This document shows, piece after piece, positions 1 through 64,000 of a stretch of DNA of 64,000 nucleotides (position 1 is the stretch's first letter; each line of letters begins with the position of its first letter). The stretch comes from Mustelus asterias (lineage: Eukaryota). The stretch covers positions 77,562,001-77,626,000 of the forward strand of contig NC_135811.1 of assembly GCF_964213995.1 (NCBI RefSeq), in the 5' to 3' direction. Position numbers and translations under genes: made by a program. The notes under the pieces are model-generated. The model saw only the letters and a program-made list of their open reading frames with translations. It did no database searches and had not been told where the DNA came from.

Positions 1-504
1 CCAACAATCGGAATCAATATTATTAATATCCATTTTGTGAAAACAGATTATTGCATTCAAAGTTATTTTGATTCACATTAAGGGGACAAGAAAAGTTGCG
101 GTTGGTCAGATGGTTGGATTTTGAGGCTGTTCTTCTTGAGTTCTCTGTCCGAAGGCGGGCCCAACCCATTTTCCCACAAGAGCTCCATAAGATGATCATT
201 ACATTCAGAAATGACACTCAATGTGCCCGTGACACAGGTAAACTCTCCCTCCTCCTTGTCGCTCTGTCCGCAGCCTTTGAGATGGGCGCGCAGACCATCA
301 TCATTCAACTCTCTCCCCCACGGTGCAACTGATGGGGAGCACTCTCTCTGCCTCTCATTCTTACTGAAGTCATTGTACCCTGAGAATATCCAGAATCGCA
401 TCTTTTCTCCCCCACACTCCACCACGCACCTCACCTTTCAGCCTCTGCTGTCCATGAGGATCTCTCCCTGCTCCCTTTTCTAATTCTCATCTCCACGCTG
501 CCCC

Positions 505-900
505 ATGGGGACATCACTCACCATTTACCCATCACCCCTGTGCTGGTTGAATTACGTTGGCTCCTGCTTCAGGAATGCCTTGATTTTAAAAATCTCACCC
601 AAATTTTCAAACTCCGCCAGTCCCTCATCCCTCCCTATCTCTGTAATCACCTCCAGCCGCGAATCCCTACGAGATACCTGCTCCGCTCCAATTCTTACCC
701 CGCGCCCCCCCCCCCCCCACCGCCCCCCCTTCCCAGAATTCCCCATTTTCATTCAACCACCATGGGTGGTGTCTCTTCAGCTGCTCAACCCTCAAACTCT
801 GTAATTTCTGCCCTAAACCTCTCCGCCCCTCTTTACCCCATTTAAACGCTCCTTAAAATCAACTTCATTCAAGTTATTGCTCACCTGCCTCAGTATCTCC
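505..900 (+). mobile_element. Degenerate L2-clade LINE 3' fragment, present in every unit (also ~17545-17910, ~27580-27965, ~36792-37160, ~44761-45130, ~53945-54330, truncated 62428-62489)
   Basis: ORF 540-845 (LRWLLLQECLDFK...PPYLCNHLQPR...RYL) resembles the L2 RT C-terminus LHWLPV..RLDFKIL..APPYL; decayed. Confidence 0.7.
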
Positions 901-1178
901 TCGTCTGACTGACTAGCCAATGTTTCTGGATAACACGCCTGTGAATCACTTTGAACCATCAATCTCTCTCTATAATGATGAGTGCTTGTTACTGATGGGC
1001 TGTCTCTGATTTCCCCCCTCTCAGGCTCACATTCCCCTTTATCCTTCACTCAGTCCCCTTCTCCTCAATGTCTGCTTTCTATTTCTCTCTCCGATCAGAG
1101 TTGCTCCTTCAAACAGATTCAAATTCAATCTCTCCCGGTCCCTCTCTCCCCTCAATATCATTCCCAGTTTCAACTCAC

Positions 1179-1310
1179 CATTTGATTGAGTTTGCTGAGT
1201 GTGTGTTTGTTGAGTACTTGCTGTAACTGCAGCCTCTCGCAGCCCAGACTGAGGGTCCCGGTCAAGAAGAGCGACACCATCCAAAATCTCCAAATCCTCG
1301 CCAAAGCCAT
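1179..1310 (-). CDS. IFN1: Distal first exon (signal peptide + N-terminus) of a type I IFN copy whose body lies left of the window
   Basis: ATG at 1310; 44 codons MALARIWRFWMVSLFLTGTLSLGCERLQLQQVLNKHTLSKLNQM, then phase-0 GTGAGT donor. Confidence 0.75.
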
Positions 1311-2099
1311 GACCAACCGGGTCAGAGGGAAAGCCCGATGTGGAAGAGGAGAAACCGGCGGCTTTGGTGGTTCAGCGGCGAGAACGGTTCTTGCGAAGAG
1401 AATTCAAGTGGAATTGGAGCCGCTTGTGATCCGGGAGCGAGCGCCTGTGTTGCCGAATAGTGTGAGTGTGGATTCTGCTGCGAGCTGGCACTGGCACTGC
1501 CAGGCTGCCCGCTTTAATGTGCGCCCATTACATTGCAAAAGTGAAAATGGGCTGCAGGGGTTTTGGGAGAGCTGCGGGAGATCAATAGTTTGTGCGGTTT
1601 CTGTGTGAGGTCAGGAATGGGAAAGCTGGAGACTCCCGAAGCAGCGAGTGAGAAATCCCCGGGAGAAAATCACAAGCAGCGCTCGGTTGCAGCTCAGTGT
1701 TGTGTGGGCTTCACATCACCCGGGGGGGCACTAAGGTGCTGCAGAGGTGGGCTCTGTATTGGGGGGCAGTGTGGACATGGATTGGGGGCTGCATTTGACC
1801 ATCCGGATTACAGAGATACCGAGAGCGGCGCATTTTAGTGCGGAGATTCGGCCCCATTCCCTCTGATATCCCCGCTATGTTCACATCGCGTTTGTCCTGT
1901 TAACACTTCCCAGCTTGAACATTGCAGAGAGACCGGCTCAGAGCCCAGGCTCGCCGCTTAATGGAGACTGACTCCGCTCCCATTGAGCTGCCCCACAATC
2001 TGCTCTTTAACTGCAAGAAGTTGCTCATTTCTCGCTTCTTTTCTGCAGCCATTTCCAAACTCTGACTGTGAGAATATTGAATCAGTTCCGATTCTGAGT

Positions 2100-2240
2100 G
2101 GGAAAGTGATCCCGCTCCCTTTCCTTTCGCCCCGTTTGTTTCTCCTTTCTGTCCCGGGAAAGTGTCCGCCTCACTTTCTCTCTGGAAATGAGCCTTGTGT
2201 CAGTTTGTGCCGAAAGCGAAAGTGCCTCAGGGAAAGTGAG
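2100..2240. promoter_or_regulatory. IRF/ISRE motif cluster ~0.8-0.9 kb upstream of distal exon 1
   Basis: Five GAAAGTG motifs including GAAAGCGAAAGTG within 140 bp; conserved in the other units. Confidence 0.65.
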
Positions 2241-2443
2241 GCGTTTTGTCATTTCCGACAGTGGGGAGAGTTTGTGAAGAGAGCGGCTCACACTGAGAGG
2301 GCTGAGGCGAGGGGCTGCCAAAGGTTTTCTGATATCCGGGATTAACCCATGGGAATGGCACCGAATCACTGTCAGATGGAACTGGGATCCGAATCTTCAG
2401 TCCGGGTGTCGGTGGGAGTGAGATCCCACAGAACCAACTGTAT

Positions 2444-2818
2444 CATAGAATCCTAGAGTGCAGAAGGAGGCTATTCGGCCCAAAGCGTCTTCTCGCCGAC
2501 CACAATCCCACCCTATTCCGTAACCCCACATATTTACCCTGCTACTCGCCTTGACACTCGGGTTAATTCAGCACGGCCAATCCATCGAACCTACATATCT
2601 TTGGACTGTGAGGGGAAACCGGAGCACCCGGAGGAAACCCACGCAGACGCGGGGAGAATGTGCAAACTCCACACATTGAACATAGAACAGTACAGCACAG
2701 AACAGGCCCTTCGGCCCACGATGTTGTGCCGAGCACACAGTGAGCCGCGGCTGGAATTGAACCCGTGTCCCTGGTGCTGTGAGGCAGCAGTGCTAAGCAC
2801 TGTGCCACCATGCCGCCC
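2444..2818 (-). mobile_element. HE1-like tRNA-derived (V-)SINE with a nested short CR1 3' tail (~2675-2732)
   Basis: Minus strand reads GGGCGGCATGGTGGCACAGTG...GGGTTCAATTCC (A/B boxes)...TGTGGAGTTTGCACATTCTCCCC core...TTCTATG tail. Confidence 0.85.
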
Positions 2819-3064
2819 CTTTCTGCAGACCGGAGACACAATGCAATTTTCAATAATGCTGACAGGAATAAACTAATGGTAAATAAAACTGTCGGAATTG
2901 TAAAGGAGGGTCAGGAATGTCGAGGAAGAATTTTACAAACAACATTAGCCAGAAACATGCCCGGAAAGAACAAGACCTATGGCAGCATGTCCACCTTCAC
3001 CCGGTAAAAATCTCCGCTCCATTCACAGATACCTGGGACCAATTTAATTTCTTTAATGCTTTCA

Positions 3065-3470
3065 TGAGATATGAGCGACTCTGCAGGGCATCATTTGTTG
3101 CTCATTCCTAATTGCCCCGCAGACGGTGATGGTGAGCCGTTTGTTTTTTACTTGCTGCTGTCCTTGTGAAGGAAATAAACCTATAGGAGTGTTGGGAAGA
3201 GATTTCCAGGATGTTTATCCAGAAAGAGTGAAGGAATGGTGATGTGGTCCCGAGTCGGCAAGCTGGGTGGCTTGAAGGTGAACTTGCAGGTTGTGTTCTT
3301 AATATGCGTTTGCTATTTTTGATCTTCTAGAGGGTAGAGGTGGTGGATTTGGAAGGTGCTGTTGAAGGAGCCTGAGTGGGTTGCTGCAGGGAATCTTGTA
3401 GATGGGACACACTGCTGCCACTGTGCGGCGGTGGTGCGGAAGTCAATGTTTAAGTTCGTGAAAGGAGTGC
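3065..3470 (-). mobile_element. Old degenerate LINE-like repeat shared by units (related short copies ~11950-12140, ~14440-14800)
   Basis: Recurring motif (A/G)TTTGTTGC(T/C)CAT(T/C)CCTAATTG appears at three positions per unit; no intact ORF. Confidence 0.45.
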
Positions 3471-4281
3471 AGACTTCCGGGTATAGATATTATACAATGA
3501 GTGGAGATTTCATGCTATGTAGAAATTGAAGACAATTGTACAGCTGTTTCTTTATCCTCACTTTTCACCCTTTCCGCCTCCACCACCCTTACCGAAATTG
3601 AGAGGTTATTGCAAAACTTTCTGCTCCAATTTAATTGCCAATTAATAAATGTGACGTGAAGCAGCACAACGGGACGGTATATACAAATTCATTTAAAAAA
3701 ATACATTAAACTGTTAATTTATGCACTTCTGCTTTTATTTGGATGCAGAATAACTCATTCACGATATCTGTTGACCCAAACCATAGATATTTTAATGAAC
3801 TTATCAGTTTACCCTCTGTTAGAATCCTGCTTTAAAATGACTGAAAATGAGCTTTAAAAAGACAGGTCCATTTTCTGCTGAATCTGGGGTGCAATATTTA
3901 TTTTCTTTTCAAATTCAAAAGTTACATTGCCAATCACTTCATCACAGGTCTATTGCTGTCCTCACACCAAAATGACTCAATTTTATTTCTGGAGCCTTAT
4001 TGAAGGCCTGTAAACAATTTCAATGGTGAATAATTTACCCGGGGTTAGCCAGTTTCGTGTGGGCCCAGTTTTCAGTATAATTGTTTCACAAAAGGCTTAC
4101 ATCCATGTGACACCCTCACTGGTCACAGAATATCTCAAGCATTTCACAGCTGATGGAGTGGCTTTGAGGTACATTGACTGTTGTAATATAGGAAACACAT
4201 GAGCCAATTTATGCTTCATACTCCCACAAACAGCACTCTGATAACAGACAGAGAACCTGGTTTAATGATATTGATTGTGGG

Positions 4282-4947
4282 TGTAAAGGGGAAAATACAA
4301 GGGGGTCACACTTTAAAATGGCAATACAAGAAAGCACACTCTAAAGTGGCTGCCTGGCACACACAGGGTTAACTGGGAAAGAAGCCGGAAAAGCAGACAC
4401 AGGCTCCCGCTGTTCAGAAATAACGTCAAGCCAAAATCCTAACAGACAAGCCACTTCCAAAGTACAGACAGTGACTCATAGCAAACAAGCACCTCAGGAA
4501 GCCAAAGCCAAGGGTCAAACATCTTTTAAGATAAGGAAACCCCTAAACAAAGAGCCTAGATTAACGTTACAGGAACGCGGGAAATATGAATGCGAGGGAA
4601 CCGATTAGCACCTGAACAAGACGAAACTAGCCATTGATAGACACAGACATAAGGAGATGTACCCATTCATAAAATGCTAAATGTCTATACCTGTTTGTAC
4701 TCTTGTAAACATGAGGAAATGTACCCATTCATAAAATGTTAAATACTTGTACTCACTTAAACAATGTGATAATGTTCGAATCACTGGTATACCCATTGTG
4801 TAAAGGGTAGAAAAATGAACCGCTCCCGACATACTATTGAGAGAAGGTTTGCTACAGACCATGTGCCTTGTCTCCACGGAGTTCCGTTTAATAAATCGTA
4901 TTTTCTGAATCTCGAAGTCTGACTACTCGTGGATTTTTCCCACAACA
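4282..4947 (+). repeat. 5' LTR (666 bp)
   Basis: Starts TGTAAAGGGG, ends CCCACAACA; AATAAA near 4890; direct repeat of 10522-11214; TATA position reads TAGAAAA at 4808. Confidence 0.95.
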
Positions 4948-4949
4948 AA

Positions 4950-4967
4950 TGGCGTAGTCGGCTCGGA
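4950..4967 (+). promoter_or_regulatory. Primer binding site, tRNA-Ser-like
   Basis: TGGCGTAGTCGGC, 2 nt after the LTR, matches the first 13 nt of the complement of the vertebrate tRNA-Ser 3' end (TGGCGTAGTCGGCAGGAT). Confidence 0.8.
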
Positions 4968-5548
4968 TCCTATTACTGGTGAGACCGATTGGCCACGGTC
5001 GCAACCGGGGTAGAGATCGCGGAATCTGTGACAGTCGGACTGGATCGGAAAATACGGTTTATAAGGGGGAAATATTTGTACTGTGTATTTGTGATAGTAT
5101 TTGTTATAGTGATAAGTACTAACTGCTGATAGGAATAAATAACTGTGATTTGTGCTGATCGACAAAAAGGACCAGGTAGTGCCTGTCTCAAAACCTCTGC
5201 CTTAGACTGGCTATTAAGAGCAGAAATCTGCCACGTGAAGGTCAGGAATTGAAGTGAGTGAGAGACACCAAGGGCACTAAAGGATTGTGAAGCACAAAAG
5301 GGCAGAAGTCGGTTTAACATCACCCTCTGTAGTGGCGAACAGACGCAGAGGTGCCAGCTGATTGCATGAATGTATTGAAAAGTTGGGAACTGTACTGTCA
5401 ATGCGGTGAAAAGCGGGGCGGAACAGGAGTTTGATCAACTCTGACCTAAACCGGAATCCGGTGGAGAAGCACATTGCCGAAGTGGTAATCGTGGAAGCCG
5501 TGAGTATAACTTAAAACCCTGTAATGGCAGTAAAACACGGTGTGAGAA

Positions 5549-5695
5549 TAGCAATAGTGGCCGGGGTAGTGAAGTCCCTATGGTAGTTAACACACTTTGC
5601 TAAGAGTAGTAATAGTGGCCGGGGGTAGTGAAGTCCCTACGGTAGTTAGCACACTTTACGAAAGAATAATCGTGGCCGGGGTTAGTGAAATCTGC
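5549..5695 (+). repeat. ~59-bp tandem repeat (about 2.5 copies) in the ERV leader
   Basis: AATAGTGGCCGGGG(G)TAGTGAAGTCCCTA(T/C)GGTAGTTA(A/G)CACACTTT twice, then a partial diverged third copy. Confidence 0.8.
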
Positions 5696-5698
5696 GAA

Positions 5699-6962
5699 AT
5701 GGCAGATAGTGAAGTTAAAAGGGGATCTGCAGGTTCCCTGATTGAAATCTACATGATGTGGAGATGCCGGCGTTGGACTGGGGTAAACACAGTAAGAAGT
5801 TTAACAACACCAGGTTAAAGTCCAACAGGTTTATTTGGTAGCAAAAGCCACACAAGCTTTCGAAGCTCAAAGCTTCGAGCTTCGAAAGCTTGTGTGGCTT
5901 TTGCTACCAAATAAACCTGTTGGACTTTAACCTGGTGTTGTTAAACTTCTTACTGAAATCTACATGACAGACAGGAAGGAGTTAATAAAGAGAATGCAAA
6001 AGGATGGCTGGGATACTTCTCAAACCTTAGAGCAGCAGAGAAAGTGGATAGATAAAGTAAAAAGAAACAGAACGAAGAAAATAGGAATAATGTTAACACA
6101 TCAGTTAGCAGGTCTAATTGAACAAACAATTGCCTCTACAAGGAAATGGAGAGAGGACAAAGAAAGAATTAGAGAACTAGAATCCCAAGTGAGGGAATTG
6201 GAAAAACGAAATCAGGTTTTAGAAAGGCAAGGGGGAGGAGAAACTGATCCTCTACCTTCTTATGAGTCTACCCAGCAAGGGCCAACGGCACCCTCAGAAG
6301 AGTGGGAACAGCTGGAACACAACTTAGCGCCCATAACTAGAGGGGGGACAGCAGCGCGACCAAAGGCAAATTATAAACCCTTTATCCCAGGTGAGAGACA
6401 GCAGATAATGGCTTCCCTGGGCAAACTACAAACTAGAAGCGCGAACACTACATTCTGGGAAGAATTAGACACAATCTGGGTAGGACATCAATTACACCTA
6501 AGAGACGTACACCAGCTGGTCAGGGCAGCCTGTCCAGCGGATAAGTGGAGGCAGGTAGCAGGGGGACCCGTTGCCCCTATAGAACAGGATTATAATGGGG
6601 GACGGTGGACACATGTAATCCCCCTAACAGCAGAAATAGATGCCCAACAGGCACCCTTCTTACAGTTTATAGAAGAAATTCAGAGGGTCTTAGGGAATGC
6701 TCCCACTAACTGGAGCAGAATTACTACCACAAAGCAGCTAAAAGGAGAAGGAGCCTCTGAGTACGGGGAACGATTGTTCCGAATATACCAAGAGTGCTCA
6801 GGACATGGGAATCCAGGGCGAGGAGATCGAGCGTTCATCCAGGCTTTTAAGGATGGACTCTCTAGTTCTCACCAGGTCATCCTAAAAATGGGAGTGATTA
6901 TGTCCCAAGATTACGATGAATTGGTAGAATGGGCTAGTGGCATACACCCTGGAGATGGATAG
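5699..6962 (+). pseudogene. gag: Retroviral Gag, interrupted at 5757-5967 and apparently 3'-truncated
   Basis: Removing the 211-bp insert joins MADSEVKRGSAGSLIEIYM to TDRKELIKR (ORF 5964-6962). Contains coiled coil, LPSY and PTAP late-domain motifs, capsid MHR-like QLKGEGASEYGERL; no CCHC knuckle before the stop. Confidence 0.85.
5757..5967. mobile_element. Palindromic Penelope-terminus insertion with 14-bp target duplication
   Basis: 79-bp perfect inverted arms 5790-5868 / 5877-5955; TGAAATCTACATGA at 5743-5756 and 5954-5967; arm sequence matches Penelope ends at ~20397 and ~63440. Confidence 0.9.
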
Positions 6963-8354
6963 GAGAGATCTTAGTTTTTGTATTTCAGTGTGTTTGTGAG
7001 ATCTGGTAGCTTGTCGAATGTAGGTGGTTGTTGTTGTAATTAGATTGAGAGCAGGGAGCTGGAGAAGCCTCTTTGTTCCTGTGGAATGTTTGCTGCAGGC
7101 AGTGGGTGCAGTACATTGCACCTTGGTTTAGCCTCAGGGGGGCTGGGAGAGTGTTAAAACTGTTAAAGATTAAAGTGATAGGATTTCTTGAATTTACTTC
7201 TGTTCTGAGTCAATTACAGTTTGGAAGAAAGAAGAATAAAAGCGACCTGTCTTAATCAATGTTCTGTATTCTCTTTGAATGTTTTACACTCATCCCAGTT
7301 TGAAATGATAAGTTTGAATGAAAAAGGATGTGCTGTGGAATGACTTTTGGAAGCTTCCATGTGTGTGTGTGTGTGTTTAAACAAAGTGCTTGCGTGGATG
7401 CTTTGTTGTTGTTTGCTTTAATGTTTTAATGTTAAGAAAGAATTTAAACCTTGGAAAGAAGCATGTGCTCTTTCCTTTGTCTTGAAGTAGAAATTATAAG
7501 AGTTAGTTGAGGAGTTAAGAGAAGAAAATAAGTTATTTTGTGGAAAGGTAGAAAAGCAGGAACAAAAGACTGAGGTCTATGAGTCAGTTTAAAGTATATC
7601 AAGTCAGTGAAATACAGTATTAATCGCAGAATATCGCGATTTACGAACGTCAGATAGTTTAGTATTCTGAACTAGTTAAAATTATGTACTGCCGTCGGAA
7701 TTTCATGAGCCATCAAGGTTCAAGGTTTGCCAAATATAAAAACACTGCAAAGCTTAAAATCTAGCCAGTTAAGAAACCAAAATGTTCCTAATCAAATAAC
7801 TGGTATGTATTGTACCTACTTTGATTTTGATTCGGCGCCTGTTACTTTTCCTAGAGTGCGAGGGTTTCGATCTGGAGCTCAGTTTAAAAATGGAAACGGC
7901 TTGAATTAAAAGGGTTTGGATATCACGGTTACGATGTGTAAAGTGGTATGATACAACTGCCGCTTGATTATTGATATTATACAGTATAGCACTGCCATAT
8001 AGACACAAGAATAACATCAAATCCTGAAAAGCCTTAACCAACTTTGTATGATATATTCATATACTATATTGTGTATTGATAAAAACATAATTATTTTGTG
8101 AAGTACTGTGGTGCAGCGCTTGCACGCAAACAAATGATCAAATTAGAGATAAGGTAAGAGTACTCATATAAAGATCGGAGCTGTATGGCATGTGATTTTA
8201 ATGGGGAAAGCGATGTCTTTTGATAAGATTACATACAAATGAATGGATGTCCAACTGCAGCCAAAAAAGGCCAGTACAAAGTGTTATTTATTTCACACTA
8301 AGCTTGCTATGGAAGGGGGATATATAGTTAAAATGTATAATGCACGAGCTAAAG

Positions 8355-8827
8355 ACATACAAACATCAGGGAGAAGGTGGACAGAGGTATTGCCCACTAG
8401 TTTAAAGAAATTAAGAGCTACCACAAACCGGACAACCGGATTAACCCCTTATGAGCTAATGACAGGACGGGCGATGCAATTACCAGAAAGCATCATAACA
8501 GGTGGGACCGATGTCGGTCCACTAAAAGATAAAATCAAGAGATACGTTCTGGACCTGAGCACCCAGCTAAAAGGGATGCGCAAATTGGTAAAAGACAATC
8601 AGGAAATAAAAGACGCAGAGAGAGAGCTTGAAATGCTCCCTGACGTCCCAACAGTGGGAAGTCGCGTCCTAGTAAAAACACTACCCGACAAACCAGGGTT
8701 TGCACCAAAGTGGAATGGGCCACATGAAATTATAATTAGTGGGGACACCTGTGCCTGTATAGACATAAGAGGGAAAGGTGCCTGGAAGCACTGGACGCAG
8801 CTGAAATTACACAAAGGAGATAAGTAG
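8355..8827 (+). pseudogene. pol: Integrase C-terminal remnant of pol
   Basis: WTEVLP..LRATTNRTTGLTPYELMTGR and VGSRVLVK..APKWNGPH (GPY/F-type) within ORF 8243-8827; no protease, RT, RNase H or DDE core upstream. Confidence 0.88.
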
Positions 8828-8964
8828 CTAAATTGATGAACTAACAGAACTGCTTTCCTCGACACAGGCAAAGACTGCAAGCAAGAGCCGGCGTGCGCGG
8901 GTTAATAAATGAAATAACTGTAAAAAATTGAATTGTAGTGTTAAGTTTTATAACTGTTGCGAAT

Positions 8965-10464
8965 ATGTATGTAATCGCGTATGTAATTGTATTATTTTGC
9001 GTTGTGGCAACTGTAAATCTGACTGGGCTAGAAGATAACTTGTTTTACAAAGCTCACATACATTTACACGGGAATCGGACTGTATGTTACCCGTTAACCC
9101 AATCTGTAGAAGCCCTATTTGTAGCCACCCCTGGGTGGACCCCTCATGACTTATATACTGTAGATACATCAGAGACACCCTGTAAGGGACAAATTGGCAA
9201 ATATAAAAGAGGTTTACAGGGGAGATGTGTGGGACTTGTAAACCCCACAAATCCTACATGCGAGGGGTCCCAAAAGGAGGGAGGAAAAGCTTGCCCAGAT
9301 ACTGCAAGCTATCCGCTTTGTTTCACGGGGCAGGGATGGGGATGTGCCAATGCCTTAGTCCCTAAGAATGATTCTTGTGTACAGACACAGTGTGTCCGTC
9401 AACATTGTCGGATTAACAAGGGACAGATAAATAACTTGTATTTGTGACGAACGGAAATGTTTAAATATAACCGCGGGAAGACAGCTTATTTGCGGGCAAT
9501 GTAATGGAACTCACGTAAGCTCAGCCAAATGGACATACCCCTTTGATACTTACCAGGTGGTGGGATCAAACGGGAAGCCAAATAAACTGAACAATTGGCA
9601 GTATGAGCAAACTCATAATCAGGACACTAAATGTTACCGGGCTAAGAAGGGGTATGTATTCCTCTTCAATGGTACCTACATGACAGAAACACCAAACCTC
9701 CCAGACCGTTTTGCGGAAGGAACAATCGGGCCACTGACTGTTCCATGCCCTCAGAAGGGGTACATTCGGAGGAGAATAGTAACCCGGGCTATTAGCAGGG
9801 AATTCTGCGCTGACTGGGAAGCCCCGGGTACACTGGGATCCTCACTGGGGTATGGGTTCCTCGGAGCTTTATCTCTCGGGGGTCAGCCGGGGTAATTGGA
9901 GCAAAGAATAGAAACCATATTGTTTGTGGACTAACAATCCTGGGAAACAGCACTTCAAAAGCATTGGAGGCTGTTAACCAAGAAATGGCTGAATTAAGAT
10001 TGTATGCTCAGCAGACACGATACGCAGTGGACTACCAGTTAGCACAACAAGGGGGAGTATGTTCAATCATAGGCAACAAATGCATAACCCATGTCACAGA
10101 TGAGTCTTACAATATTACACAGGTCATCAATGACATCAGGACGCAACTTGATAACTTTAGACAGGGACCCAAAAGAGGAGGTAGTTGGCTGGCTTGGCTG
10201 GTGGGAGAATCCTGGGAATCGTACCTGTTACATGGGTTGATCATACTCATTGTCATTATACTTGTCTGTTGTCTGACTGTGGGATGCCTTAAAGCCTGTT
10301 CTAAAATAATGTTGACAAGAATTGTGCCAGGAGCCAGTGTGTACATCGAAGAAGAGCCCCTAATGAAGATCCCCGAAGACGTCAGAAGAAATGAAGATAC
10401 TGGAAGAAATAAAGACATCAAAAGAAGCAAAGAAGGAGAGAAGAATGAAGACCTGTATATGTGA
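8965..10464 (+). pseudogene. env: Retroviral Env with two frameshifts (~9428-9431 and G-run 9878-9882)
   Basis: Signal peptide MYVIAYVIVLFCVVA, Cys-rich SU, basic cluster RRRIVTR, hydrophobic fusion segment, QTRYAVDYQLAQQGGVC-x6-C, membrane anchor LLHGLIILIVIILV, cytoplasmic tail. Confidence 0.92.
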
Positions 10465-10509
10465 ACGTATGATTGTTGGTCTGAGGATTGTCCAAGCTAT
10501 AATCCGACC

Positions 10510-10521
10510 AAAAGGAGGGAC
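10510..10521 (+). other. Polypurine tract
   Basis: AAAAGGAGGGAC immediately before the 3' LTR. Confidence 0.85.
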
Positions 10522-11214
10522 TGTAAAGGGGAAAATACAAGGGGGGCATACTTTACAGAAAATACAAGGGGGGCACACTTTAAAATGGCAATACAAGAAA
10601 GCACACTCTAAAATGGCTGCCTGGCACACACAGGGTTAACTGGGAAAGAAGCCAGAAAAGCAGACACAGGCTCCCGCTGTTCAGAAATAACGTCAAGCCA
10701 AAATCCTAACAGACAAGCCACTTCCAAAGTACAGACAGTGACTCATAGCAAACAAACAACTCAGGAAGCCAAAGCCAAGGGTCAAACATCTTTTAAGATA
10801 AGGAAACCCCTAAACAAAGAGCCTAGATTAACGTTACAGGAACGCGGGAAATATGAATGCGAGGGAACCGATTAGCACCTGAACAAGACGAAACTAGCCA
10901 TTGATAGACACAGACATAAGGAGATGTACACATTCATAAAATGCTAAATGTCTATGCCTGTTTGTACTCTTGTAAACACGAGGAAATGTACCCATTCATA
11001 AAATATTAAATACTTGTACTCACTTAAACAATGTGATAATGTTCAAATCACCGGGATACCCATTGTGTAAAGGGTATAAAAATGAACCGCTCCCGACATA
11101 CTATTGAGAGAAAGTTTGCTACAGACCATGTGCCTTGTCTCCACGGAGCTCCGTTTAATAAATCGTATTTTCTGAATCTCGAAGTCTGACTACTAGTGGA
11201 TTTTTCCCACAACA
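10522..11214 (+). repeat. 3' LTR (693 bp)
   Basis: Copy of the 5' LTR plus a 27-bp tandem duplication near its start; TATAAAA at 11075, AATAAA at 11157. Confidence 0.95.
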
Positions 11215-12201
11215 GATATTTTCATGAACTTATCAGTTTACCCTCTGTTAGAATCCTGCTTTAAAATGACTGAAAATGACCTTTAAAAAGACAGGTCCAT
11301 TTTCTGGTGAATCTGGGGTGCAATATTTATTTTATTTTCAAATTCACAAGTTACATTCCCCATCAATCTTTCACAGGACTATTGCTGTCCTCACACCAAA
11401 ATGACTCAATTTTGTTCTGGAGCCTTATTGAAGGACAGTAAATAATTTCAATGGTGAACAATTTACCCTGGGGTGAGGCCAGTTTTGTGTTGGCCCCGTT
11501 TTCAGTATAATTGTTTTGCAAAAAGGCTTACATCCATGTGACACCCTCACTGGTCACAGAATATCTCAAAGCATTTGACAGCTGATGGAGTGCCTTTGAG
11601 GTACATTGACTGTTGTAATATAGGAAACACATGAGCCAATTTGCGCTTCATACTCCCACAAACAGCACTCTGATAGCGAACAGAGAACCTGGTTTAATGA
11701 TATTGATTGTGGGTAATTATCAGGTTGGCATTAGTGGATTGCTCCTCCTCCTTGAGTTCTTTTGTAATGTAATCATTATTTAACATGCAGATTTCCAGAA
11801 GGTGTCAACCATGATACCACATGAGAGATTTTCATCCTGACATTCCACATATTCTCTTTCCTACCCATAGACTGATGACTCCTCAGCCCATTGACTGATT
11901 TCCCAATCTGTACTCTGCAGGTTTTAAAAGTTTGTTCACATGGGTTGCATGTCACGGGAATGGTCGGTGTTTGTTGCCCATCCCTAATTGCCCTTAAAGG
12001 AGATCGCATGCTTGGCCACTTTAGAGGGCAGTTGAAAGGTAATCACATTGTTGTGGTCCTACAGCCATGTGCAGGCCAGAACAGGTATCGAGGGCAGATT
12101 TCCTTTCCTTACAGACATGAGTGAATCAGATGGGTTTTTGGGCAAATTCACAGAAATAAATAAGAAACATAATTTCAACAAATTTGTATTATTAAAAACA
12201 A

Positions 12202-12713
12202 TTTATTGTAAATATTAAATACATATAAACATGGTTTCAGTATAAACATTGCCTGCGTGGAAAAACATTGTCTATTCCATAACTCTAAATAAATATCAAT
12301 AACTTAACATTTTTAAACTCATTTTACACATTGTGGAAACTGTCACAGTTTGTTACACAAAGACATCACAACAATAAATATCAATAAATTAGAGTAGCTG
12401 AAATTGGTTGAAATGTTGTCCATTTAGGAGGGCACAAATGGAAAGGTCAACATGGCTCTGGGTTTATTGGTTTGCAAACCCACTTCCTGAAAGCCTGACA
12501 GTACATTCCAAATCAGAGGGAAATAACACAGCCGTAAATATCAATAAATAAAATAACAATAAAAATAAATAACCTAACAAGCCACCCATTGTTCTCCCAT
12601 CATTAATGTAAAGTATAAAATTCATTACAAGTATCCATAAATAAATATAGTTTTAAATGAAAATTCTTTCAAATAAATATTCATTGTTCCCAGTCTGTAA
12701 TAGAAAAGTTTTT
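12202..12713 (-). promoter_or_regulatory. IFN 3' UTR with AU-rich elements and poly(A) signal (repeated for each locus)
   Basis: Multiple ATTTA/TTATTTATT on the minus strand; AATAAA (plus-strand TTTATT) at 12202-12207. Confidence 0.65.
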
Positions 12714-15700
12714 TCACTTTCTTCTCCTGATTTGTGCCATTACGGAAGTCATCTGTTGTAATCGGGCCCTGGTCTCAGTGCGGATTATTTCCCAGGCACA
12801 TTGACTGAATTCCTGAAAAAGAAAATTATTCAGGAAAATGGATTAAAGAATGAATAGATTCCAAGAGGGTGAATTAATGTACATGCCAATAACCACACAG
12901 TCAATCATCAATGGTCCTACCTCCTGATTGAGGAACTTTTCCAGTTTCCTGAAGTAATTGTGAATGGTGAAGTTTCTCCTCATCTTGTGCTCTGACTCCT
13001 GTTTCCTGACACATTCTTCCAGCTCACTGAGCTGCCGATCCAGGATCAGTCGGAAATGTTCCACCTTGTCTCGGGCCCATGTGACTGAGCCCAGATTCAT
13101 GCTGTAGATCTTATTGATGTGTCGCAGAGTTTGATGGACAATCTGGATCCTGTCCTGTGTCTATACAAAATATACACAATGTAATTAGAGAGACTCCATT
13201 CCCCATAAGGGATCGTATGATATAGGCCACAAACAAATAAGGCTAAAAATGTTCAAATGGAAAATGTTCACCTTCAGCGTCTATGTGTATTGGAATCCCC
13301 ACATGGCAGGTTGGTTAAGAAGGTTAAGGCTCATGGGATAGAAGGAGAAGTGGCTAGATGGGTGGAGAACTGGCTTGGCCATAGGAGACAGAGGGTAGTG
13401 GTCGAAGGGTCTTTTTCCGCCTGGAGGTCTGTGACCAGTGGTGTTCCGCAGGGCTCTGTACTGGGACCTCTGCTATTTGTGATATAAATGATTTGGAAGA
13501 AGGTGTAACTGGTGAAATCAGCAAGTTTGCGGATGGCACAAAGATGGCTGGACTTGCGGATAGCGAAGAGCATTGTCGGGCAATACAGCAGGATATAGAT
13601 AGGCTGGAAAATTGGGCGGAGAGGTGGCAGATGGAGTTTAATCCGGATAAATGCGAAGTGATGCATTTTGGAAGAAATAATGTAGGGAGGATTTATACAA
13701 TAAATGGCAGATTCATCAGGAGTATAGAAACACAGAGGGACCTAGGTGTGCAAGTCCACAAATCCTTGAAGGTGGCAACACAGGTGGAGAAGGTCGTGAA
13801 GAAGGCAGGTGGTATGGTTGCCTTTATAGACTATAAAAGCTGGAGTCTGATGATGCAGCTGTATAGAATGCTGGTTAGGCCACATTTGGACTACTGCGTC
13901 CAGTTCTGGTCGCCGCACTACCAGAAGGACGTGGAGGCGTTAGAGAGAGTGCAGAGAAGGTTTACGAGGATGTTGCCTGGTATGGAGGGTCTTAGCTATG
14001 AGGAGAGATTGGGTAAACTGGGGTTGTTCTCCCTGGAAAGACGGAGAATGAGGGGCAATCTAATAGAGGTGTACAAGATTATGAAGGGGATAGATAGGGT
14101 GAACGGTGGGAAGCTTTTTCCCAGAGCAGAAGTGACGTTCACGACTGGTCACGGGCTCAAGGTGAGAGGGGCGAAGTATAACTCAGGTATTAGAGGGATG
14201 TTTTTAACACAGAGGGTGGTGGGGGCCTGGAATGCGCTGCCAAGTAGGGTGGTGGAGGCAGGCACGCTGACATCGTTTAAGACTTACCTGGATAATCACA
14301 TGAGCAGCCTGGGAATGGAGGGATATAAACGATTGGTCTAGTTGGACCAAGGAGCGGCACAGGCTTGGAGGGCCGAAGGGCCTGTTTCCTGTGCTGTACT
14401 GTTCTTTGTTCTTTAACTCAAAGATTGCTATTTCTTTCTTCATGGAATGTAAACATCACCGGCAAAGCCAGAATTTGTTGCTCATCCCTAATTGTATTTG
14501 ACATGAATATTACAGGTAATATTTAAGAGTCAACCACATGATTGTGGGTTTGCAGTCACTTGTAGGCCAGACCGAGTAAGGACAGCTGGTTTTCTTTCCT
14601 TGAAGGTTATTAATGAACCACATGGATCTTTACAACAACCTATGACAGTCCCATTGCTGGGAATAGCTATATTTGCAGATTTATGAATTGGGCATGAATT
14701 TGATTGGCTGCCCTGGTGGAAATTGAACTAAAGTACCCAGAGCATAACACTAGGCCTCGGGATTATTAGTCCAGTGGCATGAGCACTGTGCCACTATTAC
14801 CTCCTAAATATTATTGGGTCAATAATAATTGCAAATAAGCAATGGGAGTTTTAAAAGTGGAGATGTGTTGGATATAAATTGGGTTCCTTTCGATGAAGCA
14901 GAGAAGCCAGAGGCCATCCGATTTACAATAAAAATTAGACTCTTTGTTCAGTATAGAACCAAGCTGAATGCAGACCATATAAACCAAAATTACGAAAAGA
15001 AATGAGGGGTGAATACGGTGCATGAGAATTAATGAGAGGTATCGTGAAGGGGAAGCTAAAAATGGGTCATAAGAATATAAAGAATGTGGAGATGCTGCTT
15101 TTGGACTGGGGAGGAGAAGAGTCCAAGACGTCAATTTCAAATCAATGATTTGAACTTGGCTTCAGTTCAGAAGGAGATGCTTCAAATGTTACAGTAAAGG
15201 AAGAAGTAGTAAAGAAATTGGATGGGATAAAAATCGATAAAAAGGGGGTATCACTGTGGCCGTGCAACTGGGAATGTTGCTGCTTGTCCTCAATGCACCT
15301 GTCAAAAGTCCAGGATCAAAGAGGGACGACATTTCTAAGGTGAGTAAGACTTGGATGGAAGTGCTGGAGAGGTGAGGATTGTCAGAGATATGGGAACATG
15401 TCAGAAGCATAAGGTTGTTGTTCTTCCATCACATCTTGCACTGCACCAGATGCCGGTCATTTGACCAGTCCAGTACTGCCTTTGAATGAAAGACACACTC
15501 ACAACTCCTCCTGACCCCACCTACAATACTAGCAACCTGGAAGCAAACCGACAAGGTGACTTTCTGGATTCCCACTTGCTGAATCCCCTGATTCCGACTG
15601 GTTGTGTAAAGTTGTCAGTGGGGATGAGGCCCTTATGTGGGCATTAAATCTATGTCTCCCAGACCGTCTAACATCAGTTAATGGGAACAGTTTTCCCTTG

Positions 15701-16614
15701 ACTACCTTTCGGAAACAGCCATAATTCTGAAATATTCTGCACGAAGGCTGTATCCCAAAGGTGTAATGTACATTGTTAACGCTAAGGATATTTCAATTCC
15801 ATTGAGTCACATAAGAGTCACATAAGAGTGGGACATGCTGCATGGAGGCATGTTGAATTTCATTGCACTTTCTATAATTTTGAAGTTGAAATGTTTTGTA
15901 ATGCTCTTCCGCAAATGTTATGAATAATTCATATTTTTGGGGTGAAAGTTAGTGATCAGAAGAATGAAAGTGTAAGGGGCAGGGAGATACAGAAAATAAA
16001 ATAGTTCGCGGATATCTGATCATTAGAGCAAGCGGGCTTATTGGAGAAGAAGGAATGGTTAGAGAGACCGACATAATTTCAGGGGGTTCGAGACACAGAG
16101 ATAGTAAGTGCGCTCACAGTGATATTACTGAGTGAGTTAGATACAGAGTGAAATACAATGACAGAGAATTCTGTCATTGTCACAATGGTTGGAAATCACA
16201 CGATTGAAAATTCTTGCAGTTGCCAGTTCCGATCAGATTGTTGATGTAATTTTCTATAAAAACTCTGTCTAAAAGAAATGAACCGAGATTTTACTCACCT
16301 CTAATCCCTTCGAAAGTTTCACCAGGTCCAAGGGCTTGGATTTCAGGAAGTGTCTCTGTTTTATACAGTGTTGGGGAAAGGAGCCACCCTGAGAGGAGAA
16401 AAAATATAATTAATTATAAATCCCCAGAAATGTCTCCTGATTTGACATTTCACACGCTGCTCAGAATGCAGCTTTAACTCACCATTTGATTGAGTTTGCT
16501 GAGTGTGTGTGTGTTGAGAACTTGCTGTAACTGCAGCCTCTCGCAGCCCAGACTGAGGGTCCCGGACAAGAAGAGCGACACCATCCAACATCTCCAAATC
16601 CTCGACAAAGCCAT
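12714..16614 (-). CDS. IFN1: Type I interferon, locus A, intact 4-exon gene (186 aa)
   Basis: Exons 16614-16483 (MALSRIW..SLG/CERLQ..NQM), 16388-16299 (GGSFPQHCIKQ..GLE), 13160-12921 (TQDRIQ..LEEC..YFRKLEKFLNQE), 12812-12714 (EFSQCAWEIIR..RRRK*); all GT-AG phase-0 introns; four Cys. Confidence 0.93.
13298..14417 (+). mobile_element. 5'-truncated CR1-clade (HER1-like) LINE in intron 2 of locus A
   Basis: RT motifs SGVPQGSVLGPLLF, KFADGTK, LVRPHLDYCVQFWSP; (GTTCTTT)n tail; absent at this site in other units. Confidence 0.93.
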
Positions 16615-16794
16615 GACCGACCGAGCCAGAGTGAAACCCCGGACTGAGGATAAGACACCGATCGGGTCCGGGTTCAACTCAGACCAACAATTATTTTCAA
16701 ACGAATGAAAATCTAATAGTTCCGCTTCTCAGCCCCGAGTGAACGGCTGAACTGTTCAGTTCTCTTTCCGTGCGCTTGTCTCTCTCTCTGTGTA

Positions 16795-16995
16795 TCCGTG
16801 TATATATGTAGACTGTGCTGGGAGGAACTGTCCCTGCCATGCTGTCGCAGGGGCTGGCGGTTACATTTAAAAAGTGAAATCTGGTAGCGGGAGTTTTGGA
16901 AGTTCTTCAGGAGACGAATAGTTAGTCTGCTCCCTGTCTGAGGTAAGGAATCGGAAAGCCGGAGATTCCGGAACCAGGGACTGGAAGATCCCCGA
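16795..16995 (-). promoter_or_regulatory. Proximal IFN promoter (locus A; repeated in B-F)
   Basis: TATATA at 16801-16806, AAAAGTGAAA IRF-E at ~16870, NF-kB consensus GGGATCTTCC (minus) at 16983-16992, GGAGATTCC at 16961. Confidence 0.6.
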
Positions 16996-18190
16996 TAGAA
17001 AAATCACGAATAGCGCTGGGTTCCAGCTCAAAGTTCCAACAATCTGGATCAATATTATTAATATCCATTTTGTAAAAACAGATTATTGCCTGCAAAGTGA
17101 TTGGATTCACATTAAGGGGACAAGAAAAGTTGCGGTTCCTCAGATTGTTGGATTTTGAGGCTGTTCTTCTTGAGTTCGCTGCCCGAATGCGGGCCCAACC
17201 CATTTTCCCACAAGAGCAGCATAAGGTGATCATTACATTCAGAAATGACACTTAATGTGCCCGTGACACAGGTAAACTCTCCCTCCTCCTTGTCGCTCTG
17301 ACCGCAGCCTTTGACATGGGCGAGCAGACCCTCATCATTCAACTCTCTCCCCCACGGTGCAACTGATTGGGAGCCCTCTCTCTGTCTCTCATTCTTACTG
17401 AAGTCATTGTACCCTGAAAATACTCAGAATCGCATCTTCTCCCCCGCCCCCCACACTCCACCACGCACCCCACCTTTCAGCCTCTGCTGTCCATGAGGAT
17501 CTCTCCCTGCTCCCTTTTCTAATTCTCATCTCCAAGCTGCCCCATGGGGACATCACTCACCATTTACCCATCACCCCTGTGCTGGTTGAATTATGTTGGC
17601 TCCTGCTTCAGGAATGCCTTGATTTTAAAAATCTCACCCTCATTTTCAAACTCCGCCAGTCCCTCATCCCTCCCTATCTCTGTAATCACCTCCAGCCGCG
17701 AATCCCGACGAGATATCTGCTCTGCTCCAATTCTGGCCCCTCCAGAAATCCCCATTTTAATTCACCCACCATGGGTGGGGTCTCTTCAGCTGCTCAACCC
17801 TCAACCTCTGTAATTTCTGCCCTAAACCTCTCCGCCCCTCGTTACTCCATTAAAACGCTCCTTAAAATCAACTTCATTCATCAAGTTATTGCTCACCTGC
17901 CTCAGTCTCTCCTCGTCCGTCTGGCTATCCAATGTTTCTGGATAACACGCCTGTAAATCACTTTGACCCATCAATCTCTCTCTATAATGATGAGTGCTTG
18001 TTACTGATGGGCTGTCTCTGATTTCCCCCCTCTCAGGCTCACATTCCCCTTTATCCTTCACTCAGTCTCCTTCTCCTCAATTTCTGCTTTCTATTTCTCT
18101 CTCAGATCAGAGTTGCTCCTTCAAACAGATTCAGATTCAATCTCTCCCGGTCCCTCTCTCCCCTCAATATCATTCCCAGTTTCAACTCAC

Positions 18191-18322
18191 CATTTGATTG
18201 AGTTTGCTGAGTGTGTGTGTGTTGAGAACTTGCTGTAACTGCAGCCTCTCGCAGCCCAGACTGAGGGTCCCGGACAAGAAGAGCGACACCATCCAAAATC
18301 TCCAAATCCTCGCCAAAGCCAT
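18191..18322 (-). CDS. IFN1: Distal duplicate first exon, locus A
   Basis: ATG, 44 open codons, Cys24 kept, GTGAGT donor in phase with exon 2. Confidence 0.75.
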
Positions 18323-19120
18323 GACCAACCGGGTCAGAGGGAAAGCCCGATGTGGAAGAGGAGAAACCGGCGGCTTTGGTGGTTCAGCGGCGAGAACGGT
18401 TCTTGCGAAGAGAATTCAAGTCGGGAAGTGGAATTGGAGCCGCTTGTGATCCGGGAGCGAGCGCCTGTGTTGCCGAATGGTGTGAGTGTGGATTCTGCTG
18501 CGAGCTGGCACTGGCACTGCCAGGCTGCCCGCTTTAATGTGCGCCCATTACATTGCAAAAGTGAAAATGGGCTGCAGGGGTTTTGGGAGAGCTGCGGGAG
18601 ATCAATAGTTTGTGCGGTTTCTGTGTGAGGTCAGGAATGGGAAAGCTGGAGACTCCCGAAGCAGCGAGTGAGAAATCCCCGGGAGAAAATCACAAGCAGC
18701 GCTCGGTTGCAGCTCAGTGTTGTGTAGGCTTCACATCACCCGGGGGGGCACTAAGGTGCTACAGAGGTGGGCTCTGTATTGGGAGGCAGTGTGGACATGG
18801 ATTGGGGGCTGCATTTGACCATCCGGATTATAGAGACACCGAGAGAGGCGTCTTTTAGTTGCGGGCATTCGGCCCCATTCCCTCTGATAGCCCCGCTGTG
18901 TTCACATCGCGTTTGTCCTGTTCACACTTCCCAGCTTGAACATTGCAGAGAGACCGGCTCAGAGCCCAGGCTCGCCGCTTAATGGAGACTGACTCCGCTC
19001 CCATTGAGCTGCCCCACAATCTGCTCTTTAACTGCAAGAAGTTGCTCATTTCTCGCTTCTTTTCTGCAGCCATTTCCAGACTCTGACTGAGAGAATATTG
19101 AATCTGTTCCGATTCTGAGT

Positions 19121-19260
19121 GGGAAAGTGATCCCGCTCCCTTTCCTTTCGCCCCGTTTGTTTCTCCTCTCTGTCCCGGGAAAGTGTCCGCCTCACTTTCT
19201 CTCTGGAAATGAGCCTTGTGTCAGTTTGTGCCGAAAGCGAAAGTGCCTCAGGGAAAGTGA
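19121..19260. promoter_or_regulatory. IRF/ISRE cluster, locus A
   Basis: Five GAAAGTG including GAAAGCGAAAGTG at 19233-19245. Confidence 0.65.
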
Positions 19261-19384
19261 GGCGTTTTGTCATTTCCGACAGTGGGGAGAGTTTGTGAAG
19301 AGAGCGGCTCACACTGAGAGGGCTGAGGGGAGGGGCTGCCAAGGGGGTTCTGATTTTCGTATTTATCCCCGCTTTCAACAGGCA

Positions 19385-19999
19385 ATAAGATAGAGGGGCA
19401 GAATTAGGCCATTTGGCCCAACGAGTCCGCTTCGCCATTCGATCATGGCTGATATGCTCCTCAACTACCATTTTCCTGCCTTCTCCCCGAACTCTTCATC
19501 CCATTACCAATTAAAAATCTGTCCAACTCCTACTTAAATTTACTCACTGTCCTAACATCCACCGCACTTTGGGGTAGCAAATTCCACAGGTTCACAACCC
19601 TTTGGGAGAAGTAGTTTCTCCTCTACTCAGTTTTAAACTTGCTACCCCTTATCCTAAATCTATGACCTCCCGTCCTAGAATGCCCCACCAGAGGAAGCAT
19701 CCGCTCCACGTCTACTTTATCCACACCTTGTATCATCTTGTATACCTCAATTTTCTAATCTCATTCTTCTAAATTCCAGAGAGTATAGGCCTAAACTATT
19801 CAATCTCTCTTCATATGACAAACCCCTCATCTGTGGAATCAATCTAGTGAACCTCCTCTGAACTGCCTCCAATGTCACTACATCTTTCCTCAAATGAGGG
19901 GACCAAAACTGTGCACAATACTCCAGATGCAGCCTCACTGATGCCTTGTATAGAATCAACAATACTTCCTTACATTATATTCTATTCCTTTAGCTATAA
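19385..19999 (-). mobile_element. CR1-clade LINE 3' fragment
   Basis: ORF 19747-19962 LYKASVRLHLEYCAQFWSPHLRKD..LEAVQRRFTRLIP. Confidence 0.9.
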
Positions 20000-20087
20000 A
20001 GGCATCGAATCCCTGTCAGATGGAACTCGGATCCAAATCTTCAGTCCGGGTGTAGGTGGGAGTGTGATCCCACAGCACCAACAGTCT

Positions 20088-20390
20088 CATAGGATCCTAG
20101 AGTGCAGAGGGAGGCTATTCGGCCCATTGAGTCTGCACCGACCACAATCCCGTAGTCCTACATATTTACCCTGCGACTCGCTTTGACACTAGGGTCAATT
20201 TATCACAGCCAATCCACCTAACCTGCGTATCTTTCGACTGTGAGAGGAAACTGGGGAACCCAAAGGAAACCCACGCAGATGTGGGAAGAATGTGCAAACT
20301 CCACACAGACAGTGATCCAAGGCTGGAATTGAACCCGTGTCACTGGTGCTGTGAGGCAGCAGTGCTAACCATTGTGCCACCTTGTTGCCC
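20088..20390 (-). mobile_element. HE1-like SINE (unit-shared copy)
   Basis: Same position and sequence family as 2444-2818. Confidence 0.8.
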
Positions 20391-20396
20391 CTTTCT

Positions 20397-21066
20397 GTAA
20401 GAAGTTTAACAACACCAGGTTAAAGTCCAAAAGGTTTATATGGTAGCAAAAGCCACAAGCTTTTGGAGCCTTAAGCCCCTTCCTCAGGTGAGTGGGAATT
20501 CTGTTCACAAACAGGGCATATAAAGACACAAACTCAATTTACAGAATAGTGGTTGGAATGCGAATACTTACAGCTAATCAAGTCTTTAAGATACAAACAA
20601 TGTGAGTGGAGAGAGCATCAAGACAGGCTAAAGTTATGTGTATTGTCTCCAGACCGGACAGCCAGTGAGACTCTGCAGGTCCAGGCAAGCTGTGGGGATT
20701 ACAGATAGTGTGACATGAACCCAATGTCCCGGTTGAGGCCGTCCTCATGTGTGCGGAATTTGGCTATCAGTTACTGCTCAGCAACTCTGCGCCGTCGTGT
20801 GTCGTGAAGGCCGCCTTGGAGAACGCTTACCCAAATATCAGCGGCCGAATGCCCGTGACCGCTGAAGTGCTCCCCAACAGGAAGAGAACAGTCTTGCCTG
20901 GTGATTGTCGAGCGGTGTTCATTCATCCGTTGTCGCAGCGTCTGCATGGTTTCCCCAATGTACCATGCGTCGGGACATCCTTTCCTGCAGCGTATCAGGT
21001 AGACAAAGTTGGCCGAGTTGCATGAGTTTGTACTGTGCACCGGGTGGATGGTGTTCTCACGTGAGT
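20397..21066 (-). mobile_element. Penelope-like element 3' part (GIY-YIG endonuclease)
   Basis: ORF 20771-21040 VYLIRCRKGCPDAWYIGETMQTLRQRMNEHR..VGEHF; terminal sequence shared with 5790 and 63440. Confidence 0.92.
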
Positions 21067-21871
21067 ATGTAATTGGGTGCAGATTAACTCATTCACAGAT
21101 AGCTGTTGTCCCAAACCATAGATATTTTAATGAACTTATCAGTTTACCCTCTGTTAGAATCCTGCTTTAAAATGCCAGAAAAATACCTTTAAAAAGACAG
21201 GTCCATTTTCTGGTGAATCTGGGGTGCAATATTTATTTTCTTTTCAAATTCAAAAGTGACATTGCCAATCACTTTGTCACTGGTATATTCCTATCTTCAC
21301 ACCAAAATGGCTTAATTTTGTTTCTGGAGCCTTATTGAAGGACTGTAAACAATTTCGATGGTGAATAATTTACCCTGGGGTGAGGCCAACTTCGTGTTGG
21401 CCCATGTTTCAGTGTAATTGTTTTGCCAAAAGGCTAACATCCATGTGACACCCTCACTGGTCACAGAATATCTCAAAGCATTTGACTGCTGATGGAGTGC
21501 CTTTGAGGTACATTGACTGTTGTAATATAGGAAACACTTGAGCCAATTTGTGCTTCATCCTCCCACAAACAGCACTCTGATAACAGACAGAGAACCTGGT
21601 TTAATGATATTGATTGTGGGTAATTATCAGGTTGGCAATCCGGAATTAGTGGAATGCACCTCCTTCTTGTGTTCTTTTGTAATGCAATCATTATTTAACA
21701 TGCAGATTTCCAGAAGGTGTCAACCATGATACCACATGAGAGATTTTCATCCTCACATTCCACATGTTCTCTTTCCTACCCAGAGACTGATGTCTACTCA
21801 GCTCATTGACTGATTTCCCAATCTGTACTCTGCCGCTTTTTAAAAGTCTGTTCACATGGGGTGTTCACATG

Positions 21872-22469
21872 TTCATTAAAAGAACATTGAATACAGGAGT
21901 TGGGACATCTTGTTGAAGCTGTACAAGACATTGGTAAGGCCACACTTGGAATGCTGTGTGCAATTCTGGTCACCCTATTATAGAAAGGATATTATTAAAC
22001 TAGAAAGAGTGCAGAAAAGATTTACTAGGATGCTACCGGGTCTTGATGGATTGAGTTATAAGCAGAGGCTGAATAGACAGGGAGGCTGAGGGGTGACCTT
22101 ATATAGGTCTATAAAATAATGAGGGGCACAGACAAGGTAGATAGTCAATATCTTTTTCCAAATGTAGGGGAGTCTAAAACTAGAGGACATAGGTTTAAAG
22201 TGAGAGGGGAGAGATACAAAAGTGCCCAAGGGGCAATTTATGCACACAGAGGGTGGTGAGTGTCTGGAACAAGCTGCCAGAGGTAGTAGTAGAGGCGGGT
22301 ACAAATTTATCTTTTAAAAAGCATTTAGATAGTTACATGGGTACGATGGGTATAGAGGGATATGGGCCAAATGCGGGCAATTGGGGTTTGATCAAAAGGG
22401 CGGCATGACAAGTTGAGCCAAAGGGCCTGTTTCCATGCAGTAAACCTCTATGACTCTATGACTCTATGC
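21872..22469 (+). mobile_element. CR1-clade LINE 3' fragment
   Basis: Encodes LYKTLVRPHLECCVQFWSPYYRKD; (GACTCTAT)n tail. Confidence 0.88.
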
Positions 22470-23280
22470 GTTGAATGTCACGGGAATGGTCGGTGTTTGT
22501 TGCCCATCCCTAATTGCCCTTAATGGAGATAGCATGCTAGTCCACATTAGATGGCAGTTAAAAAGTAACCACATTATTGTGGTTCTGCAGCCACGTGTCG
22601 GCCAGAACAGGAATGGAGGGCAGATTTCCTATCCTTACAGACATGAGTGAATCAGATGGGGTTTTCGGGCAAATTCACAGAAATGAAAAAGAAACATAAT
22701 TTCAACAAATGCATATTACTAAAAACAATTTATTGTCAATATTAAATCCATAAAAACATGGTCTCATTCAGTATAAAAATTGCCAATGTGGAAAAACATT
22801 GTCTATTCCATAACTCTAAATAAATATCAATAACTTAACATTTTTAAACTCATTTTACACATTGTGGAAACTGTCACAGTTTGTTACACAAAGACATCAC
22901 AACAATAAATATCAATAAATTAGGGGAGCTGAAATTGGTTGAAATGTTCTCCATTGAGGAGGGTAGAAATGGAAAGGTCAGCGTGGCTCTGGGTTTAATG
23001 TTCTGCAAACCCACTTCCTGAAAGCCTGACAGTACATTCCAAATCAGACTCTCCACACACTGAAAATGTAAAGTTGCATCAGAGGAAAATAACACAGCCG
23101 TAAATATCAATAAATAAAAAATAAATAAAAATAAATAACCCAACAAGTCATCCATTTTTCTCTCATCATTAACGTAAAGTATAAAATTCATTACAATAAT
23201 CCAGAAATAAATATAGTTTTAAATGAAAATTCTTTAAAATAAATATTCATTGTTCCCAGTCTGTAATAGAAAATACTTTT

Positions 23281-26200
23281 TCAGTTTCTTCTCCTGATTT
23301 GTGCCATTACGGAAGTCATCTGTTGTAATCGGGCCCTGGTCTCAGTGCGGATTATTTCCCAGGCACATTCACTGAATTTCTGAAAAAGAAAATTATTCAG
23401 GAAAATGGATTACAGAATGAATAGATTCCAAGAGAGTGAATTAATGTACATGCAAATAACCACACAGTCAATCATCAATGGTCCTACCTCCTGATTGAGA
23501 AACTTTTCCAGTTTCCTGAAGTAATTGTGAATGGTGAAGTTTCTCCTCATCTTGTGCTCTGACTCCTGTTTCCTGACACATTCTTCCAGCTCACTGAGCT
23601 GCCGATCCAGGATCAGCCGGAAATGTTCTACCTTGTCTCGGGCCCATGTGACTGAGCCCAGATTCATGCTGTAGATCTTGTTGATGTGTCGCAGAGTTTG
23701 ATGGACAATCTGGATCCTGTCCTGTGTCTATACAAAATATACACAATGTCATGAGAGAGATTCCATTCCCCATAAGGCATAGTATGATATAGGCCATAAA
23801 CAAATAAGGCTAAAAATGTTCAAATGGAAAATGTTCACCTTCAGCGACTTAAAAGGGGATCAGGCCTATGTATATTGAAATCAAACATTGCTATTTCTTC
23901 CTACATAGCATGTGGGCATCACCGGCAAAGCCAGAATTTGTTGCTCATCCCTAATTGTATTTGACATGAATATTTCAGGTAACATTTAAGAGTCAACCAC
24001 ATGATTGTGGGTTTGCAGTCACTTGTAGGCCAGACCGAGTAAGGAGAGCAAGTTTTCTTTCCTTAAAGGTCATGAATGAACCACATGGATCTTTACAAGA
24101 ATCTTTGCCAGTCCCATTGCTGAGATTAGCTGTATTTCCAGGTTTATGAATTGAGCATGAATTCGACTGGCTGCCCTGGTGGAAATTGAACAAAAGTTCC
24201 CAGAGCATAACACTAGGCCTCGGGATTATTAGTCCAGTGGCATGAGCACTGTGCCACTATTACCTCCTAAACATTATTGGGTCAATAATAATTGCAAATA
24301 ACCAATGGTAGTTTTTAAAAATTGGAGATGTTTTGGATACAAATTGGACTCCTTTCGATGAAGCAGAGAGGCCAGAGGTCATCCGATTTACAATAAAATT
24401 TAGACTCTTTGTTCAGTATAGAACCAAGCTGAATGTAGACGATACACACCAAAATTATCAAAAGAAATGAAGGGTGTATGCTACAACTGTACAGGACCTT
24501 GGTGAGACCACATTTGGAATATTGTGTGCAGTTCTGGTCACCTCACTATAAGAAGGATGTGGAAGCGCTGGAAAGAGTGCAGAGGAGATTTACCAGGATG
24601 CTGCCTGGTTTGGAGGGTAGGTCATATGAGGAAAGGTTGAGGGAGCTAGGGCTGTTCTCTCTGGAGCCGAGGAGGCTGAGGGGAGACTTAATAGAGGTGT
24701 ATAAAATGATGAAGGGGATAGATAGAGTGAACGTTCAAAGACTATTTCCTCGGGTGGATGGAGCTATTACAAGGGGGCATAACTATAGGGTTCGTGGTGG
24801 GAGATACAGGACGGATATCAGAGGTAGGTTCTTTACGCAGAGAGTGGTTGGGGTGTGGAATGGACTGCCTGCAGTGATAGTGGAGTCAGACACTTTAGAA
24901 ACATTTAAGCGGTTATTGGATAGGCACATGGAGCACACCAGGATGATAGGGAGTGGGATAGCTTGATCTTGGTTTCAGATAAAGCTCGGCACAACATCGT
25001 GGGCCGAAGGGCCTGTTCTGTGCTGTACTGTTCTATGTTCTATGTTCTATGTGTATACGATGCATGAGAATTAATGCCAGGTATCGTAAAGGTGAAGCTA
25101 AAAATGGGTCATAAGAATATAAAGAATGTGGAGATGCCGGGATTGGACAAGGGAGGAGAAGATACGAGTCCAAGGTGTTTATTTGAAAACCGTAATTTGA
25201 ATTTGGCTCCAGTTGAGAAGGAGATGCTTCAAATGTTACAGTAAAGGGAGAAGTCGTCAAGAAATTGGATGGGATAAAAATAGATAAAAAGGGGGTATCA
25301 CTGTAGCGGTGAAACAGGGAATGTTGCTGCTTGTCCTCAATGCACCTGTCAAAATTCCAGGATCAAAGAGGGATGACATTTCTCAGGTGAATAAGTCTTG
25401 GATGGAAGGCCTGGAGAGGTGAGGATTGTAGGAGATATGGGAAATTGGTCAGAAGCATAAGGTTGTTGTTCTTCCAACACATCTTGCACTGCAATGATGC
25501 CGGGTCACTTGACCAGTCCAGTACTGCCTTTGAATGAGAGACATACCCACAATTCCACCTGACCCCACCGACAATACTAGCAACCTGGAAGCAAACCGAA
25601 AACATGACTTTCTGGATTCCCACTTGCCGAATCCCCTGATTCCTACTGGTTGTGTAAAGATGTCAGTGGGGATAAGGCCCTTATATGGGCATTACATCTG
25701 TGTCTCCAAGACCCTCTAACATCAGTTAATGGGAACAGTTTTCCCTTGACTGCCTTTCGGAAACAGCCATAATCCTGAAATATTCTGCACTCAGGCTGTT
25801 TCCCAAAGATGTAATGTACATTGTTAACGCAAGGGATATTTCAATTCCATTGAGTCACATAAGAGTCACATAAGAGTCACACGCTGCATGGAGGCATGTT
25901 GAATTTCATTGCACTTTCTGTCATTTTGAAGTTGAAATGTTTTGTAATACTCTTCGGCAAATGTTATGAATAATTCATATTTTTGTGGTGAAAGTTAGTG
26001 ATCAGAAGAATGAAAGTGTAAGGGACAGGGAGATACAGAAAATACAATAGTTCGCGGGCATCTGATCATTCGAACAAGAGGGCTTATTGGAGAGGAAGGA
26101 ATGGTTCGAGGGACGGATATAATTTCAGGGGGTTCGAGAAAGAGATAGTAAGTGCGGTAACAGTGAAATTACGGAGTGAGTTAGATACAGAGTGAAATAC

Positions 26201-26658
26201 AATGACAGAGAATTCTGCCATTGTCACAATGGGTGGAAATCACACGATTGAAAATTCTTGCAGTTGCCAGTTCCGATCAGATTGTTGATCTAACTTTCTA
26301 TAAAACCTCTGTCTAAATAAAATGAACCGAGATTTTACTCACCTCTAATCCCTTCGAAAGTTTCACCAGGTCCAAGGGCTTGGATTTCAGGAAGTGTCTC
26401 TGTTTTATACAGTGTTGGGGAAAGGAGCCACCCTGAGAGGAGAAAAAATATAATTAATTATAAATCCCCAGAAATGTCTCCTGATTTGACATTTCACACG
26501 CTGCTCAGAATGCAGCTTTAACTCACCATTTGATTGAGTTTGCTGAGTGTGTGTGTGTTGAGAACTTGCTGTAACTGCAGCCTCTCATAGCCCAGACTGA
26601 GGGTCCCGCACAAGAAGAGCGACACCATCCAGAATCTCCAAATACTCGCCAATGCCAT
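23281..26658 (-). CDS. IFN1: Type I interferon, locus B; open frame but Cys24>Tyr in the proximal exon 1
   Basis: Exons 26658-26527 (..SLGYERL..), 26432-26343, 23727-23488, 23379-23281 (KFSECAWEIIR..RRRN*); GT-AG phase 0. Confidence 0.9.
24478..25050 (+). mobile_element. CR1-clade LINE 3' fragment in intron 2 of locus B
   Basis: ORF 24478-24966 LYRTLVRPHLEYCVQFWSP..FFTQRVVGVWNGLP; (GTTCTAT)n tail; GTGTAT flanking repeat. Confidence 0.92.
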
Positions 26659-28242
26659 GACCAACCGAGTCAGAGTGAAACCCCGAACTGAGGATAAGAC
26701 ACCGACCGGATCCGGGTTCAACTCCGAACAATTATTTTCAAACGAATGAAAATCTAAATAGTTCCGCTTCTGAACACCGAGTGAACCGCTGAGCTGTTCA
26801 GTTCTCTTTCCGTGTGTCTGTCTCTCTCTCTCTGTGTATCCGTGTATATATGTGGACTGTGCTGGGAGGGACTGTCCCTGCCATGCTGTCTCAGGTGCTG
26901 GCGATTACATTGGAAAAGTGAAATCTGGTAGCGGGAGTTTTGGAAGTTCTTCAGGAGAGGAATAGTTAATCTGCTCCCTGTCTGAGGTAAGGAATCGGAA
27001 AGCTGGAGTTTCCGGAACCAGGGACTGAAAGATCCCCGAGAGAAAAATCACAAACAGCGCTCGGTTACAGCTCAAAGTTCCAACAATCGGAATCAATATT
27101 ATTAATATCCATTTTGTAAAAGCAGATTATTCCCTTCAAATTGGATTCACTTTAAGGGTACAATAAATTTGCGGTTCGTCAGATTGTTGGAGTTTGAGGC
27201 TGTTCTTCTTGAGTTCTCTGACCGAAGGCGGGCCCAACCCATTTTCCCACAAGAGCTCCATAAGGTGATTATTACATTCAGAAATGACACTCAATGTGCC
27301 CGTGACACAGGTAATCTCTCCCTCCTCCTTGTCGCTCTGTCCGCAGCCTTTGACATGGGCGCGCAGACCATCATCATTCAACTCTCTCCCCCACGGTGCA
27401 ACTGATGGGGAGCACTCTCTCTGCCTCTCATTCTTACTGAAGTCATTGTACCCTGAGAATATCCAGAATCGCATCCTTTCTCCCCCACACTCCACCACGC
27501 ACCTCACCTTTCAGCCTCTGCTGTCCATGAGGATATCTCCCTGCTCCCTTTTCTAATTCTCATCTCCACGCTGCCCCATGGGGACATCACTCACCATTTA
27601 CCCATCACCCCTGTGCTGGTTGAATTATGTTGGCTCCTGCTTCAGGAATGCCTTGATTTTAAAAATCTCACCCAAATTTTCAAACTCCGCCAGTCCCTCA
27701 TCCCTCCCTATCCCTGTAATCACCTCCAGCCGCGAATCCCTACGAGATACCTGCGCTGCTCCAATTCTTTCCCCGCGCCCCCCCCCCACCCCCCCTGAAT
27801 TCCCCATTTTCATTCACCCACGATGGGTGGTGTCTCTTCAGTTGCTCAACCCTCAACCTCTGTAATTTCTGCCCTAAACCTCACCGCCTCCCTTTACCCC
27901 ATTAAAACGCTCCTTAAAATCAACTTCATTCATCAAGTTATTGCTCACCTGCCTCAGTATCTCCTCGTCTGACTGACTATCCAATGTTTCTGGATAACAC
28001 GCCTGTGAATCACTTTGAACCATCAATCTCTCTCTATAAAGATGAGTGCTTGTTACTGATGGGCTGTCTCTGATTTCCCCCCTCTCAGGCTCACATTCCC
28101 CTTTATCCTTCACTCAGTCCCCTTCTCCTCAATGTCTGCTTTCTATTTCTCTCTCCGATCAGAGTTGCTCCTTCAAACAGATTCAGATTCAATCTCTCCC
28201 GGTCCCTCCCTCCCCTCAATATCATTCCCAGTTTCAACTCAC

Positions 28243-28374
28243 CATTTGATTGAGTTTGCTGAGTGTGTGTTTGTTGAGAACTTGCTGTAACTGCAGCCTC
28301 TCGCAGCCCAGACTGAGGGTACCGGACAAGAAGAGCGACACCATCCAAAATCTCCAAATCCTCGACAAAGCCAT
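28243..28374 (-). CDS. IFN1: Distal duplicate first exon, locus B (Cys24 retained)
   Basis: ATG, 44 codons, SLGCERL, GTGAGT donor. Confidence 0.75.
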
Positions 28375-29165
28375 GACCAACCGGGTCAGAGGGAAAGTCC
28401 GATGTGGAAGAGGAGAAACCGGCGGCTTTGGTGGTTCAGCGGCGAGAACGGTTCTTGCGAAGAGAATTCAAGTCGGGAAGTGGAATTGGAGCTTGTGGTC
28501 CGGGAGCGAGCGCCTGTGTTGCCGAATGGTGTGTGTGGATTCTGCTGCGAGCTGGCATTGGCACTGCCAGGCTGCCCGCTTTAATGTGTGCCCATTACAT
28601 TGCAAAAGTGAAAATGAGCTGCAGGGGTTTTGGGAGAGCTGCGGGAGACCAGTAGTTTGTGCGGTTTCTGTGTGAGGTCAGGAATGGGAAAGCTGGAGAC
28701 TCCCGAAGCAGCGAGTGAGAAATCCCCGGGAGAAAATCACAAGCAGCGCTCGGTTGCAGCTCAGTGTTGTGTGGGCTTCACATCACCCGGGGGGCACTAA
28801 GGTACTGCAGAGGTGGGCTCTGTATTGGGGGGCAGTGTGGACATGGATTGGTGTCTGCAAATGACCATCCGGATTACAGAGATACCGAGAGCGGCGCATT
28901 TTAGTGCGGTCATTCGGCCCCATTCCCTCTGATATCCCCGCTGTGTCCACATCGCGTTTGTCCTGTTAACCATTCCCAGCTTGAACATTGCAGAGAGACC
29001 GGCTCAGAGCCCAGGCTCGCCGCTTAATGGAGACTGACTCCGCTCCCATTGAGCTGCCCCACAATCTGCTCTTTAACTGCAAGAAGTTGCTCATTTCTCG
29101 CTTCTTTTCTGCAGCCATTTCCAGACTCTGACTGAGAGAATATTGAATCTGTTCCGATTCTGAGT

Positions 29166-29307
29166 GGGAAAGTGATCCCCGCTCCCTTTCCTTTCGCCCC
29201 GTTTGTTTCTCCTCTCTGTCCCGGGAAAGTGTCCGCCTCACTTTCTCTCTGGAAATGAGCCTTGTGTCAGTTTGTGCCGAAAGCGAAAGTGCCTCAGGGA
29301 AAGTGAG
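29166..29307. promoter_or_regulatory. IRF/ISRE cluster, locus B
   Basis: Same GAAAGTG x5 arrangement. Confidence 0.62.
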
Positions 29308-29510
29308 GCGTTTTGTCATTTCCGACAGTGGGGAGAGTTTGTGAAGAGAGCGGCTCACACTGAGAGGGCTGAGGGGAGGGGCTGCAAAAGGTTTTCTGAT
29401 ATCCGGGATTAACCCATGGGAATGGCACCGAATCCCTGTCAGATGCAACTGGGATCCGAATCTTCAGTCCGGGTGTCGGTGGGAGTGAGATCCCACAGAA
29501 CCAACTGTAT

Positions 29511-29885
29511 CATAGAATCCTAGAGCGCAGAAGGAGGCTATTCGGCCCAAAGCGTCTTCTCGCCGACCACAATCGCACCCTATTCCGTAACCCCACATAT
29601 TTACCCTGCTACTCGCCTTGACACTAGGATTAATTCAGCACGGCCAATCCATCGAACCTACATATCTTTGGACTGTGAGGGGAAACCGGAGCACCCGGAG
29701 GAAACCCACGCAGACGCGGGGAGAATGTGCAAACTCCACACATAGAACATAGAACAGTACAGCACAGAACAGGCCCTTCGGCCCACGATGTTGTGCCGAG
29801 CACACAGTGAGCCGAGGCTGGAATTGAACCCGTGTCCCTGGTGCTGTGAGGCAGCAGTGCTAAGCACTGTGCCACCATGCCGCCC
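29511..29885 (-). mobile_element. HE1-like SINE with nested CR1 tail
   Basis: Near-identical to 2444-2818. Confidence 0.85.
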
Positions 29886-32800
29886 CTTTCTGCAGACCGG
29901 AGACACAATGCAATTTTCAATAATGCTGACAGGAATAAACTAATGGTAAATAAAACTGTCGGAATTGTAAGGGAGGGTCAGGAATGTCGAGGAAGCATTT
30001 TACAAACAACATTAGCCAGAAACATGCCCGGAAAGAACAAGACCTATGGCAGCATGTCCACCTTCACCAGGTAAAAATCTCCGCTCCATTCACAGATACC
30101 TGGGACCAATTTAATTTCTTTAATGCTTTCATGAGATCTGAGCGACTCTGCAGGGCTAACATTTGTTGCTCATTCCTAATTGCCCCGCAGACGGTGATGG
30201 TGAGCCGTTTGTTTTTTACTTGCTGCTGTCCTTGTGAAGCAAATAAACCTATAGGAGTGTTGGGAAGAGATTTCCAGGATGTTTATCCAGAAAGAGTGAA
30301 GGGATGGTGATGTGGTCCCGAGTCGGCATGCTGGGTGGCTTGAAGGTGAACTTGCAGGTTGTGTTCTTAATATGCGTTTGTTACCCTTGATCGTCTGGGG
30401 GGTAGAGGTGGTGGGTTTGGAAGGTGCTGTTGAAGGAGCCTGAGTGGGTTGCTGCAGTGAATCTTGGAGATGGGACACACTGCTGCCACTGTGCGGTGGT
30501 GGTGCGGAAGTCAATGTTTAAGTTCGTGAAAGGAGTGCAGACTTCCGGGTATAGATATTATACAATGAGTGGAGATTTCATGCTATGTAGAAATTGAAGA
30601 CAATTGTACAGCTGTTTCTTTATCCTCACTTTTCACCCTATCCGCCTCCACCACCCTTACCGAAATTGAGAGGTTATTGCAAAACTTTCTGCTCCAATTT
30701 AATTGCCAATTAATAAATGTGACATGAAGCAGCACAACGGGACGGTATATTCAAATTCATTAAAAAAAATACATTAAACTGTTAATTTATGCACTTCTGC
30801 TTTTATTTGGATGCAGAATAACTCATTCACGATATCTGTTGACCCAAACCATAGATATTATAATGAACTTATCAGTTTACCCTCTGTTAGAATCCTGCTT
30901 TAAAATGACTGAAAATGAGCTTTAAAAAGACAGGTCCATTTTCTGCTGAATCTGGGGTGCAATAGTTATTTTCTTTTCAAATTCAAAAGTTACATTGCCA
31001 ATCACTTCATCACAGGTCTATTGCTGTCCTCACACCAAAATGGCTCAATTTTGTTTCTGGAGCCTTATTGAAGGCCTGTAAACAATTTCAATGGAGAATA
31101 GTTTACCCGGGGTTAGCCAGTTTCGTGTGGGCCCAGTTTTCAATATAATTGTTTCACAAAAGGCTTACATCCATGTGACAACCTCACTGTTCACAGAATA
31201 TCTTAAATCATTTGACTGCTGATGGAGTGGTTTTGAGGTACATTGTCTGTTGTAATATAGGAAACACATGAGTCAATTTGTGCTTCATACTCCCACAAAC
31301 AGCACTCTGATGACAGACAGAGAACCTGGTTTAATGATATTGATTGTGGGTAATTATCAGGTTGGCAATCCGGAATTAGTGGAATGCTCCTCCTTCTTGT
31401 GTTCTTTTGTAATGCAATCATTATTTAACATGCAGATTTCCAGAAGGTGTAAACCATGATACCACATGAGAGATTTTCATCCTCACGTTCCACATATTCT
31501 CTTCCCTACCCATAGTCTGATGTCTCCTTAGCCCATTGACTGATTTCCCAATCTGTACTCTGTCGCTTTTTAAAAGTTTGTTCACATGGGTTGCATGTCA
31601 CGGGAATGGTCTGTGTTTGTTGCCCATCTCTAATTGCCCTGAATGGAGATAGCATTCAAGGCCACTTGAGCGGGCAGCTAAAACGTAAGCACAATGCTGT
31701 GGTTCGGCAGCCACATGTCGGCCAGAACAGGAATGGAGGGCAGATTTACTTTCCAGACATGAGTGAATCAGATGGGTTTTTCGGGCAAATTCACAGAAAT
31801 GGGAAAGATACATAATTTCAACAAATGTGTATTATTAAAAACAATTTATTGCAAATATTAAATACATCAAAACATGGTCTCATTCAGTATAAAAATTGCC
31901 AGTGTGGAAAAACATTGTTTATTCCATAACTCTAAATAAATATCAATAACTTAACATTTTAAAACTCATTTTATACATTGTGGAAACTGTCACATTTTGT
32001 TACACAAAGACATCACAACAATAAATATCAATAAATTAGGGCAGCTGAAATTGGTTGAAATTTCCATTTAGGAGGGTAGAAATGGAAAGGTCAGCGTGGC
32101 TTTGGGTTTATTGTTCTGCAAACCCACTTCCTGCAAGCCTGACAGTACATTCCAAATCAGACTCTCCACACACTGAAACTGTAACGTTGCATCAGAGGAA
32201 AATATCACAGTTGTAAATATCAATAAATAAAAAATAAATAAAAATAAATAACCCAACAAATCATCCAGTATTCTCCCATCATTAAAGTAAAGTACAAAAT
32301 TCATTACAAATATCCATAAACAAATATAGTTTTAAATGAAAATTCTTTAAAATAAATATTCATTGTTCCCAGTCCGTAATAGAAATGTCTTTTTCAGTTT
32401 CTTCTCCTGATTTGTGCCATTACGGAAGTCATCTGTTGTAATCGGGCCCTGGTCTCAGTGCGGATTATTTCCCAGGCACATTCACTGAATTTCTGAAAAA
32501 CAAAATTATTCAGGAAAATGGATTACAGAATGAATAGATTCCAAAGGGGTAAGTTAATGTACATGCCAATAACCACACAGTCAATCATCAATGGTCCTAC
32601 CTCCTGATTGAGAAACTTTTCCAGTTTCCTGAAGTAATTGTGAATGGTGAAATTTCTCCTCATCTTGTGCTCTGACTCCTGATTCCTGACACATTCTTCC
32701 AGCTCACTGAGCTGCCGATCCAGGAGCAACCGGAAATGTTCCACCTTGTCTCGGGCCCATGTGACTGAGCCCAGATTCATGCTGTAGATCTTGTTGATGT

Positions 32801-34030
32801 GTCGCAGAGTTTGATGGACAATCTGGATCCTGTCCTGTGTCTATACAAAATATACACAATGCCATTAGAGATTCCATTCCCCATAAGGCATCGTATGATA
32901 TAGGCCATAAACAAATAAGGCTAAAAATGTTCAAATTAAAAATGTTCATCTTCAGCGACTTAAAAGGGGATCAGGCCTATGTGTATTGGAATCAAACATT
33001 GCTATTTCTTCCTACATAGCATGTGGTAATCACCTGCAAAACCAGAATTTGTTGCTCATCCCTAATTGTATTTGACATGAATATTTCAGGTAACATTTAA
33101 GAATCAACCACATGATTGTGGGTTTGCAGTCACTTGTCGGCCAGACCGAGTAAGGACAGAGGTTTTCTTTCCTTAAAGGTCATTAATGAACCAGATGGAC
33201 GTTTACAACAATCTATGACAGTCCCATTGCTGGAATTAGCTGTATTTCCAGATTTATGAATTGAGAATGAATTCAACTGGCTGCCCTGGTGGAAATTGAA
33301 CAAATGTGCCCACAGCCTAACACTAGGCCTCGGGATCATTAGTCCAGTGGCATGAGCACTGTGTCACTATCACCTCCTAAATATTATTTATTGGGTCAAT
33401 AATTATTGCAAATAAGCAATGGGAGTTTTTGAAAGTGGAGATGTTTTGGATACAAACTTGGCTCCTTTTATTGAAGCAGCGAGGCCAGAGGACATCCGAT
33501 TTACAATAAAAATTAGACTCTTTGTTCAGTATAGAACCAGGCTGAATGCAGACCATATACACAAAAATTATCAAAAGAAATTAGGAGTGAATACGATGCA
33601 TGAGAATTAATGAGAGGTATCGTAAGGAGGAAGCTAAAAATGGGTCATACTAACATAAAGATTGTGGAGATGGTGATGTTGGATGAGGGGGGAGAAAATA
33701 CAAGTCCAAGATGTTTATTTGAAATCAGTGATTTGAAATTGGCTCCAGTTGAGAAGGAGATGCTTCAAATGTTACAGTAAAGGGAGAAGTAGTCAAGAAA
33801 TTGGATGCGATAAAAATCGATAAAAAGGGGGTATCACTGTGGTGGTGAAACTGGGAATGTTGCTGCCTGTCCTCAATGCATCTGTCAAAAGTCCAGGATC
33901 AAAGAGGGATGACACTTCTCAGGTGAGTAAAACCTGGATGGAAGTCCTGGAGAGGTGAGGATTGTAGGCAATATGGGAAAATGGACAGAAACATAAGGTT
34001 GTTGTTCTTCCATCACATCTTGCACTGCAC

Positions 34031-34372
34031 CATAGAATCATAGAATCCTACAGTGCAGAAAGAGGCCATTCGGCCCATCGAATTTGCACCGACCACAATC
34101 CCACCCAGTACCTACCACCAATCCCTACATATTTTATCCACTAACCCCTCTCACCTGTGCATCCCAGAACACTAAGGGACAATTTAGAATGGCCAATCAA
34201 CCCAGCCCACACATCTTTGGACTGTGGGAGGAAACCGGAGCACCCGGAGAAAACCCACGCAGACACAGGGAGAATGTACAAACTCCACATAGAGAGCAAC
34301 CCGAGCCGGGATTCGAACCCAGATCGCTGGAGCTGTGATGCAGCAGTGCTAACCACTGTGCTACTGTGCCGA
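34031..34372 (-). mobile_element. HE1-like SINE in intron 2, shared with locus E
   Basis: tRNA-like head, V-SINE core, (TTCTATGA) tail; same site as 51522-51864. Confidence 0.9.
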
Positions 34373-34726
34373 CCAGATGCCGGTCACTTGACCAGTCCAG
34401 TACTGCCTTTGAATGAGAGACATACCCACAACTCCTCCTGACCCCACCTACAATGTTAGCAACCTGGAAGCAAACCGACAAGGTGACTTTATCGATTCCC
34501 ACTTGCTGAATCCCCTGATTCCTACTGGTTGTGTAAAGCTGTCAGTGAGGCTGAGGCCCTTATATGGGAATTAAATCTGTGTCTCCCAGACCGTCTAACA
34601 TCAGTAAATGGGAACAGTTTTCCCTTGACAGCCTTTCGGAAACAGCCATAATCCTGAGATATTCTGCACTCAGACTGTATCCCAAACATATCATGTACAT
34701 TGTTAACGCTAAGGATATTTCAATTG

Positions 34727-35065
34727 TGGGCGGCACGGTAGCACAGTGGTTAGCACTGCTGCTTCACAGCTCCAGGGTCCCGGGTTCGATTCCTGGCTCG
34801 GGTCACTGTCTGTGTGGAGTTTGCACATTCTCCTCGTGTCTGCGTGGGTTTCCTCCGGGTGCTCCGGTTTCCTCTCACAGTCCAAAGATGTGCGGGTTAG
34901 GTTGATTGGCCAGGTTAAAAATTGCCCCTTAGAGTCCTGAGATGCGTAGGTTAGAGGGATTAGCAGGTAAAATATGTGGGGGTAGGGCCTGGGTGGGATT
35001 GTGGTCGGTGCAGACTCGATGGGCCGAATGGCCTCCTTCTGCACTGTAGGGATTCTATGATTCTA
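34727..35065 (+). mobile_element. Young full-length HE1-like SINE
   Basis: GGGCGGCACGGTAGCACAGTGG..GGTTCGATTCC; CAATTG target duplication 34721-34726 / 35066-35071; absent in sister locus E. Confidence 0.93.
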
Positions 35066-37438
35066 CAATTGCATTGAGTCGCATAAGAGTGGGACATGCT
35101 GCATGGAGGCATGTTGAATTTCATCGCACTTTCTATGATTTTGAAGTTGAAATGTTTTGTAATACTCTTCCGCAAATGTTATCAAGAATTCATATTTTTG
35201 GGGTGAAATCTAGTGATCAGAAGAATGAAAGTGTAAGGGGCAGGGAGATACAGAATTTGAAGTAGTTCGCGGGCATCTGATCGTTAGAGCAAGCGGGCTT
35301 ATTGGAGAGGAAGGAATGGTTAGAGAGACCGATATAATTTCAGGGGGTTCGAGATAGAGAGATAGTAAGTGCGGTAACAGTGAAATTACTGAGTGAGTAA
35401 GATACAGAGTGAAATACAATGACAGGGAATTCTGCCATTGTCACAATGGGTGGAAATCAGTGATTGAAAATTCTTGCAGTTGCCAGTTCCGATCAGATTG
35501 TTGATCGAACTTTCCATAAAACCTCAGTCGAAATAAAATGAACCGAGATTTTACTCACCTCTAATCCCTTCGAAAGTTTCACCAGGTCCAAGGGCTTGGA
35601 TTTCAGGAAGTTTCTCTGTTTTATACAGTGTTGGGGAAAGGAGCCACTCTGAGAGGAGAAAAAATATAATTAATTATAAATCCCCAGAAATGTCCCCTGA
35701 TTTGACATTTCACACGCTGCTCAGAATGCAGCTTTAACTCACCATTTGATTGAGTTTGCTGAGTGTGTGTGCGTTGAGAACTTGCTGTAACTGCAGCCTC
35801 TCACAGCCCAGACTGAGGGTCCCGGACAAGAAGAACGACACCAAAATATCCAAATACTCGCCAATGCCATGACCGACCGAGTCAGAGTGAAACCCCCGAA
35901 CTGAGGATAAGACACCGGCCAAATCCGGGTTCAACTCCGAACAACAATTATTTTCAGACGAAAATCTAAATAGTTCCGCTTCTGACGCCCGAGTGAACGG
36001 CTGAACTGTTCAGTCCTCTTTCCGTGTGTCTGTCTGTCTCTCTCTCTGTGTATCTGTGTATATATGTGGACTGTGCTGGGAGGAACTGTCCCTGCTATGC
36101 TGTCGCAGGGACTGGCGATTACAATATTAAAGTGAAATCTGGTAGCGGGAGTTTTGGAAGTTCATCAGGAGACGAATAGTTAGTCCGCTCCTTTCTGAGG
36201 TAAGGAATCGGAAAGCTGGAGATTCCGGAACCAGGGACTGGAAGATCCCCGATGGAAAAATCACAAACAGCGCTCGGTTCCAGATCAAAGTTCCAACAAT
36301 CTGGATCAATATTAATAATATCCATTTTGTAAAAAACAGATTATTACCTTCAAGTTCATCGGATTCACATTAAGGGGACAATAAAGTTGCGGTTGGTCAG
36401 ATTGTTGGATTTTGATGCTGTTCTTGAGTTCTCGGCACGAATGCGGGCCCAACCCATTTTCCCACAAGAGCTCCATAAGGTTATTATTACATTCAGAAAT
36501 GACACTCAATGTGCCGTGACACAGGTAATCTCTCCCTCCTCCTTGACGCTCTGTCCGCAGCCTCTGACATGGGCAAGCAGACCCTCATCATTCAACTCTC
36601 TCCCCCACGGTGCAGCTGATTGGGAGAACTCTCTCTGCCTCTCATTCTTACTGAAGTCATTATACCCTGAAAATATTCAGAATCGCATCTTTTCTCCCCC
36701 ACACTCCTCCATGCACCCCACCTTTCAGTCTCTGCTGTCCATGAGGATCTCTCCCTGCTCCCTTTTCTAATTGTCATCTCCAGGCTGCCCCATGGGGACA
36801 TCACTCACCATTTACCCATCACCCCTGTGCTCGTTGAATTATGTTGGCTCCTACTTCAGGAATGTCTTGATTTTAAAAATCTCACTCTCATTTTCAAACT
36901 CCGCCAGTCCCTCATCCCTCCCTATCTCTGTAATAACGTCCAGCCGCGAAACCCGACGAGATATCTGCTCTGCTCCAATTCTGGCCCCTCGAGAATTCTC
37001 CATTTTAATTCACCCACCATGGGTGGTGTCTCTTCAGCTGCTCAACCCTCAACCCCTGTAATTTCTGCCCTAAACCTCTCCGGCTCCCTTTACCCCATTA
37101 AAACGCTCCTTAAAATCAACTTCATTCATCAAGTTATTGCTCACCTGCCTCAGTATCTCCTCGTCTGACTGACTATCCAATGTTTCTGTATAACACGCCT
37201 GTGAATCACGTTGAACCATAAATCTCTCTCTATAATGATGAGTGCTTGTTACTGATGGGCTGTCTCTGATTTCCCCCCTCTCAGGCTCACATTCCCCTTT
37301 ATCCTTCACTCAGTCCCCTTCTCCTCAATTTCTGCTTTCTATTTCTCTCTCAGATCAGAGTTGCTCCTTCAAACAGATTCAGATTCAACCTCTCCCGGTT
37401 CCTCTCTCCCCTCAATATCATTCCCAGTTTCAACTCAC

Positions 37439-37570
37439 CATTTGATTGAGTTTGCTGAGTGTGTGTTTGTTGAGAACTTGCTGTAACTGCAGCCTCTCGC
37501 AGCCCAGACTGAGGGTGCCGGACAAGAAGAGCGACACGATCCAAAATCTCCAAATCCTCGCCAAAGCCAT
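37439..37570 (-). CDS. IFN1: Distal duplicate first exon, locus C (intact)
   Basis: MALARIWRFWIVSLFLSGTLSLGCERLQLQQVLNKHTLSKLNQM plus GTGAGT donor. Confidence 0.75.
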
Positions 37571-38367
37571 GACCAACCGAGTCAGAGGGAAAGTCCGATG
37601 TGGAAGAGGAGAAACCGGCGGCTTTGGTGGTTCAGCGGCGAGAACCGTTCTTGCGAAGAGAATTCAAGTCGGGAAGTGGAATTGGAGCCGCTTGTGATCC
37701 GGGAGCGAGCGCCTGTGTTGCCGAATGGTGTGAGTGTGGATTCTGCTGCTCGCTGGCACTGGCACTGCCAGGCTGCCCGCTTTAATGTGCGCCCATTACA
37801 TTGCAAAAGTGAAAATGGGCTGCAGTGGTTTTGGGAGAGCTGCGGGAGATCAGTAGTTTGTGCGGTTTCTGTGTGAGGTCAGGAATGGAAAAGCTGGAGA
37901 CTCCCGAAGCAGCGAGTGAGAAATCCCCGGGAGAAAATCACAAGCAGCGCTCGGTTGCAGCTCAGTGTTGTGTGGGCTTCACATCACCCGAGGGGGCACT
38001 AAGGTGCTGCAGAGGGGGGCTCTGTATTGGGGGGCAGTGTGGACATGGATTGGGGGCTGCATTTGACCATCCGGATTATAGAGACTCCGAGAGAGGCGTC
38101 TTTTAGTGCGGGCATTCGGCCCCATTCCCTCTGATATCCCCGCTATGTTCACATCGCGTTTGTCCTGTTCACACTTCCCAGCTTGAACATTGCAGAGAGA
38201 CCGGCTCAGAGCCCAGGCTCGCCGCTTAATGGAGACTGACTCCGCTCCCATTGAGCAGCCCCACAATCTGCTCTTTAACTGCAAGAAGTTGCTCATTTCT
38301 CGCTTCTTTTCTGCAGCCATTTCCAGACTCTGACTGAGAGAATATTGAATCTGTTCCGATTCTGAGT

Positions 38368-38508
38368 GGGAAAGTGATCCCGCTCCCTTTCCTTTCGCCC
38401 TGGTTGTTTCTCCTCTCTGTCCCGGGAAAGTGTCCGCCTCACTTTCTCTCTGGAAATGAGCCTTGTGTCAGTTTGTGCCGAAAGTGAAAGTGTCTCAGGG
38501 AAAGTGAG
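38368..38508. promoter_or_regulatory. IRF/ISRE cluster, locus C
   Basis: Includes GAAAGTGAAAGTG at 38480-38492. Confidence 0.68.
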
Positions 38509-38633
38509 GCGTTTTGTCATTTCCGACAGTGGGGAGAGTTTGTGAAGAGAGCGGCTCACACTGAGAGGGCTGAGGGGAGGGGCTGCCAAGGGGTTTCTGA
38601 TATTCGGGATTAACCCATGTTCCACAGGGAGGA

Positions 38634-39003
38634 AGATATAGGAGCAGAGTTAGGCCATTCGGCCCATCAATTCCGCTCCGCCATTTGATCAATGCTGATA
38701 TGCTCCTCCTCCCCATTTTCCTGCCTTCTCCCCTAACCCTTCAACCCATTACCACTTAAAAATCTGTCTAAGTTCTCCTTAAATTTATTCACTGTCCCAG
38801 CATCCACTGAACTTTGGGATAGCGAATTCCACAGATTCACAACTCTTTGGGAGAAGTAGTATCTCCTCAACTCTGTTTTAAAACCGACGCAGACGCATGG
38901 AGAATGTGCAAACTCCACACAGACAGTGACCCAATGCTGGAAATGAACCCGTGTACCTGGCGCTGTGAGGTAGTAATGCTAACCACTGTGCCACCTTGCC
39001 ATC
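38634..39003 (-). mobile_element. CR1 3' end fused by deletion to the 5' half of the unit SINE
   Basis: ORF 38733-38918 runs from SINE-derived sequence into FKTELRRYYFSQRVVNLWNSL; junction near 38882. Confidence 0.8.
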
Positions 39004-41505
39004 CCTCTCTGGACACAGGAGACACACTGCAACTTACAATAAAGCTGACAGGAATAAACTAATGGTAAATAAAACTGTCGGAATTGTAAATATTTGGGAT
39101 GAGAGGCAGAAGGAGGGTCAGGAATCTCTTGGAAGAATTTTACAAACAACATTAGCCAGAAACATGCCCGGAAATAACAAGACCTATGGCAGCATGTCCA
39201 CCTTCACCCGGTAAAAATCTCAGCTCCATTTACAGATACCTGGGTCCAATTTGATATCTTCAATGCTCTCATGAGATATGAGCGACTCTGGAGGCCAACA
39301 TTTGTTGTTCATTCCTATTTGCCCCTCAGACGGTGATGGCGAGCCACTTTCATCACCTGCTGCTGCCCTTGTGAAGTAAATAAACTTACAGAGGTGTTGG
39401 GAAGAGATTTCCTGTTTTTTTATCGAGAGACAGTGAAGGAACGGTGATGTGGTCCCAAATCGGGATGCTGGGTGGCTTGATGGTGAGCTTGCAGGTTGTG
39501 TTGTTAACATGCATCTGTTACCCTTGATCTTCTCGAGGGTAGAGGTGGTGGGTTTGGAAGGTGCTGTTGAAGGAGCCTGAGTGGGTTGCTGCAGTCAATC
39601 TTGTAGATGGGACACACTGCTGCCACTGTGCGACGGTGGTGTGGAAGTCAATGTTAAGTTGGTGAAAGGGGTGCAGGCTTCCGGGTATAGATATTATTCA
39701 ATGAGTGGAGATTTCATGCTATGTAGAAATTACAGACAATTGTACAGCTGTTTCTTTATCCTCACTTTTGACCCTTTCCACCTCCATCACCCTTATCAAA
39801 ATTGAGAGGTCTTTGCAAAACGATCTGCTCCAATTTAATTGCCAATAAATGTGACATGAAGCAGCACAACGGGGCAGTATGTTCAAATTCATTTTTTTTG
39901 AAAATGCACTAAACTATTAATTTATGCATTTCTGCATTTAATTGGGGGCAGATTAGCTCATTCACAGATATCTGTTGACCCAAACCATAGATATTTTAAT
40001 GAACTTATCAGTTTACCCTCTGTTAGAATCCTGCTCAAAAATGACTGAAAATGACCTTTAAAAAGACAGGTCCATTTTCTGGTGAATCTGGGGTGCAATA
40101 TTTATTTTATTTTCAAATTCAAAAGTTACATTGCCAATCACTTTATCACAGGTCTATTGCTGTCCTCACACCAAAATGGCTCAATTTTGTTTCTGGAGCC
40201 TTATTGAAGGACTGTAAACAATTTCAATGGTGAATAATTTACCCTGGGGTGAGGCCAATTTCGTGTTGGCCCATTTTTCAGTGTAATTGTTTGGCCAAAA
40301 GGCTAACATCCATGTGACACCCTCACTGGTCACAGAATATCACAAAGCATTTGACAGCTGATGGAGTGCCTTTGAGGTACGTTGTCTGTTGTAATATAGG
40401 AAACACATGAGCCAATTTGTGTTTCATACTCCCACAAACAGCACTCTGATAACGAGCAGAGAACCTGGTTTAATGATATTGATTGTGGGTAATTATCAGG
40501 TTGGCAATCTTGAATTAGTGGATTGCTCCTCCTTCTTGTGTTCTTTTGTAATGCAATTATTATTTAACATGCAGATTTCCAGAAGGTGTAAACCATGATA
40601 CCACATGAGAGATTTTTATCCTGATGTTCCACATATTGTCTTTCCTACCCATAGACTGATTTCCCAATCCGTACTCTGCCGCTTTTTAAAAGTTTGTTCA
40701 AATGGGTTGCATGTCACGGGAATGGTGGGTGTTTGTTGCCCATCCCTAATTGCCCTTAATGGATATAGCATTCTAGGCCACTTTAGAGAGCAGTTAAAAG
40801 GTAACCACAATGTTGTGGTTCTGCAGCCATGTGCAGGCCACAACAGGAATGGAGGGCAGATTTCCTTTCCTTACAGACATGAGTGAATCAGATGGGGTTT
40901 TCGGGCAAATTCATAGAAATGAAAAAGAAACATAATTTGAACCAATATGTATTACGAAAAATAATTTATTGCAAATGTTAAAACATAAAAACATGGTCTC
41001 ATTCAGTATAAAAATTGCCAGTGTGGAAAAACATTGTCTATTCCATAAGTGTAAATAAATAACAATAACTTAACATTTTTAAACTCATTTTATACATTGT
41101 GGAAACTGTCACATTTTGTTACACAAATATATCACAACAATAAATATCAATAAATTAGGGGAGCTGAAATTGGCTGAAAAGTTGTCCATTTAGGAGGGCA
41201 GAAATGGAAAGGTCAGCGTGGCTCTGGGTTTAAGGTTCTGCAAACCCACTTCCTGAAAGCCTGACAGTACATTCCAAATCAGACTCTCCACACACTGAAA
41301 ATGTAACGTTGCATCAGAGGAAAATAACACAACCGTAAATATCAATAAATAAAAAATAAATAACCCAACAAGTCACCCATTATTCTCCCATCATTAATGT
41401 AAAGTATAAAATTCATTACAAATATCCAGAAATAAATATAGTTTTAAATGAAAATTCTTTAAAATAAATATTCATTGTTCCCAGTCTGTAATAGAAAAGT
41501 CTTTT

Positions 41506-43830
41506 TCAGTTTCTTCTCCTGATTTGTGCCATTACGGAAGTCATCTGTTGTAATCGGGCCCTGGTCTCAGTGCGGATTATTTCCCAGGCACATTCACTGA
41601 ATTTCTGAAAAAGAAAATTATTCAGGAAAATGGATTACAGAATGAATAGATTCCAAGAGGGTGAATTAATGTACATGCCAATAACCACACAGTCAATCAT
41701 CAATGGTCCTACCTCCTGATTGAGGAACTTTTCCAGTTTCCTGAAGTAATTGTGAATGGTGAAGTTTCTCCTCATCTTGTGCTCTGACTCTTGTTTCCTG
41801 ACACATTCTTCCAGCTCACTGAGCTGCCGATCCAGGATCAGCCGGAAAAGTTCCACCTTGTCTCGGGCCCATGTGACTGAGCCCAGATTCATGCTGTAGA
41901 TCTTGTTGATGTGTCGCAGAGTTTGATAGACAATCTGGGTCCTGTCCTGTGTCTATACAAAATATACACAATGTCATGAGAGAGATAACATTCCCCATAA
42001 GGCATAGTATGATATAGGCCATAAACAAATAAGGCTAAAAATGTTCAAATGGAAAAGGATTGCTATTTCTTCCTTCATGGGATGTGGACATCACTGGCAA
42101 AGCCAGAATTTGTTGCTCATCCCTAATTGTATTTGACATAAATATTTCAGGGGACATTTAAGAGTCAACCACATGATTATGGGTTTGCAGTCACTTGTAG
42201 GCCAGACCGAGTAAGGACAGCAAGTTTTCTTTCCTTAAAGGTCATGAATGGACCAGATGGATCTCGACAACAATCTATGACAGTCCCATTGCTGAGATTA
42301 GCTGTATTTCCAGATTTATGAATTGAGCATGAATTCGACTGGCTGCCCTGGTGGAAATTGAACTAAAGTTCCCAGAGCATAACACTAGGCCTCGGGGCTA
42401 TTAGTCCAGTGGCATGAGCACTGTGCCACTATTACATCCTAAATATTATTGGGTCAATAATAATTGCAAATAAGCAATGGGAGTTTTAAAAATTGGAGAT
42501 GATTTGGATACAAACTGGGCTCCTTTCAACGAAACAGAGAGGCCAGAGGTCATCCAATTTACAATAAAATTTAGACTCTTTGTTCAGTATAGAACCAAGC
42601 TGAATGCAGACCATATACACCAAAATTATGAAAAGAAATGAGGCGTGAATATGGTACAGGAGAATTAATGCCAGGTATCATAAAAGGGAAGCTAAAAATG
42701 GGTCAGAAGAATATAAAGAATGTGGAGATACCGGTATTGGACGAGGGAGGAGAAGATACGAGTCCAATATGTTTATTTGAAAACAGTAACTTGAATTTGG
42801 CTTCAGTTCAGAAGGAGATGCTTCAAATGTTACAGTAAAGGGAGAAGTAGTAAAGAAATTGGATGGGATAAAAATTGATAAAAAGGGGGTATCACTGTGG
42901 CGGTGCAACTGGGAATGTTAATGGGTTAATGGGAACCGTTTTCCCTTGACTGCCTTTCGGAAACAGCCATAATCCTGAAATATTCTGCACTCAGGCTGTT
43001 TCCCAAACATGTATTGTACATTGTTAACGCAAGGGATATTTCAATTCCATTGAGTCACAGTGGGACACGCTGCATGGAGGCACGTTGAATTTCATTGCAC
43101 TTTCTATAATTTTGAAGTTGAAATGTTTTGTAATGCTCTTCCGCAAATGTTATGAATAATTCATATTTTTGGGGTGAGAGTTAGTGATCAGAAGAATGAA
43201 AGTGTAAGGGGCAGGGAGATACAGAAAATAAAATAGTTCGCGGGCATCTGATCATTCGAGCAAGAGGGCTTATTGGAGAGGAAGGAATGGTTAGAGAGAC
43301 CGATATAATTTCAGGGGGTTCGAGATAGGGAGATAGTAAGTGCGGTAACAGTGAAATTACTGAGTGAGTTGATACAGAGTGAAATACAATGACAGAGAAT
43401 TCTGTCATTGTCGCAATGGGTGAAAATCCTGACCGTTGCCAGTTCCGATCAGATTGTTGATCGAACTTTCTATGAAACCTGTGTCTAAATAAAATGAACC
43501 GAGATTTTACTCACTTCTAATCCCTTCGAAAGCTTCACCAGGTCCAAGGGCTTGGACTTCAGGAAGTGTCTCTGTTTTATACAGTGTTGGGGAAAGGAGC
43601 CACCCTGAGAGGAGAAAAAATATACTTAATTATAAATCCCCAGAAATGTCCCCTGATTTGACATTTCACATGCTGCTCAGAATGCAGCTTTAACTCACCA
43701 TTTGATTGAGTTTGCTGAGTGTGTGTGTGTTGAGAACTTGCTGTAACTGCAGCCTCTCACAGCCCAGACTGAGGGTCCCGGACAAGAAGAGCGACACCAT
43801 CCAAAATATCCAAATACTCGCCAAAGCCAT
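41506..43830 (-). CDS. IFN1: Type I interferon, locus D, intact 4-exon gene (186 aa)
   Basis: Exons 43830-43699, 43604-43515, 41952-41713, 41604-41506; GT-AG phase 0; four Cys; CAWEIIR. Confidence 0.93.
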
Positions 43831-45407
43831 GACCAACCGAGTCAGAGTGAAACCCCCGAACTGAGGATAAGACACCCACCGGATCCGGGTTCAACTCCGA
43901 ACAACAATTATTTTCAAACGAATGAAAATCTAATAGTTCCGCTTCTCAGCCCCGAGTGAACGGCTGAACTGTTCAGTCCTCTTTCCGTGTGTCTGTCTCT
44001 CTCTCTCTCCGTATCCGTGTATATATGTCGACTGTGCTGAGAGGAACTGACCCTGCCATGCTGTCTCAGGGGCTGGTGATTACATTTAAAAAGTGAAATC
44101 TGATAGCGGGAGTTTTGGAAGTTCTTCAGGAGAGGAATAGTTAGTCTGCTCCCTGTCTGAGGTAAGGAATCGGAAAGGCGGAGATTCCGGATCCAGGGAC
44201 TGGAAGATCCCCAACAGAAAAATTACAAAAAGCGCTCGGTTCCAGATCAAATTTCCAACAAACTGGATCAGTATTATCAATATCCATTTTGTAAAAACAG
44301 ATTATTGCCTTCAAAGTGATTGGATTCACATTAAGGGGACAAGAAAAGTTGCGGTTCGTCAGATTGTTGGATTTTGATGCTGTTCATCTTGAGTTCGCTG
44401 CCCGAAGGCGGACCCAACCTATTTCCCCACAAGAGCTCCATAAGGTGATCATTACATTCAGAAATGACACTCAATGTGCCCGTGACACAGGTAAACTCTC
44501 CCTCCTCCTTGTCGCTCTGTCCGCAGCCTTTGACATGGGCGAGCAGACCCTCATCATTCAACTCTCTCCCCCACGGTGCAGCTGATTGGGAGCACTCTCT
44601 CTGCCTCTCATTCTTACTGAAGTCATTATACCCTGAGAATATCCAAAATCGCAGCTTTTCGCCCCGCTCCAACACCACCACGCACCTCAACTTTCAGCCT
44701 CTGCTGTCTATGAGGATCTCACCCTGTTCCCTTTTCTATTTGTCATCTCCAAGCTGCCCCATGGGGACATCACTCACCATTTACCCATCACCCCTGTGCT
44801 GGTTGAATTATGTTGGCTCCTGCTTCAGAAATGCCTTGATTTTAAAAATCTCGCCCTCATTTTCAAACTCCGCCAGTCCCTCATCCCTCCCTATCTCTGT
44901 AATCACCTCCAGCCGCGAATCGCGACGAGATATCTGCTCTGCTCCAATTCTGGCCTCTGCAGAATTCCCCATTTTAATTCACCCACCATGGGTGGTGTCT
45001 CTTCAGCTGCTCAACCCTCAACCTCTGTAATTTCTGCCCTAAACCTCTCCGCCCCTCTTTACCCCATTAAAACGCTCCTTAAAATCAACTTCATTCATCA
45101 AGTTATTTCTCACCTGCCTCAGTATCTCCTCGTCTGACTGACAATCCAATGTTTCTGTATAACACGCCTGTGAATCACTTTGAACCATCAATCTCTCTCT
45201 ATAATGATGAGTGCTTGTTACTGATGGGCAGTCTCTGATTTCCCCCAGTTCAGGCTCACATTCCCCTTTATCCGTCACTCAGTCCCCTTCTCCTCAATGT
45301 CTGCTTTCTATTTCTCTCTCAGATCAGAGTTGCTCCTTCAAACAGATTCAGATTCAATCTCTCCCGGTCCCTCTCTCCCCTCAATATCATTCCCAGTTTC
45401 AACTCAC

Positions 45408-45539
45408 CATTTGATTGAGTTTGCTGAGTGTGTGTTTGTTGAGAACTTGCTGTAACTGCAGCCTCTCGCAGCCCAGACTGAGGGTCCCGGTCAAGAAGAG
45501 CGACACCATCCAAAATCTCCAAATCCTCGCCAAAGCCAT
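45408..45539 (-). CDS. IFN1: Distal duplicate first exon, locus D
   Basis: ATG, 44 codons, GTGAGT donor. Confidence 0.75.
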
Positions 45540-46337
45540 GACCAACCGAGTCAGAGGGAAAGCCCGATGTGGAAGAGGAGAAACCGGCGGCTTTGGTGGT
45601 TCAGCGGCGAGAACGGTTCTTGCGAAGAGAATTCAAGTCGGGAAGTGGAATTGGAGCCGCTTGTGATCCGGGAGCGAGCGCCTGTGTTGCCGAATGGTGT
45701 GAGTGTGGATTCTGCTGCGAGCTGGCACTGGCACTGCCAGGCTGCCCGCTTTAATGTGCGCCCATTACATTGCAAAAGTGAAAATGGGCTGCAGGGGTTT
45801 TGGGAGAGCTGCGGGAGATCAATAGTTTGTGCGGTTTCTGTGTGAGGTCAGGAATGGGAAAGCTGGAGACTCCCGAAGCAGCGAGTGAGAAATCCCCGGG
45901 AGAAAATCACAAGCAGCGCTCGGTTGCAGCTCAGTGTTGTGTGGGTTTCACATCACTCGGGGGGGCACTAAGGTACTGCAGAGGTGGGCTCTGTATTGGG
46001 GGGCAGTGTGGACATGGATTGGGGGCTGCATTTGACCATCCGGATTATAGAGACACCGAGAGAGGCGTCTTTGAGTTGCCGGCATTCGGCCCCATTCCCC
46101 CTGATAGCCCCGCTGTGTTCACATCGCGTTTGTCCTGTTAACCATTCCCAGCTTGAACATTGCAGAGAGACCGGCTCAGAGCCCAGGCTCGCCGCTTAAT
46201 GGAGACTGACTCCGCTCCCATTGAGCTGCCCCACAATCTGCTCTTTAACTGCAAGAAGTTGCTGATTTCTCGCTTCTTTTCTGCAGCCATTTCCAGACTC
46301 TGACTGAGAGAATATTGAATCTGTTCCGATTCTGAGT

Positions 46338-46478
46338 GGGAAAGTGATCCCGCTCCTTTTCCTTTCGCCCCGTTTGTTTCTCCTCTCTGTCCCGGGAAAG
46401 TGTCCGCCTCACTTTCTCTCTGGAAATGAGCCTTGTGTCAGTTTGTGCCGAAAGCGAAAGTGCCTCAGGGAAAGTGAG
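46338..46478. promoter_or_regulatory. IRF/ISRE cluster, locus D
   Basis: Same GAAAGTG x5 arrangement. Confidence 0.62.
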
Positions 46479-46688
46479 GCGTTTTGTCATTTCCGACAGT
46501 GGGGAGAGTTTGTGAAGAGAGCGGCTCACACTGAGAGGGCTGAGGGGAGGGGCTGCCAAAGGTTTTCTGATATCCGGGATTAACCCATGTTCCACTGGGA
46601 ATGGCACCGAATCCCTGTCAGATGGACTGGGATCCGAATCTTCAGTCCGGGTGTCGGTGGGAGTGAGATCCCACAGAACCAACTGTAT

Positions 46689-47057
46689 CATGGAATCCTA
46701 GAGTGCAGAAGGAGGCTATTCGGCCCAAAGCGTCTTCTCGCCGACCACAATCCCACCCTATTCCGTAACCCCACATATTTACCCTGTTACTCGCCTTGAC
46801 ACTAGGGTTAATTCAGCACGGCCAATCCATCGAACCTGCATATCTTTGAACTGTGAGGGGAAACCGGAGCACCCGGAGGAAACCCACGCAGACGCGGGGA
46901 GAATGTGCAAACTCCACACATAGAACAGTACAGCACAGAACAGGCCCTTCGGCCCACGATGTTGTGCCGAGCACACAGTGAGCCGAGGCTGGAATTGAAC
47001 CCGTGTCCCTGGTGCTGTGAGGCAGCAGTGCTAACCACTGTGCCACCATGCCGCCCC
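46689..47057 (-). mobile_element. HE1-like SINE with nested CR1 tail
   Basis: Near-identical to 2444-2818 and 29511-29885. Confidence 0.85.
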
Positions 47058-50055
47058 TTTCTGTAGACCGGAGACACAATGCAATTTTCAATAATGCTGA
47101 CAGGAATAAACTAATGGTAAATAAAACTGTCGGAATTGTAAGGGAGGGTCAGGAATGTCGAGGAAGAATTTTACAAACAACATTAGCCAGAAACATGCCC
47201 GGAAAGAACAAGACCTATGGCAGCATGTCCACCTTCACCCGGTAGAAATCTCCGCTCCATTCACAGATACCTGGGTCCAATTTAATTTCTTGAATGCTTT
47301 CATGAAATATGAGCGACTCTGCAGGGCAATATTTGTTGCTCATTCCTAATTGCCCCGCAGACGGTGATGGTGAGCCGTTTGTTTTTTACTTGCTGCTGTC
47401 CTTGTGAAGGAAATAAACCTATAGGAGTGTTGGGAAGAGATTTCCAGGATGTTTATCCAGAAAGAGTGAAGGAATGGTGATGTGGTCCCGAGTCGGCATG
47501 CTGGGTGGCTTGAAGGTGAACTTGCAGGTTGTGTTCTTAATATGCGTTTGTTACCCTTGATCTTCTGGGGGGTGGAGGTGGTGGGTTTGGAAGGTGCTGT
47601 TGAAGGAGCCTGAGTGGATTGCTGCAATGAATCTTGTAGATGGGACACACTGCTGCCACTGTGCGGTGGTGGTGCGGAAGTCAATGTTTAAGTTCGTGAA
47701 AGGAGTGCAGACTTCCGGGTATAGATATTATACAATGAGTGGAGATTTCATGCTATGTAGAAATTGAAGACAATTGTACAGCTGTTTCTTTATCCTCACT
47801 TTTCACCCTTTCCGCCTCCACCACCCTTACCGAAATTGAGAGGTTATTGCAAAACTTTCTGCTCCAATTTAATTGCCAATTAATAAATGTGACATGAAGC
47901 AGCACAACGGGACGGTATATTCAAATTCATTTAAAAACTACATTAAACTGTTAATTTATGCACTTCTGCTTTTATTTGGATGCAGAATAACTCATTCACG
48001 ATATCTGTTGACCCAAACCATAGATACTTTAATGAACTTATCAGTTTACCCTCTGTTTGAATACTGCTTTAAAATGACTGAAAATGAGCTTTAAAAAGAC
48101 AGGTCCATATTCTGCTGAATCTGGGGTACAATATTTATTTTCTTTTCAAATTCAAAAGTTACATTGCCAATCACTTCATCACAGGTCTATTGCTGTCCTC
48201 ACACCAAAATGACTCAATTTTGTTTCTGGAGCCTTATTGAAGGCCTGTAAACAATTTCAATGGTGAATAATTTACCCGGGGTTAGCCAGTTTCATGTGGG
48301 CCCTGTTTTCAGTATAATTGTTTCACAAAAGGCTTACATCCATGTGACACCCTCACTGGTCACAGAATATCTCAAGCATTTCACAGCTGATGGAGTGGCT
48401 TTGAGGTACATTGACTGTTGTAATATAGGAAACACATGAGCCAATTTGTGCTTCATACTCCCACAAACAGCACTCTGATGACAGACAGAGAACCTGGTTT
48501 AATGATATTGATTGTGGGTAATTATCAGGTTGGCAATCTGGAATTAGTGGATTGCTCCTCCTTCTTTAGTTCTTTTGTAATACAATCATTATTTAACATG
48601 CAGATTTCCAGAAGGTGTAAACCATGATACCACATGAGAGATTTTCATCCTCACGTTCCACATATTCTCTTCCCTACCCATAGTCTGATGTCTCCTTAGC
48701 CCATTGACTGATTTCCCAATCTGTACTCTGCCGCTTTTTAAACGTTTGTTCACATGGGTTGCATGTCACGGGAATGGTCTGTGTTTGTTGCCCATCCCTA
48801 ATTGCCCTGAATGGAGATAGCATGCAAGGCCACTTGAGAGGGCAGCTAAAACGTAAGCACAATGCTGTGGTTCTGCAGCCACATGTCGGCCAGAACAGGA
48901 ATGGAGGGTAGATTTCCTTTCCAGACATGAGTGAATCAGATGGGTTTTTCGGGCAAATTCACAGAAATGGGAAAGATACATAATTTCAACAAATGTGTAT
49001 TATTAAAAACAATTTATTGCAAATATTAAATACATCAAAACATGGTCTCATTCAGTATAAAAATTGCCAGCGTGGAAAAACAATGTTTATTCCATAACTC
49101 TAAATAAATATCAATAACTTAACATTTTAAAACTCATTTTATACATTGTGGAAACTGTCACATTTTGTTACACAAAGACATCACAACAATAAATATCAAT
49201 AAATTAGGGCAGCTGAAATTGGTTGAAATTTCCATTTAGGAGGGTAGAAATGGAAACGTCAGCGTGGCTTTGGGTTTATTGTTCTGCAAACCCACTTCCT
49301 GCAAGCCTGACAGTACATTCCAAATCAGACTCTCCACACACTGAAACTGTAACGTTGCATCAGAGGAAAATAACACAGTTGTAAATATCAATAAATTAAA
49401 AATAAATAAAAATAAATAACCCAACAAATCATCCAGTATTCTCCCATCATTAAAGTAAAGTATAAAATTCATGACAAATATCCATAAACAAATATAGTTT
49501 TAAATGAAAATTCTTTAAAACAAATATTCATTGTTCCCAGTCCGTAATAGAAAAGTCTTTTTCAGTTTCTTCTCCTGATTTGTGCCATTACAGAAGTCAT
49601 CTGTTGTAATCGAGCCCTGGTCTCAGTGCGGATTATTTCCCAGGCACATTCACTGAATTTCTGAAAAAGAAAATTATTCAGGAAAATGGATTACAGAATG
49701 AATAGATTCCAAAGGGGTAAATTAATGTACATGCCAATAACCACACAGTCAATCATCAATAGTCCTACCTCCTGATTGAGAAACTTTTCCAGTTTCCTGA
49801 AGTAATTGTGAATGGTGAAGTTTCTCCTCATCTTGTGCTCTGACTCCTGTTTCCTGACACATTCTTCCAGCTCACTGAGCTGCCGATCCAGGATCAGCCG
49901 GAAATGTTCCACCTTGTCTCGGGCCCATGTGACTGAGCCCAGATTCATGCTGTAGATCTTGTTGATGTGTCGCAGAGTTTGATGGACAATCTGGATCCTG
50001 TCCTGTGTTTATACAAAATATACACAATGCCATTAGAGATTCCATTCCCCATAAG

Positions 50056-50377
50056 TTAGCACTGCTGCTTCACAGCTCCAGGGTCCCAGGTTCGATTCCC
50101 GGCTCGGGTCACTGTCTGTGTGGAGTTTGCACATTCTCCTCGTGTCTGCATGGGTTTTCTCCGGGTGCTCCGGTTTCCTCCCACAGTCCAAAGATGTGCG
50201 GGTTAGGTTGATTGGCCAGGTTAAAAATTGCCCCTTAGAATCCTGAGATGCGTAGGTTAGAGGGATTAGCGGGTAAATATGTGGGGGTAGGGCCTGGGTG
50301 GGATTGTGGTTGGTGCAGACTCGATGGGCCGAATGGCCTCCTTCTGCACTGTAGAGTTTCTATGATTCTATGATTCT
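50056..50377 (+). mobile_element. 5'-truncated young HE1-like SINE
   Basis: Near-identical to 34727-35065; ATAAG target duplication 50051-50055 / 50378-50382. Confidence 0.92.
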
Positions 50378-51521
50378 ATAAGGCATAGTATGATATAGGC
50401 CATAAACAAATAAGGCTAAAAATGTTCAAATTAAAAATGTTCACCTTCAGCGACTTAAAAGGGGATCAGGCCTATGTGTATTGGAATCAAAGATTGCTAT
50501 TTCTTCCTACATAGCATGTGGGCATCACCTGCAAAGCCAGAATTTGTTGCTCATCCCTAATTGTATTTGACATGAATATTTCAGGTAACATTTAAGAATC
50601 AACCACATGATTGTGGGTTTGCAGTCACTTGTCGGCCAGACCGAGTAAGGACAGAGGTTTTCTTTCCTTAAAGGTCATTAATGAACCAGATGGACGTTTA
50701 CAACAATCTATGACAGTCCCATTGCTGGAATTAGCTGTATTTCCAGATTTATGAATTGAGAATGAATTCAACTGGCTGCCCTGGTGGAAATTGAACAAAT
50801 GTGCCCACAGCATAACACTAGGCCTCGGGATCATTAGTCCAGTGGCATGAGCACTGTGTCACTATCACCTCCTAAATATTATTGGGTCAATAATTATTGC
50901 AAATAAGCAATGGGAGTTTTTGAAAGTGGAGATGTTTTGGATACAAACTTGGCTCCTTTTATTGAAGCAGAGAGGCCAGAGGACATCCGATTTACAATAA
51001 AAATTAGACTCTTTGTTCAGTATAGAACCAGGCTGAATGCAGACCATATACACAAAAATTATCAAAAGAAATGAGGGGTGAATATGATGCATGAGAATTA
51101 ATGAGAGGTATCGTAAGGAGGAAGCTAAAAATGGGTCATACTAACATAAAGATTGTGGAGATGGTGATGTTGGACGAGGGGGGAGAAAATACAAGTCCAA
51201 GATGTTTATTTGAAATCAGTGATTTGAAATTGGCTCCAGTTGAGAAGGAGATGCTTCAAATGTTACAGTAAAGGGAGAAGTAGTCAAGAAATTGGATGCG
51301 ATAAAAATCGATAAAAAGGGGGTATCACTGTGGCGGTGAAACTGGGAATGTTGCTGCCTGTCCTCAATGCATCTGTCAAAAGTCCAGGATCAAAGAGGGA
51401 TGACACTTCTCAGGTGAGTAAAACCTGGATGGAAGTCCTGGAGAGGTGAGGATTGTAGGCAATATGGGAAAATGGACAGAAACATAAGGTTGTTGTTCTT
51501 CCATCACATCTTGCACTGCAC

Positions 51522-51864
51522 CATAGAATCATAGAATCCTACAGTGCAGAAAGAGGCCATTCGGCCCATCAAATCTGCACCGACCACAATCCCACCCAGT
51601 ACCTATCCACCAATCCCTACATATTTTATCCACTAACCCCTCTAACCTGTGCATCCCAGAACACTAAGGGACAATTTAGAATGGCCAATCAACCCAGCCC
51701 GCACATCTTTGGACTGTGGGAGGAAACCGGAGCACCCGGAGGAAACCCACGCAGACACAGGGAGAATGTGCAAACTCCACACAGAGAGCGACCCGAGCCG
51801 GGATTCGAACCCAGGTCGCTGGAGCTGTGATGCAGCAGTGCTAACCACTGTGCTACTGTGCCGA
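51522..51864 (-). mobile_element. HE1-like SINE in intron 2, shared with locus C
   Basis: Same site and sequence as 34031-34372. Confidence 0.9.
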
Positions 51865-54609
51865 CCAGATGCCGGTCACTTGACCAGTCCAGTACTGCCT
51901 TTGAATGAGAGACATACCCACAACTCCTCCTGACTCCACCTACAATGTTAGCAACCTGGAAGCAAACCGACAAGGTGACTTTCTCGATTCCCACTTGCTG
52001 AATCCCCTGATTCCTACTGGTTGTGTAAAGCTGTCAGTGAGGCTGAGGCCCTTATATGGGAATTAAATCTGTGTCTCCCAGACCGTCTAACATCAGTAAA
52101 TGGGAACAGTTTTCCCTTGACAGCCTTTCGGAAACAGCCATAATCCTGAGATATTCTGCACTCAGACTGTATCCCAAACATATCATGTACATTGTTAACG
52201 CGAAGGATATTTCAATTGCATTGAGTCGCATCAGAGTGGGACATGCTGCATGGAGGCATGTTGAATTTCATCGCACTTTCTATGATTTTGAAGTTGAAAT
52301 GATTTGTAATGCTATTCCGCAAATGTTATCAAGAATTCATATTTTTGGGGTGAAATCTAGTGATCAGAAGAATGAAAGTGTAAGGGGCAGGGAGATACAG
52401 AATTTGAAGTAGTTCGCGGGCATCTGATCGTTAGAGCAAGCGGGCTTATTGGAGAGGAAGGAATGGTTAGAGAGACCGATATAATTTCAGGGGGTTCGAG
52501 ATAGAGAGATAGTAAGTGCGGTAACAGTGAAATTACTGAGTGAGTAAGATACAGAGTGAAATACAATGACAGGGAATTCTGCCATTGTCACAATGGGTGG
52601 AAATCAGTGATTGAAAATTCTTGCCGTTGCCAGTTCCGATCAGATTGATGATCGAACTTTCTATAAAACCTGTGTCGAAATAAAATGAACCGAGATTTTA
52701 CTCATCTCTAATCCCTTCGTAAGTTTCACCAGGTCCAAGGGCTTGGATTTCAGGAAGTGTCTCTGTTTTATGCAGTGTTGGGGAAAGGAGCCACCCTGAG
52801 AGGAGAAAAAATATAATTAATTATAAATCCCCAGAAATGTCCCCTGATTTGACATTTCACACGCTGCTCAGAATGCAGCTTTAACTCACCATTTGATTGA
52901 GTTTGCTGAGTGTGTGTGTTGAGAACTTGCTGTAACTGCAGCCTCTCACAGCCCAGACTGAGGGTCCCGCACAAGAAGAGCGACACCATCCAAAATCTCC
53001 AAATACTCGCCAATGTCATGACCGACCGAGTCAGAGTGAAACCCCCGAACTGAGGATAAGATACCGGCCGGATCCGGCTTCAACTCCGAACAATTATTTT
53101 CAAACGAATGAAAATCTAAATAGTTCCGCTTCTGAACCCCGAGTGAACCGCTGAGCCGTTCAGTTCTCTTTCCGTGTGTCTGTCTCTCTCTCTCTCTGTA
53201 TCCGTGTATATATGTGGACTGTGCTGGGAGGGACTGTCCCTGCCATGCTGTCTCAGCGGCTGGTGATTACATTGGAAAAGTGAAATCTGGTAGCGGGAGT
53301 TTTGGAAGTTCTTTAGGAGAGGAATATTTAATCTGCTCCCTGTCTGAGGTAAGGAATCGGAAAGCTGGAGTTTCCGGAACCAGGGACTGGAAGATCCCCG
53401 AGAGAAAACTCACAAACAGTGCTCGGTTCCAGCTCAAAGTTCCAACAATCGGAATCAAGATTATTAATATCCATTTTGTAAAAACAGATTATTGCCTTTA
53501 AATTGATCGGATTCACATTACGGGGACAAGAAAAATTGCGGTTGGTCAGATTGTTGGAGTTTGAGGCTGTTCTTCTTGAGTTCGCTGCCCGAAGGCGGGC
53601 CCAACCCATTTTCCCACAAGAGCTCCATAAGGTGATTATTACATTCAGAAATGACACTCAATGTGCCCGTGACACAGGTAATCTCTCCCTCCTCCTTGTC
53701 GCTCTGTCCGCAGCCTTTGACATGGGCGCGCAGACCCTCATCATTCAACTCTCTCCCCCACGGTGCAACTGATGGGGAGCACTCTCTGAGCCTCTCATTC
53801 TTACTGAAGTCATTGTCCCCTGAGAATATCCAGAATCGCATCCTTTCTCCCCCACACTCCACCACGCACCTCACCTTTCAGCCTCTGCTGTCCATGAGGA
53901 TCTCTCCCTGCTCCCTTTTCTAATTCTCATCTCCAAGCTGCCCCATGGGGACATCACTCACCATTTACCCATCACCCCTGTGCTGGTTGAATTATGTTGG
54001 CTCCTGCTTCAGGAATGCCTTGATTTTAAAAATCTCACCCTCATTTTCAAACTCCGCCAGTCCCTCAGCCCTCCCTATCTCTGTAATCACCTCCAGCCGC
54101 GAATCCCTACGAGATATCTGCTCTGCTCCAATTCATTCCCCACGCGCCCCCCCCCCCCCCCCACAATTCCCCATTTTAATTCACCCACCATGGGCGGTGT
54201 CTCTTCAGCTGCTCAACCCTCAACCTCTGTAATTTCTGCCCTAAATCTCTACGCCCCTCTTTTCCCCATTAAAACGCTCCTTAAAATCAACTTCATTCAT
54301 CAAGTTATTGCTCACCTGCCTCAGTATCTCCTCGTCTGACTGACTATCCAATGTTTCTGGATAACACGCCTGTGAATCACTTTGAACCATCAATCTCTCT
54401 CTATAATGATGAGTGCTTGTTACTGATGGGCTGTCTCTGATTTCTCCTCTCTCAGGCTCACATTCCCCTTTATCCTTCACTCAGTCCCCTTCTCCACAAT
54501 TTCTGCTTTCTATTTCTCTCTCAGATCAGAGTTGCTCCTTCAAACAGATTCAGATTCAATCTCTCCCGGTCCCTCTCTCCCCTCAATATCATTCCCAGTT
54601 TCAACTCAC

Positions 54610-54741
54610 CATTTGATTGAGTTTGCTGAGTGTGTGTTTGTTGAGAACTTGCTGTAACTGCAGCCTCTCGCAGCCCAGACTGAGGGTCCCGGTCAAGAAG
54701 AGCGACACCATCCAAAATCTCCAAATCCTCGCCAAAGCCAT
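54610..54741 (-). CDS. IFN1: Distal duplicate first exon, locus E (intact)
   Basis: ATG, 44 codons, GTGAGT donor. Confidence 0.7.
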
Positions 54742-55534
54742 GACCAACCGGGTCAGAGGGAAAGCCCGATGTGGAAGAGGAGAAACCGGCGGCTTTGGTG
54801 GTTCAGCGGCGAGAACGGTTCTTGCGAAGAGAATTCAAGTCGGGAAGTCGAATCGGAGCCGCTTGTGATCCGGGAGCGAGCGCCTGTGTTGCCGAATGGC
54901 GTGAGTGTGGATTCTGCTGCTCGCTGGCACTGGCACTGCCAGGCTGCCCGCTTTAATGTGCGCCCATTACATTGCAAAAGTGAAAATGGGCTGCAGGGGT
55001 TTTGGGAGAGCTGCGGGAGATCAATAGTTTGTGCGGTTTCTGTGTGAGGTCAGGAATGGGAAAGCTGGAGACTCCCGAAGCAGCGAGTGAGAAATCCCCG
55101 GGAGAAAATCACAAGCAGCGCTCGGTTGCAGCTCAGTGTTGTGTGGGCTTCACATCACCCGGGGGGGCACTAAGGTGCTGCAGAGGTGGGCTCTGTATTG
55201 GGGGGCAGTTTGGACATGGATTGGGGGCTGCATTTGACCACCCGGATGATGGAGACACCGAGAGCGGCGCCTTTTAGAGCGGGCATTCGGCCCCATTCCC
55301 TCTGATATCCCCGCTGTGTTCACATCGCGTTTGTCCTGTTAACCATTCCCAGCTTGAACATTGCAGAGAGACCGGCTCAGAGCCCAGGCTCGCCGCTTAA
55401 TGGAGACTGACTCCGCTCCCATTGAGCTGCCCCACAATCTGCTCTTTAACTGCAAGAAGTTGCTGATTTCTCGCTTCTTTTCTGCAGCCATTTCCAGACT
55501 CTGAGAGAATATTGAATCTGTTCCGATTCTGAGT

Positions 55535-55675
55535 GGGAAAGTGATCCCGCTCCCTTTCCTTTCGCCCCGTTTGTTCCTCCTCTCTGTCCCGGGAAAGTGT
55601 CCGCCTCACTTTCTCTCTGGAAATGAACCTTGTGTCAGTTTGTGCCGAAAGCGAAAGTGTCTCAGGGAAAGTGAG
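55535..55675. promoter_or_regulatory. IRF/ISRE cluster, locus E
   Basis: Same GAAAGTG x5 arrangement. Confidence 0.62.
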
Positions 55676-55886
55676 GCGTTTTGTCATTTCCGACAGTGGG
55701 GAGAGTTTGTGAAGAGAGCGGCTCATACTGAGAGGGCTGAGGGGAGGGGCTGCAAAAGCTTTTCTGATATCCGGGATTATCCCCCCGTTCCACTGGGAAT
55801 GGCACCGAATCCCTGTCAGATGGACTGGGATCCGAATCTTCATTCCGGGTGTCGGTGGGAGTGAGATTCCACAGCACCAACCGTAT

Positions 55887-56190
55887 CATAGAATCCTAGA
55901 GTGCAGAAGGAGGCTATTCGGCCCAAAGCGTCTTCTCGCCGACCACAATCCCACTCTATTCCGTAACCCCACATATTTACCCTGCTACTCGCCTTGACAC
56001 TAGGGTTAATTCAGCACGGCCAATCCATCGAACCTGCATATCTTTGGACTGTGAGGGGGAACCGGAGCACCCGGAGGAAACCCACGCAGACGCAGAGAGA
56101 ATGTGCAAACTCCACACAGTGAGCCGAGGCTGGAATTGAACCCGTGTCCCTGGCGCTGTGAGGCAGCAGTGCTAACCACTGTGCCACCCC
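55887..56190 (-). mobile_element. HE1-like SINE (unit-shared, without the nested CR1 tail)
   Basis: Same position as in other units; shows the empty site of the nested insertion. Confidence 0.82.
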
Positions 56191-58723
56191 CTTCTGTAGA
56201 CCGGAGACACATTGCAATTTACAATAATGCTGAGAAGAATAAACTAATGGTAAATAAAACTGTCGGAATTGTAAATATTTGGGATGACAGGCAGAAGGAG
56301 GGTCAGGAATCTCTGGGAAGAATTTTACAAACAACATTAGCCAGGAACATGCCCGGAAAGAACAAGACCTCTGGCAGCATGTCCACCTTCACCCGGTCGA
56401 AATCTCCGCTCCATTCACAGATACCTGGGTCCAATTTAATTTCTTGAATGCTTTCATGAGATATGAGCGACTCTGCAGGGCAATATTTGTTGCTCATTCC
56501 TAATTGCCCCGCAGACGGTGATGGTGAGCCGTTTGTTTTTTACTTGCTGCTGTCCTTGTGAAGGAAATAAACCTATAGGAGTGTTGGGAAGAGATTTCCA
56601 GGATGTTTATCCAGAAAGAGTGAAGGAATGGTGATGTGGTCCCAAATCGGCAAGCTGGGTGGCTTGAAGGTGAACTTGCAGGTTGTGTTCTTAACATGCG
56701 TTTGTTACCCTTGATCTTCTGGGGGTGGAGGTGGTGAGTTTGGAAGGTGCTGTTGAAGGAGCCTGAGTGGGTTGCTGCAGTGAATCTTGTAGATGGGACA
56801 CAGTGCTGCCACTGTGCGCCGGTGGTGTGGAAGTCAATGTTTAAGTTCGTGAAAGGGGTCCAGACGTCCGGGTATAGATATTATTCAATGAGTGGAGATT
56901 TCATGCTATGTAGAAATTACAGACAATTGTCCAGCGGTTTCTTTATCCACACTTTTCACCCTTTCCGCCTCCATCACCCTTTCCGAAATTGAGAGGTTTT
57001 TGCAAAACTTTCTGCTCCAATTTAATTGCCAATTAACAAATGTGACCTGTAGCAGCACAAGGGAACGGTATATTCAAATTAATTTTTTAAAAATACGTTC
57101 AACCATTAATTTATGCATTTCTGCGTGTATTTGGGTGCAGATTAACTCGTTCACGATATCTGTTAACCCAAACCATAGATATTTTAATGAACTTATCAGT
57201 TTACCCTCTGTTAGAATCCTGCTTTAAAATGCCAGAAAATGACCTTTAAAAAGGCAGGTCCATTTTCTGGTGAATCTGGGGTGCAATATTTATTTTCTTT
57301 TCAATTTCAAAAGTGACATTGCCAATCACTTCATCACAGGTCTATTGCTGTCCTCACACCAAAATGACTCAATTTCGTTTCTGGAGCCTTATTGAAGGCC
57401 TGTAAACAATTTCAGTGGAGAATAATTTACCCGGGGTTAGCCAGTTTCGTGTGGGCCCTGTTTTCAGTGTAATTGTTTCACAAAAGGCTTACATCCATGT
57501 GACACCCTCAGTGGTCACAGAATATCTCAAGCATTTCACAGCTGATGGAGTGCCTTTGAGGTACATTGACTGTTGTAATATAGGAAACGCATGAGCCAAT
57601 TTGTGCTTCATACTCCCACAAACAGCACTCTGATAACAGACAGAGAACCTGGTTTCATGATATTGATTGTGGGTAATTATCAGGTTGGCAATCTGGAATT
57701 AATGGATTGCTCCTCCTTCTTGTGTTCTTTTGTAATGCAATCATTATTTAACATGCAGATTTCCAGAAGGTGTAAACCATGATACCACATGAGAGATTTT
57801 TATCCTGACATTCCACATATTCTCTTTCCTACCCAGAGACTGATGTCTCCTCAGCCCATTGACTGATTTCCCAATCTGTACTCTGCCGCTTTTTAAAAGT
57901 TTGTTCACATGGGTTGCATGTCATGGGAATGGTCGGTGTTTGTTGCCCATCCCTAATTGCCCTGAATGGAGATAGCATGCTAGTCCACTTTAGAGGGCAG
58001 TTAAAAGTTAACCACAATGTTGTGGTTCTGTAGCCACGTGCAGGCCAGAACAGGGAGGGAGGGCAGATTTCCTTTCCTTACAGACATGAGTGAATCAGAT
58101 GAGTTTTTCGGACAAATTCATAGAAATGAAAAGGAAACATAATTTCAGCAAATGTGTATTATTAAAAACAATTTATTGCAAATATTAAATACATCAAAAC
58201 ATGGTCTCATTCAGGATAAAAATTGCCAGCGTGGAAAAACATTGTCTATTCCATAACTCTAAATAAATATCAATAACTTAACATTTTTAAACTCATTCTA
58301 TACATTGTGGAAACGGTCACATTTTGTTTCACAAAGACATCACAACAATAAATATCAATAAATTAGGGTAGCTGAAATTGGTTGAAATGTTGTCCATTTA
58401 GGAGGGCAGAAATGGAAAGGTCAGCGTGGCTCTGGGTTTATTGTTCTGCAAACCTACTTCCTGAAAGCCTGACAGTACATTCCAAATCAGACTCTTCACA
58501 CAATGAAAACGTAACATTGCATCAGAGGAAAATAACACAGCCGTAAATATCAATAAATAAAAAATAAATAATAATAAATAACCCAACAAGTCACCCATTG
58601 TTCTCCCATCATTAAAGTAAAGTATAAAATTCATTACAAATATCCATAAATAAATATAGTTTTACATGAAAATTCTTTAAAATAAATATTCATTGTTCCC
58701 AGTCTGTAATAGAAAAGTCTTTT

Positions 58724-61492
58724 TCAGTTTCTTCTCCTGGTTTGTGCCATTACGGAAGTCATCTGTTGTAATCGGGCCCTGGTCTCAGTGCGGATTATTT
58801 CCCAGGCACATTCACTGAATTTCTGAAAAAGAAAATTATTCAGGAAAATGGATTACAGAATGAATAGATTCCAAAGGGGTGAACTAATGTACATGCCAAT
58901 AACCACACAGTCAATCATCAACAGTCCTACCTCCTGATTGAGAAACTTTTCCAGTTTCCTGAAGTAATTGTGAATGGTGAAGTTTCTCCTCATCTTGTCT
59001 CTGACTCCTGTTTCCTGACACATTCTTCCAGCTCACTGAGCTGCCGATCCAGGATCAGCCGGAAATGTTCCACCTTGTCTCGGGCCCATGTGACTGAGCC
59101 CAGATTCATGCTGTAGATCTTGTTGATGTGTCACAGAGTTTGATGGACAATCTGGATCCTGTCCTGTGTCTATACAAAATATATACAATGCCATTAGAGA
59201 GATTCCATTCCGCATAAGGCACAGTATGATATAGGCCATAAACAAATAAGGCTAAAAATGTTCAAATGGAAAATGTTCACCTTCAGCGACTTAAAACGGG
59301 ATCAGGTCTATGTGTACTGGAATCAAACATTGCTACTTCTTCCTTCATGGGATGTGGGCATCACTGGCAAAGCCAGAACTTGTTGCTCATCCCTAATTGT
59401 ATTTGACATGAATATTTCAGGTGACATTTAAGAGTCAACCACATGACTGTGGGTTTGCAGTCACTTGTAGGCCAGACCGAGTAAGGACAGCAGGTTTTCT
59501 TTCCTTAAAGGTCATTAATGAACCACATGGATCTTTACAACAATCTATGACACTCCCATTGCTGGGATTAGCTGTATTTCCAGATTTATGAATTGAGCAT
59601 GAATTCGACTGGCTGCCCTGGTGGAAATTGAACTAAAGTTCCCAGAGCATAACACTAGGCCTCGGGATTATTAGTCCAGTGGCATGAGCACTGTGCCACT
59701 GTTACCTCCTAAATATTATTGGGTCAATAATTATTGCAAATAAGCAATGGGAGCTTTGAAAAGTGGAGATGTTTTGGATACAAACTGGGCTCCTTATGAT
59801 GAAGCAGAGAGGCCAGAGGCCATCTGATTTACAATAAAAATTAGACTCTTTGTTCAGTATAGAACATATACGCCAAAATTATCAAAAGAAATGAGGGGTA
59901 AATACGGTGCATGAGAATTAATGAGAGGTATCGTAACGAGGAATCTAAAAATGGGTCATAAGTATCTAAAGAATGTGGAGGTGGCGGTGTTGGATTCGGG
60001 GGAAGAAGATCAGGGTCCAAGACGTTTATTTGAAATCAGTAATTTGGATTTGGCTTCAGTTCAGAAGGAGATGCTTCAAATGTTACCGCAAAGGGAGAAG
60101 TAGTAAAGAAATTGGATGGGGTAAAAATCGATTACAAAAGGGGCATCACTGTTGCCGTGCAAATGGGAATGTTGCTGCTTGTCCTCAATGCACCTGTCAA
60201 AAGTCCAGGATCACAGAGGGATGACATTTCTAAGGTGAGTAAGACCAAGATGGAAGTCCTGGAGAGGTGAGGATTGTAGGAGATCTGGGAACATGGTCAG
60301 AAGCATAAGGTTGTTGTTCTTCCATCACATCCTGCACTGCACCAGATGCTGGGTCACTTGACCAGTCCAGTACTGTCTTTGAATGAGAGACATACCCACA
60401 ACTCCTCCTGACCCCACCTACAATACTAGCAACCTGGAAGCAAACCGACAAGATGACTTTCTGGATTCCCACTTGCTGAATCCCCTGATTCCTACTGGTT
60501 GTGTAAAGTTGTCAGTGGGGATGAGGCCCTTATATGGACATTAAATTTGTGTCTCCCAGACCGTCTAACATCAGTTAATGGGAACAGTTTTCCGTTGACT
60601 GCCTTTCGGAAACAGCCATTATCCTGAAATTTTATGCACTCAGGCTGTATCCCAAACATGTAATGTACATTGTTAACGCTAGGGATGTTTCAATTCCATT
60701 GACTCACATAAGAGTGGGACATGCTGCATGGAGGCATGTTGAATTGAAGGCATTGCACCTTCTATAATTTTGAAGTTGAAATGTTTTGTAATGCTCTTCC
60801 GCGAATGATATGAATAATTTACATTTTTGGGGTGAAAGTTAGTGATCAGAAGAATGAAACTGTAAGGGACAGAAAATAAAATAATTCGCGGGCATCTGAT
60901 CATTCCAGCAAGCGGGCTTATTGGAGAGGAAGGAATGGTTAGAGATACGGATATAATTTCAAGGGGTTCGAGATGGAGAGTTAGTAAGTGCGGTAACAGT
61001 GAAATTAGTTAATGAGTTAGATACAGAGTGAAATACAATGACAGGGAATTCTGCCATTGTCACAATGGGTGGAAATCACACGATTGAAAATTCTTGCAGT
61101 TGCCAGTTCCGATCAGATTGTTGATCTAACTTTCTATAAAACCTGTCTAAATAAAATGAACCGAGATTTTACTCACCTCTAATCCCTTCGAAAGTTTCAC
61201 CAGATTTAAGGGCTTGGATTTCAGGAAGTGTCTCTGTTTTATACAGTGTTGGGGAAAGGAGCCACCCTGAGAGGAGAAAAAATATAATTAATTATAAATC
61301 CCCAGAAATGTCTCACGATTTTACATTTCACACGCTGCTCAGAATACAGCTTTAACTCACCATTTGATTGAGTTTGCTGAGTGTGTGTGTGTTGAGAACT
61401 TGCTGTAACTGCAGCCTCTCACAGCCCAGACTGAGGGTCCCGGACAAGAAGAGCGACACCATCCAAAATCTCCAAATACTCGCCAATGCCAT
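58724..61492 (-). pseudogene. IFN1: Type I interferon, locus F, pseudogene
   Basis: Exons 61492-61361, 61266-61177, 59169-58931, 58822-58724; exon 3 has CGA>TGA at 59131-59133 and a 1-bp deletion near 58998. Confidence 0.9.
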
Positions 61493-62885
61493 GACCGACC
61501 GAGTCAGAGTGAAACCCCGAACTGAGGATAAGACACCGACCGGATCCGGGTTCAACTCCGAACAACAATTATTTTCAAACGAATGAAAATCTAAATAGTT
61601 CCGCTTCTAAACCCTGAGTGAACGGCTGAACTGTTCAGTTCTCTTTCTGCGTGTCTGTCTGTCTCTCTCTCTGTGTATCCGTGTATATATGTGGACTGTG
61701 CTGGGAGGAACTGTCCCTGCTATGCTGTCTCAGGGGCTGGCGATTACATTTAAAAAGTGAAATCTGGTAGCGGGAGTTTTGGAAGTTCTTCAGGAGACGA
61801 ATAGTTAGTCTGCTCCCTGTCTGAGGTAAGGAATCTGAAAGCTGGAGATTCCGGAACCAGGGACTGGAAGGTCCTCGATAGAAAAATCACAAACAGCGCT
61901 CGGTTCCAGATCAAAGTTCCAACAATCTGGATCAATATTATTAATATCCATTTTGTAAAAGCAGATTATTGCCTTCAAATTGGATTCACATTAAGGGGAC
62001 AATAAAGTTGCGGTTGGTCAGATTGTTGGATGTTGAGGCTGTTCTTGAGTTCTCTGCCCGAATGCGGGCCCAACCCATTTTCCCACAAGAGCTCCATAAG
62101 ATGATTATTACATTCAGAAATGACACTCAATGTGCCCGTGACACAGGTAAACTCTCCCTCCTCCTTGTCGCTCTGCCCGCAGCCTTTGACATGGGCGAGC
62201 AGACCCTCTTCATTCAACTCTCTCCCCCACGGTGCAGCTGATTGGGAGCCCTCTCTCTGTTTCTCATTCTTACTGAAGTCATTGTACCCTGAGAATATTC
62301 AGAATCGCATCTCCCCGCCCCCCCCCCCCCACCCCCACACTCCACCACGCACCCCATCTATCAGCCTCTGCTGTCTGTGAGGATCTCTCCCTGCTCCCTT
62401 TTCTAATTCTCATCTCCCAGCTGCCCCATGGGGACATCACTCACCATTTACCCATCACCCCTGTGATCGTTGAATTATGTTGGCTCCTGAGCCAGTTTCG
62501 TGTGGGCCCAGTTTTCAGTGTAATTGTTTCGCAAAAAGGCTTACATCCATGTGACACCCTCAGTGGTCACAGAATATCTCAAGCATTTCACAGCTGATGG
62601 AGTGCCTTTGAGGTTCATTGTCTGTTGTAATATAGGAAACACATGAGCCAATTTGTGCTTCATACTCCCACAAACAGCACTCTGATAACGAACAGAGAAC
62701 CTGGTTTCATGATATTGATTGTGGGTAATTATCAGGTTGGCAATCCGGAATTAGTGGATTGCTCCTCCTTCTTGTGTTCTTTTGTAATGCAATCATTATT
62801 TAACATGCAGATTTCCAGAAGGTGTAAACCATGATACCACATGATAAATTTTCATCCTCACGTTCCATGTATTCTTTTTCCTTTT

Positions 62886-63440
62886 CGCAGACGCTGCGAC
62901 AACGGATGAATGAACACCGCTCGACAACCACCAGGCAAGACTGTTCTCTTCCTGTTGGGGAGCACTTCAGCGGTCACGGGCATTCGGCCTCTGATATTCG
63001 GGTAAGCGTTTTCCAAGGCGGCCTTCACGACACACGACAGCTCAGAGTCGCTGAGCAGAAACTGATAGCCAAGTTCCGCACACACGAGGACGGCCTCAGC
63101 CGGGATATTGGGTTCATGTTACACTATTTGTAACTCCCACAGGTTGCCTGGACCTGCAAAGTTTCACTGGCTGTCTTGTCTGGAGACAATACACATCTTT
63201 TGAGCCCTTCTTGATGCTCTCTCCACTCACGTTCTTTGTATCTTAAAGACTTGATTAGTTGTAAGTATTCACATTCCAACCACTATTCATGTAAATTGAG
63301 TCTGTGTCTTTATATGCCCTGTTTGTGAACATAATTCCCACTCACCTGAAGAAGGGGCTTGGAGCTCCGAAAGCTTGTGTGGCTTTTGCTACCAAATAAA
63401 CCTGTTGGACTTTAACCTGGCATTGTTAAACTTCTTACTG
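62886..63440 (+). mobile_element. Penelope-like element 3' fragment
   Basis: QTLRQRMNEHRS..VGEHFSGHGHS..AEQKLIAKFRTHEDGLSRD (GIY-YIG C-part); terminus ..GTTAAACTTCTTACTG. Confidence 0.9.
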
Positions 63441-63769
63441 TCTTTTTCATACCCATAGTCTGATGTCTCCTCAGCCCATTGACTGATTTCCCAATCTGTA
63501 CTCTGCCGCTTTTTAAAAGTTTGTTCACATGGATTGCATGTCACGGGAATGGTCTGTGTTTGTTGCCCATCCCTAATTGCCCTGAATGGAGATAGCATGC
63601 TTGGCCATTTTAGAGGGCAGCTCAAAAGTAACCACAATGTTGTGGTTCTGCAGCCACGTGCAGGCCAGAACAGGAATGGAGGGTAGATTTCCTTTCCTTA
63701 CAGACATGAGTGAATCAGATGGGTTTTTCGGGCAAATTCATAGAAATGAGAAAGAAACATAATTTCAAC

Positions 63770-64000
63770 AAATGTGTATTATTAAAAACAATTTATTGTA
63801 AATATTAAATACATAAAAACTTGGTCTCATTCAGTACAAAAATTGCTAGCGTAGAAAAACATTGTCTATTCCTTAACTCTAAATAAATATCAATAACTTA
63901 ACATTTTAAGGTCATTTTATACATTGTGGAAACTGTCACATTTTGTTACACAAAGACATCACAACAATAAATATCAATAAATTAGGGCAGCTGAAATTGG
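63770..64000 (-). other. 3' UTR end of the next IFN copy (gene lies right of the window)
   Basis: Matches the 3' UTR/poly(A) region of loci A-F. Confidence 0.8.

Follow-up and report, generated by a model that had tools for sequence, protein, structure and literature searches.

An endogenous retrovirus provirus lying in a type I interferon gene array of Mustelus asterias has precise ends, carries no target-site duplication (TSD) and is flanked by sequences coming from different paralogous units of that array. Recombination between two proviruses, leaving a chimeric element, is the likeliest single reading of this arrangement, with a probability somewhat better than even. Such an event would have involved two parental insertions, a crossover and a change in the interferon copy number (loss or gain). 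The window mentioned below is the whole 64-kb stretch of DNA that was analysed, and the features on which the argument depends are the following:

1179-1310, minus strand: additional, distal copy of exon 1 belonging to the next interferon unit and forming the left bound of the spacer (exon search)
3786-4281, plus strand: left spacer copy, 496 bp, young unit group with the units at 31 and 48 kb (unit comparison)
4282-4947, plus strand: 5' LTR, 666 bp, TG...CA
4950-4967, plus strand: primer-binding site, 2 bases past the 5' LTR (sequence)
5743-5953, no strand: hairpin element, 211 bp, within the gag start, with a 14-bp direct repeat on both sides and an inverted match at 5790-5955
5964-6962, plus strand: gag-like ORF, 332 aa (ORF listing; Atlas neighbours)
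6963-8242, plus strand: non-coding stretch at the expected place of protease, RT and RNase H, longest ORF at most 95 aa
8243-8827, plus strand: 194-aa remnant of the integrase C-terminus (Atlas neighbours in rve / MLVIN_C clusters at 0.94-0.95)
8965-10464, plus strand: env in three frames, with breaks near 9440 and 9890 and a gamma-type TM region (Pfam)
10510-10520, plus strand: polypurine tract (sequence)
10522-11214, plus strand: 3' LTR, 693 bp, TG...CA; 27 bp are tandemly duplicated at about 10531-10557
11215-11713, plus strand: right spacer copy, from a different, older paralogous unit (tree, support 98/98 with u21 and u40)
12714-16614, minus strand: nearest type I interferon gene (exons 16614-16483, 16388-16299, 13160-12921 and 12812-12714)

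The array is a type I interferon cluster of the cartilaginous-fish type, encoded on the minus strand. It contains six four-exon interferon genes, arranged as tandem copies, with an interferon alpha/beta domain and a signal-peptide exon, and the genes show a CAWE-type motif, as is typical of type I interferons. The provirus is intergenic: the stop codon of the nearest gene is located 1.5 kb from the 3' LTR, all four coding exons of this gene are open, and its exon 3 matches PF00143 with 44.4 bits (cut-off 26.8). Only one provirus is present in the window, and no second one was found within the 52 kb to its right. The units u57 and u31, both free of provirus, are mosaic, which indicates that array units exchange sequence.

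The element at 4282-11214 (6,933 bp) is an endogenous retrovirus provirus, as its two direct LTRs, primer-binding site and polypurine tract make clear, and it is a dead, inactive copy. Its termini are exactly TG...CA. At the left junction (4281/4282) the host sequence ...GATTGTGGG is followed by the proviral sequence TGTAAAGG, and at the right junction (11214/11215) the provirus ends with CCCACAACA and the host resumes with GATATTTT, position 11215 being equivalent to 3786. Both LTR ends are whole, and host and LTR overlap by just 1 base at each junction. Direct comparison of both junctions revealed no TSD of 4-6 bp, as the original prediction had claimed. A 7-base likeness between the end of the left flank and the inverted LTR end was discarded as meaningless; a single 9.2-kb unit contains this word 7 times. 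The earlier count by eye of roughly 16 LTR substitutions proved to be exact (16/666, 2.4%), and the 27-bp tandem duplication noted with it is found only in the 3' LTR, where its two copies mismatch at 2 sites.

Between the LTRs lie a gag-like lead, an integrase tail and the env TM region, and the primer-binding site is presumably tRNA-Ser-like. The gag-like ORF has Atlas neighbours from Gag families at 0.85-0.88, which constitutes a lead only; Pfam gave no match for it at the cut-off, and a PDB sequence search for Gag returned two chance-level matches only. Neither RT, protease nor zinc-finger motifs were detected in the six frames of 6963-8242. The integrase remnant had no match in the Pfam search, and at an E value of 0.001 none of the 4 ORFs matched Pfam. 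In env, PF22307 reaches 28.6 bits (cut-off 27) and PF00429 stays at 19.8 bits, below its cut-off of 22.5. The env TM region together with the MLVIN_C neighbours may point to a class I (gamma/epsilon-like) retrovirus, a class judged by RT phylogeny; RT is absent from the element.

About 496 bp of array spacer are present on both sides of the provirus (3786-4281 and 11215-11713), in agreement with the approximately 495 bp initially reported. The two copies differ by 30 substitutions and 6 gap columns in the pairwise alignment, and at 33 of 495 sites (6.7%) in the multiple alignment. The left copy shows 10 differences in 496 positions to u48 and 18/496 to both u31 and u57, and the longer stretch 2734-4281 differs from u48 at 36 of 1547 positions. 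The right copy is an old paralog of its own, with no close twin in u21 or u40 (41/499 and 29/499 differences, respectively), and the arm beyond it (11714-13282) is 5.6-7.2% away from all four units compared. The subtype assignment made beforehand was borne out by a motif that the left copy shares with the units at 31, 48 and 57 kb and the right copy with those at 21 and 40 kb, and by 10 alignment columns uniting the right copy with u21 and u40; columns exclusive to the left and right copies number zero. Each side of the provirus holds one subtype over at least 1.5 kb, and diagnostic sites come as close as 34 bp to the left junction and 65 bp to the right one. After a long target duplication the flank copies are expected to be sisters and to have diverged like the LTRs. 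Instead, the flanks have diverged more than the LTRs (33/495 versus 16/666, Fisher p=0.0005), and the tree check rejected a clade of left and right copies (AU p=0.00086); the left copy falls with the units at 31, 48 and 57 kb, the right one with those at 21 and 40 kb. The flanks thus derive from two different array units, as had been proposed, and a simple long TSD left untouched is rejected by the AU test.

Contigs from 4 of 18 listed runs were compared with positions 3300-10521, where the right junction would show as a joint from 4947 to 3786 and parental junctions would show as further joints. The best runs contain at most 0.52 of the words of the window and may not belong to its species; runs with a small share were left out. 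In run X15 the summed contig depth, which is not a copy number, ranges from 7,800 to 73,600 over the proviral bins (hairpin bin excluded) versus 87-656 over three flank bins, and the family is therefore very abundant. The depth over 6963-8242 is similar to that of the remainder of the element, so this non-coding stretch is present family-wide, and contigs from all 4 runs compared skip 5742-5954, where the hairpin element lies. The abundant hairpin element swamped the junction tables: among the 15 of 730 joints and 24 of 2,889 loose ends listed (with 32 of 190,385 contig pieces), none falls at the LTR ends. A contig of X17 (record 18) agrees with 4129-4282 and then continues with other letters; it represents a provirus-free unit, either a paralog or an empty allele, and carries no weight for the junctions. 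The two LTRs agree with each other at each of the four family-polymorphic sites listed for the LTR (4379, 4504, 4518 and 4540). The 27-bp duplication is absent among the 12 of 159 indel rows listed, an observation not used as evidence since the remaining rows may contain it. A metagenome scan with the LTR pattern yielded 0 loci.

If two proviruses recombined, two members of this abundant, RT-less family would have integrated normally and in the same orientation into the spacers of two interferon units, one at 4281 of a young-type unit and the other, in an older unit, at the position equivalent to 3786; a solo LTR is conceivable for either of them. Wherever in the common element it fell, a crossover would leave the left flank of one insertion connected with the right flank of the second. 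Both ends would be precise because each junction would have been made by integrase, each without its TSD partner, and the 496-bp overlap would reflect how far apart, in unit coordinates, the two had integrated. Whole units located between the sites would have disappeared, or been added in the reciprocal product; loss is the simpler case, as the 52 kb to the right contain no second provirus. The intact LTR ends with 1-base host overlaps, the non-sister flanks of one type each, the diagnostic sites close to the junctions and the family abundance all favour this reading. The 27-bp duplication in one LTR, with copies 2 sites apart, weakly suits two source viruses. In PMC6407205, mismatched TSDs are interpreted as post-insertion rearrangement, which counts for it too. 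Against it, no parental junction was observed among the joints and loose ends listed, and for two insertions of the same orientation to lie no more than about 500 bp out of register, in a unit of 9 kb, takes a coincidence of about 1 in 10 beyond the double insertion itself. The small LTR divergence and the shared polymorphic states, expected for one provirus, weigh weakly in the same direction, and the offset is in the size range of long duplications left by single faulty integrations (273 bp; 250 and 450 bp).

The original prediction, correct about the different units, offered recombination as the explanation; this stands as the likeliest reading only, and aberrant single integration, which produces long duplications or deletions (PMC5041404; PMC2857682; PMC4422153), had been overlooked. 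One provirus could have joined one end in the young-type unit while its free end served as a primer for host synthesis in another unit, homologous recombination closing the gap and whole units being removed or added in the same event. PMC5041404 describes this mechanism, in which priming on nearby DNA and subsequent recombination produce deletions or duplications; a single insertion suffices, and the small distance between the LTRs agrees with it, as do their common subfamily states. However, the same paper reports that the host-joined end is often truncated and usually carries a homologous segment, a usual though not invariable outcome, whereas here both ends are whole with 1-base overlaps; besides, the near-register offset remains coincidental and the 27-bp LTR difference must post-date the insertion. 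That one integration put two intact ends into two interferon units, altering interferon gene number in one step, is unlikely, although it heads the alternatives. Next in order, and unlikely as well, is a true 496-bp target duplication of which one entire arm, as far as the LTR edge at which branch migration would halt, was later replaced by unequal exchange or conversion with a paralogous unit. The small offset then needs no coincidence, the array does exchange sequence (u57 and u31), and precedents of 250 and 450 bp in HERV-K(HML-2) (PMC4422153) and of 273 bp at 1 of 15 XMRV sites (PMC2857682) are available. Nevertheless, the exchange point is confined to the last 34 bp on the left or the first 65 bp on the right; the spacer copies share no exclusive column, and the arms show no fine mosaic.

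Assemblies of tandem arrays that contain long repeats easily acquire misjoins, and an assembler might have crossed between two separate proviruses; this is conceivable because neither junction was seen among the 15 of 730 contig joints listed. Nonetheless, we regard it as improbable: the window has no N and units 2-7% apart are resolved, from which long reads are inferred, with the 6.9-kb element within their span, and two insertions in the array would still be needed. Least probable is that the provirus inserted normally and that an independent deletion later happened to break at the LTR end. A provirus-independent deletion of about 3.5 kb at 62489/62490 speaks for it, and the LTR end loosely resembles the host bases just before 3786 (7/9 bases, 2 out of register), but a break at the exact last LTR base with a 1-base overlap is very improbable by chance.

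A change in interferon copy number, also put forward originally, would follow from the arrangement, whether as a loss or as a gain and whatever its size. The proposed repeated insertion into the antiviral cluster does not call for targeting, of which there is no evidence: the family is so abundant that two insertions in one array are explained without it, and the window holds one provirus and provirus-free units that are mosaic too. The case is a new instance of a known rearrangement type (recombination or faulty integration scar), here in an immune gene cluster. It offers a clean, measurable example of an ERV marking a rearrangement breakpoint among antiviral genes, in vertebrates that have been little studied, and its paralogous flanks allow the competing mechanisms to give sharp predictions. 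If true in either form, retroviral insertions would have contributed to interferon gene turnover in cartilaginous fish; under a single integration, the germline would have preserved a case in which integration as such, and no subsequent recombination, altered antiviral gene dosage. The biological weight is modest because this is a single event, no gene is broken and the array also rearranges without ERVs.

Several known systems can be compared. Plant LTR elements without TSD have been described, and HERV-K(HML-2) proviruses also show mismatched TSDs, attributed to ectopic recombination (Hughes and Coffin 2005, as cited in PMC6407205 and PMC4422153). They share with the present element two intact LTRs, precise ends, no matching TSD and differing flanks. 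Here, however, the two flanks are paralogs, both being units of a single tandem array, which makes the offset measurable in unit coordinates, and the comparison rests on the flanks, not on LTR discordance. Aberrant integrations with long host duplications or deletions are known for HIV/ASLV (PMC5041404), XMRV (273 bp, PMC2857682) and HERV-K (7p21.2, 250 bp; 21q21.1, 450 bp; PMC4422153). They likewise repeat several hundred host bases on either side of the provirus, but their copies are identical at the outset and the provirus has often lost part of one end, whereas here the copies are 6.7% apart and non-sister and the ends are whole. HERV15 recombination, which deletes AZFa, is also a provirus-to-provirus event removing genes, although the AZFa flanks are unique sequence and not array units. 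HERV-K(C4), in the RCCX array, is likewise an ERV in a tandem immune gene array, but it is one insertion spread by duplication. Finally, ETn, VL30 and MaLR are non-autonomous ERV families which, like the present one, occur in many copies and carry non-coding sequence in place of pol; the family described here differs in having a gag-like ORF, an integrase tail and env.

The endogenous retrovirus (ERV) at 4282-11214 (plus strand) lies in a spacer, bounded by an interferon gene stop at 12714 and, on the other side, by the next unit's distal exon-1 copy (1310). As read in the assembly, the left flank terminates at 4281 and the right flank opens with sequence equivalent to 3786. No short target-site duplication is present at the provirus ends, and each junction has a host overlap of one base only. 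These observations bear out the original prediction, which had described an element devoid of target-site duplication with about 495 bp of unit sequence on both flanks (496-bp copies), and its count of roughly 16 LTR substitutions plus a 27-bp duplication proved exact. Without the provirus, this spacer measures 4,471 bp; of the five others, four measure 3,936-4,023 bp and one, which contains other insertions, 4,959 bp.

The flanks had also been assigned to different subtypes, and this holds. The two 496-bp copies (left 3786-4281, right from 11215) differ at 33 of 495 sites. The left one shows 10/496 differences from the unit at 48 kb and 18/496 from each of those at 31 and 57 kb, and the right one 29/499 from the unit at 40 kb, with 38-44 differences from the remaining four units. 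A tree built from the seven full spacer copies, leaving aside the partial one at 62.5 kb, separates the left copy and the 31-, 48- and 57-kb units from the right copy and the 21- and 40-kb units with support of 98/98, and the AU test rejects a clade of the two flank copies (p=0.00086). Ten alignment columns unite the right copy with the 21- and 40-kb units, and no column of the spacer alignment is exclusive to left and right. The flanks are more divergent than the LTRs (Fisher p=0.0005). On the left, type-diagnostic sites extend up to 4247, and on the right they start at the 3851-equivalent. Across 1,548 bp the left arm differs by 2.3-2.7% from the 48- and 31-kb units; the right arm differs by 5.6-7.2% from four compared units throughout the next 1,569 bp.

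The LTRs (4282-4947 and 10522-11214; 666 and 693 bp) both have TG...CA ends, and the primer-binding site and polypurine tract are in place. Inside the provirus, Atlas gives a tentative lead (0.85-0.89) for a gag-like ORF and a closer match (0.94-0.95) for an integrase tail. The env gene is broken, with a gamma-type TM region, and 1.3 kb (6963-8242) is non-coding. A six-frame scan of the provirus turned up no motif of reverse transcriptase (RT), protease or zinc finger. The leader, at about 5550-5690, carries by eye three degenerate tandem copies of a motif of roughly 55 bp. One further feature stands out:

5743-5953: hairpin element of 211 bp at the start of gag, with a 14-bp direct repeat

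This hairpin element is skipped by contigs in all four public runs compared and has an extremely high copy number (depth of 8 million in run X15). Relatives lie near 20392-20469 and 63357-63445, and hairpin-element copies are the only other provirus pieces in the 64-kb window. Its inverted structure presumably recalls Penelope-like elements.

Contigs from the four runs span the whole element, including its non-coding part. Summed contig depth in X15, which does not equal copy number, is 7,800-73,600 over the provirus versus 87-656 over the flanks, and this large excess points to an abundant, RT-less family, with copies probably in the hundreds. The family as a whole appears to consist of abundant non-autonomous ERVs lacking protease and RT and keeping the gag-like ORF, integrase tail and env. 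A metagenome scan for the LTR gave no further copy.

Given two precise ends, both junctions are most likely the work of integrase, or one of them is, the second being a clean join made by the host. Three histories are compatible with the data. Judged from rough rates, recombination between two proviruses is the somewhat favoured origin: two members of one family would have sat in different interferon units and recombined, leaving a chimeric element with mismatched flanks. Mismatched target-site duplications are usually read in this way (PMC6407205; PMC4422153). This history requires two same-orientation insertions in a register of about 500 bp, which is possible because the family is abundant. 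On the same rough rates, a single faulty integration joining two array units is unlikely. A free viral end priming on nearby host DNA, with recombination closing the gap, could link two units in an array, and faulty integration deletes or duplicates stretches of host DNA from hundreds to thousands of bases long (PMC5041404); however, the host-joined end is then often truncated and usually shows homology (PMC5041404), neither of which is seen here. Slightly less expected is a true 496-bp target duplication with one side overwritten later. There are precedents for the size: among 15 XMRV sites one has a duplication of 273 bp, accompanied by a truncated end (PMC2857682), and HERV-K(HML-2) has duplications of 250 and 450 bp (PMC4422153), but the exchange would have to stop no more than 34 bp or no more than 65 bp from the LTR. 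An assembly misjoin is, by such rates, improbable. The listed contig joints of the four runs over the provirus region are dominated by the hairpin element, so both junctions are seen in the assembly alone.

The LTRs point weakly both ways on the recombination of two proviruses. Only the 3' LTR has the 27-bp tandem duplication, close to its start, and the two copies within this duplication differ at two sites, which faintly suits two source viruses. Among the contig variants used (40 of 949 substitution and 12 of 159 indel variants), the LTRs share the same state at four family-polymorphic sites, as would be mildly expected from one provirus. At 4387, 4489 and 4810, three of the 16 differing sites, the family majority has the 3' LTR state; the 5' LTR state is therefore private, which fits either history.

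Because the provirus arms are non-allelic paralogs, this haplotype has probably lost or gained whole interferon units. The array also turns over by itself, since the provirus-free units at 57 and 31 kb are mosaic and an ERV-free deletion of about 3.5 kb at 62489/62490 fused the 566-equivalent to the 4047-equivalent, which has left the last spacer without its distal exon-1 copy. There is no sign that interferon genes are a target of the family. A 7.2-kb match (25725-32887 versus 42925-50055; 95%, offset 17.2 kb) suggests, from sequence, that two units were duplicated recently; the divergence of the young units, 2.3-2.7%, is about equal to that of the LTR pair (2.4%).

The tandem array fills the window with a period of 8.1-10.6 kb, every unit having on its minus strand a type I interferon gene of four exons, the third of which matches PF00143 (Pfam, 44.4 bits; cut-off 26.8). 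The form of the gene, together with 'shark metagenome' runs in which part of this DNA occurs, points to a cartilaginous-fish origin. Six genes with all four exons are present:

12.7-16.6, 23.3-26.7 and 41.5-43.8 kb, minus: interferon genes open throughout (three of six)
Proximal exon 1 at 35.8 and 53.0 kb, minus: genes with this exon frameshifted (two of six)
58931-59169, minus: exon 3 of the sixth gene, broken by a 1-base gap as well as a stop codon
1310-1179, 18322-18191, 28374-28243, 37570-37439, 45539-45408 and 54741-54610, minus: distal exon-1 copies, one per unit
13544-14341 and 24478-24966: ORFs of LINE RT fragments

The sixth gene is likely a pseudogene. The distal exon 1 of each unit is placed some 1.7 kb upstream from its proximal counterpart. 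Every one of the six distal copies is open and has a GT donor, and the 300 bp upstream are 96-100% alike across units. As the distal exon is intact in the two genes with a frameshifted proximal one, it may act as an alternative promoter and first exon rescuing them. The exon structure of the interferon gene is not described in the available part of PMC6640115. The LINE fragments (13283-14417 and 24478-25050) are independent, each sitting in the long intron of a different interferon gene.

The literature searched (mainly open-access, main texts) yielded no report that links an ERV to a rearrangement of an interferon locus in cartilaginous fish. In primates and plants, proviruses without matching target-site duplications form a known class. 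PMC3625200 describes HERV-K insertions that lack such duplications and are truncated at both ends, whereas the ends of this provirus are whole. The mismatched-flank provirus is real and correctly described, and it is a new case of an already known rearrangement type.

Follow-up and report, generated by a model that had tools for sequence, protein, structure and literature searches.

A tandem array of four-exon type I interferon genes with a doubled promoter and first exon in the shark Mustelus asterias

In the available text of PMC5332411 (Secombes and Zou, 2017) the type I interferon (IFN) genes of cartilaginous fish are defined by 4 exons and 3 phase-0 introns, and three tandem genes are described in elephant shark. 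The available portions of PMC6640115 (Redmond et al., 2019) add a second elephant shark locus and one partial catshark sequence, report lineage-specific IFN expansion with birth-and-death in cartilaginous fish, and prefer birth-and-death over concerted evolution; by the same portions (refs 37 and 38 in PMC6640115), the mammalian IFN-alpha cluster consists of near-identical tandem copies with pseudogenes and conversion. Type IV IFN (IFN-upsilon) genes have five coding exons and an N-terminal CXXXXX[W/L] motif, and they lie between ADARB2 and PFKP as one or two copies (PMC8863823).

We analyzed a 64-kb stretch of the Mustelus asterias genome, hereafter the window. Self-BLAST showed that the window is a tandem array from end to end, with six units of 8-10.6 kb (U1-U6) on the minus strand, each carrying one 4-exon type I IFN gene, and with two further units cut by the window ends. 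The first-pass annotation had described at least eight units, six of them complete, encoding 186-aa four-Cys proteins with three phase-0 introns, and self-BLAST together with exon mapping confirmed this description. The mapped exons comprise 12 copies of exon 1 and six copies each of exons 2, 3, and 4, and the promoter plus signal-peptide exon 1 is doubled in every uncut, undeleted unit. The doubled exon 1 had been seen at first pass and left uninterpreted; it is the distinctive feature of the array. No flanking non-IFN gene was found within the 64-kb window (the conserved fish IFN1 locus has a GH / CD79 neighbourhood). The features are as follows.

1179..1310, minus strand: U0 distal exon 1, intact; the remainder of the gene is beyond the left end of the window
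12714-18322, minus strand: U1 whole, open with proximal or distal exon 1
12714..12812, minus strand: U1 exon 4, 32 codons plus stop, with the CAWE motif
12921..13160, minus strand: U1 exon 3, 80 codons
16299..16388, minus strand: U1 exon 2, 30 codons
16483..16614, minus strand: U1 proximal exon 1, signal peptide and start of the mature protein, open; 94-nt intron to exon 2
18191..18322, minus strand: U1 distal exon 1; 1802-nt intron to exon 2
16861..17030, minus strand: U1 proximal promoter block, putative by motif matches, 75% like the distal block
18323..18722, minus strand: 400 nt upstream of U1 distal exon 1, with NF-kB-like and IRF-type sites
19129..19259, no strand: U1 GAAAGYG cluster, six words, 800-940 nt upstream of the distal ATG
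23281..28374, minus strand: U2 whole; exon 4 23281-23379, exon 3 23488-23727, exon 2 26343-26432
26527-26658 and 28243-28374, minus strand: U2 proximal (C24Y) and distal exon 1
32394..37570, minus strand: U3 whole; exon 4 32394-32492, exon 3 32601-32840, exon 2 35559-35648
35743-35870 and 37439-37570, minus strand: U3 proximal (4-nt deletion) and distal exon 1
41506..45539, minus strand: U4 whole; exon 4 41506-41604, exon 3 41713-41952, exon 2 43515-43604
43699-43830 and 45408-45539, minus strand: U4 proximal and distal exon 1, both forms open
49562..54741, minus strand: U5 whole; exon 4 49562-49660, exon 3 49769-50008 (acceptor AA), exon 2 52706-52795 (donor AT)
52890-53019 and 54610-54741, minus strand: U5 proximal (2-nt deletion) and distal exon 1
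58724..61492, minus strand: U6 pseudogene; exon 4 58724-58822, exon 3 58931-59169, exon 2 61177-61266
61361-61492, minus strand: U6 proximal exon 1, open; U6 is without a distal module
62489..62490, no strand: deletion junction, ~3.5 kb lost including the U6 distal exon 1 and promoter
from 62490: next unit, with its 3' flank alone inside the window

The exons measure 132, 90, 240, and 99 nt, every junction is in phase 0, and the window genes thus have the exon organization of the cartilaginous-fish definition. The spliced product (186 aa) carries Cys at 24, 52, 124, and 159, together with the CAWE motif and the IFN-alpha-type four-Cys pattern. That this product is a type I IFN, as had been claimed, is borne out by PF00143, which P0030, P0033, P0003, and P0029 match at 93-98 bits against a curated cut-off of 26.8 (P0030, which is U2 spliced from distal exon 1: 98 bits, E 7e-28). 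Searched alone, U1 exon 3 scored 44.4 bits (E 2.6e-11) and U1 exon 4 scored 24.2 bits, below the cut-off; exon 1 or exon 2 alone gave no Pfam match. Compared by sequence with solved structures, the product gave 26 matches, of which the best 20 carry an interferon name (7wkh, E 3e-19; IFN-alpha1, 2e-17; IFN-omega, 4e-16) and not one is called IFN-lambda, IFN-gamma, or IL-10. The four Cys align with those of IFN-alpha1 and are kept in 96, 95, 96, and 96 of 96 shark proteins. A putative signal peptide has its hydrophobic stretch at 9-22 (mean hydropathy 1.6) and an S-L-G end before Cys24. Type IV IFN was rejected on the four exons, the many copies, and Gln at the sixth place after Cys24, type III and type II IFN on the Pfam and structure-match results, and membership in amniote IFN-alpha on three introns versus an intronless gene. 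We concluded from the sequence that the window genes are type I interferons, with a chance match excluded. On virus induction, antiviral activity, and use of IFNAR1/IFNAR2 the sequence gives hints at most, namely the IRF/NF-kB-like words and the 10-14 ATTTA words in each 3' flank.

The first pass had also called a 4-exon shark gene with pseudogenes and had counted two intact units, two damaged only in the proximal exon 1, and two disabled. Exon mapping supports the former, and the tally of lesions holds as well: U1 and U4 are intact with either exon 1, the lesions of U2 and U3 are confined to the proximal exon 1, and exon 3 of U6 is broken by an in-frame stop and a 1-nt deletion (frameshift). 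U5 has the 2-nt deletion in its proximal exon 1, a donor changed from GT to AT after exon 2, and an acceptor changed from AG to AA before exon 3, but it is perhaps not dead because RefSeq P0029 (XP_078080575.1, 189 aa) equals U5 when the donor is moved 15 nt and the acceptor 6 nt downstream; P0032 is a second RefSeq copy with the same 5-residue extension. The distal forms of U1, U2, and U3 are identical to P0033 (XP_078079072.1), P0030 (XP_078080572.1), and P0035 (XP_078080573.1), and the proximal form of U4 is identical to P0003 (XP_078080574.1); no match to U6 was found among the RefSeq entries returned. Since one spliced form of four of the six units, and U5 with shifted sites, match RefSeq proteins, the locus is already annotated, and the warning that it is easy to mis-annotate was overstated. 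These automatic models carry one exon 1 each, inconsistently picked (distal in 4 of the 5 units modelled, proximal for U4), and the doubled head is invisible in the protein records examined. Proximal-type residues occur in at least two further Mustelus copies in RefSeq (P0002, P0032). The Mustelus asterias entries (XP_078079069-72, XP_078080570-75, and XP_078080577) are labelled 'interferon alpha-B-like / alpha-7-like', the subtype-B gene is XP_078079068.1, and one 111.7-Mb contig holds 11 distinct proteins of the window subtype, 1 of subtype B, and 10 of subtype C.

The proposed dN/dS-type check gave pairwise pN/pS counts of 0.26 for exons 2-4 of U1-U4 and 0.23 for all six units. These counts (pN/pS about 0.25) show purifying selection on exons 2-4 and no sign of positive selection. 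The units are 5.5-7.6% apart (3.3% in one mosaic pair), and the expansion is recent in a relative sense. U5 is a mosaic of U2-like and U3-like DNA. Birth-and-death, the process named at first pass, finds support in the dead copies, but it is half the story because copies exchange DNA by conversion, which is equally evident. It is very improbable that the array is an assembly artefact in which haplotypes or repeats were written out repeatedly. A 1845-nt tract 98.4% identical between U3 and U5 would suit such an artefact; however, differences of 3.3-7.6% over 3651 ungapped columns are beyond what two haplotypes yield for six units, and each unit has private insertions, with intron 2 ranging from 1562 to 3138 nt. 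Contigs of 4 out of 4 runs cover the unit, one of them with a U4-exact piece; this run is possibly the source of the window and therefore does not count as independent support. In run X1 the contig depth of the U4-exact piece is 21.6 versus 115-119 for the shared pieces, which fits several copies and is not a copy number. No RNA run was listed among the 21 matching runs, and none of the 15 joints listed of 30 (4 of the 21 runs) is an exon junction; introns are covered in a DNA-like manner, so these joints are uninformative on expression.

The two exon 1 copies have fared differently. The distal copy is open and keeps Cys24 and its donor in all six cases, whereas the proximal copy is open in four of the six units and damaged in three (two frameshifts, one Cys24 loss), a contrast of 0/6 versus 3/6 among few and related copies. 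Variation is lowest in the distal exon 1 (p-distance 0.019 versus 0.035 for the proximal one, where pN is 0.029 and pS 0.059). From -400 to -1, 17 of 408 columns vary among the six distal copies versus 73 of 426 among the proximal ones (p 6e-10 by Fisher's test, taking columns as independent), with p-distances of 0.017 versus 0.072 (0.012 versus 0.054 without CpG columns) and 0.06-0.07 in neutral segments. The distal 400 bp are thus about four times more conserved and form the most conserved non-coding segment of the unit. Consistent with this, a second organism's DNA run contains both flanks and the spacer, and the distal flank is the least changed (11/458 letters versus 22/500 and 32/725). 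A recent conversion sweep, instead of selection, could also account for the low divergence of the distal upstream DNA. Six GAAAGYG words (IRF/ISRE-type) are present in 6/6 distal modules and none in 6/6 proximal ones (1080 nt), and 37 of the 53 matches in the window fall in six 300-nt blocks; shuffles gave 0.13, maximum 1 (of 300), for a motif picked after viewing the sequence. A 170-nt block common to the two promoters, 73-75% alike, retains an IRF-type site in each. The proximal promoter has a TATA-like word at about -192 and one IRF-type site in 6/6 copies; TATA[AT]A is not matched in the distal promoter. Between distal and proximal exon 1 there are zero fixed differences in 132 nt (pS 0.071), and their similarity ends abruptly at -28 and +13. 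These edges, the lack of fixed differences, and the 73-75% block argue for an old duplicate homogenized by conversion. A conserved double-exon-1 protein joined through CCTCAG, 29-30 nt before the proximal ATG, was considered and rejected on frame, which differs among the copies (3/6 each).

The best explanation as a whole, to which we give a probability of about 0.55, is that the distal head drives expression and that the proximal one is ancestral and decaying. Before the amplification a second promoter and exon 1 were probably gained ~1.6 kb upstream of the original. One subtype was amplified by unequal crossing-over of a ~9-kb unit, as the tandem, same-strand, and mosaic units show, and purifying selection and gene conversion maintain near-identity while some copies die. 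Transcription would most likely begin at the distal promoter, controlled by IRF and NF-kB, and splicing would skip the proximal exon 1 and join the distal one directly to exon 2, yielding a normal secreted 186-aa IFN. The proximal exon 1, with its 94-nt intron and residues seen in other sharks, would be the ancestral one and keep its likeness mainly through conversion. U6, the sole unit without a distal exon, carries a stop and a frameshift despite an open proximal exon 1 (n = 1).

Alternatively, both heads may be used and both transcripts encode a secreted protein, one promoter serving, for example, early induction and the other IFN feedback or another tissue, with the proximal losses as subfunctionalization. 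The two open exon 1 copies of U1 and U4 and the IRF-type site retained by both promoters fit such a gene, as do skate P0115 and P0116, in which a different signal-less N-terminus is joined at the exon-2 boundary, and the two-promoter IFN genes of salmon, zebrafish, and trout in the available part of PMC5127012. We nevertheless regard it as rather unlikely, given that the proximal upstream DNA diverges at the neutral rate and half of the proximal exons are damaged. The use of the proximal exon 1 alone is more doubtful still. The distal one would then be the orphan of a truncated neighbour gene, kept intact by conversion, with upstream DNA acting at most as an enhancer; the U2 protein would lack Cys1, and U3, U5, and U6 would be dead. 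The short intron and the TATA-like word favour the proximal exon, and tandem arrays commonly contain orphan pieces. An orphan, however, is expected to decay faster, yet the distal exon is the lesion-free and less variable copy, and exons 2-4 remain open in U2 and in U3, whose splice sites are normal although its proximal exon is frameshifted.

The distal head may derive, at about even odds, from the 5' part of a paralogous subtype-B gene that lost its exons 2-4 by deletion. Among 96 proteins, Arg5 plus Lys35 is found only in five Mustelus proteins of the window subtype and in the Mustelus subtype-B protein P0011, from which the distal exons differ at 3 residues and the open proximal exons at 4-6. 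This origin is not established because the exon 1 of subtypes A and B is homogenized within genera (0.93 versus 0.77 identity) and no exon 2 remnant was found; between the two exon 1 copies, a search for a second, decayed exon 2 gave no significant match beyond the six known copies. A wider proposal, which we hold tentatively and at less than even odds, is that the promoter and exon 1 of a neighbouring paralogue were captured, that amplification of the chimera produced a dozen copies as the gene's own promoter decayed, and that this is a case of an exon-mosaic rule in sharks and rays.

The array itself adds little, as RefSeq already lists shark IFN1 clusters from many species. Seven further clusters at 90% identity, from other sharks or other subtypes, hold 7-22 proteins each, and within-species identities are 0.95-0.97 in six species (bounded by construction, coming from 90%-identity clusters). 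The suggested shark-lineage amplification is Mustelus-specific, in that the two Mustelus rows of the window subtype group at 100/99 in both trees, but expansions of this kind are ordinary because similar clusters occur in many sharks. Shark IFN1 repertoires comprise 20 or more gene models versus a handful in the available parts of the published studies, and conversion and birth-and-death both act on them. If the mosaic proposal is true, exons 1-2 of shark and ray IFN1 hold a subtype identity predating the shark-ray split, exons 3-4 are exchanged within lineages, and whole-protein trees mix two histories, so that published whole-protein early-IFN trees would need an exon-wise re-check. The captured head would likewise bring a dense IRF/ISRE enhancer, with the promoter swap half-way in every copy. 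With the doubled promoter and signal-peptide exon, the replacement of one regulatory region by another in an antiviral gene becomes directly testable; for gene counting and cloning, damage to the proximal exon 1 alone does not make a pseudogene.

The cartilaginous-fish IFNs of PMC5332411 and PMC6640115 likewise have 4 exons and 3 introns, four Cys, tandem clusters, and lineage expansion, and by eye the partial-transcriptome catshark IFN1 row Scca_1 (PMC6640115, supplement file 3) reads like the window subtype; the available parts of these two papers make no mention of 20-gene shark clusters, exon-level mosaics, or a doubled exon 1. The teleost IFNa/IFNphi1 gene, in the available part of PMC5127012, likewise has two promoter regions and alternative 5' ends on an intron-containing type I IFN gene. 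Its upstream transcript is without a signal peptide and gives a non-secreted IFN, whereas the shark distal exon 1 encodes a full signal peptide, and teleost IFN genes have 5 exons versus 4 in the window. Mammalian IFN-alpha shares the C1-C3 / C2-C4 cysteine positions with the window protein (alignment to IFN-alpha1), but it is intronless and has functionally diverged subtypes, whereas the window copies are intron-bearing, about 96% identical, and under purifying selection. The window cluster would thus work like the IFN-alpha cluster and is not a member of it, 'IFN-alpha-like' being an analogy and a RefSeq label.

The window is filled by tandem minus-strand units of 8.1-10.6 kb, and the shark type I interferon (IFN) array proposed in the first-pass annotation stands as a whole. 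Exons 2, 3, and 4 are found in six units (U1 to U6) and exon 1 occurs 12 times; exon sizes are 132, 90, 240, and 99 nt, every junction is in phase 0, and the spliced product has 186 aa with Cys at positions 24, 52, 124, and 159. The intron leading to exon 2 is 94 nt from the proximal (inner) exon 1 and 1790-1814 nt from the distal (outer) copy; the remaining two introns are, in order, 1562-3138 nt and 108 nt. Exon mapping recovered every lesion listed earlier: C24Y (U2) and a 4-nt deletion (U3) in proximal exon 1; a 2-nt deletion in proximal exon 1, donor AT, and acceptor AA in U5; and a stop and 1-nt deletion in exon 3 of U6, whose distal exon 1 is gone through a ~3.5 kb deletion ending at 62490.

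The genes encode type I IFN, an identity borne out by Pfam: PF00143 matches the complete proteins with 93-98 bits and exon 3 by itself with 44.4 bits, and the best 20 of 26 matches in a PDB search are interferons. The locus is already annotated. With exon 3 as the query against longer proteins, 28 of 35 candidates matched, all with shark names, and the top full-length matches were Mustelus asterias proteins (98% and 96%); two of 10 protein clusters examined contain, between them, 11 different M. asterias proteins of the window's subtype (A; the names A, B, and C are our own, defined by motifs in exons 1 and 2). One spliced form is identical to an M. asterias database protein in four of the six units, using the distal exon 1 in U1, U2, and U3 and the proximal one in U4. 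U5 would yield a 189-aa entry if the donor is moved 15 nt and the acceptor 6 nt further downstream; the predicted substitute donor, GTTCAT, looks weak. RefSeq uses in-frame replacements for both lost sites (window positions 52691-52705 and 50003-50008). Another Mustelus copy, P0032, also carries the donor loss and 5-residue extension of U5, so this change has been copied from one unit to another. Several database entries are over-long (P0103, P0092, and P0001; 226-349 aa), two visibly with repeated exon content; such entries in other species are probably gene models fused across adjacent copies, a real mis-annotation.

The array is not an assembly artefact. The units diverge by 5.5-7.6%, with one pair at 3.3% (3651 ungapped columns), self-comparison reveals private insertions, and the unit is covered by contigs of all four DNA-like sequencing runs compared, from two organisms, the best run possibly being the window's own source. 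Sharks accumulate substitutions slowly. The two Mustelus subtype A rows group at 100/99 in trees of 30 chosen rows, and catshark genes adjoin them with weaker support (81/81 and 90/93), so that the amplification or its homogenisation postdates the split from catsharks. The expansion, previously called recent, is young in that sense; with units this far apart it is recent only relatively. Mobile elements have also entered the array:

4282-11214, plus strand: LTR retroelement between U0 (the partial unit at the left window end) and U1
9814-10461: env-like frame (Pfam HR1-HR2 above cut-off at 28.6 bits; a weak TLV_coat match)
~13283-14411: LINE-type fragment in intron 2 of U1 only

The retroelement has two ~660-nt LTRs (97.4% alike), the first followed by a primer-binding-site-like word, presumably of tRNA-Ser type; its other frames are broken (longest 343 codons), and no matching target-site duplication surrounds it. 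About 500 nt of unit flank is present on both sides (93% alike), which hints at recombination between units there. The LINE-type fragment stays open over 318 codons, a stretch that matches RVT_1 weakly and below cut-off (16 bits).

The copies exchange DNA with one another. U5 is a mosaic, nearest U2 in its upstream part and nearest U3 across intron 2. Among 160 informative sites, four-gamete conflicts climb with distance, from 0.25 at <200 nt to 0.53 at >1000 nt (permutation p 0.001). Exons 2-4 are under purifying selection (pS 0.057, pN 0.013-0.015, ratio 0.23-0.26), and we infer selection for dosage more than for diversification.

Every unit neither cut nor deleted has two exon 1 copies ~1.6 kb apart. 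They show zero fixed differences over 132 nt (p-distance 0.048, pS 0.071), but the likeness stops at -28 and +13, and the sole further common block of the two heads (exon 1 plus upstream promoter region), at about -400 to -225, matches at 73-75%; a young-looking exon in an old duplicate suggests conversion. Repeat fragments of very high copy number lie at 44720-45100, within the spacer between the copies, and at 42046-42236, within intron 2; contig depths there reach tens of thousands.

A number of observations point to the distal copy as the working exon 1. Upstream p-distance is 0.017 for distal versus 0.072 for proximal copies (introns and 3' flanks, 0.06-0.07), variable upstream columns number 17/408 versus 73/426, and the gap in divergence persists without CpG columns; of the pieces compared in the run from the second organism, the distal flank has once more changed least. 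The same low divergence could be left by a conversion sweep and look like constraint. Lesions occur in none of six distal and three of six proximal exon 1 copies, and the stop and frameshift fall in U6, the sole unit that lacks a distal module. Six GAAAGYG words, a motif picked after sequence inspection, cluster at -940 to -800 in 6/6 distal modules and are absent upstream of the proximal copies; the word fits the IRF consensus. Against the distal copy we count the TATA-like word and IRF-type site retained by the proximal promoter, the lack of a TATA match in the distal promoter, a proximal exon 1 open in 4/6 units, and the RefSeq choice of the proximal copy in U4. As for its origin, Ser5 and Thr35 are usual in proximal exon 1, as they are in the subtype A and B genes of catsharks, lamniforms, and horn shark, while among 96 proteins (102 minus 6 removed by length) the combination of Arg5 and Lys35 is confined to five Mustelus proteins of subtype A and the single Mustelus subtype B protein. 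This distribution and the old promoter-block divergence fit a distal head that would be the front of a subtype B gene, left by deletion before a whole subtype A gene; since no exon 2 remnant was found and conversion could produce the same Arg5/Lys35 pattern, we put the odds at about even.

Across elasmobranchs (P0001-P0126), IFN1 genes look like exon mosaics. Subtype C is monophyletic in exon 1-2 trees (100/99), a partly circular result as C is named by its exon 1 motif, and its clade is rejected in exons 3-4 (AU p 0.0002, 20 rows). Because these rows derived from the exon 3 query, the test was repeated with 28 chosen rows, including full-length-query matches (51 of 95 candidates) and two batoids; the clade was again found in exons 1-2 (100/98), and the AU test again rejected it for exons 3-4 (p 6e-5). 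In that region the C genes from Heptranchias, Pristiophorus, and batoids fall with non-C genes of their own lineage. The regions are short, at 74 and 112 columns. Exons 1-2 appear to preserve a subtype split predating sharks versus rays, and exons 3-4 do not; a rival to conversion for this pattern is convergent selection acting on the C-terminal half.

IFN1 expansion of this kind is ordinary among sharks. Protein clusters include one of Cetorhinus and Carcharodon (22 proteins; 13 and 2, respectively, among 15 listed), two of Scyliorhinus (14 and 7), one of Heterodontus (9), one mainly of Chiloscyllium (9), one mainly of Stegostoma (8), and a second Mustelus subtype (10). The proposed amplification with birth-and-death is real, but common in sharks and already annotated. 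The accessible text of PMC5332411 gives four exons for cartilaginous-fish IFN and, for elephant shark, a tandem row of three genes; that of PMC6640115 describes lineage-specific expansion in cartilaginous fishes, favours birth-death over concerted evolution, and tabulates a single partial catshark IFN1. A term search of the available part of PMC6795676 gave nothing relevant, and a literature search, with subscription papers mostly outside its reach, found no report of large shark IFN1 clusters or doubled exon 1. The doubled promoter and exon 1, with its predicted head use, may be new, as may the mosaicism of exons among sharks and rays.

An IFN-upsilon identity was ruled out by exon number and motif, on the definition in the accessible part of PMC8863823. 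Teleost IFNa/IFNphi1 has two promoters and an upstream transcript without signal peptide (PMC5127012, as far as accessible), whereas the shark upstream transcript, as predicted, would retain it. In two skate or skate-like IFN1 proteins (P0115 and P0116) another N-terminus, lacking a signal peptide, is attached at the exon 2 boundary, which is reminiscent of the teleost non-secreted isoforms. The shark genes have introns and so are not members of the mammalian IFN-alpha cluster, but the array resembles that cluster in its working, with many copies, conversion, and pseudogenes.

What the first reader, a model, noticed from the sequence alone, without database searches (positions are those of the whole stretch)
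16299..19260. Every IFN unit has two interchangeable signal-peptide first exons behind two different promoters
Seen: ~1.7 kb upstream of the normal exon 1 lies a second 132-bp copy with its own ATG, 44 open codons and phase-0 GTGAGT donor (1179, 18191, 28243, 37439, 45408, 54610). Homology stops ~10 nt into the intron and ~25 nt upstream of the ATG, and no second exon 2 follows it. The proximal copy has TATA + one IRF-E + kB. The distal copy has a CpG-rich region with no clear TATA, an IRF-E, a kB-like site and the five-motif IRF cluster. All six distal copies are intact. Established: alternative first exons in zebrafish and trout IFNs yield non-secreted forms. Here both would give essentially the same secreted protein. 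Inference: a dual-promoter IFN design (e.g. primary versus feedback, or cell-type specific) built by exon duplication. I am not aware of it being described.
Basis: partly seen in the sequence, partly recalled or inferred. Interest (0 to 1): 0.88.

Follow-up and report, generated by a model that had tools for sequence, protein, structure and literature searches.

The report
Twin first exons in shark interferons
Most genes in this shark interferon array carry their promoter and first exon twice; the far copy is strongly conserved and likely the one mainly used, while the near copy is broken in several genes and is likely kept similar only by gene conversion.

Summary
The doubled first exon is real. 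It lies in a 13-unit, minus-strand array of four-exon type I interferon genes of a houndshark. All 12 distal copies are intact. One unit has no distal copy. Homology continues about 530 nt upstream at 26% divergence, so a whole promoter-plus-exon module was duplicated. The 'normal' proximal copy is the weaker one: 3 of 13 are frameshifted, and an older paralog has lost it. Across 9 units the distal promoter varies as little as coding exons (0.015-0.019); the proximal promoter varies like introns (0.077-0.083). Distal-type upstream DNA is recognisable in catshark and epaulette shark gene models. The two exons differ by only 4.6% with no fixed difference, which points to gene conversion, so intact copies alone do not prove use. 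Best reading: the distal module is the main promoter and first exon; the proximal one is an old, relaxed duplicate. No RNA data could be obtained, so use of either exon is untested. Skate transcripts with a signal-less first exon hint at a secreted/intracellular pair. Not found in nine literature searches.

The parts
19090..19340 (-). IRF-motif cluster upstream of the distal promoter (unit u7)
   Evidence: 6 GAAAG[CT] sites vs 0.73 expected; between-unit diversity 0.015
18871..19095 (-). Conserved non-coding block, with a donor-like GTCAGT near 18991; possible upstream non-coding exon
   Evidence: Translated frames match N-termini of catshark P0017 (22/34) and epaulette shark P0087 (27/60); the donor-like site is seen in 10 of 12 distal modules by an anchored search
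18760..18889 (-). Variable spacer between the two conserved blocks (internal control)
   Evidence: 26 of 130 columns vary, vs 32 of 437 and 27 of 441 in the flanking blocks
18323..18759 (-). Distal proximal-promoter and 5'UTR: kB-like sites at 18679 and 18657, IRF-E at 18566, no TATATA
   Evidence: diversity 0.018-0.019; paralogous to 16615-17060
18191..18322 (-). Distal exon 1 of u7 (signal peptide plus 21 residues), donor GTGAGT
   Evidence: used by RefSeq model P0033
17061..18190 (-). Intron between distal exon and proximal promoter; no exon-2 copy; holds a high-copy repeat near 17594-17714
16615..17060 (-). Proximal promoter and 5'UTR: kB 16992, IRF-E 16879, TATATA 16806, acceptor-like site 29 nt before the ATG
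   Evidence: diversity 0.077-0.083, like introns
16483..16614 (-). Proximal exon 1 of u7; differs from the distal exon at 2 of 132 nt
16299..16388 (-). Exon 2 of u7 (90 nt), 94 nt behind the proximal donor
12921..13160 (-). Exon 3 of u7 (240 nt)
12714..12812 (-). Exon 4 of u7 (32 codons and stop)
1179..1310 (-). Distal exon 1 of u6, intact (the rest of the gene lies left of the window)
26527..26658 (-). Proximal exon 1 of u8, C24Y (first conserved cysteine lost)
28243..28374 (-). Distal exon 1 of u8, intact
35743..35870 (-). Proximal exon 1 of u9, 4-nt deletion (frameshift); gene body intact
37439..37570 (-). Distal exon 1 of u9, intact; the only in-frame first exon of this gene
43699..43830 (-). 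Proximal exon 1 of u10, intact
45408..45539 (-). Distal exon 1 of u10, intact
52890..53019 (-). Proximal exon 1 of u11, 2-nt deletion in the CA run; exon-2 donor and exon-3 acceptor of this unit are also broken
54610..54741 (-). Distal exon 1 of u11, intact although the gene body has broken splice sites
58724..62489 (-). Unit u12: distal module absent (junction near 62490), proximal exon 61361-61492 intact, exon 3 with a stop and a 1-nt deletion

Best explanation
These shark type I interferon genes carry an old tandem duplicate of their promoter-plus-first-exon module; the distal module is likely the main virus-inducible promoter and first exon, predicted to splice across the proximal copy to exon 2, while the proximal module is likely a relaxed duplicate whose exon is kept similar by gene conversion. 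SHOWN: two paralogous modules, one shared gene body, 26% promoter divergence against 4.6% exon divergence, exon-level conservation of the distal promoter, intron-level variation of the proximal promoter, a crossover product between the two exons, and genes whose only in-frame first exon is the distal one. INFERRED: IRF/NF-kB-driven transcription from the distal promoter; splicing 18191 to 16388 giving a 186-aa secreted interferon; conversion and unequal crossover as the cause of exon identity and of the array; at most minor use of the proximal promoter; origin before the split of the two interferon subtypes (A and B) that sharks share.
For: Diversity across 9 units (u3-u11): distal promoter 0.015-0.019, distal exon 0.020, exons 3 and 4 0.018-0.020; proximal promoter 0.077-0.083, long introns 0.060-0.093. 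Variable columns 32 of 437 (distal) vs 105 of 446 (proximal), Fisher 1.7e-11; proximal vs intron p 0.12-0.15. The distal promoter is the less diverged in 36 of 36 unit pairs. A variable spacer sits between two conserved distal blocks, as block-wise selection predicts. Distal-type upstream DNA is recognisable in catshark and epaulette shark models, scores 84-100 against shuffle maxima 40-56. Distal exons intact 12 of 12; in the 10 units with intact bodies the proximal exon is null in 3 (u1 deleted, u9 and u13 frameshifted). The one unit without a distal module has a dead exon 3 beside an intact proximal exon. Strict kB site in 12 of 12 distal vs 8 of 13 proximal promoters (p 0.04). Conversion: 0 fixed differences in 132 exon nt vs 32 of 204 promoter columns; hybrid third exon in u2; exon 1 is more alike between subtypes within a lineage (0.86-0.93) than between lineages (0.81). 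Age: the B-type paralog u1 keeps a proximal core (75%) and a distal-intron homolog (67%), near its intron-3 identity of 71%.
Against: No transcript of either exon was seen. Counts of disabling lesions alone are not significant (frameshifts 0 of 12 vs 3 of 13, p 0.22; any indel p 0.10), and 2 of the 4 proximal indels lie in a CA run that most distal copies have interrupted, so mutation bias could explain them. Amino-acid to silent variant counts barely differ (8:4 distal, 14:5 proximal). Two units with broken exon-2 donors (u5, u11) still have intact distal exons. Units share history, so the Fisher values overstate independence, and conversion could also lower distal diversity (u1's distal promoter block is only 3.6% from the array's although its body is old). 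The proximal module keeps ATG and donor in 13 of 13, TATATA in 13 of 13, IRF-E in 12 of 13, and its 94-nt intron is conserved (0.019). A strong proximal donor 94 nt from the exon-2 acceptor should compete with distal splicing. RefSeq models pick the proximal exon in 4 of 12 genes.
Confidence: 0.55

Rival explanations
1. Both modules are used and regulated differently: a TATA-type proximal promoter and a TATA-less, IRF-rich distal promoter give the same secreted protein at different times or in different cells.
For: TATATA 13 of 13, IRF-E 12 of 13, ATG and donor 13 of 13 in proximal copies; 9 of 13 proximal exons are full length and open; short intron conserved; the proximal module has persisted since the A/B split in the A-type lineage; teleost group I interferons use two start regions (PMC5127012, passages).
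Against: The proximal promoter varies like introns and has no invariant run beyond chance (longest 16 nt, p 0.50); the strict kB site is lost in 5 of 13; the exon is frameshifted in 3 of 13 and deleted in u1.
Confidence: 0.25
2. The proximal module has another job: it yields a signal-less (intracellular) or non-productive transcript, or acts as a cassette exon that damps distal transcripts; the full proximal exon in this array is a by-product of conversion.
For: In u1 the proximal exon is cut to three codons followed by a GC-type donor-like site in phase with exon 2. Sixteen fetched skate proteins have a signal-less first exon ending in WL(H/Q)RSW, which resembles the proximal 5'UTR read across the ATG (best score 36 vs 12 for distal; shuffle maxima 17-22); two of them are also in Logan assemblies, one on a 902-nt contig that must be spliced. 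An acceptor-like AG lies 29-30 nt before the proximal ATG in 13 of 13 copies.
Against: The skate match is short and its end lies in the tract shared by both modules (mean score 9.9 proximal vs 1.2 distal). The cassette length has no conserved frame (0, 1 or 2 modulo 3). The acceptor-like site is absent in u1. No skate DNA could be read.
Confidence: 0.13
3. The distal exon is inert: a leftover kept intact by conversion, while the conserved distal DNA works only as an enhancer for the proximal promoter.
For: Conversion is evident; distal exons stay intact in two units with damaged bodies; no TATATA in 12 of 12 distal promoters.
Against: u1, u9 and u13 have intact bodies and only a distal in-frame first exon; u1's B-type body has relatives in the other shark lineages compared; cross-species conservation reaches the bases next to the distal ATG (18369-18292).
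Confidence: 0.07

Closest known systems
Teleost group I interferons with two start regions (salmon IFNa, zebrafish IFNphi1, trout secreted/intracellular IFN); PMC5127012 and PMC5332411, passages read
   Same: Intron-containing type I interferon gene with two 5' regions feeding the same downstream exons; IRF and NF-kB motifs.
   Different: There the long form lacks a signal peptide and is poorly inducible (zebrafish). Here the upstream exon is a full paralog of the signal-peptide exon with its own duplicated promoter, it is the better conserved copy, and the protein has four cysteines.
Cartilaginous-fish four-exon type I interferons (PMC5332411, PMC6640115, passages)
   Same: Four exons, three phase-0 introns, 186 aa, PF00143, tandem arrays.
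   Different: The passages read describe one first exon per gene; the second cluster in this genome (12 genes) also has one each.
Variable-first-exon clusters UGT1, GCNT2 and clustered protocadherins (PMC1885805, passages)
   Same: Tandem paralogous first exons, each behind its own promoter, sharing constant exons; gene conversion among first exons in protocadherins.
   Different: Those have many first exons that diversify a protein domain. Here there are two (three in one unit), homogenised to near identity, inside each member of a tandem gene array.
Drosophila hydra, alternative first exons made by repeated exon-1 duplication (PMC1904467, search listing only)
   Same: First exons multiplied by local duplication.
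   Different: A young testis gene of unknown family; only the listing was seen.

Membership tests
Cartilaginous-fish type I interferon | Interferon alpha/beta domain (PF00143) | tested here: met
   Precomputed for the RefSeq cluster representatives; member proteins match this array's exon translations
Cartilaginous-fish type I interferon | Four exons, three phase-0 introns | tested here: met
   132, 90, 240 and 99 nt with AG/GT borders; structure stated in PMC5332411
Cartilaginous-fish type I interferon | Signal peptide and four conserved cysteines | tested here: met
   Hydrophobic core in all 22 in-frame copies scored (9-residue mean 1.8-2.5, hydropathy scale recalled), no dedicated predictor run; four cysteines in P0033
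Cartilaginous-fish type I interferon | Virus-induced secretion, receptor signalling | not testable with these tools
   No expression or activity data
Cartilaginous-fish type I interferon | Linkage to growth hormone / CD79 locus | not tested
   Flanking genes were not annotated
Teleost secreted/intracellular dual-start interferon | Upstream form lacks a signal peptide | tested here: not met
   Distal exon encodes a full signal peptide in 12 of 12 copies
Teleost secreted/intracellular dual-start interferon | Group I (two-cysteine) protein | tested here: not met
   Four cysteines
Teleost secreted/intracellular dual-start interferon | Two transcription starts used in vivo | not testable with these tools
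   No RNA data for this species were reachable
Variable-first-exon gene (UGT1/Pcdh type) | Tandem paralogous first exons, each with its own promoter | tested here: met
Variable-first-exon gene (UGT1/Pcdh type) | One shared set of constant exons | tested here: met
   No exon-2 copy behind the distal exon
Variable-first-exon gene (UGT1/Pcdh type) | Each first exon is spliced to the constant exons in transcripts | not testable with these tools
   RefSeq gives one model per gene, 8 distal and 4 proximal; their transcript support is unknown
Variable-first-exon gene (UGT1/Pcdh type) | First exons diversify the protein | tested here: not met
   No fixed difference between distal and proximal exons

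The most novel reading that the evidence does not exclude
Sharks and rays have carried a two-module interferon 5' end for their whole history: the distal module makes secreted interferon, and the proximal module flips between a full signal exon (rewritten from the distal copy by gene conversion) and a truncated signal-less exon that makes intracellular interferon, as in skates and in paralog u1. That would be a second, independent origin of the secreted/intracellular interferon pair known from teleosts, with gene conversion as the switch.
Probability: 0.15. Interest if true: 0.8.

Novelty: new variant of a known kind. Interest (0 to 1): 0.52.

Why it matters
Shark interferon regulation is nearly unstudied. 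This locus says where to look: the conserved, IRF-rich promoter lies 1.7-5 kb further upstream than the exon nearest the gene body, so promoter assays and gene models built on the nearest exon would use the wrong copy (RefSeq already mixes the two, 8 distal and 4 proximal). It is a clean case of gene conversion confined to one exon, hiding an old duplication and blurring the signal of function. It also shows that exon 1 misleads interferon trees in sharks. If the skate hint holds, signal-less interferon is not a teleost speciality.

Tried and rejected
RNA search: no RNA holder listed; the four runs laid cover introns evenly and show no joint between exon ends, so they behave as DNA and say nothing on expression. 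They do hold both promoter types, long nearly invariant contigs over the distal promoter and short variant ones over the proximal promoter (one study, at most 3 samples, possibly the source of the assembly; no contig spans both exons). Search for a fifth exon between exons 2 and 3: none; the genes have four. Exon-2 remnant behind the distal exon (fusion-by-deletion origin): none found, which does not exclude that origin. CpG decay as a marker of promoter use: uninformative. Conserved islands in the proximal promoter: none beyond chance. In-frame tandem use of both exons: rejected as a conserved design, no constant frame. Homology of u13's own upstream IRF-rich stretch to the array's cluster: borderline (score 91, shuffle maximum 89). 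An apparent 'LRESP' match between the skate N-terminus and the distal promoter: rejected as chance; the skate match to distal upstream DNA (score 53, shuffle maximum 56) is proline-driven. Whale shark isoforms other than X1: not found. Bamboo shark isoforms X1-X4 start just before exon 2 and look like read-in from the intron; not used. Other shark genomes could not be searched as DNA. The salmon promoter paper (PubMed 16889635) is not held. Earlier findings of this scan: none.
Full report
SETTING. The window is G000:C11:77,562,001-77,626,000 of a 3.68-Gb genome. I fetched 190 kb to the left and 50 kb to the right. Coordinates outside 1-64000 are extended window coordinates (C11 position = 77,562,000 + x). 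The region holds a minus-strand array of 13 interferon units (u1 to u13 from left to right; u6-u12 touch the window), a plus-strand cluster of 12 more distant interferon genes, and two single divergent genes. RefSeq proteins named Mustelus asterias match the exon translations of the array letter for letter. The genes have four exons of 132, 90, 240 and 99 nt with phase-0 introns, the structure reported for cartilaginous-fish type I interferons (PMC5332411, passages).

THE OBSERVATION. There are 25 close copies of exon 1: 12 distal (D) and 13 proximal (P). All 12 D copies are 132 nt, open, with ATG and GTGAGT. D lies 1693-1742 nt upstream of P in the 9 standard units. No exon-2 copy follows D. 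So the core observation holds. But u12 has no D: its distal intron is joined near 62490 to sequence from the end of the next unit. Of 13 P copies, 9 are full length, 3 are frameshifted (u9 -4 nt, u11 -2 nt, u13 -1 nt) and 1 has an in-frame 6-nt deletion (u4); one of the 9 has C24Y (u8).

WHAT WAS DUPLICATED. Homology between D and P does not stop 25 nt before the ATG. It runs about 530 nt upstream at 70-75% identity. The IRF-E and kB-like sites align at homologous positions. In a block anchored on the IRF-E, D-P divergence is 0.259 with 32 fixed differences in 204 columns; D-D is 0.027 and P-P 0.071 (P of u13 and u2a were left out for lack of the anchor, the u1 remnant was included). So the two promoters are old copies of one promoter. 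In the exon, D-P divergence is 0.046 (0.070 at third positions) with 0 fixed differences in 132 nt. In u7 the two exons differ at 2 nt and share alleles that elsewhere mark one type. Unit u2 has three copies; the middle one has a P promoter and a D intron, the product expected from a crossover inside exon 1. I infer gene conversion confined to the exon. The pattern is general in sharks: exon 1 is 0.86-0.93 identical between the A and B subtypes within a lineage but 0.81 between lineages, while exon 2 keeps the subtype difference (0.53-0.70) (2 of the 6 pairs join two genera of one order). Intact exons therefore do not prove use; u5 and u11 have broken exon-2 donors and intact D exons.

WHICH COPY IS UNDER SELECTION. 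I aligned the 9 standard units (u3-u11; u1, u2, u12 and u13 differ in layout and were left out). Mean pairwise diversity: IRF cluster 0.015, D promoter 0.018-0.019, D exon 0.020, exons 3 and 4 0.018 and 0.020; P promoter 0.077-0.083, P exon 0.038, exon 2 0.038, long introns 0.060-0.093, short introns 0.019 and 0.033. Variable columns: 32 of 437 in the D promoter, 105 of 446 in the P promoter (Fisher 1.7e-11); P promoter against introns p 0.12-0.15. The units share history, so these p values are too small, but the D promoter is the less diverged in 36 of 36 unit pairs. A 130-nt spacer between the two conserved D blocks varies like intron (26 of 130 columns), which fits selection on blocks better than one long conversion tract. 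The P promoter has no invariant run beyond chance (p 0.50), though it keeps TATATA in 13 of 13 and the IRF-E in 12 of 13; the strict kB site is in 12 of 12 D and 8 of 13 P. The IRF cluster is above chance (6 sites, 0.73 expected); single sites are not. Motif patterns are recalled consensus forms.

NATURAL KNOCK-OUTS. Ten units have intact exons 2-4 and splice sites. In all 10, D is intact. In 3 of them P is null: u9 and u13 by frameshift, and u1 by deletion, where only three codons remain before the homolog of the short intron. The one unit without D (u12) has an intact P and a stop plus frameshift in exon 3. The direction fits D as the needed exon. The counts are not significant by themselves (p 0.10-0.32), and 2 of the 4 P indels lie in a CA run that 10 of 12 D copies have interrupted. 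RefSeq models use D in 8 and P in 4 of 12 genes, one model per gene; whether transcripts support them is unknown.

AGE. u1 is a B-type gene: exon 2 is 66% identical to u7's in DNA, intron 3 71%, and A- and B-type proteins occur side by side in catsharks, lamniforms and carpet sharks. u1 keeps a P core at 75% and a homolog of the D intron at 67% over 549 nt. Part of that intron is a repeat, but its first 291 nt alone score 116 against at most 64 for unrelated windows. I infer that the D-P layout predates the A/B split. u1's D promoter and part of its P promoter are as close to the array as array copies are to each other, so exchange continues. The ends of the array fit an origin by unequal crossover in the D module between an A-type gene (u13) and a B-type gene (u1); this is inference.

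OTHER SHARKS AND RAYS. Their DNA could not be searched, but some RefSeq models translate non-coding DNA. The 163-residue extension of epaulette shark P0087 matches four collinear blocks of D-type upstream DNA (19050-18871, 27/60; 18835-18797, 10/13; 18526-18428, 21/35; 18369-18292, 15/26; scores 60-100, shuffle maxima 43-56), then reads 11 codons of an exon-1 start out of frame, then exon 1 in frame. That is either two exon-1 copies in one model or a 34-nt micro-duplication; I cannot tell which. Catshark P0017 begins with the homolog of 19095-18994 (22/34, score 96, shuffle maximum 40) joined to a B-type exon 2. So D-type upstream DNA is conserved across shark orders. No equal test exists for P. 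Whale shark P0068 has three accessions for one protein named isoform X1, a hint of varied untranslated ends. Sixteen fetched skate proteins have a signal-less first exon ending in WL(H/Q)RSW. One comes from a 902-nt Logan contig that holds exons 2-4 in one frame and so is a spliced product; another is listed in both NCBI and Logan. The ending resembles the P 5'UTR read across the ATG (best score 36 for P, 12 for D; means 9.9 and 1.2). This is a hint, not a homology proof.

HOW IT MOST LIKELY WORKS. IRF and NF-kB factors would bind the IRF cluster and the D promoter; the transcript would start upstream of the D ATG and splice from 18191 to 16388, skipping P, to give a 186-aa secreted four-cysteine interferon. 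P would be used little or in some copies only. The P donor, 94 nt from the exon-2 acceptor, and an acceptor-like site 29-30 nt before the P ATG (13 of 13 copies, no constant frame) could divert some transcripts. None of these steps was observed. I give this 0.55; real two-promoter use 0.25; a signal-less or damping role for P 0.13; an inert D exon 0.07.

COMPARISON AND NOVELTY. It works like a two-member variable-first-exon gene (UGT1, protocadherins; PMC1885805, passages) but does not diversify the protein. It resembles teleost group I interferons with two start regions (PMC5127012, passages) but fails two defining features: the upstream form has a signal peptide and the protein has four cysteines. 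Nine searches of the held library listed no paper on duplicated first exons in shark interferons; I saw listings and abstract starts only, apart from the papers named. PMC6640115 holds neither 'exon' nor 'promoter' in its main text; a 2026 preprint on interferon origins (10.64898/2026.05.30.728932, passages) did not touch it. Supplements were not read and most subscription journals are not held, so absence from print is not proven.

VERDICT. A real, old and apparently undescribed layout; a new variant of a known kind. Interest 0.52, held down by the lack of RNA evidence and by the chance that the second module is only a relic.

Noticed in passing
Proteins P0114, P0126-P0139, P0106 (skates): Sixteen skate interferon sequences from three named species and one Logan contig have a signal-less first exon joined to exon 2 (one to exon 3); at least one is a spliced transcript. 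Possible intracellular interferon outside teleosts.
   Followed up: partly
L015:9786-9917, L016:1489-1620 and L016:3211-3342 (unit u2): Three exon-1 copies in one gene; the middle one is a hybrid with a proximal promoter and a distal intron.
   Followed up: yes
L014:7104-7400 and L015:2145-2276 (unit u1): B-type paralog whose proximal exon is deleted between two near-identical hexamers, leaving three codons and a GC-type donor-like site; the distal exon lies 4951 nt from exon 2.
   Followed up: yes
L002-L011 (extended coordinates -172034 to -86694, plus strand): A second array of 12 compact interferon genes with one first exon each; their exon 3 is 86-89% identical in DNA to the minus-strand array while exons 1 and 2 are 39-53% identical in protein, suggesting exchange of exon 3 between clusters.
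   Followed up: no
L002 (extended -178846 to -181495) and L012-L013 (extended -62982 to -71272): Two divergent interferon genes: one with a single exon 1 and an IRF-E 237 nt before the ATG, one apparently broken (stop in exon 2, frameshift in exon 3).
   Followed up: partly
L020:5890-6620 (upstream of u13): The 5'-most unit lacks the array's IRF cluster and has its own IRF-motif-rich stretch behind a SINE-like insertion; homology to the cluster is borderline.
   Followed up: partly
L020-L023: A 13.6-kb tandem duplication at 99.8% identity right of the array repeats u13's upstream region; possibly an assembly artefact.
   Followed up: partly
window 52706 and L018-L019 boundary region (units u11, u5): The same exon-2 donor change (GT to AT) occurs in two units; RefSeq rescues both with a donor 15 nt downstream (189 and 191 aa).
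   Followed up: no
Proteins P0006/P0064, P0007/P0016, P0021/P0024 and others: Exon 1 is homogenised between interferon subtypes within each shark lineage while exon 2 keeps the subtype signal; whole-protein trees of shark interferons will be distorted.
   Followed up: partly
window 20397-20945 and 62887-63438: Two inverted copies (92% identical) of a 550-nt retroelement-like fragment.
   Followed up: no
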